A stretch of DNA of 64,000 bases from Candidatus Bipolaricaulota bacterium (GTDB taxonomy: Bacteria > Bipolaricaulota > Bipolaricaulia > Bipolaricaulales > Bipolaricaulaceae). Positions within the stretch are counted from its first letter, which is position 1. Every line of letters begins with the position of its first letter. Below are positions 1 to 64,000 of the stretch, piece after piece. The stretch is taken from positions 213,258 to 277,257 of the forward strand of contig JALHJZ010000002.1 of assembly GCA_022838705.1 (NCBI GenBank), in the 5' to 3' direction. A program made the translations under genes and the position numbers. The notes under the pieces were generated by a model. It had not been told where the DNA came from and ran no database searches. It saw nothing but the letters and a program-made list of their open reading frames with translations.

Positions 1-564
1 AAGGCCGCGGCCGAGCTCGGCCACCGTGACCGGGGCGCCGATCCTCACCTCGATCCGGGGGAAGCGCACCGGGACCCGGAGGAACCGTGCCGGTGGGTAC
101 GGGCCCCGGGCCACGAGGTTTACAGGGATCAACGGGCGGCCCAGGCGCTCCGCGAACCGGATGGCGCCCGCCTTCGGCTCTGCGCCGGGCCGGGTCGTCC
201 CCTCGGGGAAGATCCCGAGAAGGCGGGCGCGGCTCGCCGCCGCGAGCGCGCGGCGGTAGTCCTCGACCCCGAACGACTCCCGATCGATCGCCACCGCGAA
301 CCCCCACACAAACGGGGCGAACGCCGGATTATGTAACAGCCCTTCCCGGGCGAGGAACGTGATGCGGCGGAACGGGCCGCAGGCCACGCAGAGGAGGAGG
401 ATGTCCCAGTACGAACGGTGGGGGGCGACGAGGATCCCCCGCCCGCCGAGGTGCTCCCTCCCGCGGACGGACAGGCGGAACAGCACGGCCACGATCGGCC
501 CGACGAGGACGACGAGGAACCCGTAGACGAGATCGCGGACCCGATCAGCGAGCCAGCTGCGCAC
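1..564 (-). CDS. plsC: 1-acyl-sn-glycerol-3-phosphate acyltransferase (PlsC-like), 3' end runs off the window
   Basis: Not in the ORF track; translated by hand from GTG at 564 (GAGGAG SD upstream): MRSWLADRV...APHRSYWD (HxxxxD)...GIFPEGT. Overlaps the cmk stop. Confidence 0.85.
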   Translation of the reverse strand, partial: MRSWLADRVRDLVYGFLVVLVGPIVAVLFRLSVRGREHLGGRGILVAPHRSYWDILLLCVACGPFRRITFLAREGLLHNPAFAPFVWGFAVAIDRESFGVEDYRRALAAASRARLLGIFPEGTTRPGAEPKAGAIRFAERLGRPLIPVNLVARGPYPPARFLRVPVRFPRIEVRIGAPVTVAELGRGL

Positions 565-1162
565 GGCGCTCCTCGACCAGCCGCAGGACAGAAGCCAGCA
601 CTTCCTGGGGGGTCCTCCCCGTGGTGTCCACCACCACCGCATCGGGGGCCGCCCGGAGGGGGGAGTCCGGCCGGGTGGAGTCCCGCTCGTCCCGCCGCCG
701 GATCGCAGCGAGGACGTCCGCGAACTCCCCTCCGTGCTCGGCGAGGCGCCGCCGCGCCCGCTCCTCGTCGGTCGCCCAGAGGAAGATCTTCAGCTCAGCG
801 TCGGGGAGGACCACCGTCCCGATGTCCCGCCCCTCCATCACCACGTCCCCGTGCGCCGCAATCCGACGCTGGATCTCGACGAGGCGCCGCCGGACCCGCC
901 CGTTCAGGGCGAGCTGGGAGGAGAGCTCGTCGAGGTCGGGGCGCGCCAGGAGATCCGTCACATCCTCCCCGTCGAGGTAGATCCGGCCTCCCGCCCCCAC
1001 CGCGATCTCCAGGCGCTCGACCGGGATCCCGCGCTGGTGGGCGAGGGCCGCCGCGCGGTACATCGCGCCGGTGGGGACGAACAGGTACCCGAGCTCCTCG
1101 GCGAGGGAACGGGCGAGGGTCGTCTTCCCCGCCGCCGCCGGCCCGTCAATGGCGATCCTCAT
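545..1162 (-). CDS. cmk: cytidylate kinase
   Basis: MRIAIDGPAAAGKTT P-loop; GAMYRA, VMEGRDIGTVV and RDERDS motifs. Confidence 0.95.
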   Translation of the reverse strand: MRIAIDGPAAAGKTTLARSLAEELGYLFVPTGAMYRAAALAHQRGIPVERLEIAVGAGGRIYLDGEDVTDLLARPDLDELSSQLALNGRVRRRLVEIQRRIAAHGDVVMEGRDIGTVVLPDAELKIFLWATDEERARRRLAEHGGEFADVLAAIRRRDERDSTRPDSPLRAAPDAVVVDTTGRTPQEVLASVLRLVEERRAQLAR

Positions 1163-1986
1163 GCTCGGATACGGTACCCCGACCGAATCGGGGACGCAAC
1201 GAACAGTTCCCCCGCCACGTCGGGCCGGATCCTCCGCCGCCCCGCCTCGGCGGCCGACCGACTGGGGAAGGGAGCGAACAGGGCCGAGCCGGATCCCGTC
1301 ATCCCCACCCCGCCCGGGGCAACCCGGGCAAGGAGGTCCCGCCACCGACGGAGATCGGGGAAGAGATGGACCGCAGCCGGCCAGAGGTCGTTTGGGAACC
1401 CCAGTCCCGGCACGGGCTCCGTCCGCGGGGACAGGGGCAGATCCAGCTCATCGAACGCCCGGTACACGTCCGGGGTCGGGGAGCGAACGGGGGGGACGAG
1501 GATCAGGAACGCAGCCGGAATGGGGATCGCGACGGGTTTCACCCTCTCCCCGATCCCCTCCAGCCACGCTGGGCTCGCGCCGAGGAAGAACGGGACGTCC
1601 GCCCCGAGCGTGATCCCGATCGCCGCGAGCTCCTCCCGGGTCCTCCCAAGGGAGAGGAGCTCGTTCACCCCGGCCAGGACCGCCGCCGCATCGGAGCTCC
1701 CCCCGCCGAGGCCCGCCCCAGCGGGGATCCCCTTCTCGAGCTCGATCCTCACCCCCGGTACCCCCGCCGGAAGGAGGGCGCGCGCCGCGCGGAGGGCGAG
1801 GTTCCGCTCCGGGGGACCGAGCTCGGGCGGGGCATGGAGGGTCACCCCCTCGCCAGCGCGGGTCAGGGTGATCCGATCCGCGAGGTCCACCGCCGTGACC
1901 AGGGACTGGAGCTCGTGGTAGCCATCGGCCCGCCGGCCGACCACCCTCAGGGTCAGGTTGAGCTTGGCGTAGGCGAGGACCTCCAC
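1159..1986 (-). CDS. ispE: 4-diphosphocytidyl-2-C-methyl-D-erythritol kinase
   Basis: AYAKLNLTL..GYHEL, KGIPAGAGLGGGSSDAA (GHMP kinase), GADVPFF, MTGSGS; start re-called to GTG 1986. Confidence 0.93.
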   Translation of the reverse strand: MEVLAYAKLNLTLRVVGRRADGYHELQSLVTAVDLADRITLTRAGEGVTLHAPPELGPPERNLALRAARALLPAGVPGVRIELEKGIPAGAGLGGGSSDAAAVLAGVNELLSLGRTREELAAIGITLGADVPFFLGASPAWLEGIGERVKPVAIPIPAAFLILVPPVRSPTPDVYRAFDELDLPLSPRTEPVPGLGFPNDLWPAAVHLFPDLRRWRDLLARVAPGGVGMTGSGSALFAPFPSRSAAEAGRRRIRPDVAGELFVASPIRSGYRIRA

Positions 1987-3182
1987 CCCACCCTCCCCCG
2001 CGCGACGACGGCCCAGGCCAGGTTCTGCCCGATCCAGTACGGGATCTCCTCGTACGATTCGGCGTCCCACACCACGAGATCGGCCTGCTTCCCCGGCTCC
2101 AGCGATCCCACCCGGTCGGCGAGGCCGATCGCCGCCGCCGCGTTGAGCGTGGCTGCGACGAGCGCCTCCGCGGGGCTCATCCCCATCCGGAGGACGGCGA
2201 GCGCGAGGATAAGCGGGAGCGACGCGACGGGGGACGAGCCGGGATTGAAGTCCGTGCCCAAGGCCACGGGCACCCCGGCCGCGATGAGGTCCCGGGCGGG
2301 GGGCCACGGCTCGTCGAGCACGAACGCCGTCCCTGGGAGGAGCACCGCCACCGTTCCCGCGTGGGCCATCGCCTCGATCCCGGACTGGGAAACGTGGAGG
2401 AGGTGCTCGGCCGAGGTGGCGGAGAGCTCGCCGGCGAGCTCGGCCGCGCCTACCCAAGCGAGCTCATCGGCGTGGATTTTCACCCCCAGGCCGGCGGCCC
2501 GCGCCGCGAGGAGGATCGTTCGCGCCTCCTCTATAGTGTAGAACCCCTGGTCGCAGAACACGTCGCAGAACCTGGCCAGCCCGGTTCCCGCGACGACGGG
2601 GATCATCTCCTCCACCATCAGGCGGATGTAGTTTTCCCGGGAGACTTCTGGGGGGAAGGCGTGGGCGCCCAGGAACGTGGGGACGAGCGTCAAGGGGAGC
2701 TCCTCCCCCAGGCGGCGGATCGCCCGCAGCATCTTGAGCTCATCGGCGGTGGTGAGGCCATACCCGGACTTGATCTCAACCGTCGTCGCCCCGAGCTCGA
2801 GCATGCGGAGGAGCCTCGGCCGGGCGAGCCGGACGAGCTCCCCTTCCGGTGCCTCCCGCACCGCCTGGACCGTAGTGAGGATCCCCCCGCCTGTGTACTT
2901 CTCGCCCCGGGCGCGGGCCAAGAATTCCTGAACCCTGTTCCCGGCGAAGACCGCGTGGGTGTGGGGATCCACCAGCCCGGGGGTCACCGTACGGCCCTCG
3001 GCATCGAGGGTCGGGCCGGCGAACCGGGGCCACCGTCCTGCCCCAACCTCGGCGATCCGCCCGTCCCGGACGAGCACGTAGGCATCGCGGACCACGGTCA
3101 GCTCCCCCTGCCCGGCCCCCCGGTTGGGCTCCTGGCCGATCGGGGTCGCGAGCTCGCCGATCCCGTACACAAGGAGGTCCAT
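1953..3182 (-). CDS. hutI: imidazolonepropionase
   Basis: PGLVDPHTH, EIKSGYGL, FLGAHA, DVFCDQG, IHADE, GTDFNPGSSP. Confidence 0.95.
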   Translation of the reverse strand: MDLLVYGIGELATPIGQEPNRGAGQGELTVVRDAYVLVRDGRIAEVGAGRWPRFAGPTLDAEGRTVTPGLVDPHTHAVFAGNRVQEFLARARGEKYTGGGILTTVQAVREAPEGELVRLARPRLLRMLELGATTVEIKSGYGLTTADELKMLRAIRRLGEELPLTLVPTFLGAHAFPPEVSRENYIRLMVEEMIPVVAGTGLARFCDVFCDQGFYTIEEARTILLAARAAGLGVKIHADELAWVGAAELAGELSATSAEHLLHVSQSGIEAMAHAGTVAVLLPGTAFVLDEPWPPARDLIAAGVPVALGTDFNPGSSPVASLPLILALAVLRMGMSPAEALVAATLNAAAAIGLADRVGSLEPGKQADLVVWDAESYEEIPYWIGQNLAWAVVARGRVGWRSSPTPSST

Positions 3183-3240
3183 GCGGGGAGTATACCCACC
3201 GGCAGCGCTACCCCGTACAGAACGGCTATACTGGGCGACC
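3183..3240. promoter_or_regulatory. divergent leaderless promoters for hutI and hutH
   Basis: TATACT on minus (3194-3189) 6 nt before hutI ATG; TATACT on plus (3227-3232) 8 nt before hutH GTG; no SD on either side. Confidence 0.7.
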
Positions 3241-4734
3241 GTGATCGAGCTCGATGGCCATCTCACACCCCAGGACGCGGAGGCGATCGTCCTCGCGGGG
3301 ACCCCGGTCTCCCTCGCCCCCTCCGTGCGGGCGAAGGTCGAGGCTTCGCACCGGGCGCTCCGCGCGATCCTCGGCCGCGGCGAGCCCGTGTACGGGATCA
3401 ACACGGGGTTCGGCGCCTTGTCCACGGTGCGGATCCCGGAACCGGACCTGGCCAAGCTCCAGAGGAATATCGTCCTCTCTCACGCCACGGGGGTCGGCGC
3501 GCCCCTCCCTGACCCGCTCGTGCGGGGGATGCTCCTCTTCCGCCTGAACTCGTTCCTCCAGGGGGCGTCGGGCGTGCGGCCGGAGCTCGTGGACCTCCTC
3601 GTCCACCTCCTCAACGCGGGGGTGCACCCCATCGTCCCCGAGCAGGGCTCCGTCGGCTCGTCGGGGGACCTCGTGCCGCTCGCCCACCTCGCCCTGCCCC
3701 TCCTCGGGGAGGGACGGGCCCGCCTCCACGGGGAGGAGCTCTCTGGAGCGGAGGCCCTGCGCCGGGCCGGCCTCGCCCCGCTTCCGGAGCTCGCCCCCAA
3801 GGAGGGCCTCGCCCTCCTCAACGGGACGTCCTACATGCTCGCCTCCCTGTTCCTGTCCTGGACTATGGGCTGGCGGGCGTTTCAGGCCGGGCTTGCCTGC
3901 GCCGCCCTCTCCTTCCAGGCCCTCCGCGGGAGGACGGAGGCCCTCGATGCCCGGATCCACGCCGCCCGGCCCCACCCTGGGCAGGTCCAGGTCGCCTCCT
4001 GGCTGCGGGAGCTCCTCGCCGGGAGCGCCCTCACCGACTCCCACAACGAGGACGTACAGGACCCGTACTCCCTGCGCTGCCTGCCCCAGCTCCTTGGGCC
4101 GGTGGTGGAGACCCTGTGGGCCGTCGAGGGGCGGCTGCGGGTGGAGATGAACGCGGCCACGGATAACCCGCTCCTCCTCCCCGATGGAGGCGGCACGGCC
4201 CTCGCCGGGGGGAACTTCCACGGGGAGATCCTCGCCTTCGCCGCGGAGTGGCTGGGGATCGCGCTCGCCGAGCTCGGGGCATCGTGCGAGCGGCGGCTGG
4301 CGGCCCTCCTCACCGCGGAGGGGAGGGGGCTCCCGCCGTTCCTCTCCCCAGAACCCGGGACGAGCTCGGGGCTCATGCTCCTCCAGTACACCGCGGCCGC
4401 CCTCGCCGCGGAGAACAAGGTCCTCGCCCACCCCGCCGCGGTGGACTCGATCCCCACCTCGGGGGGGAAGGAGGACCACAACGCGATGGGGGCGACGTCG
4501 GCCTGGAAGACCGGCCGCATCACGGAGAACGTGGCCTCCCAGGTCGCGCTGGAGGGCGTGGCCGCGCGATGGGCGGTGGCCCTCGCCGGGGAGGAGGACC
4601 TCTCGCCGGCGAGCCGGCCCCTCTACGCCGTTCTGGCCGAGCTCGTCCCCCCGCCGGGCGAGGACCGCTACGTGGGCGATGCGATCGGGCGGGTCCGTCA
4701 CGCGATCCAGGAAGGGAGGCTGAACCCAATATGA
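3241..4734 (+). CDS. hutH: histidine ammonia-lyase (MIO tripeptide reads SSG)
   Basis: VYGINTGFG, VLSHATG, GSVGSSGDL, KEGLALLNG, QDPYSLRC, GGNFHG, KEDHNAMG. Confidence 0.9.
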   Translation: MIELDGHLTPQDAEAIVLAGTPVSLAPSVRAKVEASHRALRAILGRGEPVYGINTGFGALSTVRIPEPDLAKLQRNIVLSHATGVGAPLPDPLVRGMLLFRLNSFLQGASGVRPELVDLLVHLLNAGVHPIVPEQGSVGSSGDLVPLAHLALPLLGEGRARLHGEELSGAEALRRAGLAPLPELAPKEGLALLNGTSYMLASLFLSWTMGWRAFQAGLACAALSFQALRGRTEALDARIHAARPHPGQVQVASWLRELLAGSALTDSHNEDVQDPYSLRCLPQLLGPVVETLWAVEGRLRVEMNAATDNPLLLPDGGGTALAGGNFHGEILAFAAEWLGIALAELGASCERRLAALLTAEGRGLPPFLSPEPGTSSGLMLLQYTAAALAAENKVLAHPAAVDSIPTSGGKEDHNAMGATSAWKTGRITENVASQVALEGVAARWAVALAGEEDLSPASRPLYAVLAELVPPPGEDRYVGDAIGRVRHAIQEGRLNPI

Positions 4735-5618
4735 GCTACCGGACCGGCACCGTGGCCGTGGTGGGCCGGACGAACGTCGGGAAGTCCACGTTCATCAACG
4801 CCGTCCTCGGACAAAAGGTCGTCATCGTCTCCCCGCGGCCCCAGACGACGCGCAACCGCATCCGCTGCATCCTCACCACCCCCGAGGCCCAGGTCGTGTT
4901 CGTGGACACGCCGGGGCTCCACCCGCCGGTGAACAAGCTGTCCGCCCACCTCCAGCGGGAGGCGCTGCGCTCCCTCGCGGGCCTCGACGCGGTCGCGTAC
5001 ATGGTCGAGCCGGGCGGGAAGGTGGATCCCTACGACGAGCTCATGCTCCCCAAGATCCAAACCCTCCCCTGCCCGAAGGTCCTCCTCGTCAACAAGAGCG
5101 ACCAAGCACGGGGCAACACCCTCCCCGAGACCCTGCTCGCCTACGACCGCCTGGGGATGTTCAACGACATCGTGCCGATCTCGTCCACGAAGGGCACGAA
5201 CCTCGACCGGGCCCTCGCCGTGATCATCGGCCACCTCCCGGAGGGCACGCCGGCGTACGAGAAGGGCACGACCACCGACCGCCCGCTCGCGTTCGTGGCG
5301 GCGGAAGTGGTGCGGGAGAAGGTGTATGCGGAGACCTACCAGGAGCTCCCCTATGCCACCGCGGTGGCCGTGGAGGAGATCGAGGAGCGGGAGGCCCCGC
5401 CCCTAACCTCGGTCTACGCCACGATCATCGTCGCCAAGGAGTCGCAGAAGGCGATCGTCATCGGGAGCCGGGGGGCGAAGCTGAAGGAGATCGGGACCCA
5501 GGCCCGGGTGGACCTCGAGCAGCTCCTCGGCCACCAGGTGTTCCTCTCCCTCCACGTCAAGGTGAAGCCAAAGTGGACAGAGGACGAGGACGAGGTGGCC
5601 CGCCTCACCGGCGACTGA
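4731..5618 (+). CDS. era: GTPase Era
   Basis: [24 protein letters not shown]; C-terminal KH region [11 protein letters not shown]; ATGA overlap with hutH. Confidence 0.95.
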
Positions 5619-5643
5619 CCTCTCCTCGGGTAAGATCGCTCCC

Positions 5644-7347
5644 GTGCCCAGCGATATGAGCGAACCGGTGGACTTCATCCGCGAGATCATCCGCGACGAC
5701 CTCGCCGCGGGGCGGTTCGACCGGGTTCACACCCGGTTCCCCCCCGAGCCGAACGCCTACCTCCACATCGGCCACGCCCAGGCGATCCTCCTCAACTACG
5801 GGATCGCCCAGGAGTTCGGGGGGAAGTTCAACCTCCGCTTCGACGACACGAACCCGGAGAAGGAGAGCGAGGAGTACGTGGCGGCGATCAAGCGGGACGT
5901 CCGCTGGCTGGGCGCGGATTGGGAGGACCGCGAGTTCTATGCCTCCGATTACTTCGAGCAGCTTTACCAATGGGCCGAGGAACTGATCCGCAAGGGGGTG
6001 GCCTACGTGTGTGACCTCCCGCCAGAGGAGCTCAGCCGCCAGCGCGGCCAGCCGATCCGGGACGGGGACAGGATCATCACCCCCCCGGGCGTGGATAGCC
6101 CGTACCGCAACCGGTCGGTGGAGGAGAACCTCGACCTCTTCCGCCGGATGAGGGCCGGGGAGTTCCCGAGCGGGTCCCGCACCCTGCGCGCCAAGATCGA
6201 CATGGCTCACCCGAACCTCAACATGCGCGATCCTGTCCTGTACCGAATCCTTCATGCCCGCCACCACCGGACGGGGGACACGTGGTGCATCTACCCAAGC
6301 TACGATTGGGCACACGGCCAGTCGGACTCGATCGAGGGGATCACCCACTCCATCTGCACGCTGGAGTTCGAGAACCACCGCCCGCTCTATGACTGGTTCC
6401 TCGACCAGCTCGGCGTCCACCATCCTCGCCAGATCGAATTCGCCCGTCTCAACCTGACCTACACCGTGACGAGCAAGCGGCTCCTCCTCCGCCTCGTCCA
6501 GGAGGGGCACGTGCGGGGATGGGACGATCCCCGGATGCCCACGATCGCCGGGATCCGCCGCCGCGGCTACACCCCGGAGGCGATCGCGGACTTCGTCCGC
6601 CGGATCGGGGTCTCCAAGGCGGAGAGCATCCGCGAGATCGAGCTCCTCGAGCACTGCCTGCGGGACGACCTCAACAAGCGCGCCCCGCGGCGGATGGCGG
6701 TGCTGGAGCCCGTGAAGCTCGTGATCACGAACTACCCGGAGGGGAAGGTGGAGGAGTTCGACGCGGTCAACAACCCTGAGGACCCCTCGTCCGGGACGCG
6801 GGTGGTCCCGTTCTCGCGGGAGCTGTGGATCGAGGAGGAGGACTTCAGGGAGGACCCGCCGCCCGGGTTCTTCCGCCTCGCCCCGGGGCGGGAGGTGCGG
6901 CTGCGGTACGCGTACTTCGTCCGGTGCACGGGCGTCGTGAAGGACCCCTCCGGCCGGGTGGTCGAGGTCCGCTGCACCTACGACCCGGCCACCCGCGGCG
7001 GCGATGCCCCGGATGGGCGGAAGGTGAAGGCGACCCTGCACTGGGTGTCTGCCTCCCACGCCGTGGACGCCGAGGTCCGCCTCTACGACCGCCTGTTCAC
7101 GGTCCCCGATCCCCTCGACGTCCCGGAGGGAGAGGATTGGATCGGGAATCTGAACCCTGACTCCCTCGTCCTCCTCAGGGGGTGCAAGCTCGAGCCGTGC
7201 CTGGGGGAGGTGCAGGCCGGGGAGATGTTCCAGTTCGAGCGGAAGGGGTACTTCTGCGTCGACCCGGATACCAAGCCTGGCCTCCCCGTGTTCAACCGCA
7301 TCGTGACCCTCCGCGATCCGTGGGCCAAGCTCCAGGGCAAGCTGTAG
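5644..7347 (+). CDS. glnS: glutamine--tRNA ligase (start 5644 or 5656)
   Basis: [57 protein letters not shown]. Confidence 0.95.
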
Positions 7348-7403
7348 AAGCGTTCAAAGGTCACCCGTCGCGGCCGACCTGAGCGCCGCGATGCCCACCC
7401 TCC

Positions 7404-7431
7404 TTGCAAAGGCGCTGGCATCCCCTAACAT
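7404..7431 (+). promoter_or_regulatory. sigma70-type promoter for the glutamate dehydrogenase gene
   Basis: TTGCAA-N16-TAACAT, followed by a leader with a GCGGGG/CCCCGC hairpin and AAGGAGG SD. Confidence 0.55.
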
Positions 7432-7480
7432 CGTGCGGGGGTAGGGCACGAACGCCCCGCCTCACCAAGGGAGGGAACGC

Positions 7481-8779
7481 ATGGTGACCGGCGAAGTAGC
7501 CAGCTTGAACCCGTTTCTGATCGCCCAACGCCAGCTCGATGAGGCGGCGGGGGTGCTCAAGCTGGACCGCGGCCTGCACGAGCTCCTGCGCTGGCCGCTC
7601 CGGGAATTCCACGTCCGGATCCCGGTGCGGATGGACAACGGGTCGGTGCGGGTGTTCGAGGGGTTTCGGGTCCAGTACAACAACGCCCGTGGCCCGTGCA
7701 AGGGCGGGATCCGGTTCGCCGCCGATGAGACGGTGGATACGGTACGGGCCCTCGCAGCGTGGATGACGTGGAAGACAGCGGTCGTGGACCTGCCGCTGGG
7801 GGGAGGGAAGGGCGGAATCGTGTGTAACCCCAAGGAGCTGAGTCCCGGGGAGCTGGAGCGCTTGTCGCGCGGGTACATCCGTGCCCTCGCCCCTGCGATC
7901 GGGGCCGATCGCGATGTCCCCGCCCCCGATGTTGGGACGAACCCCCAGATCATGGCGTGGATGCTCGACGAATACGAGACGATCGTCGGCCATGCCGCGC
8001 CGGGGGTGATCACGGGGAAGCCGCTTCCCATCGGTGGATCCGCAGGGAGGACCGGCGCGACGGGATTGGGGGTCGTGATCGCGATCCGCGAGGCGCTCGC
8101 CGCCCTGGGGATGGACCCGGCGTCCACCACCGCCTCGATCCAGGGGTTCGGGAACGTTGCCCAGTACGCCGCGATCCATTACCGGGAGGTGTTGGGGGGG
8201 CGGGTGCTCGCCGTCTCCTGCTGGGACCACAAGGACCGGCGGGCCTACACCTACACGAAGAAGGGCGGGATCGATCCGCGCTTCCTGCAGACGATCACGG
8301 ACACCTTCGGCACTGTGGACCGCGCGAAGGCGGAACAGGCCGGGTACGAGGCCCTCGCTGGCGATGCATGGCTGGGGTTGGACGTGGATGTCCTCATTCC
8401 CGCCGCAATGGAGAACGTGATCACGGCGGACACGGTGGGGCGGATCTCAGGTCGGGTGAAGATCCTCGCCGAGGCGGCCAACGGTCCGACCACCCCCGAG
8501 GCCGATCAGGTCCTGCAGAAGAGGGGGATCTACGTGATCCCCGACTTCCTCTGTAACGCCGGCGGGGTGACCGTCTCCTACTTTGAGCAGGTGCAGAACG
8601 CGTACAACTTCCACTGGGACGTGGCCGAGATCAACCGGCGTTTGGATGAGAAGATGACGTCGGCCTTCCACGCCGTGCACAACGCGGCGAAGGAACACAA
8701 GGTCCCCAACCGCGTCGGCGCGTACCTCGTCGCGGTGGAGCGCGTGGCCGAGGCGGTCAAGCTGCGCGGCTGGGCGTAG
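7481..8779 (+). CDS. gdhA: Glu/Leu/Phe/Val dehydrogenase (glutamate dehydrogenase)
   Basis: [54 protein letters not shown]. Confidence 0.92.
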
Positions 8780-8823
8780 GGGGAGCTTTGGGTTCGCAGG
8801 GGGGTGCCCGGGCGGCACCCCCG

Positions 8824-9429
8824 TCACTTCGCGGCGAGGAGACGGCGCACGACCTCGCGCGCCGCGTCCAGGTCGGGGACTTCGTGGTACGCTGCGCCGG
8901 GGGGGAAGTAGGTACGCATCCACTCCCGCGGCGCAACGAGGACCACCGCGGGGATCCCTGCCGCCACCGCGGCCTGGAGGTCGAAGTGGGAATCCCCGAG
9001 GACGAGGGCCTCCTCCGGGCTCAGCCCCAGCCGGGCGAGCGGACCGAGGAACGCCCCGGGGTCGGGCTTGAGAGGCCCGTCGTCCCGCGTGACCACGAGG
9101 TCGAACGGGAGCTCGTGGCGGGCGAGGACGGCATCCGTGCTCTCCCGGGAGTTGTTCGTGACGAGAATGGTCTTCACACCGCTCAAGCGCAGGAAGTCGA
9201 GGAGCTCGCGCGTCCCCGCGCGGAGGCAGCCCCGCTCGACCCCCTCCCGTTCCCGGGCCCGCAGGACCTCCACCGCCTCGGTCCGCCGGGACGGAGGCAG
9301 GTCCGCGATCCCAGCGAGGATCGTGCGACCGTCCGGGGGGAGTCCGAGCTCCTCCCGCACGGCCGTCATCCGGACCGGGGTCTCCCAGATCGTGCCGTCC
9401 ATGTCGATGAGCGCTGCACGGAAGGGCAT
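8824..9429 (-). CDS. HAD-family hydrolase (phosphoglycolate phosphatase-like)
   Basis: IDMDGT motif I, VTNN, KPDP, GDSHFD; TACCAT 7 nt upstream of ATG. Confidence 0.85.
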   Translation of the reverse strand: MPFRAALIDMDGTIWETPVRMTAVREELGLPPDGRTILAGIADLPPSRRTEAVEVLRAREREGVERGCLRAGTRELLDFLRLSGVKTILVTNNSRESTDAVLARHELPFDLVVTRDDGPLKPDPGAFLGPLARLGLSPEEALVLGDSHFDLQAAVAAGIPAVVLVAPREWMRTYFPPGAAYHEVPDLDAAREVVRRLLAAK

Positions 9430-9512
9430 GGGCCCAATGGTACCCGCTCGGGGAGGGACATTGGAACCTGATCTAGCTAAGGCGGTCGAGGAGCGCCGCC
9501 CGGGGGCCATCC

Positions 9513-9598
9513 TGGCGGAGGGAGTGGGATTCGAACCCACGGAGCTTTCGCTCACCGGTTTTCAAGACCGGCGGTTTCGTCCGCTCACCCATCCCTCC
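9513..9598 (-). tRNA. tRNA-Ser(TGA), long variable arm, CCA encoded
   Basis: GGAGGGA acceptor stem, CCGGT-CTTGAAA-ACCGG anticodon arm, GCGAAAGC variable arm, GTGGGTTCGAATCCCAC T arm, GCCA end. Confidence 0.97.
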
Positions 9599-9729
9599 CT
9601 GGTAGAGGGCGCTGTGCATTCTCGCCACGCCCGGGGAAGCCCGCAACCGGCCGCGGGGGTTAGCCGTCTTCACCGGGCCTCCGCCGGCGATCCACGGCGC
9701 CTCCACAGGACACAAGGTAGCGTTGCGCC

Positions 9730-10290
9730 ATGCCGGTGATGCGAACCTGGGCATTTTGGATCGGCCTCGCGGTGGGCGCCCTCGCCGTCCTGGCCGGGGC
9801 AACGGCGGCCCACGCCGCCGAACCCCCCTGTCCGGCCTCCCCGGTCCTCCTGGCAGGGATTGAGGTGGGGAACCGCGTTGGGCAACGGGCGCCGGACTTC
9901 TCCCTTCCCGACTTCTCCGGGAACCCCGTGGACCTGTCCTCATTCCGCGGCTGCCCGGTCCTCCTCGACTTCTGGGCCAGCTGGTGCAAGCCATGTCAGG
10001 TCTCGGTCCCGCTCCTAGAGTCCCTCCGCCAGAGGTACGCCCCGCGGGGGCTGAAGGTGATCGCGGTGAGCCTGGACTACCGCAAGGAAGACGCAACCCG
10101 GTTCCTGGAGGCCTACGGGTACCGCGGGTTCATCGCCCTGTGGGCTCCCTTCACCGAGGCGCGCGCTGTGGCCTACCTGTTCGGGATCCAGGCGATCCCC
10201 CGCACCGTGCTCCTCGACCGGCAGGGCATCATCCGCTTCATCGGCCATCCCCAGGACCTGACCGACGACCTCCTCTCCCCCTGGCTGTGA
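9730..10290 (+). CDS. exported TlpA/ResA-family thiol-disulfide oxidoreductase
   Basis: Signal peptide, APDFSL, LLDFWASWCKPC (CxxC), GIQAIPRTVLLDRQG. Confidence 0.88.
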   Translation: MPVMRTWAFWIGLAVGALAVLAGATAAHAAEPPCPASPVLLAGIEVGNRVGQRAPDFSLPDFSGNPVDLSSFRGCPVLLDFWASWCKPCQVSVPLLESLRQRYAPRGLKVIAVSLDYRKEDATRFLEAYGYRGFIALWAPFTEARAVAYLFGIQAIPRTVLLDRQGIIRFIGHPQDLTDDLLSPWL

Positions 10291-10351
10291 GAGGGACTTG
10301 TGCCGATCGCGGGCGGGCACAACCCGCGCCGGCTTCCCCGGCCGGGGCCGG

Positions 10352-11323
10352 CTAGCGGGCCAACACCTGGGCCAGCTCGAAGAGCTCGGGGTCGAGCCCC
10401 TTCTGCTGTCCCGCGACCTCGGCGAGGGGAGTCGTCGTCACTTTCCCCCGGACCCACCCCACGAGCACTCCGTGCTCGCCGCGGGCGAGGGCGTCCACCG
10501 CCGCCGCGCCGAGGCGCGTGGCAAGCAGCCGGTCGTACGCCCCCGGCGCCCCTCCCCGCTGCACGTGGCCGAGGATCGTCACCCTTAGCTCGAACCCGAG
10601 CCGCTTCTCGTTCTCATGGAAGTACTCAGCGAGCCGGGTCGCGTTGAGCTGCGCTCCCTCCGCCACCACGACGAGGGCGTGGTTCTTCCCCCGCTCGTAG
10701 GCCCCGCGCAGCTCGTGGGCGAGCGCCTCGGGATCCGTCTCCACTTCGGGGATGACCACGGCCTCTGCCCCGCCGGCGATCCCCGCCATGAGGGCGAGGT
10801 AGCCGCAGTGGCGGCCCATCACCTCGACGAGGAACGCCCGGCCGTGGGACGAGGCGGTGGTCTTGAGGCGGTCGATGGACTCGAGGGCCACGTTGAGGGC
10901 AGTGTCCACCCCGATCGTGATCTCCGAGCCGGCGAGGTCGTTGTCGATCGTGGACGCCACGCCGACGACGGGGAACCCCATCCGGGAGAGCTCGTAGGCG
11001 CCGGTCTGGGAGCCGTTCCCTCCGATCACGACCAGGGCCTCGATCCCCTGCCCGGCGAGGGCGTGGAGCGCCCTCTGCCGGCCGGCCTCGGTGCGGAACT
11101 CCGGGCAGCGAGCGCTCCCGAGGACCGTCCCCCCAAGCTGGAGGATCCCCCCCACGTCCCGCGCCCCGAGGGGCACCATCTCCCCCCCGACGAGACCGGC
11201 GTAGCCCCGCCGCACCCCCCGGACTTCCCAGCCTTGCGCGACCCCCGCGCGGACCACCGCGCGGATCGCGGCGTTCATCCCCGGCGCGTCGCCACCGCTT
11301 GTGAGGACAGCGATCCGGTTCAT
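10352..11323 (-). CDS. pfkA: ATP-dependent 6-phosphofructokinase
   Basis: LTSGGDAPGMNAAIR, GGNGS, TIDND, EVMGRHCG, LGHVQRGG. Confidence 0.95.
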   Translation of the reverse strand: MNRIAVLTSGGDAPGMNAAIRAVVRAGVAQGWEVRGVRRGYAGLVGGEMVPLGARDVGGILQLGGTVLGSARCPEFRTEAGRQRALHALAGQGIEALVVIGGNGSQTGAYELSRMGFPVVGVASTIDNDLAGSEITIGVDTALNVALESIDRLKTTASSHGRAFLVEVMGRHCGYLALMAGIAGGAEAVVIPEVETDPEALAHELRGAYERGKNHALVVVAEGAQLNATRLAEYFHENEKRLGFELRVTILGHVQRGGAPGAYDRLLATRLGAAAVDALARGEHGVLVGWVRGKVTTTPLAEVAGQQKGLDPELFELAQVLAR

Positions 11324-12651
11324 CGTGACGCCTTCTCCCGAATCTGCCGCGCGGCCAACACCCCGGTCACGGCGGCGAACACGATCCCCCGGGAGTGCCC
11401 CGACGCGTCCCCGGCCACGTAGAACCCAGGGAGGGCGGTCTCCATCCCTGGCCCGACCTCATAGCGCGTGTCGTAGAACTTGATCTCCGGGGCACAGAGG
11501 AGCGTCCCCTCCGCGGACAGGCCGGGGATGAGTCGGTTCAGGACGTCCACCGCCTCTACAATGTCCACCACCACGCGGTGGGGGAGGGCCATCGACACGT
11601 CCCCGGGGGTGAACGACTCCAGGGTCGGCCGGACGGAGGCCCGCCGGATGCGGTCCAGGGTGGACCGCCGCCCCTGGGCGAGGTCCTTCAGCCGCTGCAC
11701 GATCGGCTTCCCCCCCCCGATCGTCGTCGCCAGTTTCGCGATCGCGCGGCCGTACTCGGTTGTGTCCTCCACCGGATCGGTGAGCTCGATGTGCACGAGG
11801 AGCGCGAAGTTCGTGTTCCCGCTCTTGCGCTCGTTCTCGGCGTGGCCGTTCACGAGCACGAACTTGCCATGGTCCTCCTGGACAACGAACCCGCGGGGGT
11901 TGGTGCAGAAGGTGCGCACCATGTCGTCGTAGGTTGGGGCGCGCACGCGCAGCTTGGCGTCGTACATCACCCGCTCGATCGGGTCGTAGAGCTCGGCTGG
12001 GAACTCCGCCCGCACCCCGACATCGAGCGGGCCGAACGAGGGACCGACCCCGAGCGACCGCGCCACCTCCCGCAGCCAGTACGCGCCCACCCGGCCTGGC
12101 GCAGCGAGGACGTGCCGGGCCTCGATCTCCTTCCCCCCCACCACGACCGTGAACCGCCCGCTGCGGTGGCGGATCTCCTCGGCCGCCCTCCCGAGTTGGA
12201 ACTCGACCCCCCGCGCCACGAGGTCGCGGTAGATGGCATCGATGACCTCCCGGATCCGCCCCGTGCCGATGTGGCGCTGGCGGCCGGCGATGAACTCCAC
12301 CCCCGCCTGGGCTGCTGCCTTCTTCAACTCAGCGAGCGCCTCGGGGTCCTCCCCCGAGTACTGGGCGGGCGCCCCGTAGCGGGTGAACGTGTCATCCACG
12401 TAGGCGATGAGGTCCTCCAGCTCCCCGACCGAGCACCCGATCGCCTCCGGATCGCCGCCGATGCGGGGGGTGAGGTTGAGCTTCCCGTCGGAGAACGCGC
12501 CGGCCCCGCCCACCCCACAGGTGTTGCTCGTCCGCTCGCGCGGGGCGAGGCCCTTGTCCACGATGACCGTGGACAGGCCCGATCCCGCGAGCTCGAGGGC
12601 CGCGAACAGCCCGGCCGGCCCAGCTCCCACCACCACGACGTCGTACCGCAC
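11320..12651 (-). CDS. FAD-dependent oxidoreductase (uncharacterised COG2509-like)
   Basis: VGAGPAG dinucleotide fold, GVGGAGAFSDGKL, RTFCTNP, VNGH, YVAGDASG; GTG 12651 with AAAGGAG SD. Confidence 0.8.
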   Translation of the reverse strand: MRYDVVVVGAGPAGLFAALELAGSGLSTVIVDKGLAPRERTSNTCGVGGAGAFSDGKLNLTPRIGGDPEAIGCSVGELEDLIAYVDDTFTRYGAPAQYSGEDPEALAELKKAAAQAGVEFIAGRQRHIGTGRIREVIDAIYRDLVARGVEFQLGRAAEEIRHRSGRFTVVVGGKEIEARHVLAAPGRVGAYWLREVARSLGVGPSFGPLDVGVRAEFPAELYDPIERVMYDAKLRVRAPTYDDMVRTFCTNPRGFVVQEDHGKFVLVNGHAENERKSGNTNFALLVHIELTDPVEDTTEYGRAIAKLATTIGGGKPIVQRLKDLAQGRRSTLDRIRRASVRPTLESFTPGDVSMALPHRVVVDIVEAVDVLNRLIPGLSAEGTLLCAPEIKFYDTRYEVGPGMETALPGFYVAGDASGHSRGIVFAAVTGVLAARQIREKASR

Positions 12652-12717
12652 GCTCTCGCTCCTTTGGGTTATCCTTCGGGAACCCACGCATCGTAGCCCG
12701 TGGGGAGGAGGGTGCAA

Positions 12718-13287
12718 GTGCGGATCGGCGCGGGGGAGTACCGGGGCCAGAAGCTCGTGGGACCGCGGGACGCGGGGATCCGGCCGCTGCGGGAGCGGGT
12801 CCGCCTCGCCCTGTTCGACACCGTGCGCGAGCTCGTGCCCGGGGCGCAGGTCCTCGACCTCTTCGCGGGGACGGGGGCGGTGGGGCTGGAGGCCCTCTCC
12901 CGCGGCGCGGCCCGCGCCGTGTTCGTGGACGGCTCAGATCAGGCGGTGCGGCTCATCCGCGAGAACATCCGACGGTTGGGGTGCGCCGCCCGGGCGGAGG
13001 TGGTGGAGGCCGATGTCTTCACGGCGCTGCGGTCGCTCGTGCGAACAGGGAAGGCGTTCGACCTCGTGTTCGTCGGCGCCCCGTATGGAAGCGGGCTCGC
13101 CGCCCGGACGGTCGCGGCGCTGGCCGAGCTTCGCCCCCTCCTCCCCGGGGCAGTGGTGGTGGCGGAGTCGTTCCACAAGGAGCCGCTGGCGGATCGGTAC
13201 GGCCCCCTCGTCCTCGAGATGCGGCGGGCCTACGGGGAGACGGTGCTCTCCCTGTACCGGTTTGTGCCGGAGGGCGGGGGAAGCTAG
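12718..13287 (+). CDS. rsmD: 16S rRNA m2G966 methyltransferase RsmD
   Basis: RIGAGEYRG, RERVRLALF, LDLFAGTGAVGLEALSRGA, FDLVFVGAPY (canonical DPPY is altered). Confidence 0.82.
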   Translation: MRIGAGEYRGQKLVGPRDAGIRPLRERVRLALFDTVRELVPGAQVLDLFAGTGAVGLEALSRGAARAVFVDGSDQAVRLIRENIRRLGCAARAEVVEADVFTALRSLVRTGKAFDLVFVGAPYGSGLAARTVAALAELRPLLPGAVVVAESFHKEPLADRYGPLVLEMRRAYGETVLSLYRFVPEGGGS

Positions 13288-13308
13288 ACTGAACGCCCGG
13301 AGGGGACG

Positions 13309-14112
13309 ATGGAACGGCCGTTCATCCTGGTCACGAACGACGACGGGTACCTCTCGCCGGGGCTCCTCGCCCTGCGGCGGGCCCTCGCCACGGTCGGGGA
13401 GCCATGGGTGCTCGCCCCGGATCGGAACTGGTCTGCAGCATCGCGGACCCGCATCTTCCACAAGCCGCTGCGGTTCTCGAGCGCCCACCTCCCGGACGGG
13501 GAGGAGGTGCACGTCACGAACGGATCCCCATCCGACTGCGTGCTCCTCGCCCTCCTCGGCCTCGCCCCGCGCCGGCCCGACCTCGTCGTGGCGGGGATCA
13601 ACATGGGGGCGAACATCGGGCACGACGTGACCTACTCGGGCACGGTCGCCGCGGCGATGGAGGGGGCATCGGCGGGGATCCCGGCGATCGCCGTATCCCT
13701 CGACCTCGGGTCCGACGAGGGGCGGGAAGGGAACCCTGACTACGAGAGGGCAGCGGCGCTCACGGCGCGGGTGGCGAAGCTGGTGTTGGCGGAGCGGGAC
13801 GCGCTCGTCCGCACCCTCATCAACGTGAACGTGCCGCGCGGCGTGCCCAAAGGGGTCCGGGTCACCCGCCTCGGCGGCAAGATCTGGACCGATGACCTCG
13901 TGCGGGGCGAGGACCCCCGCGGCCGTTCCTACTACTGGCTGGCGGGCGAGATGCTCTCCTCCCCGCCCTCAGGCGAGGAGGATACCGATGTGTGGGCGGT
14001 CCTGTCCGGGTACGTCTCGATCACCCCCCTCCACCTCGACCTCACCGCCTACGCCGTGCTCAACAACCTGCGCCGGTGGGAGGAGGAGATCCGCGTCGGG
14101 GACGCGGCGTAG
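13309..14112 (+). CDS. surE: 5'/3'-nucleotidase SurE
   Basis: ILVTNDDG, GSPSDCV, AGINMGAN, YSGTVAAAMEG, YVSITPL. Confidence 0.95.
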   Translation: MERPFILVTNDDGYLSPGLLALRRALATVGEPWVLAPDRNWSAASRTRIFHKPLRFSSAHLPDGEEVHVTNGSPSDCVLLALLGLAPRRPDLVVAGINMGANIGHDVTYSGTVAAAMEGASAGIPAIAVSLDLGSDEGREGNPDYERAAALTARVAKLVLAERDALVRTLINVNVPRGVPKGVRVTRLGGKIWTDDLVRGEDPRGRSYYWLAGEMLSSPPSGEEDTDVWAVLSGYVSITPLHLDLTAYAVLNNLRRWEEEIRVGDAA

Positions 14113-14136
14113 CTGGAGGGGCCCTATAATCCCGAC

Positions 14137-14853
14137 GTGGAGGTCCGCATCGGCTGTTGCGGCTGGTCGGCGCTGCCGCCCGGGGAGGAACGGGGCCGGC
14201 ATCGGCTCCAACTCTATGCTGCCCAGTTCCCGCTCGTCGAGGTCAACTCCACGTTCTACCGCCTCCCCTCGCTCGCGACCGTCCGCCGGTGGCGGGATCT
14301 CGCCGATAGCGTAAACCCGCAGTTCGAGTTCACGGTCAAGGCCCACCGCGGGATCACCCACTACGCGCGGTTCCAGGGCCCCCAAGCCCGCGACGGGTTT
14401 GCACGCTCGGTCGAGGTGGCCCGCGCCCTGCGGGCGAGGGTGCTCCTCCTCCAGTGCCCGCCTTCGTTCTCCCCTGGGCCGGACCACGAGGAGGCCCTGA
14501 CCCAGTTCCTCGCCACGGTGGATAGGGGTGAACTCACCCTCGTGTGGGAGCCTCGCGGGCGGTGGGACGAGGAGCCAGAGCGGGTGGCCGCCCTATGCCG
14601 GAAGTACTCCCTCGTCCACGGCACCGACCCGTTCCGGACCCTCCCCGTCACGAGGGGGGAGATCGCGTACCTGCGCCTCCATGGGTCCCCGCCGGGGGCG
14701 CGGATGTACCGCTACACCTACAGCGACCAAGACCTGGCGCGCCTGCGGGACACTGTCCGGGGGCTGGAGGCCGAACGGGTGTATGTGCTCTTCAACAACG
14801 ACACGATGGTCTCCGATGCCCAAAGGTTCGCGGGGAGGTGGGCCACGGGATGA
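14137..14853 (+). CDS. DUF72 domain protein
   Basis: IGCCGW, VEVNSTFY, FTVKA, LLQCPPSF, YLRLHG, YVLFNN; TATAAT 6 nt before GTG. Confidence 0.88.
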   Translation: MEVRIGCCGWSALPPGEERGRHRLQLYAAQFPLVEVNSTFYRLPSLATVRRWRDLADSVNPQFEFTVKAHRGITHYARFQGPQARDGFARSVEVARALRARVLLLQCPPSFSPGPDHEEALTQFLATVDRGELTLVWEPRGRWDEEPERVAALCRKYSLVHGTDPFRTLPVTRGEIAYLRLHGSPPGARMYRYTYSDQDLARLRDTVRGLEAERVYVLFNNDTMVSDAQRFAGRWATG

Positions 14854-15968
14854 GAGGCGAATTGCGGTGTCCCCTGTGCGACTTCCGCACCGTGCCGAGT
14901 GCGGTACCGCTGCCGTGCCCGGCGTGCCGGGTCCCGCTCGACTACCGGCCGGATCCGCCGGCAGACTTCACCGCTGCAGGTTTGACTGGGCGCGGGGTAT
15001 GGCGGTACGCCCCGTTCCTCCCCGCTGTGAATCCCGTCACCCTGGGCGAGGGGGGGACCCCCCTCATCCCTTCTCTGCGCATCGGCCCTCGCCTGGGGGT
15101 GAACCTCCTGTTCAAGGTCGAGGGGACGAACCCCACTGGCTCGTTCAAGGACCGGGGGGCAGCGGTGCTCGTCGCCGTCCTGCGGTCGTTCGGGGCGAGG
15201 ACGGTGGCCGATGACTCGTCGGGGAACGCCGGGGCGGCCCTCGCCGCCTACGCTGCCCGGGCGGGGGTCCGCGCCGCCCTCTACGTTCCGGCCCACGCCT
15301 CGGGGCCCAAGCTCGCCCAGATCGAAGCCCTCGGGGCGGAACTGGTGCGTGTGCCCGGCCCACGGGAGCGGGCCACGGACGCGGTCCAGGAGGCATGCAC
15401 CGCGGACCCTGACCTCCTCTACGCCTCGCACAACGCCTCGCCGTACTTCGTCGCCGGCCTGACGACAATCGCCTACGAGCTAGGCGAGGAGGGTCGGATC
15501 CCTGACCACGTCGTCCTCCCGGTGGGTGGAGGCGGACTGTTCCTCGGGCTCGCCCATGGGTTCGCCCAGCTACGCGAGCGGGGGTGGATCGGACGGGTGC
15601 CGCGCCTCCACATCGCCCAGCCTGAGGCCTGTGCCCCCCTCGTCCGCGCCGGTGATGGGGGGGACCCGGTCGAACTTGACCCCCGGGCCACGGTGGCCGA
15701 GGGGGCACGGATCCCCCGCCCTGTGCGGGGCCGGGAGGTCCTGGCCGCGCTCAGGGCAGTGGATGGGGATACCGTCACGGTGGGGGAAGAGGAGATCCTC
15801 CGGGGTCAGGCGGAGCTCGCTCGCGAGGAAGGGATCTGGGTTGAGCCGACAGCGGCCCTCGCCGTGGCCGCCCTCCCCGCCCTCATCGCGCGGGGCACGA
15901 TCAAACCTGGGGAGGAGATCGTGCTCCCCCTCACCGGGCACGGGCTCAAGGCGGTGAACCTGCGCTGA
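14850..15968 (+). CDS. thrC: threonine synthase-like PLP enzyme
   Basis: N-terminal CxxC...CxxC, LGEGGTPL, NPTGSFKDRG, SSGNAG, PVGGGGL, EPTAA, LTGHGLK. Confidence 0.8.
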   Translation: MRGELRCPLCDFRTVPSAVPLPCPACRVPLDYRPDPPADFTAAGLTGRGVWRYAPFLPAVNPVTLGEGGTPLIPSLRIGPRLGVNLLFKVEGTNPTGSFKDRGAAVLVAVLRSFGARTVADDSSGNAGAALAAYAARAGVRAALYVPAHASGPKLAQIEALGAELVRVPGPRERATDAVQEACTADPDLLYASHNASPYFVAGLTTIAYELGEEGRIPDHVVLPVGGGGLFLGLAHGFAQLRERGWIGRVPRLHIAQPEACAPLVRAGDGGDPVELDPRATVAEGARIPRPVRGREVLAALRAVDGDTVTVGEEEILRGQAELAREEGIWVEPTAALAVAALPALIARGTIKPGEEIVLPLTGHGLKAVNLR

Positions 15969-16002
15969 CCCTCGTCCCCAATCCGCGCGGGGGCGGCTTC
16001 GG

Positions 16003-16554
16003 CTAGCCTCCGAACCGATCGCGGCGCACGATCTCCGCGAGGGGCACCCGCTCCACCTCCCGCGGCGTGTACGCGGGCCGGCCGATCGGGAGGAGGGCCA
16101 CGACCCTCATCCCGCGGGGGATGCCGAGAATCCGCTTCACTTCTGCCTCCGCCCGACCCCGCAGCCCCGCCCAATACGAGGCCAGCCCCAAGCTGTGGGC
16201 CATGAGGGCCATGTTCTGCGTCGCCACCGCCCCTGCCTCGATCCAGTGCCCCGGATCCTTCACCGGGTCAACGACAACTGCGATCAGCACCGGTGCATCG
16301 CCGACCCCTTTCCCGGTGAGGGCAGCCTGGCCGCGGCGCGCGAAGGCGAGCCGCTCCACCAGGGCCCCCAACTTGGCCTTCGTGTCCTCGTCCCGCACCA
16401 CGACGAACGTCCACGGCTGGGAGTTGGCGAACGACGGGGCCCACCTCCCCGCCTCGAGGATCGCCTCCACCTCGTCGTCGCTCACCGGCTTCGGCTCGAA
16501 CCGGAGCACGCTCCTCCGGCCACGGATCGCGTTCAGTACCTCGTTCTTCATCAT
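16003..16554 (-). CDS. nitroreductase family protein
   Basis: RRSVLRF, WAPSFANSQPWTFVVV, QNMALMAHSLGL. Confidence 0.9.
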   Translation of the reverse strand: MMKNEVLNAIRGRRSVLRFEPKPVSDDEVEAILEAGRWAPSFANSQPWTFVVVRDEDTKAKLGALVERLAFARRGQAALTGKGVGDAPVLIAVVVDPVKDPGHWIEAGAVATQNMALMAHSLGLASYWAGLRGRAEAEVKRILGIPRGMRVVALLPIGRPAYTPREVERVPLAEIVRRDRFGG

Positions 16555-17579
16555 ATGCCCTCCGTCTCGTTTGGGTCCCCAAACTTATTCCATGCCACCA
16601 CAGCTGACAAGGGCTTCCGCTCCCGTGGCCCGAGCTCGATCGCGCGGTGCTTATCGCTGAGCGTGCTCGCCTCGCCCCGCTTCCCGATGACGATGAGCGC
16701 GATGAGGATGTACTCCTCCGGGATCCCCAGCGCCTCCTTGACGGCGGGGGGGTCGTAGCCGGCGATGGGGTGGGCGACGAGCCCCATCTGGGTCGCCTGG
16801 ATCATGAGCAGGCCGGTGGCCATTCCACACCCGAATAGGAAGTAGTCGCGCCCATCGGAGAGCTTGCAGTCGAGGTCGCGGTGGCTGGCGAGGGCGAGGA
16901 TCGCCGGGGCACGCTTCGCCCAGTAGTTCCCCCCGGACAGGGCCCCCTTCACCCTGTCCAGCGTTTCCCCTTCCGCGATCACGAACCGCCACGGCTGGTT
17001 GTTGAAGCAGGAGGGGGCGAGGTGGGCCGCCTCGACCAGCCGCTCGAGCGCCTCCCGGGCCACGGGCTCCCCGGACAGGGCACGGTACGCCCGCCGGGCA
17101 CGGATGAGCGGGTTGATGGCCTCGTCCGCGGCCTGCAGCGCCCGCAGCGTGACGAGAACCTCCTCCGCGTGGCCGGCCGCCTTCCCCCGCCGCCATGCCC
17201 AGCGCACGGACCCCGCCCGGTCGAGGAGGAACGTCGCCCGCTGGACCCGGCCCGCGGGCGTGACGACGCAATAGGCCCTCGCCACAGCGCGGTCGGGATC
17301 GGAAAGCAGGGTGAGGCCCCCGCCCGCCGCGAACCGGGCGAGGGTGGAAGGGGAATCGGGCGCGATCCCCACCAGCCGTGCCCCGAGGGAGGTGAACTCG
17401 GGGAGGAGGGCCTGGAAAGCGCGGGCCTCCTCGGCCCAGGCAGGCGTCCCGGCGCGGGGGAAGAAGTGCAGGACGACGTACGAGCCCCTCAGCTCGCGGA
17501 GCGAGACCGCCCCGCCCGCCGCCGACGGCAGCGTGAACTCGGGGGCCAGCCCAACCAGGTTTATCCGGTCCTCGGCCAT
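16551..17579 (-). CDS. fusion of a BCP/peroxiredoxin-like domain lacking the peroxidatic Cys and a nitroreductase
   Basis: N-terminal APEFTLP..VVLHFFPRAGTPAWAEEA..RATFLLD; C-terminal RRAYRA, APSCFNNQPWRF. Confidence 0.8.
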   Translation of the reverse strand: MAEDRINLVGLAPEFTLPSAAGGAVSLRELRGSYVVLHFFPRAGTPAWAEEARAFQALLPEFTSLGARLVGIAPDSPSTLARFAAGGGLTLLSDPDRAVARAYCVVTPAGRVQRATFLLDRAGSVRWAWRRGKAAGHAEEVLVTLRALQAADEAINPLIRARRAYRALSGEPVAREALERLVEAAHLAPSCFNNQPWRFVIAEGETLDRVKGALSGGNYWAKRAPAILALASHRDLDCKLSDGRDYFLFGCGMATGLLMIQATQMGLVAHPIAGYDPPAVKEALGIPEEYILIALIVIGKRGEASTLSDKHRAIELGPRERKPLSAVVAWNKFGDPNETEGI

Positions 17580-17624
17580 GGGAGGGATGATAGCCCCCCC
17601 TCCCGGGCCGGCAACCCGCGCGCG

Positions 17625-18554
17625 TCAGAAGCCGAGCTCGATCCCGACCGTGCTCTGAATGAGGCCGCCGAAATCGAACTGCGTCCGGGAGTAGATGCGG
17701 ACCCAGGAGAACGCCACCTCCACCCACACCTCCTGGGACACGAACCCTCCAAGGTCGAACGCGGTCACAAGCCGGATCGCGACCGGCGGCACCCGCACTC
17801 CGAGGAACAGCTTCGCCCAGTCCAGGCCGAAGCTCCCGGTGAAGTTGAGGCGGAGCCGCGCGCCGAGCTCGGCCTCCGGATCCGGGTAGATGTAGCTCGC
17901 CCCGAGCTCGCTCCACGCGAGGCCGTACGGGTTGAAGAGGACCCGGGAGTCGGCGCGGAAACAGGCGCCCGTGAACCCCAGGTGGAGGAGCTCCTCCTCG
18001 AACCACACCCCAGACACCGCAGCGAGGTCGGTGGCGGGGTCGTCGTCGAGCAGGGAGTCGAGCCCCGTCACGCCGAACCCGGTGAGGCTGCGGGCGAAGA
18101 ACCCCGGGTGCCACGCGACGCCGAGGTCGAGGACAAGCCCGACCGTGTAGTCTGGATCATCACACGGTAGCGCGAGGTTCTCAACGAGGAACAGCCCCCC
18201 GAGCTCCCACGGGCAACACCCCCCGCGGACCTCGAACCAGTACTTGGAGAAGCACGGGTCGAACCTCATCCCGCTTTGGAGGCCGATCCCATCGAGATCA
18301 ACCCCCACCGTGAGGTACGCGGCCTCAAGCCCTGTGAGGGAGAGCTCCGTTCGGCTGATGACCTCCGCCCGGTCGTATGCGAGGGCGAGGGTGACGGCGG
18401 ACGCGAGGTCGAGCGAAGAGGACAACGGCGTGACGGCAACCTCGATCCCGAGTGAGCCGGAGAAGGCCGGGGATTGGGACCAGGATGTGGCACCCCACAC
18501 CAGGGTCACTGCGAGCACACCCAGGAGACGCTTTCTCATCTCAGACCACCTCAT
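17625..18554 (-). CDS. exported beta-strand-rich hypothetical protein (outer-membrane barrel-like)
   Basis: Signal peptide (RKRLLGVLAVTLVWG), alternating hydrophobic strands, C-terminal GIELGF; start 18554 or 18539. Confidence 0.6.
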   Translation of the reverse strand: MRWSEMRKRLLGVLAVTLVWGATSWSQSPAFSGSLGIEVAVTPLSSSLDLASAVTLALAYDRAEVISRTELSLTGLEAAYLTVGVDLDGIGLQSGMRFDPCFSKYWFEVRGGCCPWELGGLFLVENLALPCDDPDYTVGLVLDLGVAWHPGFFARSLTGFGVTGLDSLLDDDPATDLAAVSGVWFEEELLHLGFTGACFRADSRVLFNPYGLAWSELGASYIYPDPEAELGARLRLNFTGSFGLDWAKLFLGVRVPPVAIRLVTAFDLGGFVSQEVWVEVAFSWVRIYSRTQFDFGGLIQSTVGIELGF

Positions 18555-18600
18555 GGGAGGAGGGTACGGAGATGACCAGGCCCAGCGGGGCACACCGGAC

Positions 18601-18632
18601 GGGCCGCCCGGCCTCATTTGTCCGGGCGGCCC
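18601..18632. terminator. perfect 11-bp GC hairpin downstream of the arcE-like gene
   Basis: GGGCCGCCCGG-N10-CCGGGCGGCCC; no clear U-tract. Confidence 0.5.
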
Positions 18633-18644
18633 TGGACCCCTGTC

Positions 18645-19952
18645 TCAGAACCGGGGGAGGAGGTCCGCCACCGTGGGATGGCCGATCTCCTGAAGATCGT
18701 ACCGGACGCGGGTTGACGGCTTCTCGATCGCGATCAGGCGGCGCAGGTCCACCGGCGTCGCGATGACGACGGCGTCGCAGGGGACGCGGGCGATCGTCTG
18801 GGCGAGCTCCTCGATCTGCTTCTTCCCGTACCCCATCGCGGGCAGCACCGGGCCGAGGTGGGGATAGGCTCTGTACACGTCGCCGAGCGACCCCTGGGCA
18901 TAGGGACGCGGGTCGGCGAAGGTCGCCCCGAGCTTCCGTGCCACCACTGCCCCCGCCCCGAACGGCATCTCCCCGTGGGTGACGGTGGGCCCATCCTCGA
19001 TCACGAGCACCCTCCGCCCCGCCACGAGCTCCGGCGCATCCAAGGTGATCGGGGACGCCGCTTCCACAATCCTCGCCCGCGGGTTGAGGAAGGAAAGGGA
19101 GGCCCGCAGCTGCTCCACCGGTTCGAGCCCCGCCGTATCCACCTTGTTGATCACGATCGCCTCTGCCTGGCGGACGAGCACGGATCCAGGCCAGTACGTG
19201 TTCTCATGCCCAACCCGCAGCGGGTCGGCGACGACGATCAGGAAGTCGGGGCGGAAGAAGGGGGAGTCGTTGTTCCCCCCGTCCCACAGGATCACGTCCG
19301 CTTCCGCCTCCGCCTGACGGAGGATCGCCCCGTAGTCCACCCCCGCATAGACGACAAACCCTTCCTGGAGGTGGGGCTCGTACTCCTCGCGCTCCTCGAT
19401 CGTACACTCCGCCCGGTCCAGGTCCTCGAACGACGCGAACCGTTGCACGGCCTGGCGGACGAGGTCCCCGTAGGGCATGGGGTGGCGGACCACGGCGACC
19501 CTCTTCCCCTGTTCGTGGAGGATCTGGGCCACGCGGCGGGTGGTCTGGGACTTGCCTGATCCAGTGCGCACCGCGCACACGGCGACGACCGGCTTCTTGG
19601 CCGCCAGTTGGGTCGAGCGGGGGCCGAGAAGCCAGAAGTCCGCCCCCGCCGCAGCGGCGAGCGCCGCCCGTTCCATCACGTGCTGGTGCGAGACGTCGGA
19701 ATAGGCGAACACCACCCGGTCCACTCCCTTCTCGCGCACGAGGTGGGGGAGGCGCTCCTCCGGCTCGATCGGGATCCCGTTCGGGTAGAGCCGTCCGGCG
19801 AGCTCCGCGGGGTAACGGCGCCCGACGATCCCCGGGATCTGGGTGGCGGTGAACGCGACCACCTCGTAGGCGTCGTTGTCCCTGAACACAACGTTGAAGT
19901 TGTGGAAGTCGCGGCCGGCAGCGCCCATGATGATGACCTTGGTCTTGCGCAT
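18645..19952 (-). CDS. COG2403 cDPG-synthetase-like P-loop protein; probable arginine synthetase (ArcE-like)
   Basis: GAAGRDFHNFN, AFTATQIP, AVRTGSGKSQT, RHPMPYG, TIEEREEYEP, WDGGNND, EDGPTVTHG, LPAMGYG. Resembles the Thermococcus ArcE sequence as I remember it. Confidence 0.72.
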   Translation of the reverse strand: MRKTKVIIMGAAGRDFHNFNVVFRDNDAYEVVAFTATQIPGIVGRRYPAELAGRLYPNGIPIEPEERLPHLVREKGVDRVVFAYSDVSHQHVMERAALAAAAGADFWLLGPRSTQLAAKKPVVAVCAVRTGSGKSQTTRRVAQILHEQGKRVAVVRHPMPYGDLVRQAVQRFASFEDLDRAECTIEEREEYEPHLQEGFVVYAGVDYGAILRQAEAEADVILWDGGNNDSPFFRPDFLIVVADPLRVGHENTYWPGSVLVRQAEAIVINKVDTAGLEPVEQLRASLSFLNPRARIVEAASPITLDAPELVAGRRVLVIEDGPTVTHGEMPFGAGAVVARKLGATFADPRPYAQGSLGDVYRAYPHLGPVLPAMGYGKKQIEELAQTIARVPCDAVVIATPVDLRRLIAIEKPSTRVRYDLQEIGHPTVADLLPRF

Positions 19953-20079
19953 GGATTCACCTCAAGTTAGATGGTGTCGCAACGGCGGGATTATACCCGA
20001 TCCCGGCCCGGGTGAGGCTTCACGATGGCCCCGGCGGCGGACCGGCATCCCCGGCCCGGACCGGGGATAATGGGGGCTT

Positions 20080-21243
20080 ATGGCCCGGCTCACGATCGAG
20101 GAGATCCCGCTCGGGGACCGCCGGCTACGGCAGTTCGTCGCGGTCCCATGGCACATCCACCGCGGGGACCCGAATTGGACCCCTCCCCTCACCGCCGACC
20201 TCCTCGGGAGCCGGCTCCTCGGCTTGACCGGCCTCCTCACCCCCGCCCATCCCTACCACGAGACAGCTGAGGTCACGCACTTCCTCGCCCGCTCCGGCTC
20301 CAACCTCGTGGGCCGGGTGTCGGCCGCGATCAACCACCGGTTCAACGAGTACCACAGAACGAACCTTGGGTCCTTCGGGTTCTACGAAGCGGTCCCAGAC
20401 TACGCGGTCACCGAAGCCCTCCTCGATAGCGCCCGGGCCTGGCTCGCCCAGCGCGGGGTGGACGCGATGCGCGGGCCGGGCGGGTACTCCAACGCCACCC
20501 ACGAGTCCCACCAGGCGGTGCTCGTCCATGGGTTCGACACCCCGCCCACGGTGGAGCTCACCCACAACCCGCCCTACTACGGCGAGCACCTCGAGCGGTA
20601 CGGCCTGCGGAAGGTCAAGGACTATCATGCGTACTGGATTGCTCCGTCCCAGCCCATGGATCCGCGCCTGGAGCGCCTCGTCGCGGCAGCCCGAGCCCGC
20701 CGAGGGATCACGACCCGCCCGTTCGACCTGCGGCATCTCCTGGAAGACGTGGAACGCCTCGCGTGGGTCTACAACGAGGCGTGGGCCGCCAACTGGGGGT
20801 TCCTCCCGATCACGGACGGGGAGGCGAAGGCGCTCGCGAAGAGCCTGAAGACGATCGCCGATCCGGAGTTGATCCGGTTCGCCTACGTGGACGGGGAGCT
20901 CGCGGCGATGATCGGGGCGATCCCGGACCCGAACGTGGCCCTCCGGCCGACGTGGAACCCGGTGCTCGATTGCGACCTCGTGCGGGCGCTGCGCCTCATG
21001 GCCCGTCGGCGCCGGATCCGTACGGCGCGGGTGATGTTCTTCGGGATCCGCCCTCCGTACCGGAAGATGGGGGTGGATGCGGTCCTGTTCCACGAGGTGC
21101 TCACGATCGCCTGGGGGAAAGGGTACCGGGCCGGCGAGGCGTCCATGCTCCTCGAGGACAACGACCTCATCCTGCGGGCCTGCGAGGCGATGGGCGGGCG
21201 CCTCTCGAAGACCTGGCGGATCTACGAAATGCCCATCCCGTAA
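20080..21243 (+). CDS. YghO-like GNAT-fold N-acyltransferase (family includes bacterial ceramide synthase)
   Basis: DPNWTPPL, VGRVSA, FGFYE, MRGP, HNPPYY, NWGFLP, GIRPPYRKMG, LLEDN. Confidence 0.72.
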   Translation: MARLTIEEIPLGDRRLRQFVAVPWHIHRGDPNWTPPLTADLLGSRLLGLTGLLTPAHPYHETAEVTHFLARSGSNLVGRVSAAINHRFNEYHRTNLGSFGFYEAVPDYAVTEALLDSARAWLAQRGVDAMRGPGGYSNATHESHQAVLVHGFDTPPTVELTHNPPYYGEHLERYGLRKVKDYHAYWIAPSQPMDPRLERLVAAARARRGITTRPFDLRHLLEDVERLAWVYNEAWAANWGFLPITDGEAKALAKSLKTIADPELIRFAYVDGELAAMIGAIPDPNVALRPTWNPVLDCDLVRALRLMARRRRIRTARVMFFGIRPPYRKMGVDAVLFHEVLTIAWGKGYRAGEASMLLEDNDLILRACEAMGGRLSKTWRIYEMPIP

Positions 21244-21313
21244 CCGGGGGAGACGAACACCGCCGGTCCCCGGAACACGGATCACGAATAGCGGCGAGCT
21301 GTATAATCCGTGC

Positions 21314-22765
21314 GTGGCTGTGCAAAACAGGATCCGCAAGGTCAGGAAACGCGATCGGTCGCTCGTCGCGTTCGACCAGGGACGGATCATCCACGCCATC
21401 CTCCGGGCGGTGCAGTCGGTGGGCGGGTTCTCCCTCGACCACGTGCCGGGGGTGAACGAGCGCCTCTTCTCGTACGGGGACGACGAGCACATCGCAGAGT
21501 TCCTGTCCGATGTCGTGGTCGCAACGCTCAACCGCGATCCGCGGCACTGGATCGCCAACTTCCCCCCCACCGTCGAGGAGATCCAGGACACGGTGGTCCA
21601 CATCCTGCGGAGCTTCGGGTTCGTCGCCGTGGCTGATGCTTACGAGTGCTGGCGGTGGGGGAAGCACTGGGTACGGGCGGGGGCGATCACGATGGACGAG
21701 TTCGTGGGGAACGGGTACCCGGTCCCCCTCCACCACGAGACGCTCGCCTGGAATCGCGAGCACGGCTGCGACACCGTGGCTGGGCTGAACGAGATCGTCC
21801 GGTTGGGCCACCTCCCCGAGCTCGTCGCCGCCGCCACGGAGCGGTACGAGCGCTCGGTGGACGAGGCCGCCGCGAAGGTCCTCGCCCGCGCCGCAACCGG
21901 GGACCTGCGGGTGATCTGGGTCTCCGGGCCATCCTCATCGGGGAAGACGACGACCACGGTCAAGCTCCTCCAGCGGCTGAGGAAGGAAGGCCTCGAGTTC
22001 CTGATGCTCAACCTCGATGACTACTTCTGGCCCCTGGTCGAGCACCCCACGGACTGGCTCAACGATCGGAACTTCGAGACGCCGGAGGCCCTCGACATCC
22101 AGACCATCAACCGCCACCTGCGCGCCCTCCTCGACGGGCAGGCGATCCAAAAGCCGATCTACAGCTTCAAGGAGGGCCGCCGCGTGGGGACGAAGCTCGT
22201 GCGGCTCAAGGCGGGCCAGCTCCTCCTCCTCGACTGCCTCCACGGGCTCTATCCCCCCCTCACGACCGGGATCGCCCGCGAGGCGATGTTCTGGCTGTAC
22301 ATCGAGGCAGCGAACATGCTCTACGAGGGGGACGGAACGAGCGAACGGTTGACCCAGTTCACGGATGTGCGGCTCCTCCGCCGGATGCTGCGGGATGTCA
22401 AGCACCGCAACCATCCCCCGCTCCAGACCCTCCTCCACTGGCACTACGTGCGGAGCGGTGAACTGTTCTCGATCATCCCCCTGATGGGCCTCGCCGATCA
22501 CGTCGTGAACGGGGGGATGCCGTTCGACCTTCCCGTGCTGAAGCCGTTTTTCCTTCCGGATGGGATCTGGCCGAAGCCAGAGGAGGTCGCTCCCTACGAT
22601 ACGTTCCTCGATGCGCGGATCCGCTACCGGCGCATCGGAGGCTTGCTCGGCCAGGTGGCGGGGCTGACCCTGTGGGAGGCCGAGGACCACGCCCTCATCC
22701 CCGGTGACCACCTCGTGCGGGAGTTCATCGGCGGGAGCACGCTCCAGATCCCCCACAACGAGTAG
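21314..22765 (+). CDS. ATP-cone domain plus uridine kinase-like P-loop protein
   Basis: N-terminal VRKRDRSLVAFDQGRI..AI (ATP cone), VEEIQDTV; SGPSSSGKTT, LNLDDYF, EALD, RLLRRMLRD, NGGMPFDL; GTG 21314 lies 6 nt after TATAAT. Confidence 0.8.
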   Translation: MAVQNRIRKVRKRDRSLVAFDQGRIIHAILRAVQSVGGFSLDHVPGVNERLFSYGDDEHIAEFLSDVVVATLNRDPRHWIANFPPTVEEIQDTVVHILRSFGFVAVADAYECWRWGKHWVRAGAITMDEFVGNGYPVPLHHETLAWNREHGCDTVAGLNEIVRLGHLPELVAAATERYERSVDEAAAKVLARAATGDLRVIWVSGPSSSGKTTTTVKLLQRLRKEGLEFLMLNLDDYFWPLVEHPTDWLNDRNFETPEALDIQTINRHLRALLDGQAIQKPIYSFKEGRRVGTKLVRLKAGQLLLLDCLHGLYPPLTTGIAREAMFWLYIEAANMLYEGDGTSERLTQFTDVRLLRRMLRDVKHRNHPPLQTLLHWHYVRSGELFSIIPLMGLADHVVNGGMPFDLPVLKPFFLPDGIWPKPEEVAPYDTFLDARIRYRRIGGLLGQVAGLTLWEAEDHALIPGDHLVREFIGGSTLQIPHNE

Positions 22766-22778
22766 TCGCTCAAGGGGG

Positions 22779-22808
22779 GCGCCTCCCCCGCCGGGGCAGG
22801 GGAGGCGC
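22779..22808. terminator. 10-bp hairpin between convergent genes
   Basis: GCGCCTCCCC-N10-GGGGAGGCGC. Confidence 0.55.
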
Positions 22809-22837
22809 GGAGGGTGAGTGCGGAAGCGGGCTCTCGA

Positions 22838-23464
22838 CTACCGTCTGCCGCAACCCCCAGAGCTACAGTCCTCCACCTTCACGAGCCGCGTCGCCCTCGC
22901 CTCGGCGCCCGCGGCATCGGTGACGGTGAGGATGACCAGGAACTCCCCAGGGTTGGCGAAGGCATGGCTCACGATCTTCCCTTCGCCGGTGGCGCCATCG
23001 CCGAAGTCCCACGCGTAGTGGGCGATGTCGGCGTCGGGATCGGAGGACGCGGAGGCATCGAACGAGACCGACTCCCCCTGGAACGGGTCGGCGGGGAGGA
23101 ACGTGAACGCCGCCGTGGGGGGGTTGTTGAGGGCACGCACGAACGTCGTCGCCCGGCCGGTCCCAGAGGGGCCGACCACGACGAGCGTGACCAGGTACTC
23201 ACCGGCTCGCTGGTAGGTGTGTTGGATCTCCCGGCCGGCGACGACGGGGCTCCCGTCCCCGAAGTCCCACAGGTGGTCGGTGAGGGGTCCCTCGGGATCG
23301 GCGGACCGGGTCGCGTCGAAGTGCACGGCGAGCGGGGCCTGGCCCTCGACGGGCGAGGCGACGATCGTCGCGCTGATCCTCTGCAGCGGCCCCACCTCGG
23401 GCGTACACCCGGAGAGGAGGAGAAGCCCGGCTCCTACAGCAAGTACCCCCACACGTTTCCTCAT
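22838..23464 (-). CDS. PKD-domain lipoprotein (two PKD domains)
   Basis: Lipobox LLSGC; WDFGDG twice; FDASASSDPD; C-terminal DCSSGGCGRR. Confidence 0.85.
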   Translation of the reverse strand: MRKRVGVLAVGAGLLLLSGCTPEVGPLQRISATIVASPVEGQAPLAVHFDATRSADPEGPLTDHLWDFGDGSPVVAGREIQHTYQRAGEYLVTLVVVGPSGTGRATTFVRALNNPPTAAFTFLPADPFQGESVSFDASASSDPDADIAHYAWDFGDGATGEGKIVSHAFANPGEFLVILTVTDAAGAEARATRLVKVEDCSSGGCGRR

Positions 23465-23469
23465 ATGTC

Positions 23470-24084
23470 TCACCTCGCACAGCCTGGCCCGCCCTGGACC
23501 TCGATGACCTGGGTCACCGAGGCCACGGCCCCGGCCTCGTCCACGATGGTCAAGGTCACGGGGTACGCCCCCCCGTACCAGTACATGTACCCAACCTTCT
23601 CTCCCACGTCCCAATCCCCGTTTCCGAACGCCCAGCGGTACTCGACGATCGCTCCGTTGGGCGACGTGGATGTGGAGGCATCGAACCAGATCGTCTCCCC
23701 GGTCCCCGGCCGCCAGGGCGCGGTGGAGAAGCTCGCCGTCGGGGGAGCGAACTGTACTTCGACACGCCCGTCACGGCGGCTCGACAGGCCCTGCTCGTCG
23801 TAGACCTCGAGCGTCACCCGGAACGTCCCCCCCCGGCTGTAGGTGTGGGAGACGATCGGCCCCAGCGCTCGGGTCCCATCCCCGAGGTCCCAGATGTACT
23901 CCACGACCCTCCCGTTCTCGGAGAACGAGAGCGACCCATCGCACACCACAGTGAGGGGAGCCACGCCGGCGCTGGGACGAAGCGCGAACAGGGCCTCCGG
24001 GGGGACGGCCTGGAACTTCGGCGTGCACCCTCCCAGGGCGAGCGCCACGAGTGCGCACCCGACCACGAACAGCCTTCTCTTCAT
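23470..24084 (-). CDS. PKD-domain lipoprotein (two PKD domains)
   Basis: Lipobox ALGGC; WDLGDG, WAFGNG, HTYSRGG; C-terminal GGPGCAR. Confidence 0.85.
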   Translation of the reverse strand: MKRRLFVVGCALVALALGGCTPKFQAVPPEALFALRPSAGVAPLTVVCDGSLSFSENGRVVEYIWDLGDGTRALGPIVSHTYSRGGTFRVTLEVYDEQGLSSRRDGRVEVQFAPPTASFSTAPWRPGTGETIWFDASTSTSPNGAIVEYRWAFGNGDWDVGEKVGYMYWYGGAYPVTLTIVDEAGAVASVTQVIEVQGGPGCAR

Positions 24085-24095
24085 CGCACACCCCC

Positions 24096-24839
24096 TCACA
24101 GGTTGAACTCCATCCGCACCGCTAGTCCCAGCCAGGGGCCGGAAAACCCAACGGGATCGCCCAGTCCATCCGCGTTGAGGTCGAGCACGCCCGTCCCCGC
24201 CCGCGGCACGCTCGGGGGGGCAAGCCGGAACCCGACCTCGAACCCCGCGCTCGCCCCCGGCCCCAGCGGGAGGGAGACCTGGACCGCTACCGTCCCCACC
24301 GGCCCCACGCTGGTGTAGGTCGTGTCCTCGGCTTTGGGCAGGAACGGGAGCGACCAGTCCGTCGGCAGCGTGGGCGGGAACACACACCGGTAGCCAATCC
24401 GCGATGTTCCCCACCCTGCGGAGGCGCTCACGATGAGGATGTCCGGCACGAGGACCAGGTCCAGCTCGGCAGCGAAGGCGACGAAGCCGACGTCGAGGCT
24501 GATGTCCACCGGATGCGACGTCTCCTCCGCAGTCCACGTCCCTTGGGTGCGGGTGCCAACGCTCGCCACTTCCATCTGCAGCCCCACCCGCAGCACGCCC
24601 CCCACCGCCTCGCTGAGCCGCAGGCCGACCCCCTGACCGAGCGCGGGGATAAGGGGGACGGGCTCGCTCCCCGCTCGTTCGTTGACGAACCCGATCGTCT
24701 GGTTGGCGAGGTGGATGAACGTGTTCAGGCTCGGAACATCAACGAACGCCCATTGGGCCGCCGAGCCCACCGCGAGGGTCGTCGCCCCTCCGGCAACGCC
24801 CACCGCCGCCACCACTAGCCCTGCCAGGATCGCTCGCAT
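24096..24839 (-). CDS. exported hypothetical protein, small beta-barrel-like
   Basis: Signal peptide; amphipathic strands; ends LGLAVRMEFNL. Confidence 0.55.
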   Translation of the reverse strand: MRAILAGLVVAAVGVAGGATTLAVGSAAQWAFVDVPSLNTFIHLANQTIGFVNERAGSEPVPLIPALGQGVGLRLSEAVGGVLRVGLQMEVASVGTRTQGTWTAEETSHPVDISLDVGFVAFAAELDLVLVPDILIVSASAGWGTSRIGYRCVFPPTLPTDWSLPFLPKAEDTTYTSVGPVGTVAVQVSLPLGPGASAGFEVGFRLAPPSVPRAGTGVLDLNADGLGDPVGFSGPWLGLAVRMEFNL

Positions 24840-24917
24840 CTCAGCCTCGCGTGATGGAGGCTACGCCCGCACGGGCGGGGATCCGAGGACAGGCCCCCCC
24901 CAGCGGGGGCCGGTTCG

Positions 24918-25958
24918 TCACGCCCCCGCGGTACTGAGTTCCCGCCCCACGAGGTCAACCGTCCGCTGCACGTCGGCGGCGGAGATCCCAAGGTGCGTCA
25001 CCATCCGCACCTGCCGGGCGGAGGTCCCCGCCCCAGCCGGGGAGGCGAGCACGCCCCGGTCGCGCAGTCGCTGGCAGAGGGCCCCCGCATCGGGGCCCCG
25101 TTCGATCGTGAAGATGACGATGTTCGTGTCCGGGGGCCACACGGACAGGGCAGGCAGGGAGGCGAGACCATCGGCGAGGAGCCGGGCATGGGCGTGGTCG
25201 AGGGCGAGGCGGTCCACGTGATGGTCGAGGGCGTACAGGCCCGCTGCGGCGAGGATCCCCGCCTGGCGCATCCCGCCCCCGAGCGCCTTGCGGGTCCGGC
25301 GGGCGGCGGCGATGAATTCCCGTGACCCGCAGAGGAGGGATCCCACCGGGCAGCCAAGCCCCTTGGACAGGCAGAACATGACGGAGTCGAACCCCAAGGC
25401 GAGATCCCGGGCCGGAATCCCCGTCGCCACGGAAGCGTTGAGGATGCGCGCCCCATCGAGGTGGACGGGGATCCCCCGCCCATGGGCGAGGTCGAGGACC
25501 TCCCGCGCCGCGGCGAGGGGCCAGATCCGGCCCCCGGCCGCGTTGTGCGTGTTCTCCAGACACACGAGCCCGGTCGGGGCGAGGTAGTAGATGTCGGGCC
25601 GGATCGCGGCCGCGACCTGGCGGGCGGTGAACACGCCCTTCTCCCCAGGGAGGACCCGCGGCTGGACGCCGGAGAAGCGGGCCATCGTCGCCAACTCCAC
25701 GTTGTAGATGTGGGACCCCTCCTCGACGATGACCTCCTGGCCGGGGCGGGTGTGGCAGGCGATGGCGATCTGGTTCCCCATTGTCCCCGACGGCACGAAC
25801 AACGCCGCCTCCGTGCCGAGGAGGTCGGCGGCCCGCTCCTCGAGCCGGCGCACGGTGGGGTCCTCACCGTACACGTCGTCCCCCACCTCCGCTGCGGCCA
25901 TCGCCTCCCGCATCGCGGGCGTGGGCAGGGTCACCGTATCCGAACGTAGATCGATCAT
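24918..25958 (-). CDS. ltaE: low-specificity L-threonine aldolase
   Basis: [50 protein letters not shown]. Confidence 0.93.
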
Positions 25959-26614
25959 GTCCATCCCTCCTCCCCGATCAGGGGAACGAACGTACACGGG
26001 CAGAGGCGCCGCTCTACCCACTGCCCCCCGTCGCGGTGGACGAGGATCAGCTCCTGACTGAACCGTCCTCCCACCGGGATCACGAGCCGTCCGTGGGGGG
26101 CGAGCTGGGAACGGAGGAGGTCGGGGACCCGCGGCGCGCCGGCGGTGACGAGGATCGCGTCGAACGGCGCCTCCTCTGGCCAGCCCACTGTCCCGTCCCC
26201 AACGCGGAACCGGATGTTCTTGTACCCGAGCGCGCTCAACCTCCGCTGGGCGGCGCGGGAAAGCTCGGGGAGCCGCTCCACCGTGTACACCTCACCTGCC
26301 AGTTCGGCGAGGATCGCCGTCTGGTACCCCGATCCCGTGCCGACCTCGAGCACGCGGTGCGTGGGCTGGAGGGCGAGGGCCTCCGTGGACAGGGCGACGA
26401 TGTACGGCTGGGAGATGGTCTGGTCGTGGCCGATCGGGAGGGGGCGGTCCTCGTAGGCATGGGGCAGGAGGTGGGGGGGGACGAACGCGTGGCGGGGGAC
26501 CCGCGCCAGGGCAGAAAGCACCCGCTCGTCGCAGATCCCTTCTTCCCGCAGCTCGGAGAGGAGGGCCTCCCGCGCCTGCGCAAGCCAGGGCTCAACGGGG
26601 CGGTCAGTCCCCGT
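25955..26614 (-). CDS. pcm: protein-L-isoaspartate O-methyltransferase; start uncertain (ACG 26614 proposed, first canonical start is 26521)
   Basis: [38 protein letters not shown]; homology extends upstream of 26521. Confidence 0.88.
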
Positions 26615-26846
26615 GGTCGCCCTCCTCCCGCATCCTGAACGCGGCGAGCGCTTCCCGTGCCCGATCGAGGTCCGCCGCCGGGACGAGGACCCGCACCTCG
26701 GCGAGCCCGTCCGCAGTGAGCGGATACACCGACGGCGGAACGTGGCTCCTGAACTGGACAGGGATCCCCTCCCCCCGCAGGAAACTCGCCACGAGTTCGG
26801 CCTGGGGTGACCCGATCACCGTGGTCAGCACTTCCCAATCGTTCAT
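26604..26846 (-). CDS. DUF2007 / putative signal-transducing small protein
   Basis: QAELVASFLRGEGI...VRVLVPAADLDRAREAL. Confidence 0.75.
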   Translation of the reverse strand: MNDWEVLTTVIGSPQAELVASFLRGEGIPVQFRSHVPPSVYPLTADGLAEVRVLVPAADLDRAREALAAFRMREEGDHGD

Positions 26847-27430
26847 CCTGCCTCCTGTAGATCGAGCTCGTTGTGGACGAGGGTGATGCACTGGTGCCCC
26901 TGGAGGACCACCGGCCCCACCGAGATCCGCGGGAGGGCGGCGAGGAGGGCGTCCTCGGCCGGGGTGAAGTTGCGGTGGTCGGAGAGGAAGAACGCTGGCC
27001 GTTCCGGGACCTGCGCCCCGCGCAGCGGGTCCCCCGCCTCGTCGAGGACGAGGGGCACGCTCCCCGCAGCCCGGAGGTCATCGAGGAGCCCCCCGAGCCC
27101 CATCCGCCGCACCGTGATCCCCGGGGTGGACGGCCGTTCCTCCCCCGGAGGGAGGTCGTGGGCGGTGCGCAGCGCCTGGCGCAGGAGGGCGCCCGTGGAC
27201 CGCTCATCCGGGTTCAGGTGCCGCAGGCGGCCCCCCCACAGGCTGATCGTCAATTGGTCCTGGATCACGAAGTGGAGCGCCACCGCGGGGCGGATCCCAT
27301 GCGAGATGAGGAACGCATCGTTCGCCGCCCGACAGAGGACGTCGAGGCGGCCCGCCCCGCCCGGGAGGTCGGACAGGGAGAACTCCCCATCGAGGGGCAC
27401 GGTATGGCTGACCATCACGAACGTTCGCAC
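26843..27430 (-). CDS. trmY: tRNA (pseudouridine54-N1)-methyltransferase, archaeal-type SPOUT (DUF358)
   Basis: FSLSDLPGGAGRLDVLCR, AFLISHGIR, LNPDERS, STPG, FFLSDHRNF, ISVGP. Confidence 0.85.
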   Translation of the reverse strand: MRTFVMVSHTVPLDGEFSLSDLPGGAGRLDVLCRAANDAFLISHGIRPAVALHFVIQDQLTISLWGGRLRHLNPDERSTGALLRQALRTAHDLPPGEERPSTPGITVRRMGLGGLLDDLRAAGSVPLVLDEAGDPLRGAQVPERPAFFLSDHRNFTPAEDALLAALPRISVGPVVLQGHQCITLVHNELDLQEAG

Positions 27431-27510
27431 ACCCTGATCCTAACGGACCCGCCCCGGGCGGACCACGGGGCTGTGGACCGGGCGCAGACCGAGGGGTACC
27501 ATACGTTCTT

Positions 27511-28173
27511 ATGTATTTGATCGTCGTGGGCGCGGGTGGGATCGGGTCCGCGATCATCGACCTCGCGGTGCGCGATCGGCACAACGTGGCCGTCATCGAG
27601 CGGGACCCCAAGAAGGCGGAGGCGATCATCCGTCGCTACGATGTGCTCGTGTTCAACGCGGATGCGGCGTCAGCGGACATCCTCCGCGAGGCGGGGGCGG
27701 AGCGGGCCGATGCCCTCATCGCCACCACCCACGACGACGCGACGAACCTTATGGTCATCGCTGCCGCCGGCGACCTCGGCGTCCCGACGATCGTCGCCGT
27801 GGTCAACAACCCTGAACACGCGGACCTGTTCCGCCGTCTGGGGGCCCATGTCATGGAGAACCCCGACATCATCGTCGCCGGCTACCTCTACCACTCCGCC
27901 TGGCATCCCCACGTCCGCGATCTGGTGGCGCTCCCCGGGGGAGCGCAGGTGTTCCGGATCACGATCACCGCCAACTCTCCCCTCGTCGACCTCACCCTCC
28001 GCGAGGCGGGCAAGCAGGGCCTGATTCCGGAGGGGCTCCTCATCGCCGCGGTGGAGCGCAACGGGGACCTCGTCATCCCCTCGGGCAGCACAGTGATCCG
28101 GGCCGGGGACAACGTGACCGTGTTCACGAAGGGCCACGTCCCCCAGTCCACCATCGAACAGCTCACCGGTTAG
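27511..28173 (+). CDS. trkA: TrkA/KtrA-family K+ transport regulatory subunit (RCK N and C domains)
   Basis: IVVGAGGIG, LREAG, ATTHDDATNL, TrkA_C VIPSGSTVIRAGD. Confidence 0.85.
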   Translation: MYLIVVGAGGIGSAIIDLAVRDRHNVAVIERDPKKAEAIIRRYDVLVFNADAASADILREAGAERADALIATTHDDATNLMVIAAAGDLGVPTIVAVVNNPEHADLFRRLGAHVMENPDIIVAGYLYHSAWHPHVRDLVALPGGAQVFRITITANSPLVDLTLREAGKQGLIPEGLLIAAVERNGDLVIPSGSTVIRAGDNVTVFTKGHVPQSTIEQLTG

Positions 28174-28179
28174 GGACGA

Positions 28180-29640
28180 CTAGGGGCGCGCCTTTCGGTC
28201 CCCTAGATCCACTTTAAGTCGGGGTTCCCGCACCGCCCGCGCCTCATCGAGCCGACGCACCGGCGTCGTATGGGGGGCATCGTGGAGGAGCTCCGGCTGT
28301 TCGCGGGCCTCCCGGGCGATGGCGAGCATCGCCGCGGCGAACGCGTCGAGGGTCTCCCGCGGCTCGGTCTCGGTGGGCTCGATCATGAGCGCCTCCCGGA
28401 CGATGAGCGGGAAGTAGACCGTCGGCGGGTGGAACCCATAGTCCATGAGCCTCTTGGCGATGTCGAGCGTGCGCACCCCATCCAGTCCCTCCCCGGACAG
28501 GACGAACTCGTGCTTGGCGAGCCGATCGTAGGGGAGCTTGTACGGGCCCGCGAGCTTCGCCTTGAGGTAGTTCGCCGCGAGGACAGCCCCCGCCGACACC
28601 TCGCGCAGCCCGTCGTCCCCCAGGGTGAGGATGTAGGCGAGGGCCTTGGCGATCACGAGCACGTTCCCGAAGTAGGGGTGGACGCGGCCGATCGACTTCG
28701 GCCGGTCCCAGACAAGCTTGAACTCCTCCCCCTCCCGCACGACCTCGGGGACGGGGAGGTAGGGGAGGAGGGCCTCCGACACGGTCACCGGACCCGCTCC
28801 GGGGCCGCCCCCGCCGTGGGGGGTGGAGAACGTCTTGTGGAGGTTGATGTGGAACACGTCCGCCCCCATGTCCCCCGGTCGGGCTCGGCCGACGTAGGCG
28901 TTGAGGTTCGCCCCATCGAAGTAGCAGAGGCCGCCCGCGTTGTGGACGAGCGAGGTGATGGTGAGGATGTCCTCCTCGAACAGCCCGAGGGTGTTGGGGA
29001 CGGTGAGCATGATCCCCGCCACGTCTGGGCCGAGGGCTCCCCGGAGGGCAGTGAGGTCCACCAGCCCCCGCCGGTCGGATGGGAGGGAGACGACGGAGAA
29101 CCCAACCATCGCTGCCGAGGCGGGGTTCGTGCCGTGGGCGGAGTCGGGGAGGAGGATCTTCGTCCGCGTGCCGAGCTCTCCGCGGTCCTCGAGCCACTTC
29201 TTGATGAGGAGCATCCCCGTGAGCTCCCCATGGGCCCCCGCCGCCGGCTGGAGGGTGATCCCCGGCATGCCGGCGATCCCCTTCAGGCACTCCCCCATCT
29301 CCCACAGGAGGGCGAGCGCCCCTTGACACTCCTCGGCGGGGAGGAGGGGGTGGAGGTCGGCGAGCCCGGGGTGGCGCGCGAGGTCCTCGTGGAGCTTGGG
29401 GTTGTGCTTCATCGTGCACGAGCCCAACGGGTAGAACCCCGTGTCCACCCCGTAGTTCATCCGGGAGAGGGCGGTGTAGTGGCGGACGAGCTCCGGCTGC
29501 GAGACCGCGGGGAGGCAGGGCGCCCCCGTGCGCCGTAGCTCGGCTGGGATGCCTGCAAGGACCTGCTCTTCCGGCTGGACAAGCGGGGGCAAGGCGACGG
29601 CCCGCCGGCCAGGGGCACCGCGGTCGTAGATCGTGGTCAT
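28180..29640 (-). CDS. gcvPB: glycine dehydrogenase subunit 2
   Basis: YPLGSCTMKHNP, QPAAGAHGE, AHGTNPASA, YFDGANLNA, HINLHKTFSTPHGGGGPG, MIEPTETE. Confidence 0.96.
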   Translation of the reverse strand: MTTIYDRGAPGRRAVALPPLVQPEEQVLAGIPAELRRTGAPCLPAVSQPELVRHYTALSRMNYGVDTGFYPLGSCTMKHNPKLHEDLARHPGLADLHPLLPAEECQGALALLWEMGECLKGIAGMPGITLQPAAGAHGELTGMLLIKKWLEDRGELGTRTKILLPDSAHGTNPASAAMVGFSVVSLPSDRRGLVDLTALRGALGPDVAGIMLTVPNTLGLFEEDILTITSLVHNAGGLCYFDGANLNAYVGRARPGDMGADVFHINLHKTFSTPHGGGGPGAGPVTVSEALLPYLPVPEVVREGEEFKLVWDRPKSIGRVHPYFGNVLVIAKALAYILTLGDDGLREVSAGAVLAANYLKAKLAGPYKLPYDRLAKHEFVLSGEGLDGVRTLDIAKRLMDYGFHPPTVYFPLIVREALMIEPTETEPRETLDAFAAAMLAIAREAREQPELLHDAPHTTPVRRLDEARAVREPRLKVDLGDRKARP

Positions 29641-30956
29641 TTCCCCTCCAGGGCGGACATGAATCGGTCCAGTTCCTCTTGGGTCCGCTTCTCGGTGACC
29701 GCGACGAGGAACCCATCTTCGATCCCGAGCGGGGCGAGGACGCGCGGGGGGAGGACGGCGATCCCCGCCCGCCGCAGCTTGGCCACCGCGCCGGCGGGAT
29801 CCGCGCACCGCACCACGAACTCGTGGAAGAACGGCCCCCCGAACGCGAGCCGGTACCCGGGGACGCGCGCGATCCGCGCCGCGAGGGCATGGGCCCGCTC
29901 AAACGACAGGAGCGCCACCCGCTTCAGCCCCTCCTGCTCCATCGCGGCAAGGTACACCGTGGCCGCGAGGGCACAGAGGGCGGAATTGGTGCAGATGTTC
30001 GACGTCGCCCCCTCGCGCCGGATGTGCTGCTCGCGGGTCTGGAAGGTCATCACGTACCCCGTCTTCCCGTCCACATCGCGCGTCTGGCCCGACACGCGGC
30101 CCGGCATCCGCCTCAGGTGAGCCATCCGCGTGGCGAAAAACCCGAGGAGGGGCCCCCCGAACGAAAGTGGGTTCCCAAGAGGCTGTCCCTCCCCCACCAC
30201 CACGTCCGCCCCGAACGAGCCCGGTGGCTCGATCACGGCGAGGGGGATCGGGTTCGCATACGCGATGAGGAACGCCTCCCCCAGACGGTCCTTCAGCCCC
30301 GTGAGGTCCTCGAGGACCCCGAGCGCGTTCGGCTGCTGGACGATGAGCGCGCACGCCCCGTCCGGGATCTGCCCGAGGGCGAGCCGACCGTCCTCGTCGT
30401 AGGGGACCTCGTGGAGGGTGAGGTCGGCCCCCCAGGCGTAGGTGGCGAGGACCTCCCGGGCACGGGGGTGGAGGGAGCGCGGGACGAGGACCCTTCTCCC
30501 CCCTGTGACGCGATGGGCCATCAGCACAGCCTCAGCGAGCGCAGTGGCCCCATCGTACATCGAGGCATTGGCCACCTCCATCCCCGTGAGCTCGCAGATC
30601 ATGGTCTGATACTCGAACATCCAGGTCAGGGTCCCCTGCGAGAGCTCGGGCTGGTAGGGGGTGTAGGCGGTGGAGAGCTCGGACCGGGAGAGGATGTGGC
30701 CGACCACGGGCGGGATGTAGTGGTCGTACAGCCCGCCCCCGAGGAACGGGATCAGCTGCCGGCCCGTGGACCGCTCGGCGAGGGCGGTGAGGTGCCGCTG
30801 GACCCAAAGCTCGTCGTGGGGGGGAAGCCCGAGGGGCTGGTACCGATCCCGGACCGCAGCCGGGATATCGGAGAACAGGGCATCTACGTCGGGGGCACCG
30901 ATCGCCTCGAGCATCGCCCGGATGTCGGCCGCGGTGTGGGGGAGGTAGGGGTTCAT
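29637..30956 (-). CDS. gcvPA: glycine dehydrogenase subunit 1
   Basis: FLGGGLYDH, TAYTPYQPELSQG, NASMYDGATA, GEGQPLG, TREQHIRREGATSNICTN. Confidence 0.96.
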   Translation of the reverse strand: MNPYLPHTAADIRAMLEAIGAPDVDALFSDIPAAVRDRYQPLGLPPHDELWVQRHLTALAERSTGRQLIPFLGGGLYDHYIPPVVGHILSRSELSTAYTPYQPELSQGTLTWMFEYQTMICELTGMEVANASMYDGATALAEAVLMAHRVTGGRRVLVPRSLHPRAREVLATYAWGADLTLHEVPYDEDGRLALGQIPDGACALIVQQPNALGVLEDLTGLKDRLGEAFLIAYANPIPLAVIEPPGSFGADVVVGEGQPLGNPLSFGGPLLGFFATRMAHLRRMPGRVSGQTRDVDGKTGYVMTFQTREQHIRREGATSNICTNSALCALAATVYLAAMEQEGLKRVALLSFERAHALAARIARVPGYRLAFGGPFFHEFVVRCADPAGAVAKLRRAGIAVLPPRVLAPLGIEDGFLVAVTEKRTQEELDRFMSALEGK

Positions 30957-31336
30957 CCGCCGCCCTTCACGAGCGCGTCATAGCTGGCGGCATCGAGGAG
31001 CTCGCCCGCTTCCCTGGGCGCGGCGACCCGGATCACAAACAGCCACCCCTCGCCATAGGGATCCTTGTTCACGAGGTCAGGGGACCCGGGGAGGGCGGCA
31101 TTGACCTCCACCACCTCCCCGCTGAGGGGGGCGAATACCTCCCCCACTGCCTTCACCGACTCCACGGTCGCCAGGCGGTCCCCGCGCCGGCCCACCGCCC
31201 CCACGGAGGGGAGCTCAACGAACACGATGTCCCCCAGCTGCTTCTGGGCGTGGTCGGTGATCCCCACCCGCGCCTTGTCGCCCTCCAGGCGAACCCACTC
31301 ATGATCCTTCGTGTACCGAAGCTCCTGCGGAATCAA
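30953..31336 (-). CDS. gcvH: glycine cleavage system H protein
   Basis: YTKDHEW, VGITDHAQ, ESVKAVG (lipoyl Lys), VNKDPYGEGW; TTG start with AGGAGG SD. Confidence 0.96.
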   Translation of the reverse strand: MIPQELRYTKDHEWVRLEGDKARVGITDHAQKQLGDIVFVELPSVGAVGRRGDRLATVESVKAVGEVFAPLSGEVVEVNAALPGSPDLVNKDPYGEGWLFVIRVAAPREAGELLDAASYDALVKGGG

Positions 31337-31358
31337 CGTCCCTCCTTTCCCGCGATCT

Positions 31359-32732
31359 CTAGAACGGCACGACCTCCCCCTGCTTGGCTGGGGAGTAGAA
31401 CGTGGCCGAGCTCTTATGGAACATGAGGCGGAACTTCCCCAACGGGCCGTTCCTCTGTTTGGCGATGATGATCTCCGTCTCCGCCACCGGACCCGTCTGA
31501 TCGGGGTCATCGTAGTAGTCGGGCCGGTAGATGAATACCACCAGATCAGCGTCCTGCTCGATCGCCCCCGACTCGCGGAGGTCGGAGAGCTGGGGGCGCT
31601 TGGACTCCCGTCGCTCCACAGCCCGGTTGAGCTGGGAGCAAGCGATCACCGGCACCTCGAGCTCGCGGGCAAGCGCCTTCAGGGCCCGCGAGATGTAGGC
31701 GATCTGCTGTTCCCGCACATCGCTCTTGATCCCCGCCTCCACGAGCTGGAGGTAATCCACCACCACCAGGTCCAGCCCATCGTACCTCCTCATCATCTGC
31801 CGCGCCTTGGCCTTGATGGAGAGGACCGAGGCCGTGGACGCATCGTCCACGAGGATCACCGCATCGTGGAGCCGTCCCGCGGCCTCGGCGATGAGCCCCC
31901 ACTTCGCGGCGGGGAGGTACCCATCGCGCAGCCGCTGCAGGTCCACCTGGGCTTCCGCGCAGAGCAGGCGCTCCAGGATCTGCTCCTTCGTCATCTCGAG
32001 CGAGAACAGGCCGACCTTTTTCTTCTCCACAATCGCGGCATGGCGGACGATCCCCAGCGCGAGCGAGGTCTTGCCCGTCCCCGGCCGACCTGCGAGCACG
32101 ATGAGGTCCGACCGCCGCAGGCCAGATGTGAGGGCGTCGAACTCCTCGAACCCGGTGGACAGGGCCGCCACCGGCCGCCGGTGGGGGTCCTTGTGGACCT
32201 CCATCAGCATCTCCAGGTGGTCGTCCAGGAACTCGCGAAGGGAGTGGAAGCTGGGAGCGGACCGGCGCTCGGCGATGGCGAACACCGCCTCTTCCGCCCG
32301 GTCCATCACCCCCTCCAGCGGGAGGTCCTCCTGCTGGGCGAGCTCGGACACCTTCCCCCCCGCCTCGATCAGCCAGCGCCGGAGGGCCTTGTCCTCGATG
32401 ATCCCCGCGTAGTGGTCCACCGCGGTGATCGTCGTGACCCGGCCCATCATCTCCACAAGGTAGCTCCGACCCCCCACCTTGGCGAGCTGGCCCCTCTCCT
32501 CGAGCCGGTTCGCCACCGCTACGGCGTCCGCGTGCTCGCCCTCCTCGAACAGATCAAGAAGGGTGCGGTAGATGATCTGATGGGCCCGGAAGTAGAAGTG
32601 CTCGGGCTTGAGGCGATCGGCCACCGTGGGGATGACCTCGTCGGGCTCGAGGAGCGCCGCTCCCAGGACGAGCTGCTCCGCCTCCTCGTTGCGCGGGACG
32701 TGGAGGATCCCCTCTTCCCCTCGGTCGGCCAC
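31359..32732 (-). CDS. dnaB: replicative DNA helicase
   Basis: AEQLVLGA, LAGRPGTGKT, FSLEM, VVDYLQL, SQLNR, SDLRESGAIEQDAD, KQRNGP; no intein. Confidence 0.96.
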   Translation of the reverse strand: MADRGEEGILHVPRNEEAEQLVLGAALLEPDEVIPTVADRLKPEHFYFRAHQIIYRTLLDLFEEGEHADAVAVANRLEERGQLAKVGGRSYLVEMMGRVTTITAVDHYAGIIEDKALRRWLIEAGGKVSELAQQEDLPLEGVMDRAEEAVFAIAERRSAPSFHSLREFLDDHLEMLMEVHKDPHRRPVAALSTGFEEFDALTSGLRRSDLIVLAGRPGTGKTSLALGIVRHAAIVEKKKVGLFSLEMTKEQILERLLCAEAQVDLQRLRDGYLPAAKWGLIAEAAGRLHDAVILVDDASTASVLSIKAKARQMMRRYDGLDLVVVDYLQLVEAGIKSDVREQQIAYISRALKALARELEVPVIACSQLNRAVERRESKRPQLSDLRESGAIEQDADLVVFIYRPDYYDDPDQTGPVAETEIIIAKQRNGPLGKFRLMFHKSSATFYSPAKQGEVVPF

Positions 32733-32782
32733 GGCACGATCATACCCCCCCAGCGCGCGCCCCCGCCAGTCCCCGACGTGCA

Positions 32783-32811
32783 TTGCCCAGCGCGAATTGG
32801 GGGGCTATACT
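32783..32811 (+). promoter_or_regulatory. sigma70-type promoter of the rpsB-tsf-pyrH operon
   Basis: TTGCCC-N17-TATACT; leader ends in AAAGGAGG SD. Confidence 0.6.
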
Positions 32812-32855
32812 TGGCCCCATACTCACAGCCCCATGCGGCGAAAGGAGGAGGTAGT

Positions 32856-33674
32856 TTGGCGCTTCTCTCGATGAAGGATCTTCTGGAGGCCGGGGTCCAC
32901 TTCGGGCATCGGACCCGGAAGTGGAACCCCAAGATGGCCCGTTACATCTATACTGAACGGAAGGGCATTCACATCATTGACCTCGGGCAGACCCTCGACC
33001 TGTTCGAGCGCGCCTACGAGTTCGTCCGGAGCCAGTCCGCGCAGGGCAAGCCCATCCTGTTCGTGGGGACGAAGCGACAGGTCCAACCCACGATCGAGGA
33101 GGAGGCCAAGCGGTGCGGGAGCCCGTACACGAACCAGCGCTGGATCGGAGGTTGCCTCACCAACTTCGAGGTCATCCGCCGCCGCATCCTGCACATGCTG
33201 GAGCTGGAGCGAAACTTCGCGGAAGGGAAGTACGAGCGTCTCCCGCTCAAGGAACGGATCAAGCTGGAGAAGGAACTCAACTACCTGCGGCGGAACCTCG
33301 ATGGCCTACGCACCCTGGACCGGCTGCCCGGGGCGGTGTACCTCATTGACCCCACCGTCGAGGTCCATGCGGTGCGGGAGGCGAACCTCCTCGGCATCCC
33401 CATCGTCGCCATCTGCGACACGGATTCCGACCCGGACACGGTGGACTACCCGATCCCCGGCAACGATGACGCGATCAAGTCCACCCGCCTCATCACCGCC
33501 CGCATCGCCGACGCGGTGATCGAGGGGCGGGAGGGGCTGCAGACGGCGGAGCCGGCCCCGGCCGAGCCGGGCGAACCGCAGGTGATGCCGGAGCCGGAGC
33601 TTTTGAACGTGGAGACGGACACCCACCTCATGGAGATGTGGGAGGAGCTGGCGGGAGAGGAAGGGAAGGAGTGA
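32856..33674 (+). CDS. rpsB: 30S ribosomal protein S2
   Basis: LLEAGVHFGH, WNPKM, FVGTKRQ, RWIGGCLTNF, PGNDDA; TTG start. Confidence 0.97.
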   Translation: MALLSMKDLLEAGVHFGHRTRKWNPKMARYIYTERKGIHIIDLGQTLDLFERAYEFVRSQSAQGKPILFVGTKRQVQPTIEEEAKRCGSPYTNQRWIGGCLTNFEVIRRRILHMLELERNFAEGKYERLPLKERIKLEKELNYLRRNLDGLRTLDRLPGAVYLIDPTVEVHAVREANLLGIPIVAICDTDSDPDTVDYPIPGNDDAIKSTRLITARIADAVIEGREGLQTAEPAPAEPGEPQVMPEPELLNVETDTHLMEMWEELAGEEGKE

Positions 33675-34270
33675 TGGCGGACGTCAACTTGGAACTGGTG
33701 AAGCGCCTCCGCGCCGACACCGGGGTCGGGATCGTGGATTGCAGGGAGGCCCTCGCCAAGGCGGGCGGGGACCTGGAGAAGGCGAAGACGATCCTCCGCA
33801 TGGAGGGGAAGGAATTTTTGGCGAGCCAATCCCGCGAGGCGAAGGAGGGTCGGGTCGAGGCCTACGTCCACCACTCGGGGAAGGTGGGCGTTCTCCTCGA
33901 GGTGAACACTTCCACCGACTTCGCCGCAAATTCTGAGGCATTCCGGGAGTTCATCCGCAACCTCGCGATGCAGATTGCGGCTGCCAAGCCGCGCTGGGTG
34001 AGCCCGGAGGATGTCCCCCCCGAGGCGGTGGCCGCGGAGCGGGAAGTGCAGCGCACGAAGGCAGAGAAGGAGGGGAAGCCCCCCCACATCGTGGACAAGA
34101 TCGTGGAGGGCCGGCTCCAGAAGTTCTACGAGGAGACCTGCCTCCTGAAGCAGCCCTACGTGCGGGACCCGGCGCTGAAGGTGGAGGACCTCCTCGCCGA
34201 TCTGGGGGCCAAGCTCGGGGAGCCGGTGGTCATCCGCCGGTTCGCACGGTTCGAGGTGGGCGTGGGGTGA
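33674..34270 (+). CDS. tsf: elongation factor Ts (short form)
   Basis: VKRLRADTG, STDFAA, QIAA, IVEGRL, LLKQPYV, RFARFEVG; 198 aa. Confidence 0.96.
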   Translation: MADVNLELVKRLRADTGVGIVDCREALAKAGGDLEKAKTILRMEGKEFLASQSREAKEGRVEAYVHHSGKVGVLLEVNTSTDFAANSEAFREFIRNLAMQIAAAKPRWVSPEDVPPEAVAAEREVQRTKAEKEGKPPHIVDKIVEGRLQKFYEETCLLKQPYVRDPALKVEDLLADLGAKLGEPVVIRRFARFEVGVG

Positions 34271-34965
34271 GCCCTCGCTACCGCCGCGCGCTGGTGAAGC
34301 TGTCGGGCGAGCTCCTCGCCGGACCGGACGGCCCCCTCGATGCAGGGGGCCTTCATTTCTGCGCGAGCGAGATCGAGGCGGCCCGCGGGGCCGGGGTCGA
34401 GCTCGGGGTCGTCATCGGGGGAGGAAACATCGCCCGCGGCTCGGCCCTCCCCCACCTCCCGCCCACGGCAGGCCACGCGATCGGGATGCTGGGGACCCTC
34501 ATCAACGCGGTCGCCCTCCGTGAGGCCCTGAATGAGGTGGGGGTCCCGTCCCTCCTCTTGTCGGCCCTCCCCTGCCCTGGGGTGGCGGGGGAGGTGAACC
34601 CCTGGCAGGCCCGCGCCGCGCTCGAGGCAGGTCACGTTGTCCTGTTCGCCGCTGGCACCGGGAACCCGTTCGTGACCACGGACACGGCGGCGGTGATCCG
34701 CGCCCTCGCCGTGGGGGCCGAGGTCGTCCTCAAGGGCTCCAAGGTGGACGGGGTGTACGAAGCTGACCCCAAGGTGGACCCCACCGCGCAGCCCCTCCCC
34801 CGGCTCACCCCCCGTGAGTACCTGGCGCGGGGGCTGCGGGTACTGGATGGGGCCGCGGTGGCGATCGCTGGCGACCACGGGCTCCCGATCGTCGTCTACC
34901 GCGCGGACCGCGAGGGATCCCTCCTTTCCGCCGTCCAGGGGAAGATCGGGTCCCTCATCGGCTGA
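34267..34965 (+). CDS. pyrH: uridylate kinase
   Basis: VKLSGE, IGGGN, GTGNPFVTTDTAA, KVDGVY. Confidence 0.9.
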   Translation: MSPRYRRALVKLSGELLAGPDGPLDAGGLHFCASEIEAARGAGVELGVVIGGGNIARGSALPHLPPTAGHAIGMLGTLINAVALREALNEVGVPSLLLSALPCPGVAGEVNPWQARAALEAGHVVLFAAGTGNPFVTTDTAAVIRALAVGAEVVLKGSKVDGVYEADPKVDPTAQPLPRLTPREYLARGLRVLDGAAVAIAGDHGLPIVVYRADREGSLLSAVQGKIGSLIG

Positions 34966-34969
34966 CGCC

Positions 34970-34995
34970 AAGAAAAGCGCCGCCCGCGCGGCGCT
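34970..34995 (-). terminator. intrinsic terminator after tRNA-Glu
   Basis: AGCGCCGC-4-GCGGCGCT stem followed by TTTTCTT on the minus strand. Confidence 0.75.
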
Positions 34996-35002
34996 CCCTC
35001 AC

Positions 35003-35075
35003 TGGTCCCAAGGGGATTTGAACCCCTGTCTCCGGGATGAGAGCCCGGTATCCTCGACCCCTAGACGATGGGACC
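35003..35075 (-). tRNA. tRNA-Glu(CTC), CCA not encoded
   Basis: GGTCCCA/TGGGACC acceptor stem, CCGGG-CTCTCAT-CCCGG anticodon arm, AGGGG-TTCAAAT-CCCCT T arm. Confidence 0.97.
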
Positions 35076-35095
35076 GCCTCGCGATTATAGGCTCC

Positions 35096-37240
35096 CTATG
35101 GGCCCACCTCCACCGTATCCACGGGCAGAACGAACGGGTACGGCTTCCCCTGGGCGTCGAGGAGCTCAGCGATCGCGAGCTTCACCGCCACCTTTCCCCT
35201 CGCCGCGAACGCCGCCACGAGGATCTCCCCCGAGGCGGGGGCGTTCCCCGGGATGAGGGCGGTCCGGAACGAGGCAACCCCGTCCTGGGGATCGAACGCT
35301 GTCACCGCGTATGGTTCAGGGGAGGCGACACGGGTGAACGAGAGCGGCTGCCCAGCTTCGTAGGTGAAGGCACCCCCGAGGGTCCCGATGACCGCGCTGT
35401 CCGCGGTGATGCGGAGCGCGCCCTCCACCTGCTCCAGGCCGACCGTGACGGCGGTGAGGCTGATCGTGGTCTTCCCTGGGCTCAAGGTGAACGGGAGCTC
35501 GATCCCCGCCCAATCGATGAGCTTCACAGACGCGAGCTCAACCGCCACCTCCACCGCTGGATCCGCGACGCGGCCCACGACCAGCTGGACCGTGACGAGC
35601 TTCCCCGCCCGCGCTTGGGCCCGCGCTGCCTCGACCCGGAACGTGAGCTCGCCCTTCTCCCGGTCGAGCGATTCCTGGGTGATCCGGTAGGGGGGCTCGG
35701 CGATGAGCTCCAGGGACACCTCCTCCAGAGAGAGGGGCTCCCGCGGGGTGTACCTGAGCACGCCCTGGAACACGCCCACCGTCTCCCCGTCGGTCGTGAT
35801 CTCGACCGTCGAACCGACGGCGGTGAGCTGGATCTTGGGCTGCCCGAAGAAGATCGCCTTCGCCGGCACGACCTCCTGCACGCCAGCGAACTTCGTCAGC
35901 GCAGCGGAGTTGTACAGCCAGTCGTACGGCAGAGCCTCCTCAACCTTCACACGGTGGGCGAGGAGGAGGCTCCCCCCCAGCGGCATCTTCCCGCCCAGGG
36001 AGAGCGTCGTGACGAGCGAGAACGAACCGTCATCCGGGAGGAGGATCGGCTTCCCCGCCGGCGTGAGAAGGGGCAAGGGCTTGATCCCATCCGTGAAGCC
36101 GAGGAACCTCCCCCCTGTGTCGTAGAGCTCGAGCGCGGTGATCTGGGAGGAGACAGTCCCCCGGACCCCGAGTTCAAGCTGATCGAGCCGGATGGGCGTC
36201 TGGTTGCGGTCGGCGTCGGTGAGGGTGAGGGTCGAGTAGGCGAGGGTAGCCGGGACAACGGTGAGCACACGCCCCGCCTCGGGCACGGTCACGGCCAAGG
36301 ACTCTAGCCCAGCGGCCACCACCGTGTCCGGGAGGGGATCGGAGAACGCGAACGACCCTGCCTGAGGGCCCTGGGTCCCCTCGCGCACGGTGATCGCCCA
36401 GCTCGGGGCGACCCGCACCGGCTCCTTGGGGAGGAACGTCGGCGGCACGGTCACCCACAGCCGGACCGATCCCCGCGCCTCGTCGAACGCCACGAACGCC
36501 GGCTCCGGGAGCTGGACCTCGACCCCCGCCGGGACCTCGATCCGGGTGACCCCGTTGTTGATGTCCACGGTCCAGATGAGCTCCCGCGGACCATCCACCC
36601 GCACCGAGACGACGTACATATGGTGAGCGTTGACGTCGGGGGTATCCCACACCTCGGCCTCGGCGACGAGGAAGACGTCGCCCGGGTTGAGGACCCCGCC
36701 CTCGGGGCCGGGAAGGCCTTGGGCGCCGAAGCTCCCGTCCACCACAAACGTGTCGGCAACGCCGTCGGTGAGCTCGATCGTCCCCCCCGCATCGCCCTCC
36801 GACCACCACAACCGGATCTGAGGCTGGACGGTGTGGCCGTGGACGATGTCCTCCGTCACCTTGACCCACACCTCGATCCACGCCTCCCCGTCATCGGGGA
36901 GCATCCGTTCCTCGGCGGGGCGGGGGAGGAGGACCTCCGCGATCGGGAACCCCGTCGAGCGGGCGAGGACCCTCTTCTGGCCAGCGATCTCGATCCTAAG
37001 CTCCACCCATTCGAACTCCGCTGCCGCCGCCGTCCCCATGTTCGCAACGGCTAGCCTTGTAAAGTAGACTGGGTCGCGATTGCCTGCATCGTTATCCCGG
37101 AGAAGGGCCCGCATCACGAGGCCCGTGTCGGTGGGGTTGAACGGCTTGTTCCCGTAGGCGAGGTCGCGGACCTCCTCGATCTGTCCGACCGCAGCCACGT
37201 CCAGGATCAGCACAACCGCCAACGCTAGACACTTGCGCAT
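35096..37240 (-). CDS. large exported modular beta-sandwich protein with two cohesin-like C-terminal repeats
   Basis: Signal peptide MRKCLALAVVLIL; repeated D.D.N..P and LPDDG motifs; paired C-terminal repeats. Confidence 0.6.
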   Translation of the reverse strand: MRKCLALAVVLILDVAAVGQIEEVRDLAYGNKPFNPTDTGLVMRALLRDNDAGNRDPVYFTRLAVANMGTAAAAEFEWVELRIEIAGQKRVLARSTGFPIAEVLLPRPAEERMLPDDGEAWIEVWVKVTEDIVHGHTVQPQIRLWWSEGDAGGTIELTDGVADTFVVDGSFGAQGLPGPEGGVLNPGDVFLVAEAEVWDTPDVNAHHMYVVSVRVDGPRELIWTVDINNGVTRIEVPAGVEVQLPEPAFVAFDEARGSVRLWVTVPPTFLPKEPVRVAPSWAITVREGTQGPQAGSFAFSDPLPDTVVAAGLESLAVTVPEAGRVLTVVPATLAYSTLTLTDADRNQTPIRLDQLELGVRGTVSSQITALELYDTGGRFLGFTDGIKPLPLLTPAGKPILLPDDGSFSLVTTLSLGGKMPLGGSLLLAHRVKVEEALPYDWLYNSAALTKFAGVQEVVPAKAIFFGQPKIQLTAVGSTVEITTDGETVGVFQGVLRYTPREPLSLEEVSLELIAEPPYRITQESLDREKGELTFRVEAARAQARAGKLVTVQLVVGRVADPAVEVAVELASVKLIDWAGIELPFTLSPGKTTISLTAVTVGLEQVEGALRITADSAVIGTLGGAFTYEAGQPLSFTRVASPEPYAVTAFDPQDGVASFRTALIPGNAPASGEILVAAFAARGKVAVKLAIAELLDAQGKPYPFVLPVDTVEVGP

Positions 37241-37303
37241 GCTCGCCTCCTTCACTCCGCTCGATGATACCGCGGGACGCCCGAGCGGACCGGCGATGGG
37301 CGC

Positions 37304-37996
37304 TCAGTCCGTTCCCGGGGAGGAGAGCCCGACGTAGAGGCGCTTCGCCGCCGCCTGCTCGGCCTCCTTCTTCGACCGGCCGCGGCCGACGGCCTCCCCC
37401 GCCGAAAGAGAGGCCCGCACCGCAAACACTTTCTTGTGCTCCGGCCCCTCGGTCGCGATGACCTCGTAGCGGGGGAGCTCCCCGAACCGGGCCTGACCCA
37501 GTTCCTGGAGGAGCGATTTGTAGTCAGGGGCTCCCTCCGCCCCGTGGGCGGCGATCCGCGGGCCGAGGAGCGCCTCCGCGAGGGCAAGCGCCGCGGGGTA
37601 GCCATGGTGGAGGAACGCTGCCCCAACCACCGCTTCCAGCACCGCGGCGAGGACCGAAGGCCGGCCGCGCGCCCCGCCCTCCTCCGCGCCCCTCCCGAGG
37701 AGGAGGAGTTCGCCCAACCCCAGGCCCGCCGCGACCTCCGCCAGCACCGGCCGGGAGACCACGACCGCCCGCAGCTTGGAGAGCTCCCCCTCGTCCCGCT
37801 CGGGGAAGAGGTGGAACAGGAGGTCGGCCACGGCGAGGTCGAGGACCGCGTCGCCGAGGAACTCCAGGCGTTCATTGCTCTCCCCTCCGTGCTCGTTGGC
37901 GTACGAATCGTGGGTCACCGCGGTGCGCAGGAGATCGTCCGGCAGGTCCAGCCCCAGCCGGCCGAGGAGGGCGTGAAGCGGCGGGGGGAGGGTCAT
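37304..37996 (-). CDS. rnc: ribonuclease III
   Basis: THDSY, NERLEFLGDAVL, EGELSKLRA, LEAVVGA, dsRBD DYKSLLQE...KKEAEQAAA. Confidence 0.96.
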   Translation of the reverse strand: MTLPPPLHALLGRLGLDLPDDLLRTAVTHDSYANEHGGESNERLEFLGDAVLDLAVADLLFHLFPERDEGELSKLRAVVVSRPVLAEVAAGLGLGELLLLGRGAEEGGARGRPSVLAAVLEAVVGAAFLHHGYPAALALAEALLGPRIAAHGAEGAPDYKSLLQELGQARFGELPRYEVIATEGPEHKKVFAVRASLSAGEAVGRGRSKKEAEQAAAKRLYVGLSSPGTD

Positions 37997-38511
37997 GGGG
38001 CGGCGCACGCTCCCCGCGTGGGGAGCCGGCGGCCGAGGAGCCGCTCCAGTCGGCGGTTGATCTTCGTCAGCCGCGATTCCTCAGGGCCGAGCGGGTCCAC
38101 GAGGACGGTGACCAACCCCGCCCGCTTCCCACCAAGGATGTCCGTCAGCACCTGATCGCCCACCATCGCCGCCTGCCCCGGGGCGATCCCCAACCGACGC
38201 AGGGCGGTTTGGAACCCGCGACGGAGCGGCTTGCGCGCCCTCGTGACCACGACCACTCCCCTTCCCTCCAGCTCCCGGACGAGGGGATGGCCAGGGGGAA
38301 GGGAGGCATTCGTGAGCACGGCAAGCGCGACCCCCTCCTCGCCCAACCGGCGAAGGAGGGCCCGCGTCCGCTCGTCGAGCTCCCACTCCTGCCACCGGCA
38401 GAGGGTGTTCTCGAGGTCGTAGAGGATCGCCTGGATTCCGTCCCGGAGAAGGCAGTCGTAGTCCACTTCGTGGATCGAGCGTGCCACGTGGTCCGCCTGC
38501 GCCCACCTCAC
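37993..38511 (-). CDS. yqeG: YqeG-family HAD IIIA phosphatase
   Basis: LYDLENTL, LTNA, ARKP, MVGDQVLTDILGGKRAG. Confidence 0.85.
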   Translation of the reverse strand: MRWAQADHVARSIHEVDYDCLLRDGIQAILYDLENTLCRWQEWELDERTRALLRRLGEEGVALAVLTNASLPPGHPLVRELEGRGVVVVTRARKPLRRGFQTALRRLGIAPGQAAMVGDQVLTDILGGKRAGLVTVLVDPLGPEESRLTKINRRLERLLGRRLPTRGACAAP

Positions 38512-38780
38512 CGCTCGATCCGGACCTCCCCCACGCGGACGAACCGCGCCGCAGCGCGGAGGGTGCGCACCGCCTCGTCCTCTGCCCCGGGGGCGACGAA
38601 CAGCTTGAACATCCGTCGGGGACCCTCGTCACGGTACTCCCGGCGCACGTTGCCCACCCCCGGCCCGGCGGCGAACACCGCATCCAGGAAGTGGATCGCG
38701 TCCGGATCGGTCTCCACCCACATCGTGACCGCGTCCGCCGGCCGCGGCAGGGCCTGCAGCGCTGCGAAGGGGTTACCCAT
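38508..38780 (-). CDS. small hypothetical protein (DUF4911-like)
   Basis: IHFLDAVF..GVGNVR pattern; translationally coupled on both sides. Confidence 0.5.
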   Translation of the reverse strand: MGNPFAALQALPRPADAVTMWVETDPDAIHFLDAVFAAGPGVGNVRREYRDEGPRRMFKLFVAPGAEDEAVRTLRAAARFVRVGEVRIER

Positions 38781-39402
38781 CGGCTTTCTCCCGCGCGAGG
38801 AACCGCTGGAGGGAGAGCTCGGGATCGCAGCCCAACCGTCGCGCCAAGGCAGAAACCTCGACGAGGATCTCCGCCACCAGCCTCTCCGGGTCGGCCACGT
38901 CCTCCGGGAGGCGCAGCCACGTGCCAACGGGGATCGGCCTCCCCTCCGCCTCGCGGACCTCCACGAACTTCGCCGCCCTCACCAGGGCCGGCCCCCGTCG
39001 CTCGCGCCGGAAGCGCCCCTCCTCCCCCTTGATCTCCTCCCACTGCACCCGGACCGCGTCCGGCGTCGAAGCCTGCTTCTCCCCGAACACGTGGGGATGG
39101 CGCCGCACGAGCTTGCGCCGCAGGGCATCGGCCACCTCGCCGATCCCGAACCTCCCCGCCTCCGCCTCGAGCTGGGCGTGGAGGAGGACCTGCAGCAGGA
39201 CGTCCCCCAACTCGTCCTGCATCTCCTCCGCCGTCCCCTCGGCCACAGCCTCCGCCGCCTCGTACGCCTCCTCGATGAGGTACGGGACGAGCGTGCGGTG
39301 GGTCTGCGCGCGGTCCCACGGGCAACCCTCCGGCCCGCGGAGGCGGGCGATCACCTCGAGCAGCTCCCCCAGCGCCCGGAGGGGATCGCGGGACCCGCTC
39401 AT
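38773..39402 (-). CDS. mazG: MazG-family nucleoside triphosphate pyrophosphohydrolase
   Basis: LRGPEGCPWDRAQT, EEAYE, ELGDVLLQV, KLVRRHPHVF. Confidence 0.92.
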   Translation of the reverse strand: MSGSRDPLRALGELLEVIARLRGPEGCPWDRAQTHRTLVPYLIEEAYEAAEAVAEGTAEEMQDELGDVLLQVLLHAQLEAEAGRFGIGEVADALRRKLVRRHPHVFGEKQASTPDAVRVQWEEIKGEEGRFRRERRGPALVRAAKFVEVREAEGRPIPVGTWLRLPEDVADPERLVAEILVEVSALARRLGCDPELSLQRFLAREKADG

Positions 39403-41876
39403 TGCGGCTGGGGGAGGGTGAGCCTCGCGAGGAGGGCGTCCACCTCAGCCGACCGGAAGGACGGATCGGCCGTCTGGATGCGCTTTAGATCCGCCACCCC
39501 TTCCTCATAGCGCCCGAGCTCAGCGTAGAGTTGGGCCCGCTGCCACAGGAACTCCAGCCCCGCCGGTCCCAACGTGCCCCCCGCTCCTGCTCGCCTCTCC
39601 TCAACCGCCACCATCTGGGTGTAGATGGAGAGCTTCTGCTGGGGCGTCGTCGCCACGTCGAGCGCCTGGCGGTAGTAATCGAGCGCCCGATCGTACTGGA
39701 CCTTGGCGAGGTAGCAGTCCCCCAGCCCGATCAGGGCATCGAGGTTCCCGGGGGAGTGGTTGAGGATCGCCTCGTACTGGGGGATCGCCCCATCGTACTT
39801 GTACTGGTCGCGGAAGTACCCGGCGAGGAGGAAGCGGGTGCGGAGGTCAGTTGGGTCGAGGTCCACGATCTTGCGGGCGATCGTCTCCTTGAGCGAGACC
39901 GCGGCCGCGCGTTGGAGGGCCTGGCGGTAGAAGTCGAGGGCCTTGCCCTGATCCCCCAGCTCGAGGTACACATCGCCCAGGCCGAGGTACCCCTCCGGAC
40001 GGTACGGGAACAGGCGGATCGCGTCCTCGTACCTCTTCTTCGCCTCCGTGGTCTGCCCCGCGGCGAGGTACGCCCCCGCCAGCTTGAGGAGGGCATCCGC
40101 GGTCAGGCCCCGCTTGTACGCCGCATCGTAGCGGGCGATCGCCCCCGCCGGGTCCCCTTGGGCGAGGAGGAGATCCCCGGACAGGGTGAGGGCGGTGGCG
40201 TTGTTCGGCTCGCGGGAAAGCACATCCTGAAGCAAGGGCTCGGCGAGGGAGAGTTGGTTATCCCTCACGTACGCCGTGGCGAGCTTCAGGCTGAGCGTGA
40301 CATTGCCCGGCTGGAGGTCGAGCGCGTGGCGGTAGGCCTCGCTCGCGGGGCGGTAAAGGCTGAGCGCCATCAGCACGTCCCCCTGGCCGACGTAGGCTTC
40401 CACGAACGTCGGCCGCAGCTCGATCGCCTGCCGGTACTCCGCCTCGGCTTCGATCCACTTCCCGGCCTGGCGGTACATCTCGGCGAGGGCGTACCGCGCC
40501 TCAGCGCTCTCCGGGGCAAGGGCGAGCAGACGCTGGAAGAACGCCTCATCGCCTACCCCCGTCTGGATGAACGCGAGGTAGGCAGCGATGGCCTGCTCCT
40601 TGTGGTGCGCTTCCTCTGTCCGCAGGCGGCCAAGCTCCTCCTCCTCCGCCGCGGTACGCCCCTCCTTCCCCTCCAGTTCGATCCTCTTCGCCGCTGCTGC
40701 CGTGAGGAGTTCCTCGTGGAGGCGCCCGATGTAGTAGGTGAGGTAGGGATCGTCGGACGTGCCCGCACTGCGGGCGGCTTCGAGCTCAGCCAGGGCCTTG
40801 GCCTTATCGGATCCATACGCCACCGCGGCGGAGAGGACCGGATCGAGGGCCTTCACCTCAATCCGTTCCCGGCGCGCGGTGTACCAGCTGTCCCAGCGCT
40901 TCGTCCCCTCGTCGCGGATGTAATCCGATTTCACTGTGTCGCGGATCGTGGCAAACGCGGGGACAACCGCCTCCTGCCGCGCCAGGAGCTTCACGATGTG
41001 GAACCCCTCGTCGTCGTCCACGAGCTTGACCTGTCCCACCTCCGCCGACCAGATCGCGTCAGTGACCTTGTCCGAGAACGGGGACGAGTAGTAGGAGAAC
41101 CAGTCCGTCTCGCCGGTCTCCTTCGTCGCCTCGTCGAGGGAGTGAGCCTGGGCCAGCGCCGCGAAGTCCGCATCGGGAGCGGCGGCCTGCCCAAGGAGCT
41201 CATCGGCGAGCTTCGCCTCGCGGACGAGGATGTGGCCGACCCGGATCCTCTCCGGTTCAGTCTGGTACCGATCCTGGTTCGCGTCATAGTAGGCGAGGAG
41301 ATCGGCCTCCGTCGGCTCGATGGGGCCCACCACGAGCTGGCGCACCCGCTCCTCGCGCAGCTGGGCCTCCTGGCTCGCCGCGAGGTCCTTCTTGTACGCC
41401 TCCAGCGTCGAACCCTGGTACTCGAGGAGCTCCTTGAGCTGTTCCTCGGTGAGCCCGTACTGCGTGAGCACGGTCTGGTACTGCGCGCGCACTGCCTGGT
41501 CCAGCTCGGCCTTGGCGATCGTCACCTTGAGCTCCCGCGCTGCCTGGTCGAGGATGACCGACCGCACGATCTCCTCCACGGCCTGGGCCATGTACGGCAG
41601 CATCCGGAACGCCCCTTCCGTCCCCTGGAGCATGGATTCAAAATCCAGGCCGTACATCGCATACAGCTGCGTGTAGTAGTCGATGAGGTTCCCGTAGACC
41701 CGGGTGAACTCCTCGCGGGACACCTGCTTCCCGTCCACGAGGAGGATCGTCTCCTCGGCGCTCCCGGCCGGCGGCGAGCTCAGCCAGCGCAGTCCCCCGG
41801 CGACGACGATCGATGCCAGGAAACCGATCACAAGCAGCCAGATGATGATCTTTTGATGTCGCTTGAAGAAGTTCAT
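39399..41876 (-). CDS. membrane-anchored SurA/PpiD-like foldase fused to a long TPR array
   Basis: N-terminal transmembrane segment, VDGKQV SurA_N, RVGHILV..FAALAQAHS..GFHIVK rotamase domain, many TPR repeats. Confidence 0.75.
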   Translation of the reverse strand: MNFFKRHQKIIIWLLVIGFLASIVVAGGLRWLSSPPAGSAEETILLVDGKQVSREEFTRVYGNLIDYYTQLYAMYGLDFESMLQGTEGAFRMLPYMAQAVEEIVRSVILDQAARELKVTIAKAELDQAVRAQYQTVLTQYGLTEEQLKELLEYQGSTLEAYKKDLAASQEAQLREERVRQLVVGPIEPTEADLLAYYDANQDRYQTEPERIRVGHILVREAKLADELLGQAAAPDADFAALAQAHSLDEATKETGETDWFSYYSSPFSDKVTDAIWSAEVGQVKLVDDDEGFHIVKLLARQEAVVPAFATIRDTVKSDYIRDEGTKRWDSWYTARRERIEVKALDPVLSAAVAYGSDKAKALAELEAARSAGTSDDPYLTYYIGRLHEELLTAAAAKRIELEGKEGRTAAEEEELGRLRTEEAHHKEQAIAAYLAFIQTGVGDEAFFQRLLALAPESAEARYALAEMYRQAGKWIEAEAEYRQAIELRPTFVEAYVGQGDVLMALSLYRPASEAYRHALDLQPGNVTLSLKLATAYVRDNQLSLAEPLLQDVLSREPNNATALTLSGDLLLAQGDPAGAIARYDAAYKRGLTADALLKLAGAYLAAGQTTEAKKRYEDAIRLFPYRPEGYLGLGDVYLELGDQGKALDFYRQALQRAAAVSLKETIARKIVDLDPTDLRTRFLLAGYFRDQYKYDGAIPQYEAILNHSPGNLDALIGLGDCYLAKVQYDRALDYYRQALDVATTPQQKLSIYTQMVAVEERRAGAGGTLGPAGLEFLWQRAQLYAELGRYEEGVADLKRIQTADPSFRSAEVDALLARLTLPQPQ

Positions 41877-41947
41877 GGATCCTTAGCCCCCTGCCCGTCT
41901 TCGATCACGCGCCGTTCTCCCCGTCAGCCCGATCCCGCGCGCAGGGA

Positions 41948-42295
41948 TCAAATGTCGTTCCACTCCCCCGTCTGGCGGGGCTCCGCGGGAGAAGGAGGGG
42001 CCTCCTTGCGGCGGGGGCGGAGGACCGGCACCGGGGTTCGCGACCGGACGGTGAACCGGATCCCGGTCCTCGTCTCGTCGCTCATGTCCACCTCCACGAA
42101 CGAGGGGACGAAGTACAGGTCCACCCCGCTGGAGGCAACGTACCCCCGGGCGATGGCGATGCACTTCACCGCCTGGTTCACCGCCTTGGGGCCGATGGCC
42201 TGCAGTTCAGCGATCCCCTCTTCGCGGAACGTGTTCGCCACCGCCCCGGCGGCGAGGCTGGCTTCTGAGGTCGCTGCGATCTTGAGAACGTTCAC
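41948..42295 (-). CDS. spoVS: SpoVS-family protein with a C-terminal extension
   Basis: VLKIAA..AGAVA, QAIGPKAVNQAVKCIAIARGY. Confidence 0.88.
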   Translation of the reverse strand: MNVLKIAATSEASLAAGAVANTFREEGIAELQAIGPKAVNQAVKCIAIARGYVASSGVDLYFVPSFVEVDMSDETRTGIRFTVRSRTPVPVLRPRRKEAPPSPAEPRQTGEWNDI

Positions 42296-42304
42296 CGTTC
42301 CTCC

Positions 42305-43924
42305 TTAGCGGGCCGTGTCCACGAATTGAGCCTGACGGATGACGGTCACCTTGATCTCCCCGGGGTACTGCACCTGTTCCTCAATCCGGCGCGCGATATC
42401 ATACGCGAGCTTCGCCGCCATGTCATCCGTCGTCTTCTCCGGCCGGACGATCACCCGCACCTCCCGCCCCGCCTGGATGGCGTAGGCCTCCTTCACCAGG
42501 GGATAGGCGGACGCGATCTTCTCCAGCTCTTCCAGGCGCTGGCAGTACCGTTCGTAGGTCTCCTGGCGCGCCCCGGGGCGGGCCGCGGACAGGGTATCCG
42601 CGGCCTGGACGAGGACCGCGGTCACGGTCGCCGGCTCCGCCTGGCCGTGGTGGGCGGCGATCGCGTTCACGATCGGCCATGGCTCCCCCGCCCGCCGGGC
42701 CAGATCGGCCCCGATGAGGGCGTGCGGCCCTTCCACGTCGTGGTCCACCGCTTTCCCGATGTCGTGGAGGAGCCCTGCCCTCTTGGCGGGCTTGGGGTCG
42801 ATCCCGATCTCCTCGGCCAGGAGCCGGGCAAGGAAGCTCACCTCGAGCGCGTGCTGGAGCTGGTTCTGGCCATAGCTTGTCCGGAAGTGGAGGCGGCCCA
42901 GGAGCGGGATGAGGTCGCTCGGGAGCTCGATCCCCACCTCAAAGGCGGCCTTCTCCCCCGCCTCGAGGATCGCCTCCTCCACGCGGTCCTTTGCCTTGCG
43001 CACCGTTTCCTCGATCCGGGCGGGGTGGATCCGCCCGTCCTCGATGAGCTTCTCCAGGGCGATGCGGGCCACTTCCCGCCGCACGGGATGGAACGAGGAC
43101 AGGACGACCGCCTCCGGCGTGTCGTCCACGAGGACCTCGATCCCCGTCAGGGCCTCGAACGCCCGGATGTTGCGCCCGTCTCGCCCAATGATGCGTCCCT
43201 TGTACTCGTCGTTGGGGAGCGGGACGGTGGTGACCGTGGCCTCCTCCGCGTAGTCGAGGGCGTAGCGCTGCACAGCATTGGCGAGGATACGACGGGCCCG
43301 GCGCTCTGCCTCCTGGGTCGTGCGCCGCTCCACCTCGCTGATCTTGCGGGCGAAGTACCGCTCCGACTCCGCCTCCACGAGCTTCAGAAGGTACTCTTTG
43401 GCCTCCTCCTCCGTGAACCCGCTCAGCCGCTCCAGAAGCGCCCGTTCCTCGGCGAGGAGTTGGCGGCCGGTCTCGAGGAGGTGGGCGACCTCCGCCTCGT
43501 CCTGGCGGATCGAGGCCTCGATCGTCTCCAGGTACTGGGCCTTCTTCTCCATCCGGTCCTCGCGCTGGCGGAGGCGTTCCTCGAGCTGGACGAGCTCGGC
43601 CTCCTTCTTGCGCAGGCGCTCTTCCTCCCGCTCCCTGAGCTCCTCGATCTCGTGCTGGGTGAGGAGAAGCCGCTCCTGGTGGACCCGCTCCGCTTCCCCG
43701 CGGGCCTCGCTCAGGATCACCTCGGCCCGGCGGTTCACGTGGCGGTGGCGGAGGCGGGCGAAGAGGAGCCCGAGCGCTACCCCGGCGGCGAGGGCAGCGA
43801 GGGCGATCCCGACGGAGAGCCAGGGGAAGGGTGCGCCCGGCTGGGCAGGCGCATTCGCGGCCTGGGGTTGCGCCCACGCCGGCACGGCCCACACCATAGC
43901 TCCCAGCCAACCGATCCAGGCCAT
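42305..43924 (-). CDS. rny: ribonuclease Y
   Basis: N-terminal transmembrane segment, coiled coil, KGRIIGRDGRNIR (KH), RTSYGQN, GLLHDIGK (HD). Confidence 0.95.
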   Translation of the reverse strand: MAWIGWLGAMVWAVPAWAQPQAANAPAQPGAPFPWLSVGIALAALAAGVALGLLFARLRHRHVNRRAEVILSEARGEAERVHQERLLLTQHEIEELREREEERLRKKEAELVQLEERLRQREDRMEKKAQYLETIEASIRQDEAEVAHLLETGRQLLAEERALLERLSGFTEEEAKEYLLKLVEAESERYFARKISEVERRTTQEAERRARRILANAVQRYALDYAEEATVTTVPLPNDEYKGRIIGRDGRNIRAFEALTGIEVLVDDTPEAVVLSSFHPVRREVARIALEKLIEDGRIHPARIEETVRKAKDRVEEAILEAGEKAAFEVGIELPSDLIPLLGRLHFRTSYGQNQLQHALEVSFLARLLAEEIGIDPKPAKRAGLLHDIGKAVDHDVEGPHALIGADLARRAGEPWPIVNAIAAHHGQAEPATVTAVLVQAADTLSAARPGARQETYERYCQRLEELEKIASAYPLVKEAYAIQAGREVRVIVRPEKTTDDMAAKLAYDIARRIEEQVQYPGEIKVTVIRQAQFVDTAR

Positions 43925-43952
43925 CCGATCTTCTCCTTCAGTAAAGAGCACT

Positions 43953-46760
43953 TTATTCCTTCGGTCCCTCTTTCTCAACCAGCAGGGCGGCGGCAGCGGG
44001 GAGGAACGTCAGGCTCCACAGGAGGGTGAACCCCAGCCCGAGGAGGGCCGAGGTGCCGAGGAGGCGGAGTCCCGGGGTGCGGGCGGTGAGGAGCGCGGCG
44101 AAGGTCGCCATCGTCGTCAACGAGCTGAACGCGATGGGGATGGCGGTCGTCGCCGCAGCGCGGGCCACGGCATCCCCACCCATAGCGCGTTCCTCAGCCA
44201 CCCGATGAAGAAGGACCACCGCGCTGTCGATCCCGATCCCGATGAGGAGGGGAGAGATGGCAATGTTGGTGAAATTGAACTGAACCCCGAGGAGGGTCAT
44301 CCCGGCGAGCATCCACACATAGCCCATCGCCAACGGGGCGAGGGCGAGGGCCGCCTCGGAGGGCCGCGGGAAGTCGTGCCAGACGAGGAGGAAAATGATC
44401 ACCACCGCGAGGACGGTGGAGAGGAGGAAATCCCGCTTCATGTACTCCTCGAGCCGGGCGGAGACCTCCGGGAGCCCGAGGCGGTCCACACCGAGCCCAT
44501 CCGCCCAGTCGAGGAAGGCTTGGAGGTTGCGGCCCTGGTAGAGGGTGGGCGCCATCCTCGCCTCAACGATGTAGCGTCCGTTTTGGGTCCCATACTGCGA
44601 TCGCACTTCCGCCGGGAGGAGGGCGAGGATCTGGTCGAGGAGCTGCGGCTCCGGGGGGAGGGCCGTCACCTTCGCCACCAGCTCTTCGAGGGCCCCCAGA
44701 TCCCCCGCGATCTCCTCGAGTCGTGCCCGCACGGCCGGGGCATCCACGCCCTCCAGCTCCCATAGGAGCGCGATGAGCTCATCGCTCCCCGCCGAAAGCG
44801 CCTCCGCCAACGCCGGGCGCCCCTGGAGGAGGGCGAGGAACTCCAGCTGGGCGAGGTCAACGATCAGGTTCTGCAGTGCGCCGAGGGTGGCATCCCAGCG
44901 GCCGAGCGTCTCCCCGAGATCCTCCACCCCACTTTGCACCTCGCCCACGGGGAGGTTGAGGATCGAGACCTCGCCCCCGAGGAGCTCCTGGGGGAGGAGG
45001 TTCCGCACCGATACCGTGGACTGGACCAGGGGGTGGCTGGCGAGCACCTCCTCCAGCGGGCCGATCTCCTCGGGCCGGTCAACGAAGAACTGGAACGAAT
45101 CTCCGAGCCAGACCTCGCTTGCAAACTCACGGTTGAGGGTAGAAAGCACCGTCACCGCCGGGGTGACCGGCGCCAGATCGCTCGACGCGAACTTAAACTG
45201 AACCTGCGTTGCTTGGTACACGATTGATCCCGTGAGGATCAGGCCTACCGCGACCACGCCCGGCCGGAGGCGGAGGAAGCGGCGGTAGGCGGAGTGGAGG
45301 AACGTCGTGGACCCAAGGGACCGCTTCCGGGTGGGGCGGCGGTCGCGCGCGGTCAGCGTCACCAGAGCCGGGGTGAGGAGGAGGGCCCCGGCGAGCGGGA
45401 ACAGGATCCCCACCGCCATGATCGCCCCCATCTCCCACAGAGCGCGAGAATGGGAGAGGAGGAGACAGCCGAATACCCCCGCGATGGTCGCCGCGGCCGT
45501 GAAACACGCCCCCCCCTTCGTGCGCACGGCGATCGCCAGCGCCCCCTTCACGTCCTTCCCATGAGCCCGCTCCTCGACGTACCGGGAGAGGACGTGGATG
45601 CAGAAGTCATCCCCCAGCCCGATGACCAACGCCGGCAGGAACACGGTGAGGAGGTTGAACCCCCCCACCGCGAGTTTGGCCCACGCCATGGTGAACAGAG
45701 CGGAGAGCGTGATGGGGATGATGGCGGCCAGGCACAGGGACGGCTTGAGGAGGATGGCAAACAGCAAGCCGAACACCGCCGCCATGGAGATGATCGTCAC
45801 GAGGTTCATGTCCTGGCGGATCGTGTCCTCCGCCTCCACCGTCATCGCGTAGGCCCCGGTGATCCCCGCCTCGACCCCGAGGTCCCCTAGTTGGGCGCGC
45901 GCGACCGCCTCCTGCACGGCGGCTGAGACAGCTCGGTTGTACTCAAGCGATTCCGTCGGCCGACGGGACGGCCAGATCTGGAGGACCAGCCGGGTACGGT
46001 CCCGCGACAGGATCGGCTCACCTGTCTCCTGGGGGGCGGGGCGGTCCCCGACGGCCCGCGCGATCGTCGCTGCCTCCGCGACCAGCTCCTGCCCAGCGAG
46101 GATCCCCTCCAGGAGATCCCGGGCGGCATGCCCGGTGGCCGCGAGCTCGCTGAGCGCGGCCCGCACCGCCGCGGGGTCCGTCGCCTGCGCCGAGGTGACC
46201 GTGGCGAGGATCTCCGTGAACGATCGGGCCGGGGGAAGGGCCGGCAACTGGGCTTGGACCTCACGGGCGATCTCCCGCAGCCGGTCAAGCTCAGCCGGAG
46301 AAAGGGTCCGGAAGATGAGGAGCTCGGGGGGGACAACGATCCCTTCCCCGACGCGGTACGAGGCGGAGACGAGATCCGAGGACGGCCCCAGATCGAGCTC
46401 CCCGATCACCCGCTCCGCGGCCGCGATGAGGGCCCGCTCGCGCTCCGCCATGTCCGGCGGCGGGGAGACGAGGGTGAGGAGGACCGCTATCACGTCCGTG
46501 CTCGCGATCTCCTCTTCCATGGACTGGAACTTGATGACGAGGGGATCCTGCTGAGGGAGGAGGTCGAGGTAGTCCGTGCGGATGCGAAAATCACGGATGT
46601 AGACGTAGGACAGGGCCGCGAGGGCCACGAACAGGGCGATGATGAGCCACGGCCAGCGGGTCGAGGCCGTGGCGAGGGCGGCGAACAGCCGGTCCCGCAG
46701 CCGGGGAGGCTTAGCGGGTTTGGGCGCGTTCCCCGGACGGCGTGCGGATGGTGATGGCAT
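43953..46760 (-). CDS. MMPL/RND-family transporter (start uncertain)
   Basis: Two transmembrane bundles with GITG, GLGDDFCIH and GIGIDSAV motifs; large extracytoplasmic loops. Confidence 0.8.
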   Translation of the reverse strand: MPSPSARRPGNAPKPAKPPRLRDRLFAALATASTRWPWLIIALFVALAALSYVYIRDFRIRTDYLDLLPQQDPLVIKFQSMEEEIASTDVIAVLLTLVSPPPDMAERERALIAAAERVIGELDLGPSSDLVSASYRVGEGIVVPPELLIFRTLSPAELDRLREIAREVQAQLPALPPARSFTEILATVTSAQATDPAAVRAALSELAATGHAARDLLEGILAGQELVAEAATIARAVGDRPAPQETGEPILSRDRTRLVLQIWPSRRPTESLEYNRAVSAAVQEAVARAQLGDLGVEAGITGAYAMTVEAEDTIRQDMNLVTIISMAAVFGLLFAILLKPSLCLAAIIPITLSALFTMAWAKLAVGGFNLLTVFLPALVIGLGDDFCIHVLSRYVEERAHGKDVKGALAIAVRTKGGACFTAAATIAGVFGCLLLSHSRALWEMGAIMAVGILFPLAGALLLTPALVTLTARDRRPTRKRSLGSTTFLHSAYRRFLRLRPGVVAVGLILTGSIVYQATQVQFKFASSDLAPVTPAVTVLSTLNREFASEVWLGDSFQFFVDRPEEIGPLEEVLASHPLVQSTVSVRNLLPQELLGGEVSILNLPVGEVQSGVEDLGETLGRWDATLGALQNLIVDLAQLEFLALLQGRPALAEALSAGSDELIALLWELEGVDAPAVRARLEEIAGDLGALEELVAKVTALPPEPQLLDQILALLPAEVRSQYGTQNGRYIVEARMAPTLYQGRNLQAFLDWADGLGVDRLGLPEVSARLEEYMKRDFLLSTVLAVVIIFLLVWHDFPRPSEAALALAPLAMGYVWMLAGMTLLGVQFNFTNIAISPLLIGIGIDSAVVLLHRVAEERAMGGDAVARAAATTAIPIAFSSLTTMATFAALLTARTPGLRLLGTSALLGLGFTLLWSLTFLPAAAALLVEKEGPKE

Positions 46761-47658
46761 ACCCGGTGAGCTTGGCAGCGAGCTCCACATTGTGTCCATC
46801 GCGACCGATGGCGAGTGAGATGTCGCTCCCCGGCACGGTGACGACGGCCTTCTTGGCGGGTTCGTCGAGCTCGATCTCCAGCGTGCTGGCTGGGGCAAGG
46901 GCCCCCCGGATCACCTGCCGCACATCCTCGTTCCAGCGCACGATGTCCACCTTCTCCCCGGAGAGCTCCCGGCTCACGGCCCGGATCCGGCTCCCGCCGG
47001 GACCGATGCAGCTCCCCACCGGGTCAATGCGGGGATCCACTCCCCGCACGAGGACCTTCGATTTCGTGCCCGGCACCCGGGCCACCTTCACCACCTCGAG
47101 CATCCCCTGTTCCAGCTCCGGCACCTCGAGGGCGAGGAGCTTGGCCACGAAATCGGGGTGGGCCCGGGACACGTAGATCCGCGGATCGCCCTGGAGCTTC
47201 TCCACGCGGTAGAGGTAGGTGCGCAGCCGGCGGCCAGGGACGTACCGCTCGGTGGGCATCCGCTCCTCGCTCGGGAGCAACGCCTCCACCTCGCCCAAGT
47301 TGATCCACACATCGCGGCCTTCGAATCGATGGACGAACCCGTTCAGGATCTCCCCGATCCGGGAAGCGTACATCTCGTAGAGGCCCTCCCGCCGGTGGCG
47401 GAGGATCTCCCGGCGGAAGAAGTCCTCGGCGCGGCGGGACTCGATGCGCCCCAGTTCCCGGACGAGGTCAAAGATCTCCCCATTGACGCGGACGTCCCCC
47501 GACCGCCGATCGATCTCCACCGGTGGCGGCTCTTCCCCCCCGAACTTCGCCTGGTAGGCAGCGGCGATGGCCTTCTCCATCGCGACGAACGCGACCTCGC
47601 GGTCCAGGCCGCGCGCGCGGGCCATCTCCTCAATCGCCTCCAGGAACTCGACGTTCAT
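46711..47658 (-). CDS. nusA: transcription termination/antitermination factor NusA (short)
   Basis: S1 domain; SRAHPDFVAKL..EVPE; VARVPG; GSCIGPGGSRI; AIGRDGHNVELAAKLTG. Confidence 0.95.
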   Translation of the reverse strand: MNVEFLEAIEEMARARGLDREVAFVAMEKAIAAAYQAKFGGEEPPPVEIDRRSGDVRVNGEIFDLVRELGRIESRRAEDFFRREILRHRREGLYEMYASRIGEILNGFVHRFEGRDVWINLGEVEALLPSEERMPTERYVPGRRLRTYLYRVEKLQGDPRIYVSRAHPDFVAKLLALEVPELEQGMLEVVKVARVPGTKSKVLVRGVDPRIDPVGSCIGPGGSRIRAVSRELSGEKVDIVRWNEDVRQVIRGALAPASTLEIELDEPAKKAVVTVPGSDISLAIGRDGHNVELAAKLTGYAITIRTPSGERAQTR

Positions 47659-48113
47659 CGCCGCCCCTGTTCCCCTTCGTACACGAGGCGGGCGCTCGTG
47701 ATCCGCGCGAACGGGATCGCGACCTCCACGCCCTCGCTCTCGACGGTGACCGCCTCCGCTGTCGCTCGAACGAGCCGCCCGCGCTGGGTCCCCTCCGATC
47801 CTAGTTTGATCTGAACGAGCTTCCCTACCGCCTGGGCGTAGTGGCGCGGCTCCCACAGCCCGCGCTCCAGGCCCGGGGACGACACCTCGAGGAGGTAGGA
47901 CGAGGGCAAGGGATCGGCCTCATCCAACAGGGCGCCGATCGCCCGGTTGGCGCGGGCGCAGTCGTCCACCGTCACGCCCCCTGGACGATCCACCTGCACG
48001 GTGAGGTAGACCCGCGCCCCCGCCCGGCGGAGCTCCCAGTGGTACACCTCCACGTCAGCCGCGGCCGCGCCTTGGTGCACGAGTGCATCGAGCTTTTCCT
48101 GAACCCCCTCCAT
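47655..48113 (-). CDS. rimP: ribosome maturation factor RimP
   Basis: GVTVDDCA, YLLEVSSPGLER, ARLV. Confidence 0.92.
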   Translation of the reverse strand: MEGVQEKLDALVHQGAAAADVEVYHWELRRAGARVYLTVQVDRPGGVTVDDCARANRAIGALLDEADPLPSSYLLEVSSPGLERGLWEPRHYAQAVGKLVQIKLGSEGTQRGRLVRATAEAVTVESEGVEVAIPFARITSARLVYEGEQGRR

Positions 48114-48136
48114 GTTGGGGATTATACTTGCCGTCA
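48114..48136. promoter_or_regulatory. bidirectional promoter with overlapping -10 boxes
   Basis: ATTATACT at 48121-48128 gives TATAAT on minus (7 nt before rimP ATG) and TATACT on plus (8 nt before rluD GTG). Confidence 0.7.
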
Positions 48137-49042
48137 GTGACGGACACAACGAGCGGAATTCGTAGAGATCGCATCCTCGTGGGGGAGGGCGAGGACGGGG
48201 AGAGGCTGGACCGGCTGCTTGCGCGCCGGCTGGCGATCCCCCGATCCCAGGCCCAGTCGCTCATCGCGAGCGAAGCGGTCCGCATCGGGGGGAGGACGCC
48301 CTCCCGGTCGCGCCGGCTGAGGGCGGGAGAGGAGATCGAGGTGACCTGGAGCGGGCCGGGGATCGTCCCCACCCCGGCCGCGATCCCTGTTCTGTACGAA
48401 GATAGCGACCTGATCGTGGTCAACAAGCCCCGCGGGCTCCCCGTACACCCGGGGGGGCCTGGGACCACAGTATCGGTGGTGTCCATCCTCCTCGCCCGAG
48501 GGCCCCTTGCCCCCGCTGCCCCCAACCGGCCGGGGGTGGTCCATCGGTTGGACGCCGCCACAACGGGAGCCCTCGTGGTGGCGAAGACCCCGGTTGCGCT
48601 GGAGGGGCTGATCGCGCAGTTCCGGGCGCGCACGGTGAAGAAGGAGTACCTCGCGGTCGTGCACGGGGCCCTCACGGTGGACGAGGGGACCATCGCCGGG
48701 CGGATCGGGCGCGATGCCGCCCGCCCATGGCGGATGCGCATCGGGGGGGCGAAGGATGCCCACACCGAGTTCTCCGTCCTCGCCCGGCGAGAGGACGAGG
48801 CCCTGCTCGTCGTCCGGCCACGCACGGGACGGACCCACCAGATTCGGGTCCACCTGGCGACAATCGGGCACCCTGTCGTCGGCGATCCCCTCTACGGGAG
48901 GGGAGGGGGACCGCTGCTCCTCCACGCGTGGCGGCTCGGGTTCCGCCACCCCGCTAGCGGGGCATGGATGGAGTGCGAGGCGGAACCTCCGCCGGAGTTC
49001 GCGTCGTGGTTCGGCGGACGAGGTAGTACACCCCCGCGATGA
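48137..49042 (+). CDS. rluD: RluA/RluD-family pseudouridine synthase
   Basis: S4 RLDRLLA, VVNKPRG, VVHRLD, TGRTHQIRVH, GDPLYG, LHAWRLGFRHP. Confidence 0.9.
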   Translation: MTDTTSGIRRDRILVGEGEDGERLDRLLARRLAIPRSQAQSLIASEAVRIGGRTPSRSRRLRAGEEIEVTWSGPGIVPTPAAIPVLYEDSDLIVVNKPRGLPVHPGGPGTTVSVVSILLARGPLAPAAPNRPGVVHRLDAATTGALVVAKTPVALEGLIAQFRARTVKKEYLAVVHGALTVDEGTIAGRIGRDAARPWRMRIGGAKDAHTEFSVLARREDEALLVVRPRTGRTHQIRVHLATIGHPVVGDPLYGRGGGPLLLHAWRLGFRHPASGAWMECEAEPPPEFASWFGGRGSTPPR

Positions 49043-49490
49043 ACTGTCCCCCCACCGCGCCCCAGAATACGCCGATCGCGCGGGGGGAGAGGAGGAGGAG
49101 GCCGGCCGCGAGCGCGGTGAGCCCGGCCGCAGCCTTCCCTGGCCACTCCGCCACGAACTCCTGCCGCCGTTGCCACAGGACAAGGGCCCCCACCGCCAGT
49201 CCGAGCTGGGGAAAAGCGAACAGCCCCAACCCGAAGTACGGGATCCGTCCCACCACGGCGAGGGCGGAAAAGAGGGCAAGGTAGAACGCCTTGTCCACCA
49301 GGGGATCGAGGAGCTGGCCCACGATCGTGACCTGATGGCCCCTCCGCGCTACCCAGCCGTCGAGGATGTCCGTCGCCAGCGCGACCACGAACAGGATGAG
49401 GGCGGCCCGCCAGTGGCCACCCAAGACGGCGATCACGGTGGGCACCGCGAGCAGCCCCCGCAGCGTGGTGAGGGCATTGGCGAGCGTCAT
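48954..49490 (-). CDS. pgsA: CDP-alcohol phosphatidyltransferase (phosphatidylglycerophosphate synthase-like)
   Basis: ANALTTLR, TDILDGWVARR, GQLLDPLVDK. Confidence 0.85.
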   Translation of the reverse strand: MTLANALTTLRGLLAVPTVIAVLGGHWRAALILFVVALATDILDGWVARRGHQVTIVGQLLDPLVDKAFYLALFSALAVVGRIPYFGLGLFAFPQLGLAVGALVLWQRRQEFVAEWPGKAAAGLTALAAGLLLLSPRAIGVFWGAVGGQFIAGVYYLVRRTTTRTPAEVPPRTPSMPR

Positions 49491-49539
49491 CCCCGGCATG
49501 GTACCCTCGCTCGCCGGGAAGGCCAACCGCACCGGCGAG

Positions 49540-50199
49540 CTAGCGCACGCGGCGACCGGGGGCGGCTTGGGAGAGCGCGCTACAGCCCGTGGCGTGGCAG
49601 GCCCTCACGCGGTAGTAGTACCACGTTCCGGGCGCCGCCGTCCGATCGTCGAAGGACGTTGCGGTGACGTTGTTCGCCACGAGCTCAAACCCCGCGTCCG
49701 GGGCCACGTCCCGGTACACCTGGTAGTAGGTGGCGCCGGGCACCGGATCCCATGTGACGTCGATCCTATCGGCGTAGATCTGGCTCGCCTGGACGTTGGT
49801 CGGGGCAGGGGGGTAGCCAGCGTAGCCGGGGACAGAAGGCGACCGAGGCCCGCACCCCGCGGAGTTGCACGCCGCGACCTGGTACCAGTAGAGGTGTCCC
49901 CAGTCGGCCATCCCCATCGGATCGCTGTAAACCAGGGACGGGGTTTCCCCGATGAGGACTCCCGTTTCCTCCGCGCGTTCGGCGCGGAACACGCGGTAGG
50001 TGGTTGCCCCTGCCACGGCGGCCCACGAGATCTCGATCCGGTCCTCAAACTGGCCGCAAGACACCGTGACCCCGGGCGGGGCCTGGTCCGGGGGCAGTTC
50101 CGGCAGGAGGTCGAGGAGACCGCACCCGGTGAGCGCAAGGCCCATCGCCGCGAGCACAAGTCCCCACCACCGGCTCCGCACGTGCGCATCCTGGTTCAT
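49540..50199 (-). CDS. fibronectin type III domain lipoprotein
   Basis: Lipobox LTGC; two FN3 repeats (ISWAAVAGATTYRVFR, VTWDPVPGATYYQVYR). Confidence 0.82.
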   Translation of the reverse strand: MNQDAHVRSRWWGLVLAAMGLALTGCGLLDLLPELPPDQAPPGVTVSCGQFEDRIEISWAAVAGATTYRVFRAERAEETGVLIGETPSLVYSDPMGMADWGHLYWYQVAACNSAGCGPRSPSVPGYAGYPPAPTNVQASQIYADRIDVTWDPVPGATYYQVYRDVAPDAGFELVANNVTATSFDDRTAAPGTWYYYRVRACHATGCSALSQAAPGRRVR

Positions 50200-50214
50200 C
50201 TTCGCTCCCCTCCT

Positions 50215-51303
50215 CTAGGTAAGCCGATGATAGGCCCGATCTCGCGCTGCGACAAACGGAGGGAGCCGAAGGTCGAGCGCCCGCAGCTCGGCCATCACTT
50301 CCTCCCGCGGCGCAGAGAGGGGCCCCACGATCTCCTCTTCCCGGGCACGAAGAAGAGGGAGAGAGAGCGCGATCCTGTCGCCATCGGCGACGTAGCGGCG
50401 GGAGAGGCCGCTTATCCGCTCCGCGAGCCCCACCACCCGGTCCTCCTCCACGATCTTGTCCGCGTAGTGGACGACCTTCCCCTCCCACGTGCGCGGATTC
50501 GCTCCCAGGACGTGCCCCTCAGCGATCCCGGCGAGGTCGGGCCAACCAAGCTCGCGGAGGATCTGTCCCGCCTTCACCCCGTGCTCCGTACGGTCCATCG
50601 CGGAAAGTTTGTCCAGATCGTGAAGGAGCCCTCCCCGGTGGGCGAGAAGGGGATCCACCGGGATCCCTTCTGCCCGCAGGCGCCACGCGAGCCAATGCGC
50701 GACCCCTGCTACGGCGAGCGAGTGCCGCACGATGTTCTCGGGGACAGCGTGCTCGCGCAGGATCGCGAGGGCCGCGGCGAGATCGGGGGGGAACGGGCGA
50801 TCCAAGGTGGAGGGGAGGTCCTCCAGGGCCCAAACCTCCGCGTCATGGATGGGGTGGACGAGCGGACAGGGGGAACGAGCAGGGTTGAACCAAATCGCCC
50901 GCAGCCCGGCTCCCTTGGCGCCGACGATGTCGGTCCCGTACCCGTCCCCAACCATCACCGCACCCGCGGGGGGGCAGCCGATGCGTTCCAGCACAGCGTG
51001 GAAGAACCCGGGATCGGGCTTGCCCTTCCCCACGTCGCGCGCCGTGATCACCGCGGCCAGGTGCGGATCGAGCCCGACCTGGGCGAGGGTCTTCCGCACC
51101 TGGCGTTCATCGGACAGGCGAGCGTTCGTGGCCACGGCGAGGATGTAGCGGCCATGAAGCGCGCGCAGGGCCTCCCTCGCGCCGGGGGTCGCCTCGATCC
51201 TCGGCCCGTCGGGGAGCGGGCCGTCGGACCCGGGGACCTCCCGCAGCAGCGTCCCGCCCAAATCGAACACGATCGCCTGAACCGGGCTAGGTTGGGTTCC
51301 CAT
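50215..51303 (-). CDS. HAD hydrolase-HD domain fusion
   Basis: FDLGGTL, GKPDP, VGDGYGTDIVGA; then HSLAVA, LLHDLDK, YADK. Confidence 0.8.
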   Translation of the reverse strand: MGTQPSPVQAIVFDLGGTLLREVPGSDGPLPDGPRIEATPGAREALRALHGRYILAVATNARLSDERQVRKTLAQVGLDPHLAAVITARDVGKGKPDPGFFHAVLERIGCPPAGAVMVGDGYGTDIVGAKGAGLRAIWFNPARSPCPLVHPIHDAEVWALEDLPSTLDRPFPPDLAAALAILREHAVPENIVRHSLAVAGVAHWLAWRLRAEGIPVDPLLAHRGGLLHDLDKLSAMDRTEHGVKAGQILRELGWPDLAGIAEGHVLGANPRTWEGKVVHYADKIVEEDRVVGLAERISGLSRRYVADGDRIALSLPLLRAREEEIVGPLSAPREEVMAELRALDLRLPPFVAARDRAYHRLT

Positions 51304-51313
51304 CTCCGCGCGA

Positions 51314-51814
51314 TCACATCCGGCGCGACGTCGCCCAGCGCAGGGATCCCGGCTGGACCGAGGTACACCGAAACCCGGCCTTCGCAAGGACGCGGATCGA
51401 GGCAGCGTTCTCCGGCGCACACTCCGCAACGACCCGCCCCACCTCGGGATGAGTGAACGCCCAACCGATGAGGGCGTGCACCGCTTCGGTGGCGTGGCCC
51501 TGCCCGCGGAAAGCGGGAGCGGTCCCGTACCCGATCTCCACGGTCCCGTCCGGAGCAGGCCGGCCCTTGAACCCCGCATCCCCCACGATCGCGTTCGCCC
51601 CCCGATCGATGGAGATCCAAATCCCCCACCCGAGGGCGCTCGGGTCGTGGAGGAGCTCCTGGAGGTAGAGGGGGAGGATCCCCGTGAGTTCCGGCGATGG
51701 CCAGCCGGGCGGGACCGCGGCGCCGAGGATCCGCTCCGCCCCCTCGCTGAGAAGCGTCTGGGCGACCTCAACGGGACAGGCCACGAGCGCGAGCCGGCGG
51801 GTGGGGAGGATCAT
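51314..51814 (-). CDS. RimJ/RimL-family GNAT acetyltransferase
   Basis: VGDAGF, VEIGYG, FRGQGHATEA, NAASIRVLAKAGF. Confidence 0.88.
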   Translation of the reverse strand: MILPTRRLALVACPVEVAQTLLSEGAERILGAAVPPGWPSPELTGILPLYLQELLHDPSALGWGIWISIDRGANAIVGDAGFKGRPAPDGTVEIGYGTAPAFRGQGHATEAVHALIGWAFTHPEVGRVVAECAPENAASIRVLAKAGFRCTSVQPGSLRWATSRRM

Positions 51815-51969
51815 CCTCCCACCGTATCCAGAACCACCGCTAGTCGCCTCGACCCTCCCGCCACGAGGGAGAACCCGATCGTGGAGATGAGGACGGACTG
51901 GAGGTCCCGCGGGGAGAGGCCAATTGCGCGGAACGGGTGAACGAGGGCCCCCAGGCCTTGACGGCTCAC
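51811..51969 (-). CDS. putative 52-aa small protein
   Basis: GTGA overlap with the trmD stop and ATGA overlap with the GNAT start; host-like C/G-ending codons; hydrophobic core. Confidence 0.35.
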   Translation of the reverse strand: MSRQGLGALVHPFRAIGLSPRDLQSVLISTIGFSLVAGGSRRLAVVLDTVGG

Positions 51970-52676
51970 GGCGCCTCGCTCCGTTCCGCGGGAGGAAGGT
52001 TCAATCCTACGAGGTCGGGGCGGTGACGGAGGGTCTTCCGCCACGCCTCCCTCTCCCGCCAGCGGCGGATCTTCTCGTGGTCGCCGGAGAGGAGGACGGG
52101 CGGCACCTCCATCCCCTGGAACACCCGGGGGCGGGTGTACTGGGGGTACCCCAAGCGCGGCCCAGAGTAGAAGGAGTCAGTGGCTGCCGACTCGTGGCGC
52201 CCAACCACCCCGGGCACCATCCGCGCCGTCGTCTCCAACACCACCGCTGCGGCGAGCTCGCCCCCCGCGAGGACGTAGTCCCCGATCGAGAGCTCGAGAT
52301 CGCACCGCGCGGCCACCCGCTCGTCCACCCCCTCGTAGCGACCGCAGAGAAGGGCCACCGCGCGCTCCTGGGCCAGGGCATGCGCGATCTCCTGGGAGAA
52401 GCGGACCCCCTGCGCGGAGAGGAGCACCGTGTACGGCCTCCTCCCGGCCTCGCGCCCGATCGCCGCGAGCGCCCGCGCGAACGGCTCCGGCCGCATCACC
52501 ATCCCCGCCCCGCCCCCGAACGGCCGGTCGTCCACGATCCCCCCCTCCGGGGAGAAGAGCCGCAGGTTATGGAGGTGGATCTCGATCAGTCCCTTGTCCT
52601 GCGCCCCCCGGAGGATCCCCTCCGCGGCGAACGGGACGAGCATCTCCGGATGGAGGGTGACGACGTCAAACCTCAT
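51966..52676 (-). CDS. trmD: tRNA (guanine37-N1)-methyltransferase
   Basis: VDDRPFGGGAGMVM, LCGRYEGVDER, IGDYVLAGGE, PQYTRP, LLSGDH. Confidence 0.97.
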   Translation of the reverse strand: MRFDVVTLHPEMLVPFAAEGILRGAQDKGLIEIHLHNLRLFSPEGGIVDDRPFGGGAGMVMRPEPFARALAAIGREAGRRPYTVLLSAQGVRFSQEIAHALAQERAVALLCGRYEGVDERVAARCDLELSIGDYVLAGGELAAAVVLETTARMVPGVVGRHESAATDSFYSGPRLGYPQYTRPRVFQGMEVPPVLLSGDHEKIRRWREREAWRKTLRHRPDLVGLNLPPAERSEAP

Positions 52677-52894
52677 TTCCAGTCCACAATCACGGTCTGG
52701 CCGGCCTGCGCAGCGATGGCCTCGATGACCGTGGCGAGGGCCTCCCGATCACGGGCGGCGAGCCCGCGATCGTCGGGCCCAGTCAGGCGAAGGAACAGGA
52801 AATCCACGCCCCCGGAACGGATGTGCTCGACGTGGACCTCGCCCGGCCGCGAGGTCACCGCGCGGAGGAGGTACCGCGCGAGGTCAGCCAGCAT
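52673..52894 (-). CDS. khpA: KhpA-like protein with a degenerate KH loop
   Basis: Position between rpsP and trmD; L..YLL..VTSRP..V.V pattern; GxxG loop missing. Confidence 0.55.
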   Translation of the reverse strand: MLADLARYLLRAVTSRPGEVHVEHIRSGGVDFLFLRLTGPDDRGLAARDREALATVIEAIAAQAGQTVIVDWK

Positions 52895-53183
52895 CTCCTT
52901 CGCCCGGCGCAGCGCCGCGGCCCGCTCGGGCGTCTTCGAGCGCCTTGAGAACGCCGCTCTTCGCCAACAGGCGGCGGGCGGCCGCGGACGGTTGGGCCCC
53001 CCGGCGGAGCCAGGACAGGGCGGCCTCCGCATCCAGCGTGAACTCCTCGGGCTCGGCGAGCGGGTTGTAGTGGCCGATCGTCGCCACAGCCCGGCCTCCT
53101 TGCTTGTCCGCCCCCTCCATCACCACGATCCGGTAGCTGGGCTGCTTGCGCTTGCCCACCCGCATGAGCCTGATCTTGACCAT
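52884..53183 (-). CDS. rpsP: 30S ribosomal protein S16
   Basis: MVKIRLMRVGKRKQPSYRIVV, IGHYNP, GAQPS. Confidence 0.96.
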   Translation of the reverse strand: MVKIRLMRVGKRKQPSYRIVVMEGADKQGGRAVATIGHYNPLAEPEEFTLDAEAALSWLRRGAQPSAAARRLLAKSGVLKALEDARAGRGAAPGEGDAG

Positions 53184-53187
53184 CCCA

Positions 53188-54498
53188 TCACCTCATCACT
53201 GGAACGCGTCCGCCCCCTCCCGGGGGCCGTCGCTGCTTGCCTAACCCGCGCACAAGGCGCCGCGCCTGCTCGTATTGGGACAGAAGCTGATTCACTTCCT
53301 GAACAGTAGTTCCCGAACCGCGGGCGATCCGGCGCTTGCGGCTGGCCCCGATTATATGGGGGTGGCGCCGCTCCTCAACCGTCATCGATTGGATGATGGC
53401 CCGTGCCCGCTTGAGCTCGGACTCCATCTCCGCGTCGGGGGCGACCTTCCCCAGGCCGGGGATCTTGGCGAGGAGCTGGTCCAAGGGTCCGGCGCGGCTC
53501 ATCGCCTCGAACTGGATGAGGAAGTCCTCGAGGGTGAACGTCCCCTCCCGCACCCGGGCCGCCGTGGCCGCGACCTCCTCCCCCCCCGCCTCGGCGAGCT
53601 TCTCCGCCAGCCCAGCCAGATCGCCGAACCCGAGGATCCGGTCCGCCATCCGCCCGGGATCGAACGGTTCGAGGTCCTCGGGCTTCTCCCCCACCCCCAC
53701 GAACAGGACTGGCTTCCCAAGCCGGGTCGGCAGGGAGAGGGCGGCCCCTCCGCGCGCATCCCCGTCGAGCTTGGTGAGGATGAGCCCCGTGATCCCGAGG
53801 GGGGCGAACGCCTCGCCCATCCGCACCGCCTCCTGGCCCACGAGCGCGTCGAGGACGAGGAGGAGATCGCTTGGCTCAACTGAGGCCACGAGATCGGCCA
53901 CGAACGGGGGAGGCGCCACTCCGGGGGGGGTGCCCGGCGTGTCCACGATCAGGACATCGCGGAGCTCCCGCCGGGCCCGCTCCGCCGCGCGCTCCACCTC
54001 GACGACGGGGTCCTCCACCGCTGGGGTGAACGCGATCCCGAGCCGCGAGGCCAAGGTCGCGAGCTGCTCCGCCGCCGCAGGGCGCTGCGGGTCGGCGCAC
54101 ACGAGGAGGGGCTGGCGCCCCTTGCGGAGGAGGTGCCGCGCCAGTTTCCCCGCGGTGGTCGTCTTCCCCGATCCCGCTGGGCCCACGAGGAGGACGATCG
54201 CCGGCCGTCCCGCCAGGCGGAGCTTGGCCGCCTCGCCCCCCATCGCCGTCGCCATCTCCGCCCGCACAATCCCCAGGAGCTGCTCGGCAGGGGCGAGCGA
54301 CTCCACGACCTTCTCCCCCACCGACCGTTCCTCGACCCGCGCCAAGAGATCGCGCACCACCCCGTAGTGGACATCGGCCGCGAGGAGGGCCTGCCGGATC
54401 TCGCGCAGCCCGGCCTCGACCTCCGCCGGGGTGAGCCGCCCGGGGGCACGAAGCCTCTGGAACGCCTGGGACAGCCGCTCGGTCAATGACTCAAACAC
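53188..54498 (-). CDS. ffh: signal recognition particle protein
   Basis: MFESLTERL, ALLAADV, GSGKTTT, DTPG, TKLDGDARGG, SMTVEER, RIARGSG. Confidence 0.95.
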   Translation of the reverse strand: MFESLTERLSQAFQRLRAPGRLTPAEVEAGLREIRQALLAADVHYGVVRDLLARVEERSVGEKVVESLAPAEQLLGIVRAEMATAMGGEAAKLRLAGRPAIVLLVGPAGSGKTTTAGKLARHLLRKGRQPLLVCADPQRPAAAEQLATLASRLGIAFTPAVEDPVVEVERAAERARRELRDVLIVDTPGTPPGVAPPPFVADLVASVEPSDLLLVLDALVGQEAVRMGEAFAPLGITGLILTKLDGDARGGAALSLPTRLGKPVLFVGVGEKPEDLEPFDPGRMADRILGFGDLAGLAEKLAEAGGEEVAATAARVREGTFTLEDFLIQFEAMSRAGPLDQLLAKIPGLGKVAPDAEMESELKRARAIIQSMTVEERRHPHIIGASRKRRIARGSGTTVQEVNQLLSQYEQARRLVRGLGKQRRPPGGGGRVPVMR

Positions 54499-54606
54499 AA
54501 CGGTGAAGTCTACGTCCCGCGAGACCGGCCAACAACGACCGCATCCGGGACCGAGACCTGGGCCGGGGCGAACCTCGACTATAATCGCTACCGAGGTGAT
54601 GGAGAG

Positions 54607-55908
54607 GTGACTCCAGAGTCGCAAGGTATCGTTCTTTTTCTTCTCCTACTTCTCTCCGCTTTTTTCTCCGCTTCTGAGACGGCATTGTCTGCTCTTTCCG
54701 AGCTCCGGGTGTTCCACCTCCTTCGCCGGACCTCTTCAAAACAGAAGGTAAAGGCCCTCGAGCACCTGATGCGCGATCCCAACGACTTCATCACCTGCAT
54801 TGTCATCTACAACAACCTCGTCAACGTCGGGGCATCGAGCCTGGCCACCCTCCTCTTCCTGCGCCTCCTCCCGACCCTCCCTGAGTACGCGCAAGGCCTC
54901 ATCTCCACGGTCGTCCTGACGACGCTCCTCCTCCTCATCGGGGAGATCACCCCCAAGAACATCGCCCGCAACCGCCCGGAGGCAGTGGCGATGGCGGTGA
55001 TCGTCCCCGTGTGGCAGCTTACGCGGGCCTCCCATCCCGTGGTGCGGTTCTTCCGCAGGGCGGGGGCGTACCTGGTACGTCCGTTTGGGATCGAATTCTT
55101 CTCCCGGGAGCGGGCGTCGCTGTCCAGGGACCAACTCGTGTCCATCATCGAGCTGGGGGAGGAACGGGGGGCCCTCTCCCGAGATCATGGGGACATGATG
55201 CGGCGGATCCTCGCCCTGGACGAGATCACGGCTGAGGACATCATGGTCCCCCGCACCGACATGAAGACGATCGAGGTGGGGACCCCCCTGGCCGAGGTGG
55301 TGAAGTTCATCGTTTCCGACGGCCACTCCCGCTATCCGGTGTACCAGGGGACGCAAGACAACGTGGTCGGGCTCCTCCATGCCAAGGACCTCCTTGCCCA
55401 CCTCGGGGAGCCCCCGGCGAGCGTTTCCCTCACCTCCCTCCTCCGCCCGGTCTCGTTCACGCCGACTACGAAGCCGATCGGTGCCCTCCTCCAGGAGTTC
55501 CAACGGGAGCGGTCCCACATGGCGGTGGTCGTGGACGAGTACGGGGGGGTAGTGGGGATCGTGACCCTGGAGGACATCCTCGAGGAGATCGTGGGGGAGA
55601 TCGAGGACGAGTACGACCGCCGCCGCCCCCGGCCCCTCATCCGCCGCCTGTCCCCGACCGAGGCGATCGTAGGCGGGGACGCCGAGGTCCGCACGGTGAA
55701 CCGGAGCCTGGGGGCGGACCTTCCCGAGGACGAAGCGGTGACGATCGCCGGGCTCGTCCTAGAACGCCTGGGCGACATCCCGGAGGTCGGGACGAAGCTT
55801 CACATCGGACGGACCGAGATCACGGTCGAACGGGCGAGCGCCCGCGAGATCACGACCGTCCGCCTCACCCTGCATCCCGAACCCAAACCCGACGAAGAGC
55901 CCACCTAG
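54607..55908 (+). CDS. CNNM/hemolysin-family CBS-domain membrane protein (CorC/HlyC C-terminus)
   Basis: SAFFSASETAL, GEITPK, MVPRTD, HSRYPV, VVDEYGG, LEEIVGEIEDEYD. Confidence 0.92.
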   Translation: MTPESQGIVLFLLLLLSAFFSASETALSALSELRVFHLLRRTSSKQKVKALEHLMRDPNDFITCIVIYNNLVNVGASSLATLLFLRLLPTLPEYAQGLISTVVLTTLLLLIGEITPKNIARNRPEAVAMAVIVPVWQLTRASHPVVRFFRRAGAYLVRPFGIEFFSRERASLSRDQLVSIIELGEERGALSRDHGDMMRRILALDEITAEDIMVPRTDMKTIEVGTPLAEVVKFIVSDGHSRYPVYQGTQDNVVGLLHAKDLLAHLGEPPASVSLTSLLRPVSFTPTTKPIGALLQEFQRERSHMAVVVDEYGGVVGIVTLEDILEEIVGEIEDEYDRRRPRPLIRRLSPTEAIVGGDAEVRTVNRSLGADLPEDEAVTIAGLVLERLGDIPEVGTKLHIGRTEITVERASAREITTVRLTLHPEPKPDEEPT

Positions 55909-55918
55909 GAGGATCAAC

Positions 55919-58555
55919 GTGCGTAACGCGCTATGCTGCCTTCTTGTGACCCTTGCCGGCGAGGCTTTGGCCTCCTCGGTCCAGATCGAGTCCATGTTCG
56001 TCCCCGATGAGCACGTCATCGTCGGCACGATGCGAATGGGATGGGACTCCTCCCCCGGAGAAGCGTGGTTCGCCCTCCTTGGGAACCTCGGACGGGAACC
56101 GAACCCGTACCTCTCCCCGCTGGCGCAGGATGGATCCTACGTTAGCGGGTTCGATCCCGCGTGGACCGTGATCGAACGGGTGGCGTGGTCCACCCCGGAT
56201 GGGGAGGAGGAGCTCCCGTTCGAGCTCCACCCTGCTCCCCCCACGCTCCAGACCTACTCCCTGGACGATGTCCTCCTCCGAGTCGAGCTGCCGGAGGGGG
56301 AAGGGGACCTTTTGATCGCGTTCCGGACGAGGTTCCCCCACATCTGGGCCGGGGAGCCGGGGCGGCTGGGGGACCTGTACACGTGGCGGTTCGGGTGGCA
56401 TCCGTTGCCCTCCTCGCCGCCCGTGGACGGGGCGTGGCCCTTCCTCCTTTCGGCGCACGACTACCAGGTGACGCTCACCGTGCCCGCGGGGTGGGACGCC
56501 GCCCTGCCGGGAGAGGTGACACGGGAGGAGGACGGCGAGCGGACGGTGTTCACAACGCGCTTCTTTGCCCCCGTACGCTCGGTGTCCCTCTTCCTCGCGC
56601 CCAAGGGGACCCTCCGCCGGGCGACGGTACCCCTTCAAGGGATCGACGTCGAGGTGGTCGCCCTACCCGGCGACGAGGACCTGGTCCGCGCGCTGGCGAC
56701 CTACGTCCCGGAGATCCTCGCCTACTACGCGGAGAAGTACGGCCCCTACCCCGAGGGCCGGCTCCTCCTCGTCGAGCACCCAAACGAGATCGGGGTTGCG
56801 ATGACCGCCGATGGGGTCGTGTACCTCCCCCGCTGGCTCTTCCGCCGGTTCGACCTCACCGCAGGTGGGATCCTGTCCCGCTACAGCCGGTACATCCTCG
56901 CCCACGAGCTCGCCCACCTGTGGTGGGGGATCGGAATCGGGGTGGACCTCGATGCCGAGAACTGGCTCTCCGAGGGGATGAGCCAGTACCTGGCGCTCCG
57001 CTGGTACGAGGACACGTTCGGGGCGGACGGGGGGAACGTGTTCCAACTCGAACGAAGCGGCCTCGGGGAGGAGCTGGTGAACCGCCAGCTGGGGTTCGTG
57101 AACCTCCGCCAGCACATGACCGAGCTCCCCTACCTCCAGACCGCGTTCACGGGGTTCGACGAGGCGGTGGTCAAGCCAGGGAACGAAGTCCGCTACGAAC
57201 AAGCGTCCGCAGTGCGCCTCTACGACAAGGGGTACCTCGTCCTCCGCGCCGCGGCGTCGCTGGCGGGGGAGGAGGCGTTCGACGGCGTGCTGCGCCAGGC
57301 CCATGCCCAGGCGCGATCGGGGATGTTCACCTCCGCTGACCTCCAGGCCCTCCTCGAAGGGGCGACGGGGGAAGCCTGGGAGGCGTTCTTCTCCCAGTGG
57401 GTGTACGGTGAGGCGTGGGCCGACTACGCCGTGGCCGGGATGACGCGCGCGCGGGACGGAGGCGAACACGTCACCGCCGTCCACGTCACGCGGGCCGGGA
57501 CCGGGTCCATGCCCGTGACGGTGGAGGTCCGCGGGGCGGAGGGGGAGCGAGCTTCCCAGACCTGGGATGCGGAGGCCGTGTCCGCCACGGTCGAGTTCCG
57601 CACAACGTTTTCTGTGCGCGAGGCGGTGGTGGATCCCGATCACCGTGCGCTTGACGTGGACCGGCTCAATAACGTGTGGCCCCGCCGGTTCGTGGTGATG
57701 CTCGATCGGAACGAATTGCCCCTCGATGCCTACCTCGTCCAGCCTGACGCCGCCACAGAGGGGATGACGATCCGCTACCTCGATCGGTTCGGGTGGGGGG
57801 TGTACCCCCAGGCGATGGCGGTGAGCGGATGGGTTCGCTACGGCCGCGAGTGGACGCTGACGGGGGCGGCCGCGGTGAGGGAGACCATCGTCGGGGCCCT
57901 GTCCTTGACCCGCCACCTGTGGGCCACGCCGCGCCTTGGCTCGGCGGGGACATACTGGGAGCCTGTGGGCGAGCTCACGTTCACCGTGGCCCGCCAGCCC
58001 CAGTGGACGCTCGGCGTCGAGCTCGGATGGCAGGAGGAGCTCGCCCGCGCCCACAGCGGCGGGTTGTCCCTCCTCTGGATCCCGCCGGAGGGATGGAAAG
58101 CGGAGCTCGGCCACACCCAGCTCCTCGGCCTCGCTCCCCACCTCTACCTCACCCTCACCGTGGGGGTCGGTCTGGCCAGCCCGGGCCTCCCGTCGGCCTT
58201 CCTCCCCGCCCTCAGTGAGTTCCGAACGCGGATCGCGGGGAACCCGCCCCAGGGGGACCGGAAGGCCTTCGCCTCGCTAGGGATCTGGCTCCCTCCCCTC
58301 CGGCCGGACTACTCCCTGGGCGGGGCAGCGCTCGTTACCGAGGTCCGCTCCCGCCTCTATGCCTCCCTCGCCCGGCTGTGGCGGGAGGGGGAAGGAGGGG
58401 AGATAATCCCGACCTACCTTGAGGTCGGTGCCGAAGCGGTGATCCAGATCGAGGCGCTGGGGGGGCTCCTCGGGTTCACGGCGGTGGTGGGGATCGGGTG
58501 GCCCCTTTCCCCCGCCGGTGAAGGCGTCCTCTACCTGGGCATCCTCGGTCTGTAA
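55919..58555 (+). CDS. exported M1-family metallopeptidase with a beta-strand-rich C-terminal domain
   Basis: Signal peptide; HELAH...NWLSEG zinc motif; YDKG; DPD..LD.DRLNN. Confidence 0.8.
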   Translation: MRNALCCLLVTLAGEALASSVQIESMFVPDEHVIVGTMRMGWDSSPGEAWFALLGNLGREPNPYLSPLAQDGSYVSGFDPAWTVIERVAWSTPDGEEELPFELHPAPPTLQTYSLDDVLLRVELPEGEGDLLIAFRTRFPHIWAGEPGRLGDLYTWRFGWHPLPSSPPVDGAWPFLLSAHDYQVTLTVPAGWDAALPGEVTREEDGERTVFTTRFFAPVRSVSLFLAPKGTLRRATVPLQGIDVEVVALPGDEDLVRALATYVPEILAYYAEKYGPYPEGRLLLVEHPNEIGVAMTADGVVYLPRWLFRRFDLTAGGILSRYSRYILAHELAHLWWGIGIGVDLDAENWLSEGMSQYLALRWYEDTFGADGGNVFQLERSGLGEELVNRQLGFVNLRQHMTELPYLQTAFTGFDEAVVKPGNEVRYEQASAVRLYDKGYLVLRAAASLAGEEAFDGVLRQAHAQARSGMFTSADLQALLEGATGEAWEAFFSQWVYGEAWADYAVAGMTRARDGGEHVTAVHVTRAGTGSMPVTVEVRGAEGERASQTWDAEAVSATVEFRTTFSVREAVVDPDHRALDVDRLNNVWPRRFVVMLDRNELPLDAYLVQPDAATEGMTIRYLDRFGWGVYPQAMAVSGWVRYGREWTLTGAAAVRETIVGALSLTRHLWATPRLGSAGTYWEPVGELTFTVARQPQWTLGVELGWQEELARAHSGGLSLLWIPPEGWKAELGHTQLLGLAPHLYLTLTVGVGLASPGLPSAFLPALSEFRTRIAGNPPQGDRKAFASLGIWLPPLRPDYSLGGAALVTEVRSRLYASLARLWREGEGGEIIPTYLEVGAEAVIQIEALGGLLGFTAVVGIGWPLSPAGEGVLYLGILGL

Positions 58556-58570
58556 GCGAGAGGAGGAGAG

Positions 58571-60925
58571 GTGCGGGCATCCCTGAACTGGCTTTCCGAG
58601 TACGTGGACCTCCCCGAGGTCCCACGGGAGGCGCTCGTCGCGCGGCTGACCGTGGCCGGGCTCGAGGTGGAGCGGATCGAGTCCCTGGACGCGGAGGGGG
58701 TGGTCGTGGCCCGGGTGGTGGCAATCGAGCCCCACCCGAAAGCGAGGAACCTCTCCCTGTGCCAGGTCGAAACGGGGACGGACCACCGGACCGTCGTGTG
58801 CGGCGCTGATAACGTGCGGGTGGGAGGCCTCTTCCCTCTCGCCCTCCCCGGTGCTCGCCTTCCGGGGGGGGAGCTCTCCGTGGCCACGATCCGGGGCGTG
58901 AAGAGCGAGGGGATGCTCCTCTCCCAGAAGGAACTTGGGCTGGAGGGGAAATCGGCCGGGGTCTGGGACCTCCCCCCCGATCTCCCGCTAGGGGCGGACC
59001 TCGCGCCGTTGGTGGGGTTCCCGGACACCGTGTTCTCCCTCAAGATCACGTCCAACCGGCCGGACCTCCTCGGGATCGTGGGGATCGCCCGCGAAATCTC
59101 CGCCCTGTACCGGACCACGATGCGCGATCCGGACCTCTCGTTCCCCGAACTCGGCCCCACCGCGGCCAGCCTGACCGACGTTCAGATCGAGGATCCCACT
59201 GACTGCCCCCGCTACGTGGCCCGCATCATCCGGGGGATCGCCGATCGCCCATCCCCGGTTTCGATCCAGGCGCGGCTCCTCAAGGGCGGGATGCGGCCGC
59301 TCGCGCTGGCGGTGGACATCACGAACTACGTGCTGCTGGAACTGGGGCATCCCCTCCACGCGTTCGATCTGGGAAAGCTCGCCGAGGGGCGGATCGTCGT
59401 CCGTCGGGCAAGGCGGGGGGAGCGGATCCGAACCCTGGATGGGATGGAGCGGGACCTCTCCCCGGAGGTGCTTGTGATCGCCGACGCGGTGCGGCCGGTA
59501 GCCGTGGCCGGCGTGATGGGGGGGGCGGAGAGCGAGGTCAGCACGGGCACCCGCGAGGTCCTCCTCGAGGCGGCCGCGTTCGCCCCGGCCCGGGTGCGGC
59601 GCTCGGCGCGGGCGGTGGGCGTCCGTACCGAGGCGAGCCTGCGCTTCGAGCGGGGCCTGTCCCCCGAGATGGCGGATCTCGCGTCCTGCCGCTACTGCGC
59701 CCTCCTCTCCCAGCAGGCAGAGGTCGCGATCGCCCGCGGAGCGGTGGACGCCTACCCCTCTCCCGCCCGGGCGGGCCTCGTCTCCCTCCGCAAGCGACGC
59801 GTGGCGGAGCTCCTCGGGGTCGAGGTGCCCCCGTCCCAGGTCGCGGACGACCTGACCCGCCTTGGGCTCACCGTCGCGGATCGCGGGGATGCCTGGGACG
59901 CGCGGATCCCCCCGTTCCGGCAGGACCTCGGGCGGGAGATCGACCTCATCGAGGAGGTCGCCCGCCTGTACGGCTACGACCGGATTCCAGCCCTCGCCCC
60001 GCGGACCGAGCTTCGGATCGGGAGGAAGGACCCCCGGGAAGCGTTCGCGGACCGGATGCGGGGGATCCTCGCCGCGCTGGGCCTCGTCGAGGCCTACACC
60101 CCGGGGTTCCTCCCCGCAGAGGAGGCCGAGGTGAGGCTGCGGAACCCGCTCGCCCAGGGCGGCGACGGGCTGAGGCCGAGCCTCCTCCCCGGGCTCCTCG
60201 CTGTCGTGCGGGGGAACCTCGAAGCCCAGGCACCGGGCGTGGCCGTGTTCGAGGTCGGCCGCGTGTTCCTGCGCCGAGATGGGGCGGTGACGGAGGAGGA
60301 CCGCGTGGGGATCGCCCTCGCCGGCCGCCCCCCCCTCCCCCTGTCTGGGAAACGGGAGTACTCCCCGGCGGACCTGAAGGGGCTCCTCGACGCCCTCCTC
60401 GCCGCCCTGCGCCTCGAAAACGCCGCCCTCGGGGAGATCGAGGATGCCCGGCTTCACCCCTACCGCCGGGCCGGGATCTACCTCGTGCCCCGTGAGGACC
60501 GCGGGCCGCGGACGCTGATCGGATGGCTCGGCGAGCTCTCCCCCGCCCTGCGAGCCGACCTCCCCGGCGAGCGGCGGGTGTTGGCGCTGGAGCTGGCCCT
60601 CCCCCCCCTCTGCATGGCGACCTGCCCTCCCGAACACCACCCCCTCCCCCGTTCGCCGGCCTCGAAGCGCGACCTATCCCTCCTCGTGCCCCAGGACATC
60701 CCCGAAGGGACCGTCCGCGGGGAGCTCCTCGCCGAACCGCTCGTTGAGAGCGCCTTCCTGTACGACCTCTACTGCGGGGAGGGCGTCCCCGCCGGCTACC
60801 TCAGCCTGACCTACGAGGTCACGTTCCGCGACCCGGAGCGGACCCTAGCCTCGGACGAGGTCGAGGCGGCGGTGGGGCGGATCCTCGCCCGTCTCCAGCC
60901 GCTCGGGGCACGCATCCGGACCTAG
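58571..60925 (+). CDS. pheT: phenylalanine--tRNA ligase beta subunit
   Basis: VVCGADN, SEGML, ITSNRPD, VDITNY, HAFD, AGVMGG, DLIEEVARLYGYD, RDLS. Confidence 0.95.
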   Translation: MRASLNWLSEYVDLPEVPREALVARLTVAGLEVERIESLDAEGVVVARVVAIEPHPKARNLSLCQVETGTDHRTVVCGADNVRVGGLFPLALPGARLPGGELSVATIRGVKSEGMLLSQKELGLEGKSAGVWDLPPDLPLGADLAPLVGFPDTVFSLKITSNRPDLLGIVGIAREISALYRTTMRDPDLSFPELGPTAASLTDVQIEDPTDCPRYVARIIRGIADRPSPVSIQARLLKGGMRPLALAVDITNYVLLELGHPLHAFDLGKLAEGRIVVRRARRGERIRTLDGMERDLSPEVLVIADAVRPVAVAGVMGGAESEVSTGTREVLLEAAAFAPARVRRSARAVGVRTEASLRFERGLSPEMADLASCRYCALLSQQAEVAIARGAVDAYPSPARAGLVSLRKRRVAELLGVEVPPSQVADDLTRLGLTVADRGDAWDARIPPFRQDLGREIDLIEEVARLYGYDRIPALAPRTELRIGRKDPREAFADRMRGILAALGLVEAYTPGFLPAEEAEVRLRNPLAQGGDGLRPSLLPGLLAVVRGNLEAQAPGVAVFEVGRVFLRRDGAVTEEDRVGIALAGRPPLPLSGKREYSPADLKGLLDALLAALRLENAALGEIEDARLHPYRRAGIYLVPREDRGPRTLIGWLGELSPALRADLPGERRVLALELALPPLCMATCPPEHHPLPRSPASKRDLSLLVPQDIPEGTVRGELLAEPLVESAFLYDLYCGEGVPAGYLSLTYEVTFRDPERTLASDEVEAAVGRILARLQPLGARIRT

Positions 60926-61345
60926 ATGGAGCGGATCGCGAGCACCCACGGCCCGGAGGAAACGGAGGAGGTGGGGTTCGGCCTCGCCTCCCTCCTCACG
61001 GATGGGGATGTGGTGGCCCTCGTCGGGGAGCTCGGGGCGGGGAAGACGACGTTCGTGAAGGGCCTCGCCCGCGGGCTGTTCGTGAAGGAGGCCATCCTCT
61101 CGCCGAGCTTCCTCCTCGCCCGCAGCTACGAGGGAAGGATCCCGTTTCATCACCTCGATGCCTACAGGATCACCTCCCCCCGCGAGCTCGCCGAGGTCGG
61201 GCTCCAGGAGCTCCTCCCCCCGTCCACTGGGGTGACGGCCGTGGAGTGGGCGGACCGAATCGCGGACCTCATCCCACCCCAGGCTGTATGGGTCACGCTC
61301 GAACACGCGGGCGGCGACCGCCGCCGGATCATCCTCCGCCGCTAG
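60926..61345 (+). CDS. tsaE: tRNA threonylcarbamoyladenosine biosynthesis ATPase
   Basis: GELGAGKTTF, SPSF, HLDAYR, VEWA. Confidence 0.95.
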   Translation: MERIASTHGPEETEEVGFGLASLLTDGDVVALVGELGAGKTTFVKGLARGLFVKEAILSPSFLLARSYEGRIPFHHLDAYRITSPRELAEVGLQELLPPSTGVTAVEWADRIADLIPPQAVWVTLEHAGGDRRRIILRR

Positions 61346-62352
61346 CTCCAGACGCCGGGGATCGCCCCACCGCAGTGCGGGCAATGGCCCTCGAGGAGCG
61401 CGTTCCTGACGACCTGGAACCCGTAGCGGCGGATGACGAGCCGGCCGCAGGAGGGGCAGATCGTGTCCTCCCCCTCGCCGGGGAAGTTCCCCAGGTACAC
61501 GAACCGCAGGCCCGCCGCGCGCCCGATGTCCCGCGCCCGGCGGAGGGTCTCCAGCGGGGTCGGCGGGAGGTCCTGGGCCCGGTAGGAGGGGACGAACCGC
61601 GACACATGCCATGGAATATCGGGAGAGACCCCGGCCAGGAACTGCGCGATCCATCCCAGCTCCTCGTCGGAGTCGTTCCGTCCCGGGATGATGAGCGTCG
61701 TCACCTCGACCCAGATCCCGTGGGCCACCATCCGCCGGATCGTGTCGAGCACCGGCTGGAGGGAGGCGCCACAGTACCGGCGGTAGAAGTCGTCCGAGAA
61801 CGCCTTGAGGTCCACATTGGCCGCGTGGAGCCAGCCATGGGCCGCGGCAAGGGCTTCCTCGGTCAGGTAGCCATTGGTGACGAAGGCATTCCGGATCCCC
61901 TGTCCGTGGGCGATCCTCCCCGTGTCGTAGCACATTTCGAAGAACACCGCCGGCTCGGTGTAGGTGTAGGCGATGATCGGGGCGTGGGTGTCCCGAGCGG
62001 CCCGCACCACGTCCTCGGGCGAGACAGGTTCCCCGAGGATCCCCCCCCGGTGCTCCCGCGGGTACTGAGAGATGATGTAGTTCTGGCAGAAATCGCACCG
62101 GAAGTTGCACCCCATCGCGGCGATGGAGAGGGCCGGCGAGCCGGGGAGGAAGTGGTAGAGGGGTTTCTTCTCGATCGGGTCGAGGGTCTGGGACACAAGG
62201 CGGCCGTAGACGAGGGTGTGGAGCGTCCCGTTTTGGTTCTCGCGGACGGCGCACACGCCGCGCCCCCCGGGGGGGATGAGGCATCGGTGGGCGCAGAGCG
62301 TGCACCGCACCCGTCCCTCCCCGGCTCCTTCCCACAGCATCGCCTCGCGCAT
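61342..62352 (-). CDS. amrS: AmmeMemoRadiSam system radical SAM enzyme
   Basis: CTLCAHRC, DPIEKKPLYHF, GCNFRCDFCQN (CxxxCxxC), YTYTEP, NVDLKAF, CPSC...CPHC. Confidence 0.9.
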   Translation of the reverse strand: MREAMLWEGAGEGRVRCTLCAHRCLIPPGGRGVCAVRENQNGTLHTLVYGRLVSQTLDPIEKKPLYHFLPGSPALSIAAMGCNFRCDFCQNYIISQYPREHRGGILGEPVSPEDVVRAARDTHAPIIAYTYTEPAVFFEMCYDTGRIAHGQGIRNAFVTNGYLTEEALAAAHGWLHAANVDLKAFSDDFYRRYCGASLQPVLDTIRRMVAHGIWVEVTTLIIPGRNDSDEELGWIAQFLAGVSPDIPWHVSRFVPSYRAQDLPPTPLETLRRARDIGRAAGLRFVYLGNFPGEGEDTICPSCGRLVIRRYGFQVVRNALLEGHCPHCGGAIPGVWS

Positions 62353-62423
62353 CGCGGGATTATCGTACGTCGGCACGTCTGGGCCTGGCAAGGAACCGCT
62401 GTCCCCGGGTATCCTCGCTTCCG

Positions 62424-63086
62424 ATGTCACCATCGGACGCGATCGCTCAGCGTTGCCGGGAGGTCCTGCGGCGGGTTCCACCCGGGGTGACGGTCGTCGC
62501 GGCGACGAAGGGGCGGGTGCCGGACGAGGTCCGCCAGGCGATCGCGGCGGGGATCGGCCACATCGGGGAGAACTATGTCCAGGACGCGGAACGAAAGAGG
62601 GGGGCCGTCCCCGAGCCGGCGACGTGGCACATGATCGGCCGCCTCCAGACGAACAAGGTGAACCGGGCAGCGCGGGCCTTCGACTGGGTGCAGACGATCC
62701 ACTCACCCGAGCTCGCCCGGCGGCTTTCCGCATCCTGCGCCGCCCACGGGAAGGAGCTTCCCGTCCTCCTCCAGGTCAACATCGGCCGCGAGCCCAACAA
62801 GGGGGGAGCTCTCCCCAAGGAGATCCCCGCCCTCGCGCAGGAGGTCCGCGCCCTCCCCTCGCTCCACCTGCGGGGCCTGATGGCCATCCCCCCCGCCGGG
62901 GAGAGGCCGGAGGACACGCGGCCCTACTTCCGGGCGATGCGGAAGCTCTTCGCAGCGCTACAGGATGAAGGCTTTGACCTCGATACCCTGTCCATGGGGA
63001 TGAGCGCGGACTGGGAGGTGGCCGTCGAGGAAGGGGCGACGATGATCCGCCTCGGCACCCTCCTCTTCGGCCCCCGGCTGGGTTGA
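62424..63086 (+). CDS. yggS: PLP homeostasis protein YggS
   Basis: VVAATK, GENYVQ, WHMIGRLQTNK, GLMAIP, LSMGMSAD, IRLGT. Confidence 0.95.
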   Translation: MSPSDAIAQRCREVLRRVPPGVTVVAATKGRVPDEVRQAIAAGIGHIGENYVQDAERKRGAVPEPATWHMIGRLQTNKVNRAARAFDWVQTIHSPELARRLSASCAAHGKELPVLLQVNIGREPNKGGALPKEIPALAQEVRALPSLHLRGLMAIPPAGERPEDTRPYFRAMRKLFAALQDEGFDLDTLSMGMSADWEVAVEEGATMIRLGTLLFGPRLG

Positions 63087-63186
63087 TCATCTCTCCCTCA
63101 AGGGCTGATGCCATTGCTCCCGTCTTACATCTCATCGTAGCCGAAAAGATCTTTCCTCAAAGGCCTCGCTGCGCCCTTTGTGATCT

Positions 63187-63218
63187 CTACAGGGAGTTTT
63201 TAAAGCGCCTCTCTGTAG
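63187..63218. terminator. hairpin between convergent yggS and the final CDS
   Basis: CTACAGGGAG-N12-CTCTCTGTAG (one G:U pair). Confidence 0.45.
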
Positions 63219-63279
63219 TGGGCCAACACATTGTGACCCCCCTTAGAGGCCCAGGTCACTGCCACCTCATCCAGGAGGA

Positions 63280-63999
63280 TCACAGGGAAGGCGGTAAATT
63301 TTCAAGAAGCCAACCCATGATGTGCCCCATCAGTTCCTCACGTTCGGTCTGATCCGTCACCTTCTCGAACGCGAACCCGAGAAAGACGCATTGGCTGTTG
63401 TCCTTGGTGAAGCGAATGCCCGCCGTGCCCGTTGCCACCCCTGTGTATTCAATGATGGGCACGGCCAGAGGGTCGGCCGGCTCGATGATATTGGGATAGT
63501 AACTTTGAATGGTGGAGGAGATGCCTTCCAGAATCTCGCCGGCGATGCCCGCCACCCCTTTGGCGCCGCTAGGTGCCCTCTTCACAAAACGGATGTGGAG
63601 GGTATCTGTGAGAAAGGATCGAGGCGACGTGCCCTCGGCGATGTAGTCGCCAGTGAGGAGTAGCCGGCCGCCGGCGTCCAGGTAGTCCTTTACAGCCGTT
63701 TGGTCAGCGCTGCTCAATCCCCACTTATCCCAGCCCCCGTACCAGATGACTACGGGGTAGGTCCGCAGAGTAGTCGCGGGTGGCGCGCCGACGTAGTCCG
63801 CCGGGAAGAAGTCGTAGCGGGTGTAGCCGTTGGCCTCCAGAGCCCCGGTATAGATATCACGCACGTTAGTAGTTGTGTAGTCGTTCTCCACCACCAGGAT
63901 GTCGGCCCCGGTCAGCACGCCGGCTCCGGCATATGGTGTAGCTGTGTAGGCCCAGGGGTGGCCGATGGTGGCCTGGTTGATGATGGGCAGCCCCTTGGT
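63280..63999 (-). CDS. C-terminal part of a hypothetical protein (5' end outside the window); lower GC
   Basis: Frame is open to the window edge; ILVVEND...YPVVIWYGG...YLDAGGRLLLTG flavodoxin-like alpha/beta pattern. Confidence 0.6.
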   Translation of the reverse strand, partial: TKGLPIINQATIGHPWAYTATPYAGAGVLTGADILVVENDYTTTNVRDIYTGALEANGYTRYDFFPADYVGAPPATTLRTYPVVIWYGGWDKWGLSSADQTAVKDYLDAGGRLLLTGDYIAEGTSPRSFLTDTLHIRFVKRAPSGAKGVAGIAGEILEGISSTIQSYYPNIIEPADPLAVPIIEYTGVATGTAGIRFTKDNSQCVFLGFAFEKVTDQTEREELMGHIMGWLLENLPPSL

Positions 64000-64000
64000 G

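Follow-up and report, generated by a model that had tools for sequence, protein, structure and literature searches.

Does a promoter-like box that ends a few nucleotides before a start codon mark genes whose mRNAs begin at, or next to, that codon? The question was raised by a window of 64,000 nucleotides (the whole stretch of DNA that was analysed; 64 kb, 69.6% GC) from an uncultured Candidatus Bipolaricaulota (Acetothermia) close to Ca. Bipolaricaulis anaerobius. Leaderless genes of this kind are well known from Actinobacteria and Deinococcus-Thermus, and GeneMarkS-2 includes a model of their layout.

Boxes and start codons in the window

The original prediction listed 19 genes with an AT-rich hexamer 6-8 nt before the start, and all 19 combinations of box, spacer and start codon were exact on their strands; two are reassigned in Table 1. 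TANNNT was scarce in the window, with 188 occurrences on both strands. An ATG or GTG followed it at spacers of 6, 7 and 8 nt in 15, 10 and 15 cases, respectively, compared with approximately 4-5 at each other spacer; the peak at 6-8 nt thus comprised 40 cases against approximately 14 expected (Poisson p ~1e-8). A stricter count, which required a long ORF with high GC3 and a nearby upstream stop, gave 17 against 2.6 (p ~3e-9). The peak was absent from eleven high-GC loci of other phyla (3 versus 4.5).

Table 1. Boxes and start codons by window position; "exact" marks sites at which box, spacer and start were as originally predicted.
Gene	Span	Strand	Box	Spacer	Start	Remarks
hutI	3180..3194	-	TATACT 3189-3194	6 nt	ATG 3182	exact
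hutH	3227..3243	+	TATACT 3227-3232	8 nt	GTG 3241	exact
glnS	5631..5646	+	TAAGAT 5631-5636	7 nt	GTG 5644	exact; 25-nt gap to same-strand upstream gene
HAD hydrolase	9427..9442	-	TACCAT 9437-9442	7 nt	ATG 9429	exact
tlpA-like redoxin	9718..9732	+	TAGCGT 9718-9723	6 nt	ATG 9730	exact; weak candidate
DUF72	14125..14139	+	TATAAT 14125-14130	6 nt	GTG 14137	exact; putative internal promoter
Prx-nitroreductase	17577..17592	-	TATCAT 17587-17592	7 nt	ATG 17579	exact
"barrel" gene	18537..18566	-	TACCCT 18561-18566	21 nt	ATG 18539	spacer holds SD GAGGTGG
GNAT-like gene	20066..20082	+	GATAAT 20066-20071	8 nt	ATG 20080	sequence exact; uncertain
ATP-cone/PRK kinase	21302..21316	+	TATAAT 21302-21307	6 nt	GTG 21314	exact
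trmY	27428..27442	-	TAGGAT 27437-27442	6 nt	GTG 27430	exact
trkA	27497..27513	+	TACCAT 27497-27502	8 nt	ATG 27511	exact; -35-like TGGACC/TTGACn ~17 nt upstream
dnaB	32730..32744	-	TATGAT 32739-32744	6 nt	GTG 32732	exact; heads dnaB-gcvH-gcvPA-gcvPB
rpsB	32806..32858	+	TATACT 32806-32811	44 nt	TTG 32856	leadered; spacer holds AAAGGAGGAGG
g37240	37238..37269	-	TATCAT 37264-37269	23 nt	ATG 37240	mini-leader; spacer holds AAGGAGG
rimP	48111..48126	-	TATAAT 48121-48126	7 nt	ATG 48113	exact; heads rimP-nusA
rluD	48120..48139	+	TATACT 48123-48128	8 nt	GTG 48137	exact; alternative hexamer GATTAT 48120-48125 forms a symmetric pair with rimP TATAAT
pgsA	49488..49503	-	TACCAT 49498-49503	7 nt	ATG 49490	exact
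g51814 (166-aa ORF)	51812..51826	-	TACGGT 51821-51826	6 nt	ATG 51814	extra candidate missed by the original prediction
ffh	54496..54535	-	TAGACT 54507-54512	8 nt	GTG 54498	exact; -35 TTGTTG 54530-54535, 17 nt from box
g54607	54580..54609	+	TATAAT 54580-54585	21 nt	GTG 54607	mini-leader; spacer holds GAGGTGAT
amrS-like radical SAM gene	62350..62367	-	TACGAT 62362-62367	9 nt	ATG 62352
yggS	62410..62426	+	TATCCT 62410-62415	8 nt	ATG 62424	exact

Gene position, Shine-Dalgarno sites and start codons

Comparison of first-in-operon with internal genes agreed with the predicted preference: the box was present in 12 of 18 first genes versus 7 of 43 same-strand followers (Fisher p = 2e-4). The claim that nearly all boxed genes head a transcription unit was only partly borne out; 12 of them (13 with the GNAT-like gene) head divergent units, but six or seven follow same-strand genes. 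The latter include glnS, DUF72, Prx-nitroreductase, the ATP-cone kinase, pgsA and g51814, with gaps of 24-151 nt (151 nt for g51814), and a cmk site outside the original list overlaps its upstream gene.

The transcribed parts of the box-led genes all lacked a Shine-Dalgarno (SD) sequence; 33 of the 41 other genes in the window had one. The GGGAGG of g51814 directly abuts its ATG and therefore cannot serve as an SD. As originally described, internal genes mostly had strong SD sites (GGAGG, GAGGTGAT) or ATGA/GTGA stop-start overlaps, and the SD was retained in relatives of gcvH, rpsP and a pheT-like gene. Start codons of the box class were 11 ATG, 8 GTG and no TTG; TTG was used by the SD-led gcvH and rpsB. 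The start codons of rimP and rluD are separated by 24 bp and those of hutI and hutH by 59 bp, which leaves no space for a leader.

Proposed promoter layout

The best explanation, to which we assign a probability of roughly 80%, is that sigma-70-type promoters abut the start codons and yield leaderless or nearly leaderless mRNAs. In approximately 17-19 of the ~61 window genes, a putative -10 hexamer (TAnnnT), often with G-rich bases before it, ends 6-8 nt (rarely 5 or 9 nt) before ATG or GTG, with a weak TTGnnn -35 element another 16-18 nt upstream. Transcription by RNA polymerase would begin on the start-codon purine or within a few bases of it. The resulting mRNA would have no 5' UTR, or at most ~6 nt, and no SD site, so that translation would take the leaderless route, with the ribosome binding the 5'-terminal start codon directly. 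Both the transcription start site (TSS), including its placement on the start codon, and this mode of translation are what we infer from the motif, its position, enrichment and conservation, SD absence and start-codon usage. The layout would be usual for genes that head a unit and would also serve several internal promoters; a second promoter class would give a mini-leader of ~10-16 nt holding only an SD, and the highly expressed rpsB would have a longer leader with an SD. The window layout corresponds to the known leaderless "group C" layout of GeneMarkS-2.

Conservation of the box and start codon

The unit of box and start codon was conserved across Bipolaricaulota in ffh, dnaB, trkA, trmY, pgsA, the ATP-cone kinase, rimP and yggS. 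Across orthologs of the well-conserved genes, variation within the hexamer was confined to positions 3-5, with positions 1, 2 and 6 invariant, and the spacer differed in sequence but kept its length. Such constancy of T1, A2 and T6 around a variable middle indicated a -10 signature, not general AT-richness. In ffh, TANNNT was found at 6-8 nt in 22/22 Bipolaricaulota species, preceded by TTGnnn 16-18 nt upstream in 21 of them. The dnaB GTG 32732 was identical to the start in a third-party gene call, and in all 19 distinct relatives (61-99% identity) an in-frame GTG followed TA(A/T)(G/C)AT by 5-6 nt; the N-terminus shifted in length by up to 10 codons, and the GTG travelled with the box. In all nine trkA relatives the box was TACCAT or TAGGAT with an 8-nt spacer, the protein began with MYLIVVGAGG and the -35 region read TTGnCn; trmY retained TAGGAT/6 in 4/4 metagenome relatives and also in L165. 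The pgsA boxes were TAAGAT/6, TATGAT/7 and TAACAT/6 in L160, L161 and L162 (conservation count 4/4), with TTGnnn 16-18 nt upstream; the ATP-cone kinase had TATAAT in L163 (8 nt), L164 (5 nt) and L165 (6 nt; conservation count 4/4), and yggS had TATCCT/7 in 3/3 relatives. For amrS, the predicted GATAAT/6 is present at the 62352 site but overlaps the conserved box TACGAT/9, which appears in relatives as TACGAT/8 or TACCAT/7-9 (6/6), together with a conserved TTGCCA -35. The yggS -35 element TGGCAA overlaps this opposite-strand TTGCCA.

At the hut locus, the coding potential of hutI begins at 3182, and L166 kept TATACT + 7 nt + ATG despite intergenic indels; hutH kept its box and 8-nt spacer length there, with a different spacer sequence. 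DUF72 had TATAAT/7 in L161 and a degenerate TGTAAT/5 in L162, where it is tightly coupled to the upstream gene. Two sites were weak candidates: tlpA, which has a poor hexamer, and the GNAT-like gene, where the box contains an in-frame TAA, so that no start before ATG 20080 is possible, and where GATAAT + 8 nt + ATG is shared by L165, albeit a close relative.

Spacing was looser at other loci. The rimP sequence AAGTATAATG was invariant in L160-L162 with starts 13, 8 and 8 nt away (conservation count 4/4), and cATTATACTt of rluD was invariant in the same relatives with starts at 10, 11 and 21 nt (21 in L162). With box-to-start distances that reach 10-13 nt in relatives (for rluD, for rimP in J31, and for glnS in L166 at 11 nt), several genes are probably near-leaderless, with predicted leaders of 2-6 nt, and not strictly leaderless.

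Starts downstream of the box

We considered whether the boxes are real promoters whose genes start further downstream behind an SD, the chosen codons lying at the TSS by chance. For the "barrel" gene this was indeed the case: ATG 18554, originally called leaderless, sits at the predicted TSS, and the gene has an SD mini-leader, as in three relatives, in which the box was followed by 17-19 nt with AGGAGG/GAGGAGG and an ATG, with no ATG at 6-8 nt. The same layout was found at g37240, whose SD was kept in all relatives, and at g54607, whose box and SD were conserved in ~17 relatives; in L162, Prx-nitroreductase had a mini-leader, its TATAAT being followed by 16 nt that include an SD-like stretch. 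In glnS, homolog P0245 begins with MPS at the position equivalent to GTG 5644, but most other homologs begin at that of ATG 5656, and distant relatives of 55% GC have a leader with an SD. At the remaining sites, however, neither an SD nor a suitable downstream start was found. In trmY, pgsA, trkA, HAD, yggS and ffh, the Pfam match starts within residues 1-5 (protein residue and model position 1-1, 1-1, 4-2, 4-2 and 5-4 for the first five), in agreement with the claimed N-termini, and residue 8 of hutH matches position 1 of Lyase_aromatic. N-termini were conserved from the boxed codon in ffh (MFESLTERL), trkA and pgsA (MTLAN), later starts in the HAD hydrolase would lose motif I (DMDGT), and the dnaB GTG moves with its box. 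Downstream starts are therefore an unlikely explanation for the class.

Metatranscriptome contigs and upstream transcription

Somewhat less likely still, transcripts may begin well upstream, with TANNNT acting as an AT-rich, unstructured or S1-binding aid to SD-independent initiation on leadered mRNAs. The RNA data that bear on this were direction-less assembled metatranscriptome contigs from a strain ~95% identical, with possible DNA carry-over; run X25 holds a 61-kb contig. The ffh contigs ended at 54496, ~54488 and 54486, 2-12 nt inside the start, and none crossed it in the three runs. Contigs of yggS began at 62439, 62439 and 62464 (+15, +15, +40), and those of glnS at 5661 and 5668 (+17, +24), where the end of the upstream gene was not covered. 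The rluD contigs began at 48131 and 48133 (-6, -4), with 47979-48130 lacking cover, and the trkA contigs at 27507, 27526 and 27550, with X26 reaching ~27459 (about -50); starts 4-6 nt upstream of these two codons suggest short leaders rather than none. Contigs ended at 27412 and 27403 for trmY (X26, X27) and at 3168 for hutI (X28).

Upstream cover was also present. The hutH contigs (X27, X28) began at 3211, 30 nt upstream, making a longer isoform possible; amrS contigs reached 8 to ~46 nt upstream of the ATG, GNAT contigs (X26, X27) began at 19976, over 100 nt before the ATG, and the ATP-cone kinase contigs began at 21324 in X28 and 21290 (-24) in X26. Contigs ran through Prx-nitroreductase from the upstream gene, dnaB/rpsB was spanned in X26 and X27, and contigs of the leadered control rpsB began 12-22 nt upstream of its start codon. 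The overall picture was mixed, with agreement with the leaderless layout for ffh, yggS, glnS and rluD.

Together with the weak -35 elements at many window sites, where a good one is missing, the upstream cover at hutH, amrS and GNAT, and in some contigs at trkA, dnaB and the ATP-cone kinase, favors upstream transcription, but divergent partner transcripts, read-through or DNA can account for this cover. Against it also stand the -10 signature, the TTGnnn at ffh, trkA, amrS/yggS and pgsA, the ffh contigs that stop at the start codon, and the 23-nt rimP/rluD spacer, which offers promoters no other place. Moreover, the same hexamer serves leadered genes from 21-44 nt away, indicating that it acts as a promoter.

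Choice of start codons

In a free-choice control, each gene could take any of its in-frame candidate starts, of which there were 3.7 on average. The box was found at 6-8 nt in 23/63 genes, compared with 3.45 +/- 1.8 genes (maximum 8) in other 3-nt spacer windows; therefore, the signal was not created by the reader's picking of starts. In seven loci from other Bipolaricaulota genomes (142 genes, third-party gene calls), 21 TANNNT hexamers lay 6-8 nt before a start, where 3.8 were expected (p = 7e-10). A selection artefact, in which GC-rich DNA always offers an ATG or GTG 6-8 nt past a rare AT-rich hexamer, might be suspected from the several candidate starts per gene, their picking by eye and the longer ORFs of the mechanical track, but it was rejected as highly improbable by this control, the third-party calls and the ortholog conservation. 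These counts, with those of 40 and 17 above, confirmed that the observation is real and that a fixed spacing of this kind is unlikely to be chance, as predicted.

Discussion

Promoters that abut start codons remain the preferred reading. The broader proposal that leaderless initiation is the default for first genes held in part: the box abuts the start with no SD, is enriched in first genes and is conserved, but several genes appear near-leaderless and the "barrel" gene is SD-led. The proposal had also noted no known description of such starts for this lineage, and our literature search turned up no publication that connects leaderless genes with either Bipolaricaulota or Acetothermia. Since the leaderless architecture itself is already known, what is new is the lineage only; the layout is apparently not yet described for the phylum Bipolaricaulota. 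As read from the DNA, about a third of the window genes, including dnaB and ffh, would carry a -10 box nearly touching the start codon, with no ribosome-binding site.

Box position relative to start codons in the window

The original prediction held that many genes in the window start without a leader, each behind a TANNNT box (a -10-like hexamer) that ends 6-8 nt ahead of the start codon. We read the sites back from the sequence and found all 18 TANNNT combinations of box, spacer and start to be exact in coordinate and strand, and the sequence of the plus-strand GATAAT site was likewise confirmed (Table). The window has a GC content of 69.6% over 64 kb, and TANNNT was scarce, with 188 occurrences on both strands. 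An ATG or GTG followed the hexamer at spacers of 6, 7 and 8 nt in 15, 10 and 15 cases, respectively, compared with approximately 4-5 cases at each of the other spacers. The 40 cases observed at 6-8 nt stood against ~14 expected (Poisson p ~1e-8), and a stricter rule, with a long ORF, high GC3 and a nearby upstream stop, gave 17 against 2.6. Because the starts had originally been picked by eye, a free-choice control was run, in which 63 genes were called by codon-usage log-odds with the motif unused, all in-frame candidate starts were taken (mean 3.7 per gene), and TANNNT was counted at spacers x to x+2. The hexamer was present in 23 of the 63 genes at x = 6, while the other spacer windows gave 3.45 +/- 1.8 with a maximum of 8. 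Additionally, the Pfam models opened at residues 1-5 of the trmY, pgsA, trkA, HAD, yggS and ffh proteins when read from the claimed starts, and those of the remaining claimed proteins began at sensible positions.

Box-led, SD-led and leadered genes

Among 61 curated window genes, 19 carried TANNNT 5-9 nt before the start, with the GATAAT site as a twentieth. The box was preferentially found at the first gene of a transcription unit, being present at 12 of the 18 genes with a divergent upstream neighbour versus 7 of the 43 same-strand followers (Fisher p = 2e-4). None of the 19 box-led genes had an SD in the would-be transcribed spacer, versus 33 of the 41 other window genes with an SD, and the spacers of 6-8 nt were C-rich and variable. 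The internal operon genes, together with rpsB and rpsP, were SD-led and showed very strong SD sites (AAGGAGG, GAGGTGAT); the SD was conserved at gcvH, rpsP, the pheT-like gene and g55919, and 4-nt ATGA/GTGA overlaps were present at 13 gene junctions. The box-led genes started with 11 ATG, 8 GTG and no TTG in the window, and with 15 ATG, 8 GTG and no TTG in other Bipolaricaulota genomes, which leaves a purine able to serve as +1. TTG starts were used by the SD-led gcvH and rpsB, and that of gcvH, behind AAAGGAGG, was kept in 24 relatives (loci L083-L106).

The same hexamer was also found to drive leadered genes. In particular, TATACT was followed by 44 nt holding AAAGGAGGAGG at rpsB, and TATAAT by 37 nt at g19952, a gene named, like others below, by its start position. 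A further class, which we call mini-leader genes, comprised g54607, g37240 and the gene of a barrel-like protein ('barrel'), with only an SD between the predicted TSS and the start codon. Their layout of a box, 17-23 nt holding just a strong SD, and a start codon was kept in relatives, and the predicted 5' UTR would be ~10-16 nt long. Rfam and tRNA scans of the window returned two tRNAs and nothing else bearing on leaderless starts.

Table. Features of the window discussed in the text, with coordinates where assigned.
Feature	Window coordinates	Layout or content	Remark
Box-led genes, divergently headed (12)		hutI, hutH, HAD, tlpA, trmY, trkA, dnaB, rimP, rluD, ffh, amrS, yggS	GNAT would make 13
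Box-led genes, same-strand followers (7)		cmk, glnS, DUF72, Prx, ATP-cone, pgsA, g51814	
GATAAT site, + strand	20066-20071	8 nt, ATG 20080	
g54607 mini-leader	54580-54609	TATAAT + 21 nt, GAGGTGAT	conserved in ~17 relatives
g37240 mini-leader	37238-37269	TATCAT + 23 nt	
'barrel' mini-leader	18537-18566	TACCCT + 21 nt with GAGGTGG + ATG 18539	
Block between hutI and hutH boxes	3207-3216	CGCTACCCCG	
trmY-type methyltransferase gene	26843-27430	Pfam PF04013, full-length match	
dnaB operon	28180-32732	dnaB, gcvH, gcvPA, gcvPB	dnaB at the head
gcvH	30953-31336	TTG start behind AAAGGAGG	
MMPL/SecDF-like ORF	43953-46898	981 aa, downstream of nusA	start uncertain
rimP/rluD promoter region	48108-48142	overlapping -10 boxes	~9500-9550 in L160-L162
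Top-strand hexamer	48120-48125	(G/C)ATTAT	
Bottom-strand hexamer	48126-48121	TATAAT	
Alternative rluD box	48123-48128	TATACT	
rimP/rluD TSSs (predicted)	48132 and 48114	18 bp apart	
rluD/pgsA 3' overlap	48954-49042	89 nt	rluD (+), pgsA (-), convergent

Two points of gene content were also observed. The operon that dnaB heads with the gcv genes is an unusual grouping on which third-party gene calls agree. The trmY-type methyltransferase belongs to a mostly archaeal family, and its gene was present in this bacterium and in relatives.

Conservation of the box and start codon in relatives

The closest Ffh loci among GTDB species representatives all came from Candidatus Bipolaricaulota (Acetothermia), with 63-86% identity. 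Two NCBI metagenome-assembled genomes encode a DnaB identical to that of the window. The ATP-cone kinase and GlnRS showed 98% and 96% identity, respectively, to proteins named Ca. Bipolaricaulis anaerobius, and DNA of the window was present in metagenomes from anaerobic digesters, activated sludge, landfills and oil fields. Hao et al. 2018 (PMC6092417) presented the closed genome of Ca. Bipolaricaulis anaerobius, with no mention of promoters, SD sites or leaderless genes.

At ffh, TANNNT lay 6-8 nt ahead of the GTG or ATG that opens MFESLTERL in 22 of 22 Bipolaricaulota species (TAGACT in 15, TAGAAT in 4, and TAAACT, TACACT and TAGGAT in 1 each). In 21 of the 22 orthologs, a -35 element, TTGnnn, preceded the hexamer by 16-18 nt, and the sequence between box and start varied freely among the 22 species. 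At dnaB, an in-frame GTG followed TAAGAT, TATGAT, TATCAT or TAACAT after 5-6 nt in all 19 distinct metagenome upstream sequences (61-99% protein identity); the N-terminus was up to 10 codons shorter in some relatives, and therefore box and start codon shift together. We also found TACCAT or TAGGAT at 8 nt, with TTGnCn at -35, in 9 of 9 trkA relatives. The box was kept at trmY in 4 of 4 relatives and additionally in locus L165, at pgsA and the ATP-cone kinase in 4 of 4 each, at rimP (TATAAT) in 4 of 4, at yggS in 3 of 3 and at amrS in 6 of 6, and both hutI and hutH of locus L166 kept box and spacer length despite two intergenic indels. Since synteny around ffh in the GTDB loci did not extend to rimP, rluD or pgsA, relatives of these genes were reached via NusA homologs. 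Across orthologs, hexamer positions 1, 2 and 6 were invariant and positions 3-5 varied, which is the signature of a -10 element. The -35 TTGnnn was also present at trkA, amrS/yggS and pgsA orthologs; many window sites had a weak -35 and, instead, a G-rich stretch ahead of the box.

Seven further Bipolaricaulota loci with third-party gene calls (142 genes, many unrelated to those of the window) served as an independent set, in which TANNNT at 6-8 nt was found 21 times versus 3.8 expected (p = 7e-10). Two more distant relatives with 55% GC showed a broader and weaker peak, and eleven high-GC loci from other phyla had no peak at 6-8 nt (3 vs 4.5). In its raw form, a test anchored on the motif in the 22 ffh-centred loci yielded only 79 against ~59, and stricter ORF rules gave 36 versus 13.6, of which 22 were ffh itself. 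Because orthologous repeats inflate both signal and background, this test was replaced by the per-gene ortholog checks and the third-party calls.

Corrections to individual sites

Several sites required revision. The 'barrel' gene had been assigned a leaderless start at ATG 18554, which was not borne out: this ATG is not conserved and marks the predicted TSS position, and three relatives showed a box, 17-19 nt holding AGGAGG or GAGGAGG, and an ATG. At amrS, the site at 62352 matched the sequence, but the proposed box, GATAAT at 6 nt, gave way to TACGAT at 9 nt, because relatives carry TACGAT or TACCAT at 7-9 nt. The GTG 5644 assigned to glnS agreed with one homolog that begins MPS there, but most homologs begin at the position of ATG 5656, and the start in L166 was 11 nt from the box. 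The tlpA (TAGCGT) and GNAT (GATAAT) hexamers were present as sequence but were weak as boxes. Relatives had the rluD start 10, 11 and 21 nt from the box, and the rimP start 13, 8 and 8 nt from its box. For several genes, 'near-leaderless', with predicted leaders of 0-6 nt, is thus the safer description.

Two other candidates were dropped. The cmk site (TACCGT/8 at 1162) was abandoned as a leaderless start; its ATG shares an ATGA overlap with the upstream stop codon, and coding sequence contains the box. The ORF downstream of nusA was considered as infB, and the gene calls of relatives identified it as an MMPL/SecDF-like membrane protein; it shows an apparent overlap of ~50 nt with the end of nusA.

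Metatranscriptomic contigs at the predicted starts

RNA data were available as assembled, direction-less Logan contigs of metatranscriptome runs from a strain ~95% identical to the window, and we rated them as weak evidence. DNA carry-over is possible, because one of these 'RNA' runs holds a 61-kb contig. The contig ends were fuzzy, contigs of runs X26 and X27 often crossed intergenic DNA, including several intergenic regions of the window, and some ends were graph artefacts or adapters. In X28, Illumina adapter letters were attached to the contig ends at 32712 and 29652, and contig ends are therefore limited as transcript ends.

Several contigs fitted a TSS on the start codon or close to it. 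Those of ffh ended at 54496, ~54488 and 54486 in three runs, none passing the start at 54498. Those of yggS started at 62439, 62439 and 62464 (start codon at 62424), those of glnS at 5661 and 5668 with the end of the upstream gene uncovered, and those of rluD at 48131 and 48133 with 47979-48130 uncovered. The trkA contigs started at 27507, 27526 and 27550, the trmY contigs ended at 27412 and 27403, and the ATP-cone contig of X28 started at 21324. Contigs of rpsB, a leadered control, started 12-22 nt upstream of the start codon. Other contigs were not compatible with a TSS at the start codon, or were ambiguous: two runs had hutH contigs that started at 3211, 30 nt ahead of the start codon; those of amrS extended 8 to ~46 nt upstream; those of GNAT started more than 100 nt upstream; and the ATP-cone contig of X26 started at 21290. 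Overall, the contigs lean towards TSSs at the predicted positions.

The rimP/rluD region and possible two-way promoters

The divergent rimP and rluD genes had start codons only 24 bp apart and overlapping -10 boxes, and the arrangement of the boxes was conserved in the relatives' loci L160-L162. The boxes read AAGTATAAT on one strand and ATTATACTT on the other and were invariant in four relatives; the 9-bp core ATTATACTT was invariant in four genera-level relatives. Symmetric bidirectional promoters were reported by Warman et al. (bioRxiv 10.1101/2020.01.31.928960), with overlapping -10 elements on opposite strands, positions 2 and 6 paired, and TSSs ~18 bp apart. The rimP/rluD sequence matches this type: positions 2 and 6 of the top- and bottom-strand hexamers pair, and the predicted TSSs have the same separation, so that the region looks like a symmetric two-way promoter. 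The rluD contig starts, on direction-less contigs, lay beside the predicted TSS at 48132. Unlike the Warman type, each arm would serve a conserved housekeeping gene and make its mRNA leaderless or near-leaderless, and the alternative rluD box would give a different offset.

Because any TANNNT reads NANNNT on the opposite strand, other box-led promoters may also fire both ways. In a post hoc comparison covering four divergent intergenic regions, the boxes of hutI, trmY, ffh and yggS predicted partner TSSs at ~3200, 27448, 54518 and 62404, which lay 0-12 nt outside contig ends at 3211, ~27459, ~54518 and ~62392-62398. Counter-examples were nevertheless present, namely X27 contigs starting at 54503 and 27507 and an X28 contig covering 27208-27509. 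As a hypothesis only, the 'upstream' RNA at hutH, trkA, g54607 and amrS could represent second, leadered isoforms.

Two side observations concern these intergenic and convergent regions. The 3' overlap of rluD and pgsA was also present, at 50-140 nt, in the gene calls of L160-L162. The block CGCTACCCCG was kept in L166 despite flanking indels and is a possible operator of the hut genes.

Discussion

The best-supported reading is that a promoter of the sigma-70 type abuts the start codon, its -10 hexamer ending 6-8 nt ahead of a purine-initial codon, and that the resulting mRNAs would lack a leader or have only a very short one. Such mRNAs would require SD-independent translation, as we infer from the missing or minimal leader. 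Two weaker explanations were considered. The true starts could lie downstream behind an SD, which proved correct for 'barrel' and for that gene only. Alternatively, the hexamer could be an AT-rich translational element on leadered mRNAs, a reading that fits poorly with the T1/A2/T6 pattern and with a conserved -35 at 16-18 nt; the same hexamer is used 21-44 nt upstream of leadered genes, and the 23-nt rimP/rluD spacer does not fit it either. An artefact of choice is rejected, being ruled out by the controls, and the box-to-start pattern is real and not due to chance. For the abutting sigma-70 promoter, the main thrust of the original prediction is thus supported, with several sites corrected and the TSS positions predicted from sequence.

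This architecture matches that of known leaderless lineages, namely Actinobacteria (Mycobacterium, Streptomyces, Corynebacterium) and Deinococcus-Thermus, where first genes likewise have TAnnnT at a distance of 6-8 nt from the start and the remaining genes are SD-led. Zheng et al. 2011 (PMC3160421) described such genes computationally as 'TA-led', and 'group C' of GeneMarkS-2 (bioRxiv 10.1101/193490) has a Pribnow box 6-8 nt from first-gene starts, other genes with an SD, and 25-50% of operons leaderless. The known lineages have ~20-40% of genes or 25-50% of operons affected, compared with ~30% of genes in the window and 12-13 of its 18 units with a divergent head. ATG and GTG are used in both, and the hexamer carries no information in its middle positions, as in known leaderless genomes above 60% GC. 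The TSSs of the known lineages were mapped experimentally, whereas those presented here are predictions. Canonical SD-led initiation of the E. coli or Bacillus type is used here by internal operon genes, rpsB and rpsP, and is absent from box-led genes. Candidatus Bipolaricaulota/Acetothermia is absent from the phyla of both surveys (PMC3160421; bioRxiv 10.1101/193490). The original prediction knew of no account of leaderless starts in this lineage, and our literature search agreed, as it found no paper tying Bipolaricaulota or Acetothermia to leaderless genes; a search for TSS mapping in Thermotoga returned nothing relevant. Thus, the mechanism was known already and no new one is revealed; the lineage is new.

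One practical consequence is that SD-reliant gene finders and longest-ORF tracks misplace starts in Bipolaricaulota. In L166 (6302-9095), the third-party hutH call began at an SD-like stretch within hutI and was thereby 24 codons too long, and the call for hutI was too short, an example of SD-based callers misplacing leaderless starts. With the box-to-start rule, N-termini and promoters can be positioned in this lineage, for which metagenomes are the only source. The finding also points to an extreme economy of 5' UTRs, predicted to span 0-6 nt or to consist of a bare SD, and rimP/rluD offers a compact, conserved test case for a two-way promoter.

More broadly, the finding would add a lineage to those in which leaderless initiation is the normal route for operon-leading and essential genes. 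We tentatively propose, at a probability of roughly three in ten, that Bipolaricaulota is a further phylum-level lineage in which most operon-leading genes, including dnaB, ffh and rimP-nusA, are leaderless, with promoters that may be two-way. If this is true, a single compact promoter would serve both genes of a divergent pair, whose start codons may be separated by as few as 24 bp, and the neighbour's box would supply each gene with an additional, leadered isoform. Bipolaricaulota falls in the same part of the tree as Deinococcota, Synergistota and Thermotogota, and the proposal, if confirmed, would favour the view that leaderless initiation is an old trait there.

Follow-up and report, generated by a model that had tools for sequence, protein, structure and literature searches.

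A Probable Bacterial Orthologue of the ATP-Yielding Arginine Synthetase ArcE in a Bipolaricaulis-Like Genome

The arcE locus and its surroundings

The window, that is, the whole stretch of 64,000 nucleotides analyzed here, carries on its minus strand an open reading frame of 435 codons, which we call arcE (Table 1). The GC content of arcE by codon position is 0.72/0.44/0.90, the coding signature usual for this GC-rich genome. All five sequence motifs quoted in the initial annotation of the locus occur in the translation, including the Walker A motif.

Table 1. Features of the arcE locus, motifs of the arcE product, and arginine-related gene groups elsewhere in the host genome
Feature	Position	Strand	Remark
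arcE coding sequence, 435 aa plus stop	18645..19952	minus	ORF and translation; ATG at 19952, TGA ending at 18645
SD-like GAGGTG	19958..19963	minus	5 nt 5' of the ATG; read from the sequence
Perfect TATAAT, candidate −10 element	19990..19995	minus	leader would be ~30 nt
Three genes downstream of arcE	15570-18617	minus	
Two genes divergent from arcE	20080-22765	plus	
GAAGRDFHNFN	residues 10-20		translation
RTGSGKS (Walker A)	residues 129-135		translation
TIEEREEYEP	residues 184-193		translation
WDGGNND	residues 223-229		translation
EDGPT	residues 319-323		translation
Agmatinase and speE	L090:1168-2864, contig C1 ~46.2-47.9 kb		polyamine route, also arginine-consuming
arcC cluster	L006:5669-9991, contig C1 ~591.7-596.0 kb		
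Saccharopine-dehydrogenase-like gene and OTC	L007:7252-9404, contig C6		

The initial annotation had given arcE a leadered promoter of its own. Both elements on which it relied are present, the TATAAT (19995-19990, read on the minus strand) and the GAGGTG, and the promoter itself comes down to the −10 hexamer: a consensus scan around arcE detected neither a −35 box nor a complete sigma-70 promoter, and it detected no intrinsic terminator. In the window, which is about 68% GC, TATAAT occurs seven times (at 14125, 19990, 21302, 35084, 48121, 53351, and 54580) versus 0.45 occurrences expected from shuffling, an excess which suggests that the window contains strong −10 boxes without recognizable −35 boxes. 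Because of this excess, the copy upstream of arcE is probably a real −10 element, a function assigned to it from its sequence. Several of the hexamers in the window are located just 5' of gene starts, for example, those at 14125 and 54580, before the ORFs at 14137 and 54607, respectively.

Contigs from the metatranscriptome libraries of three studies, with wastewater and sludge samples, cover arcE; they match the locus at 90 to 95% identity and hence come from relatives. In one sample, the contigs break at 19961 to 19976, between arcE and the divergent GNAT-like gene. The contigs are compatible with the expression of arcE from its own promoter but do not demonstrate it: neither transcription nor its start sites or levels can be read from contigs, and such libraries may contain DNA. 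One contig of a relative bridges arcE and the first ORF downstream.

The minus strand continues downstream of arcE, with short gaps between the genes, with a 330-aa ORF that has a hydrophobic N terminus and no family match, a gene that fuses peroxiredoxin (AhpC/TSA) to nitroreductase, and a separate nitroreductase gene; it is possible that arcE and these three genes form an operon. Of the two divergent genes, the first encodes a protein of 387 aa whose match to GNAT is no more than faint, and the second encodes an ATP-cone joined to a uridine-kinase/PRK-type P-loop domain, an unusual pairing. The neighbors of arcE show no link to arginine, and arcE is not adjacent to arcB or arcC in the host genome. 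Elsewhere in the window, we confirmed all of the amino acid catabolic genes that had been named initially, hutI, hutH, gdh, gcvPA/gcvPB, and the gene for threonine aldolase, and with these genes the proposed context of an amino acid fermenter holds.

Sequence, fold, and family of the arcE product

The initial annotation called the arcE product a probable arginine synthetase of the ArcE type and referred to a reaction between arginine and citrulline in Thermococcus kodakarensis. This reaction agrees with the published work, in which the characterized gene is TK2200: ArcE interconverts arginine + ADP + Pi and citrulline + ATP + NH3 (Michimori, Yokooji, and Atomi 2024, PMC11032458). TK2200 is strictly specific for l-arginine, prefers ADP, and is inactive on d-arginine, agmatine, guanidine, and Arg dipeptides. 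The reaction is near equilibrium, with a delta G of about −6.8 kJ/mol; hence, its direction is set by the metabolite pools, and T. kodakarensis is able to grow on citrulline via ArcE. Homologs of arcE are present throughout the Thermococcales, and Bipolaricaulis was named among the bacterial carriers (PMC11032458). All of the ArcE biochemistry comes from this one hyperthermophilic archaeal enzyme.

The host genome has a single arcE homolog, and Pfam and NCBIfam contain no model for the family of its product, which gave only subthreshold P-loop matches. The closest database proteins, from "Candidatus Bipolaricaulis anaerobius" and 96% identical, carry the name "cyclic 2,3-diphosphoglycerate synthase" or "GTPase." The homolog of Pyrococcus horikoshii OT3 (P0400) is 65% identical to the arcE product, with one gap over 435 residues, and the representative of a Thermococcus/Palaeococcus cluster (P0414) is 62% identical over the full length. 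This cluster comprises 201 members with at least 90% identity, and T. kodakarensis is not among the 15 named members listed; the comparison was thus made with Pyrococcus and Thermococcus/Palaeococcus homologs, and the relation to TK2200 is drawn through these congeners. An exhaustive search for homologs recovered 3723 cluster representatives at an E-value of ≤0.001, with full-length relatives being 33 to 58% identical. In the family trees, which were midpoint-rooted and built without an outgroup of cyclic 2,3-diphosphoglycerate synthetases (cDPGS), Bipolaricaulota and Thermococcales share a subclade of 37 of the 124 sequences with a support of 0.90.

The same 37-sequence subclade also contains WOR-3, Synergistota, Chloroflexota, Fervidicoccaceae, and Aciduliprofundum. 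The identity of 65% to the archaeal Pyrococcus protein is at least that to ArcE of other Bipolaricaulota families (60 to 68%). This reflects either very slow evolution of ArcE or its transfer between bacteria and archaea.

The AlphaFold model of the arcE product (39 sequences) has a mean pLDDT of 94.5 and a pTM of 0.92. In the model, the Walker A motif RTGSGKS follows the strand formed by residues 122 to 127, and a Walker-B-like VILWD is positioned at the end of the strand formed by residues 220 to 224. The nearest solved fold is that of the Methanothermus fervidus cDPGS (E = 1e−16, TM = 0.46, root mean square deviation [rmsd] of 16 Å, 14% identity), and the second-best fold family is that of LpxK 4EHY (TM of 0.64 on the target), the structure used by the discoverers to predict the nucleotide use of TK2200 (PMC11032458). 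As modeled, the NTPase core of the protein is of the P-loop type, and its ATP-Mg pocket resembles that of LpxK.

Could the arcE product then be a cDPGS, making the thermoprotectant cyclic 2,3-diphosphoglycerate (cDPG)? The public names of the 96%-identical proteins and of the Thermococcus homologs say so, and the M. fervidus enzyme is not only the nearest solved fold but also the best profile match in the PDB. We nevertheless consider this reading hardly credible. A single-sequence phmmer search matched cDPGS only at an E-value of 0.023 over 114 residues, the family profile matches only positions 210 to 366 with 60 to 78 bits, and the fold alignment has the low identity and TM and the high rmsd given above. 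Moreover, among the Thermococcales proteins that bear the same name are those of Thermococcus, where the arginine synthetase activity was demonstrated. We also examined whether the arcE product clusters with the cDPG synthetases, the outcome that had been set against the original assignment, and with a fold identity of 14% and a partial profile match it does not. The cDPGS name appears to have been carried over from annotation made before the discovery in 2024. This misnaming is systematic across the ArcE family: in NCBI/UniRef, the ArcE orthologues from Thermococcus, Pyrococcus, and Palaeococcus (P0400, P0408-P0437, and P0524-P0537) are named "cyclic 2,3-diphosphoglycerate synthase."

The full-length identity of 62 to 65% and the well-supported subclade shared with Thermococcales support the assignment to ArcE-type arginine synthetases. 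We therefore conclude with high confidence that the arcE product is a bacterial orthologue of ArcE, most likely with a catabolic role in this host. Orthology, fold, and gene content come from the present analysis, and the chemistry of the reaction is taken from the literature.

Arginine-pathway genes in the host genome and in Bipolaricaulota

The host assembly is Bipolaricaulis-like and consists of 1.40 Mb in 45 contigs; because it is 96% complete, absent genes are given as not found. The initial annotation had proposed to look for ornithine carbamoyltransferase (OTC) and carbamate kinase in the absence of arcA, and this is the pattern found in the host genome and in the phylum sample. Carbamate kinase (arcC) is encoded on contig C1 and a bona fide OTC on contig C6, both over the curated cut-offs, and arcE is located on contig C37; the three genes are thus dispersed over three contigs and do not form an operon. 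Searches of the host assembly did not find arcA, argG, carB, pyrB, or argB, nor did they find argH, for which there was only a weak lyase-family match, or ornithine cyclodeaminase; a route for ornithine was likewise not found. HypF is present. The sole arginase-fold protein was considered as an arginase and rejected, because it is an agmatinase (TIGR01230, 205 bits) encoded directly 3' of the spermidine synthase gene speE.

The arcC gene is part of a co-oriented cluster that consists of genes for a GntR-type regulator, carbamate kinase, a YgeY-family M20 hydrolase (523 bits), and a carbamoyltransferase. The latter scores below all curated cut-offs, with 247 versus 281 bits for OTC, 234 versus 288 for N-acetyl-OTC, 230 versus 500 for PTC, and 210 versus 453 for YgeW. 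The cluster may represent a second, uncharacterized catabolic pathway yielding carbamoyl phosphate, and given this cluster the carbamate kinase of the host may mainly serve another pathway. A gene for a 607-aa CysK-like PLP protein is divergent from the cluster. On the same stretch of contig C1 (L006:10007-12508), an ORF of 833 aa has C-terminal 400 residues matching Pus10 (TIGR01213, 453 bits with a cut-off of 200); a match to this archaeal-type tRNA pseudouridine synthase is unusual for a bacterium, and both the true start of the ORF and the reading frame of its N-terminal half are uncertain.

The OTC gene is directly preceded, on the same strand, by a gene for a 410-aa saccharopine-dehydrogenase-like protein (Sacchrp_dh_C, E = 2.5e−46), which may link ornithine to polyamine or lysine-type chemistry. 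Also on this contig (L007:290-1798) is a gene for an RtcB-family RNA ligase; the best NCBIfam match is the intein-containing RtcB, at 609 bits below its cut-off of 1150, and the protein is probably an ordinary RtcB.

Within Bipolaricaulota, ArcE was found in 78 of the 81 genomes searched and in 49 of the 51 high-quality ones. Carbamate kinase is over the cut-off in 39 of 41 genomes and arcA in none of these 41; hence, the presence of ArcE with arcC and without arcA is a core trait of the phylum. The carB gene was detected in 9 of the 41 genomes, with none of the 7 genomes of the host genus, two single-contig genomes included, containing it. Within the host genus, argG was found in none of the 10 genomes searched and HypF in 9 of 10. 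The closed genomes of the genus agree with the absence of carB and argG, and the loss of carbamoyl-phosphate synthetase (CPS) and argG characterizes the genus.

According to the discoverers, arcE lies beside arcB/arcC in "some genomes" only, and adjacency is therefore not obligatory. We determined the linkage by tblastn with the host OTC and carbamate kinase within 6 kb of an ArcE homolog, in a sample of 80 loci from named genomes that was obtained with an 8-sequence alignment and includes no Thermococcales. A partner gene was found at 15 of the 80 loci (carbamate kinase at 14 and OTC at 8), usually beginning right after the stop codon of the ArcE gene. The linked ArcE copies are 51 to 63% identical to the arcE product and scattered over the tree, occurring both in bacteria (Eubacteriales, Aminicenantes, Brocadia, Ignavibacteriaceae, Gaiellaceae, Caldisericia, Bacillota, and Gammaproteobacteria) and in archaea (Woesearchaeota, Micrarchaeota, and Methanosarcinales).

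These data also bear on the substrate. An enzyme with the ArcE fold could have shifted its specificity, with the ATP-coupled deiminase or synthetase reaction taking place on a guanidino or ureido compound other than l-arginine, and several observations would fit with this: the family is large and diverse, as seen in the number of its representatives, the host arcE is adjacent to neither OTC nor arcC, and the carbamate kinase gene clusters with a carbamoyltransferase that falls below every curated cut-off. However, the identity to the Thermococcales proteins over the full length greatly exceeds the values at which specificity usually shifts, TK2200 accepts only l-arginine, and direct linkage to arcC and OTC is seen in relatives with 59 to 63% identity. 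We regard a shifted substrate as quite unlikely and take l-arginine as the predicted substrate of the arcE product.

Proposed role and comparison with known systems

T. kodakarensis is an arginine auxotroph without CPS and argGH; its ArcE works catabolically, each arginine yields two ATP, and the carbamoyl phosphate of the organism has to come from ArcE/ArcB. Because the gene content of the host equals this pattern, we infer the same catabolic use for the host enzyme, and with it the flux direction, the yield of ATP, and the connection to HypF in this organism. Arginine derived from peptides or the medium would be converted to citrulline by ArcE with the gain of one ATP, OTC would cleave citrulline to ornithine and carbamoyl phosphate, and carbamate kinase would use the carbamoyl phosphate to generate a second ATP, giving a total of two ATP per arginine. 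The ArcE-OTC route would probably also supply carbamoyl phosphate to HypF for the maturation of [NiFe]-hydrogenase, because no carbamoyl-phosphate synthetase was found. As pyrB was not found either, HypF is the remaining anabolic consumer of carbamoyl phosphate, and hydrogenase maturation may therefore depend on arginine. The carbamoyltransferase cluster linked to arcC, or carbamate kinase operating in reverse, could be an alternative supply of carbamoyl phosphate.

The reaction is reversible, as illustrated by the growth of T. kodakarensis on citrulline through ArcE, and the same enzyme could be used synthetically, making arginine from citrulline, ATP, and NH3 in place of argininosuccinate synthetase and lyase. 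The discoverers raised this option for some bacteria without argG/argH (PMC11032458), neither of these two genes was found in the host, and OTC and carbamate kinase are present. However, the candidate bacteria of the discoverers have CPS and ornithine biosynthesis, whereas carB and argB were not found here, so that neither CPS-derived carbamoyl phosphate nor ornithine made de novo would be available. In addition, the organism has many genes for amino acid catabolism, and its gene pattern is that of the arginine-auxotrophic Thermococcales. A synthetic role is thus unlikely, and we favor arginine breakdown.

Taking the catabolic reading further, we tentatively propose, as a possibility somewhat less likely than not, that carbamoyl phosphate comes only from the ArcE-OTC route, both in the CPS-less genus and in most of the phylum, and that arginine is an essential nutrient, providing both two ATP and the precursor of the cyanide ligand made via HypF. 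Bipolaricaulota might then be the first bacterial phylum with this pathway as a core trait.

The identification of arcE corrects a widespread annotation error, the naming of these proteins as "cyclic 2,3-diphosphoglycerate synthase" or "GTPase." For the uncultured phylum Bipolaricaulota (Acetothermia), it also provides metabolic models with a further ATP-yielding step; the yield from arginine would be two ATP and not one. If the proposal is true, these bacteria are arginine auxotrophs whose sole enzyme for the breakdown of arginine is energy conserving and whose hydrogenase maturation perhaps depends on arginine. This would be useful for cultivation, for example, through the supply of arginine, and for the interpretation of metatranscriptomes. 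The finding does not define a new kind of system. The 2024 paper (PMC11032458) already covers the family and the reaction it catalyzes, the distribution in bacteria, and Bipolaricaulis as a carrier genus. Our work adds modest extensions, namely, the quantitative tie to Thermococcales, the core status across the phylum, and the CPS-less, HypF-positive pattern.

The closest known system is that of T. kodakarensis. Like ArcE/TK2200, the arcE product belongs to proteins of about 435 to 450 aa, aligns collinearly over its full length, with 62 to 65% identity to the Thermococcales orthologues, and has cDPGS and LpxK 4EHY as its fold neighbors. Both organisms have arcC, OTC, and HypF, and in both arcA, CPS, and argG/argH were not found. 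The proposed core trait in Bipolaricaulota would parallel the 2026 Thermococcus result. Unlike T. kodakarensis, a marine hyperthermophile, the host is a bacterium that probably lives in anaerobic digesters or wastewater, its pathway genes are dispersed, and its ArcE activity is predicted. In contrast to the archaeon, pyrB was not found in the host, making a role in pyrimidine synthesis probably inapplicable, and neither was ornithine cyclodeaminase, so that a link to proline is not evident.

Two other P-loop proteins are more distant. The M. fervidus cDPGS (8ORK/8ORU; also 9SXB), which is the best profile match among solved structures (E-values of 5e−21 to 1e−15), is distantly homologous and shares the overall multidomain P-loop architecture; the wrong name in public records derives from this enzyme. 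It differs from the arcE product in its substrate and reaction, shares 14% identity and a profile match limited to the central P-loop part, and the rmsd of 16 Å indicates a different arrangement of the domains. LpxK, the tetraacyldisaccharide 4'-kinase of Aquifex aeolicus (4EHY), has in common with the arcE product the P-loop kinase core and the ATP-Mg pocket; however, it is 12% identical, lacks the N- and C-terminal domains of ArcE, and is a lipid kinase with an unrelated substrate.

The functional counterpart in the arginine deiminase (ADI) pathway is ArcA, which likewise converts arginine to citrulline and NH3 and feeds OTC and carbamate kinase. Unlike ArcE, ArcA has an unrelated fold and is hydrolytic and irreversible, conserving no ATP at the step from which ArcE gains one.
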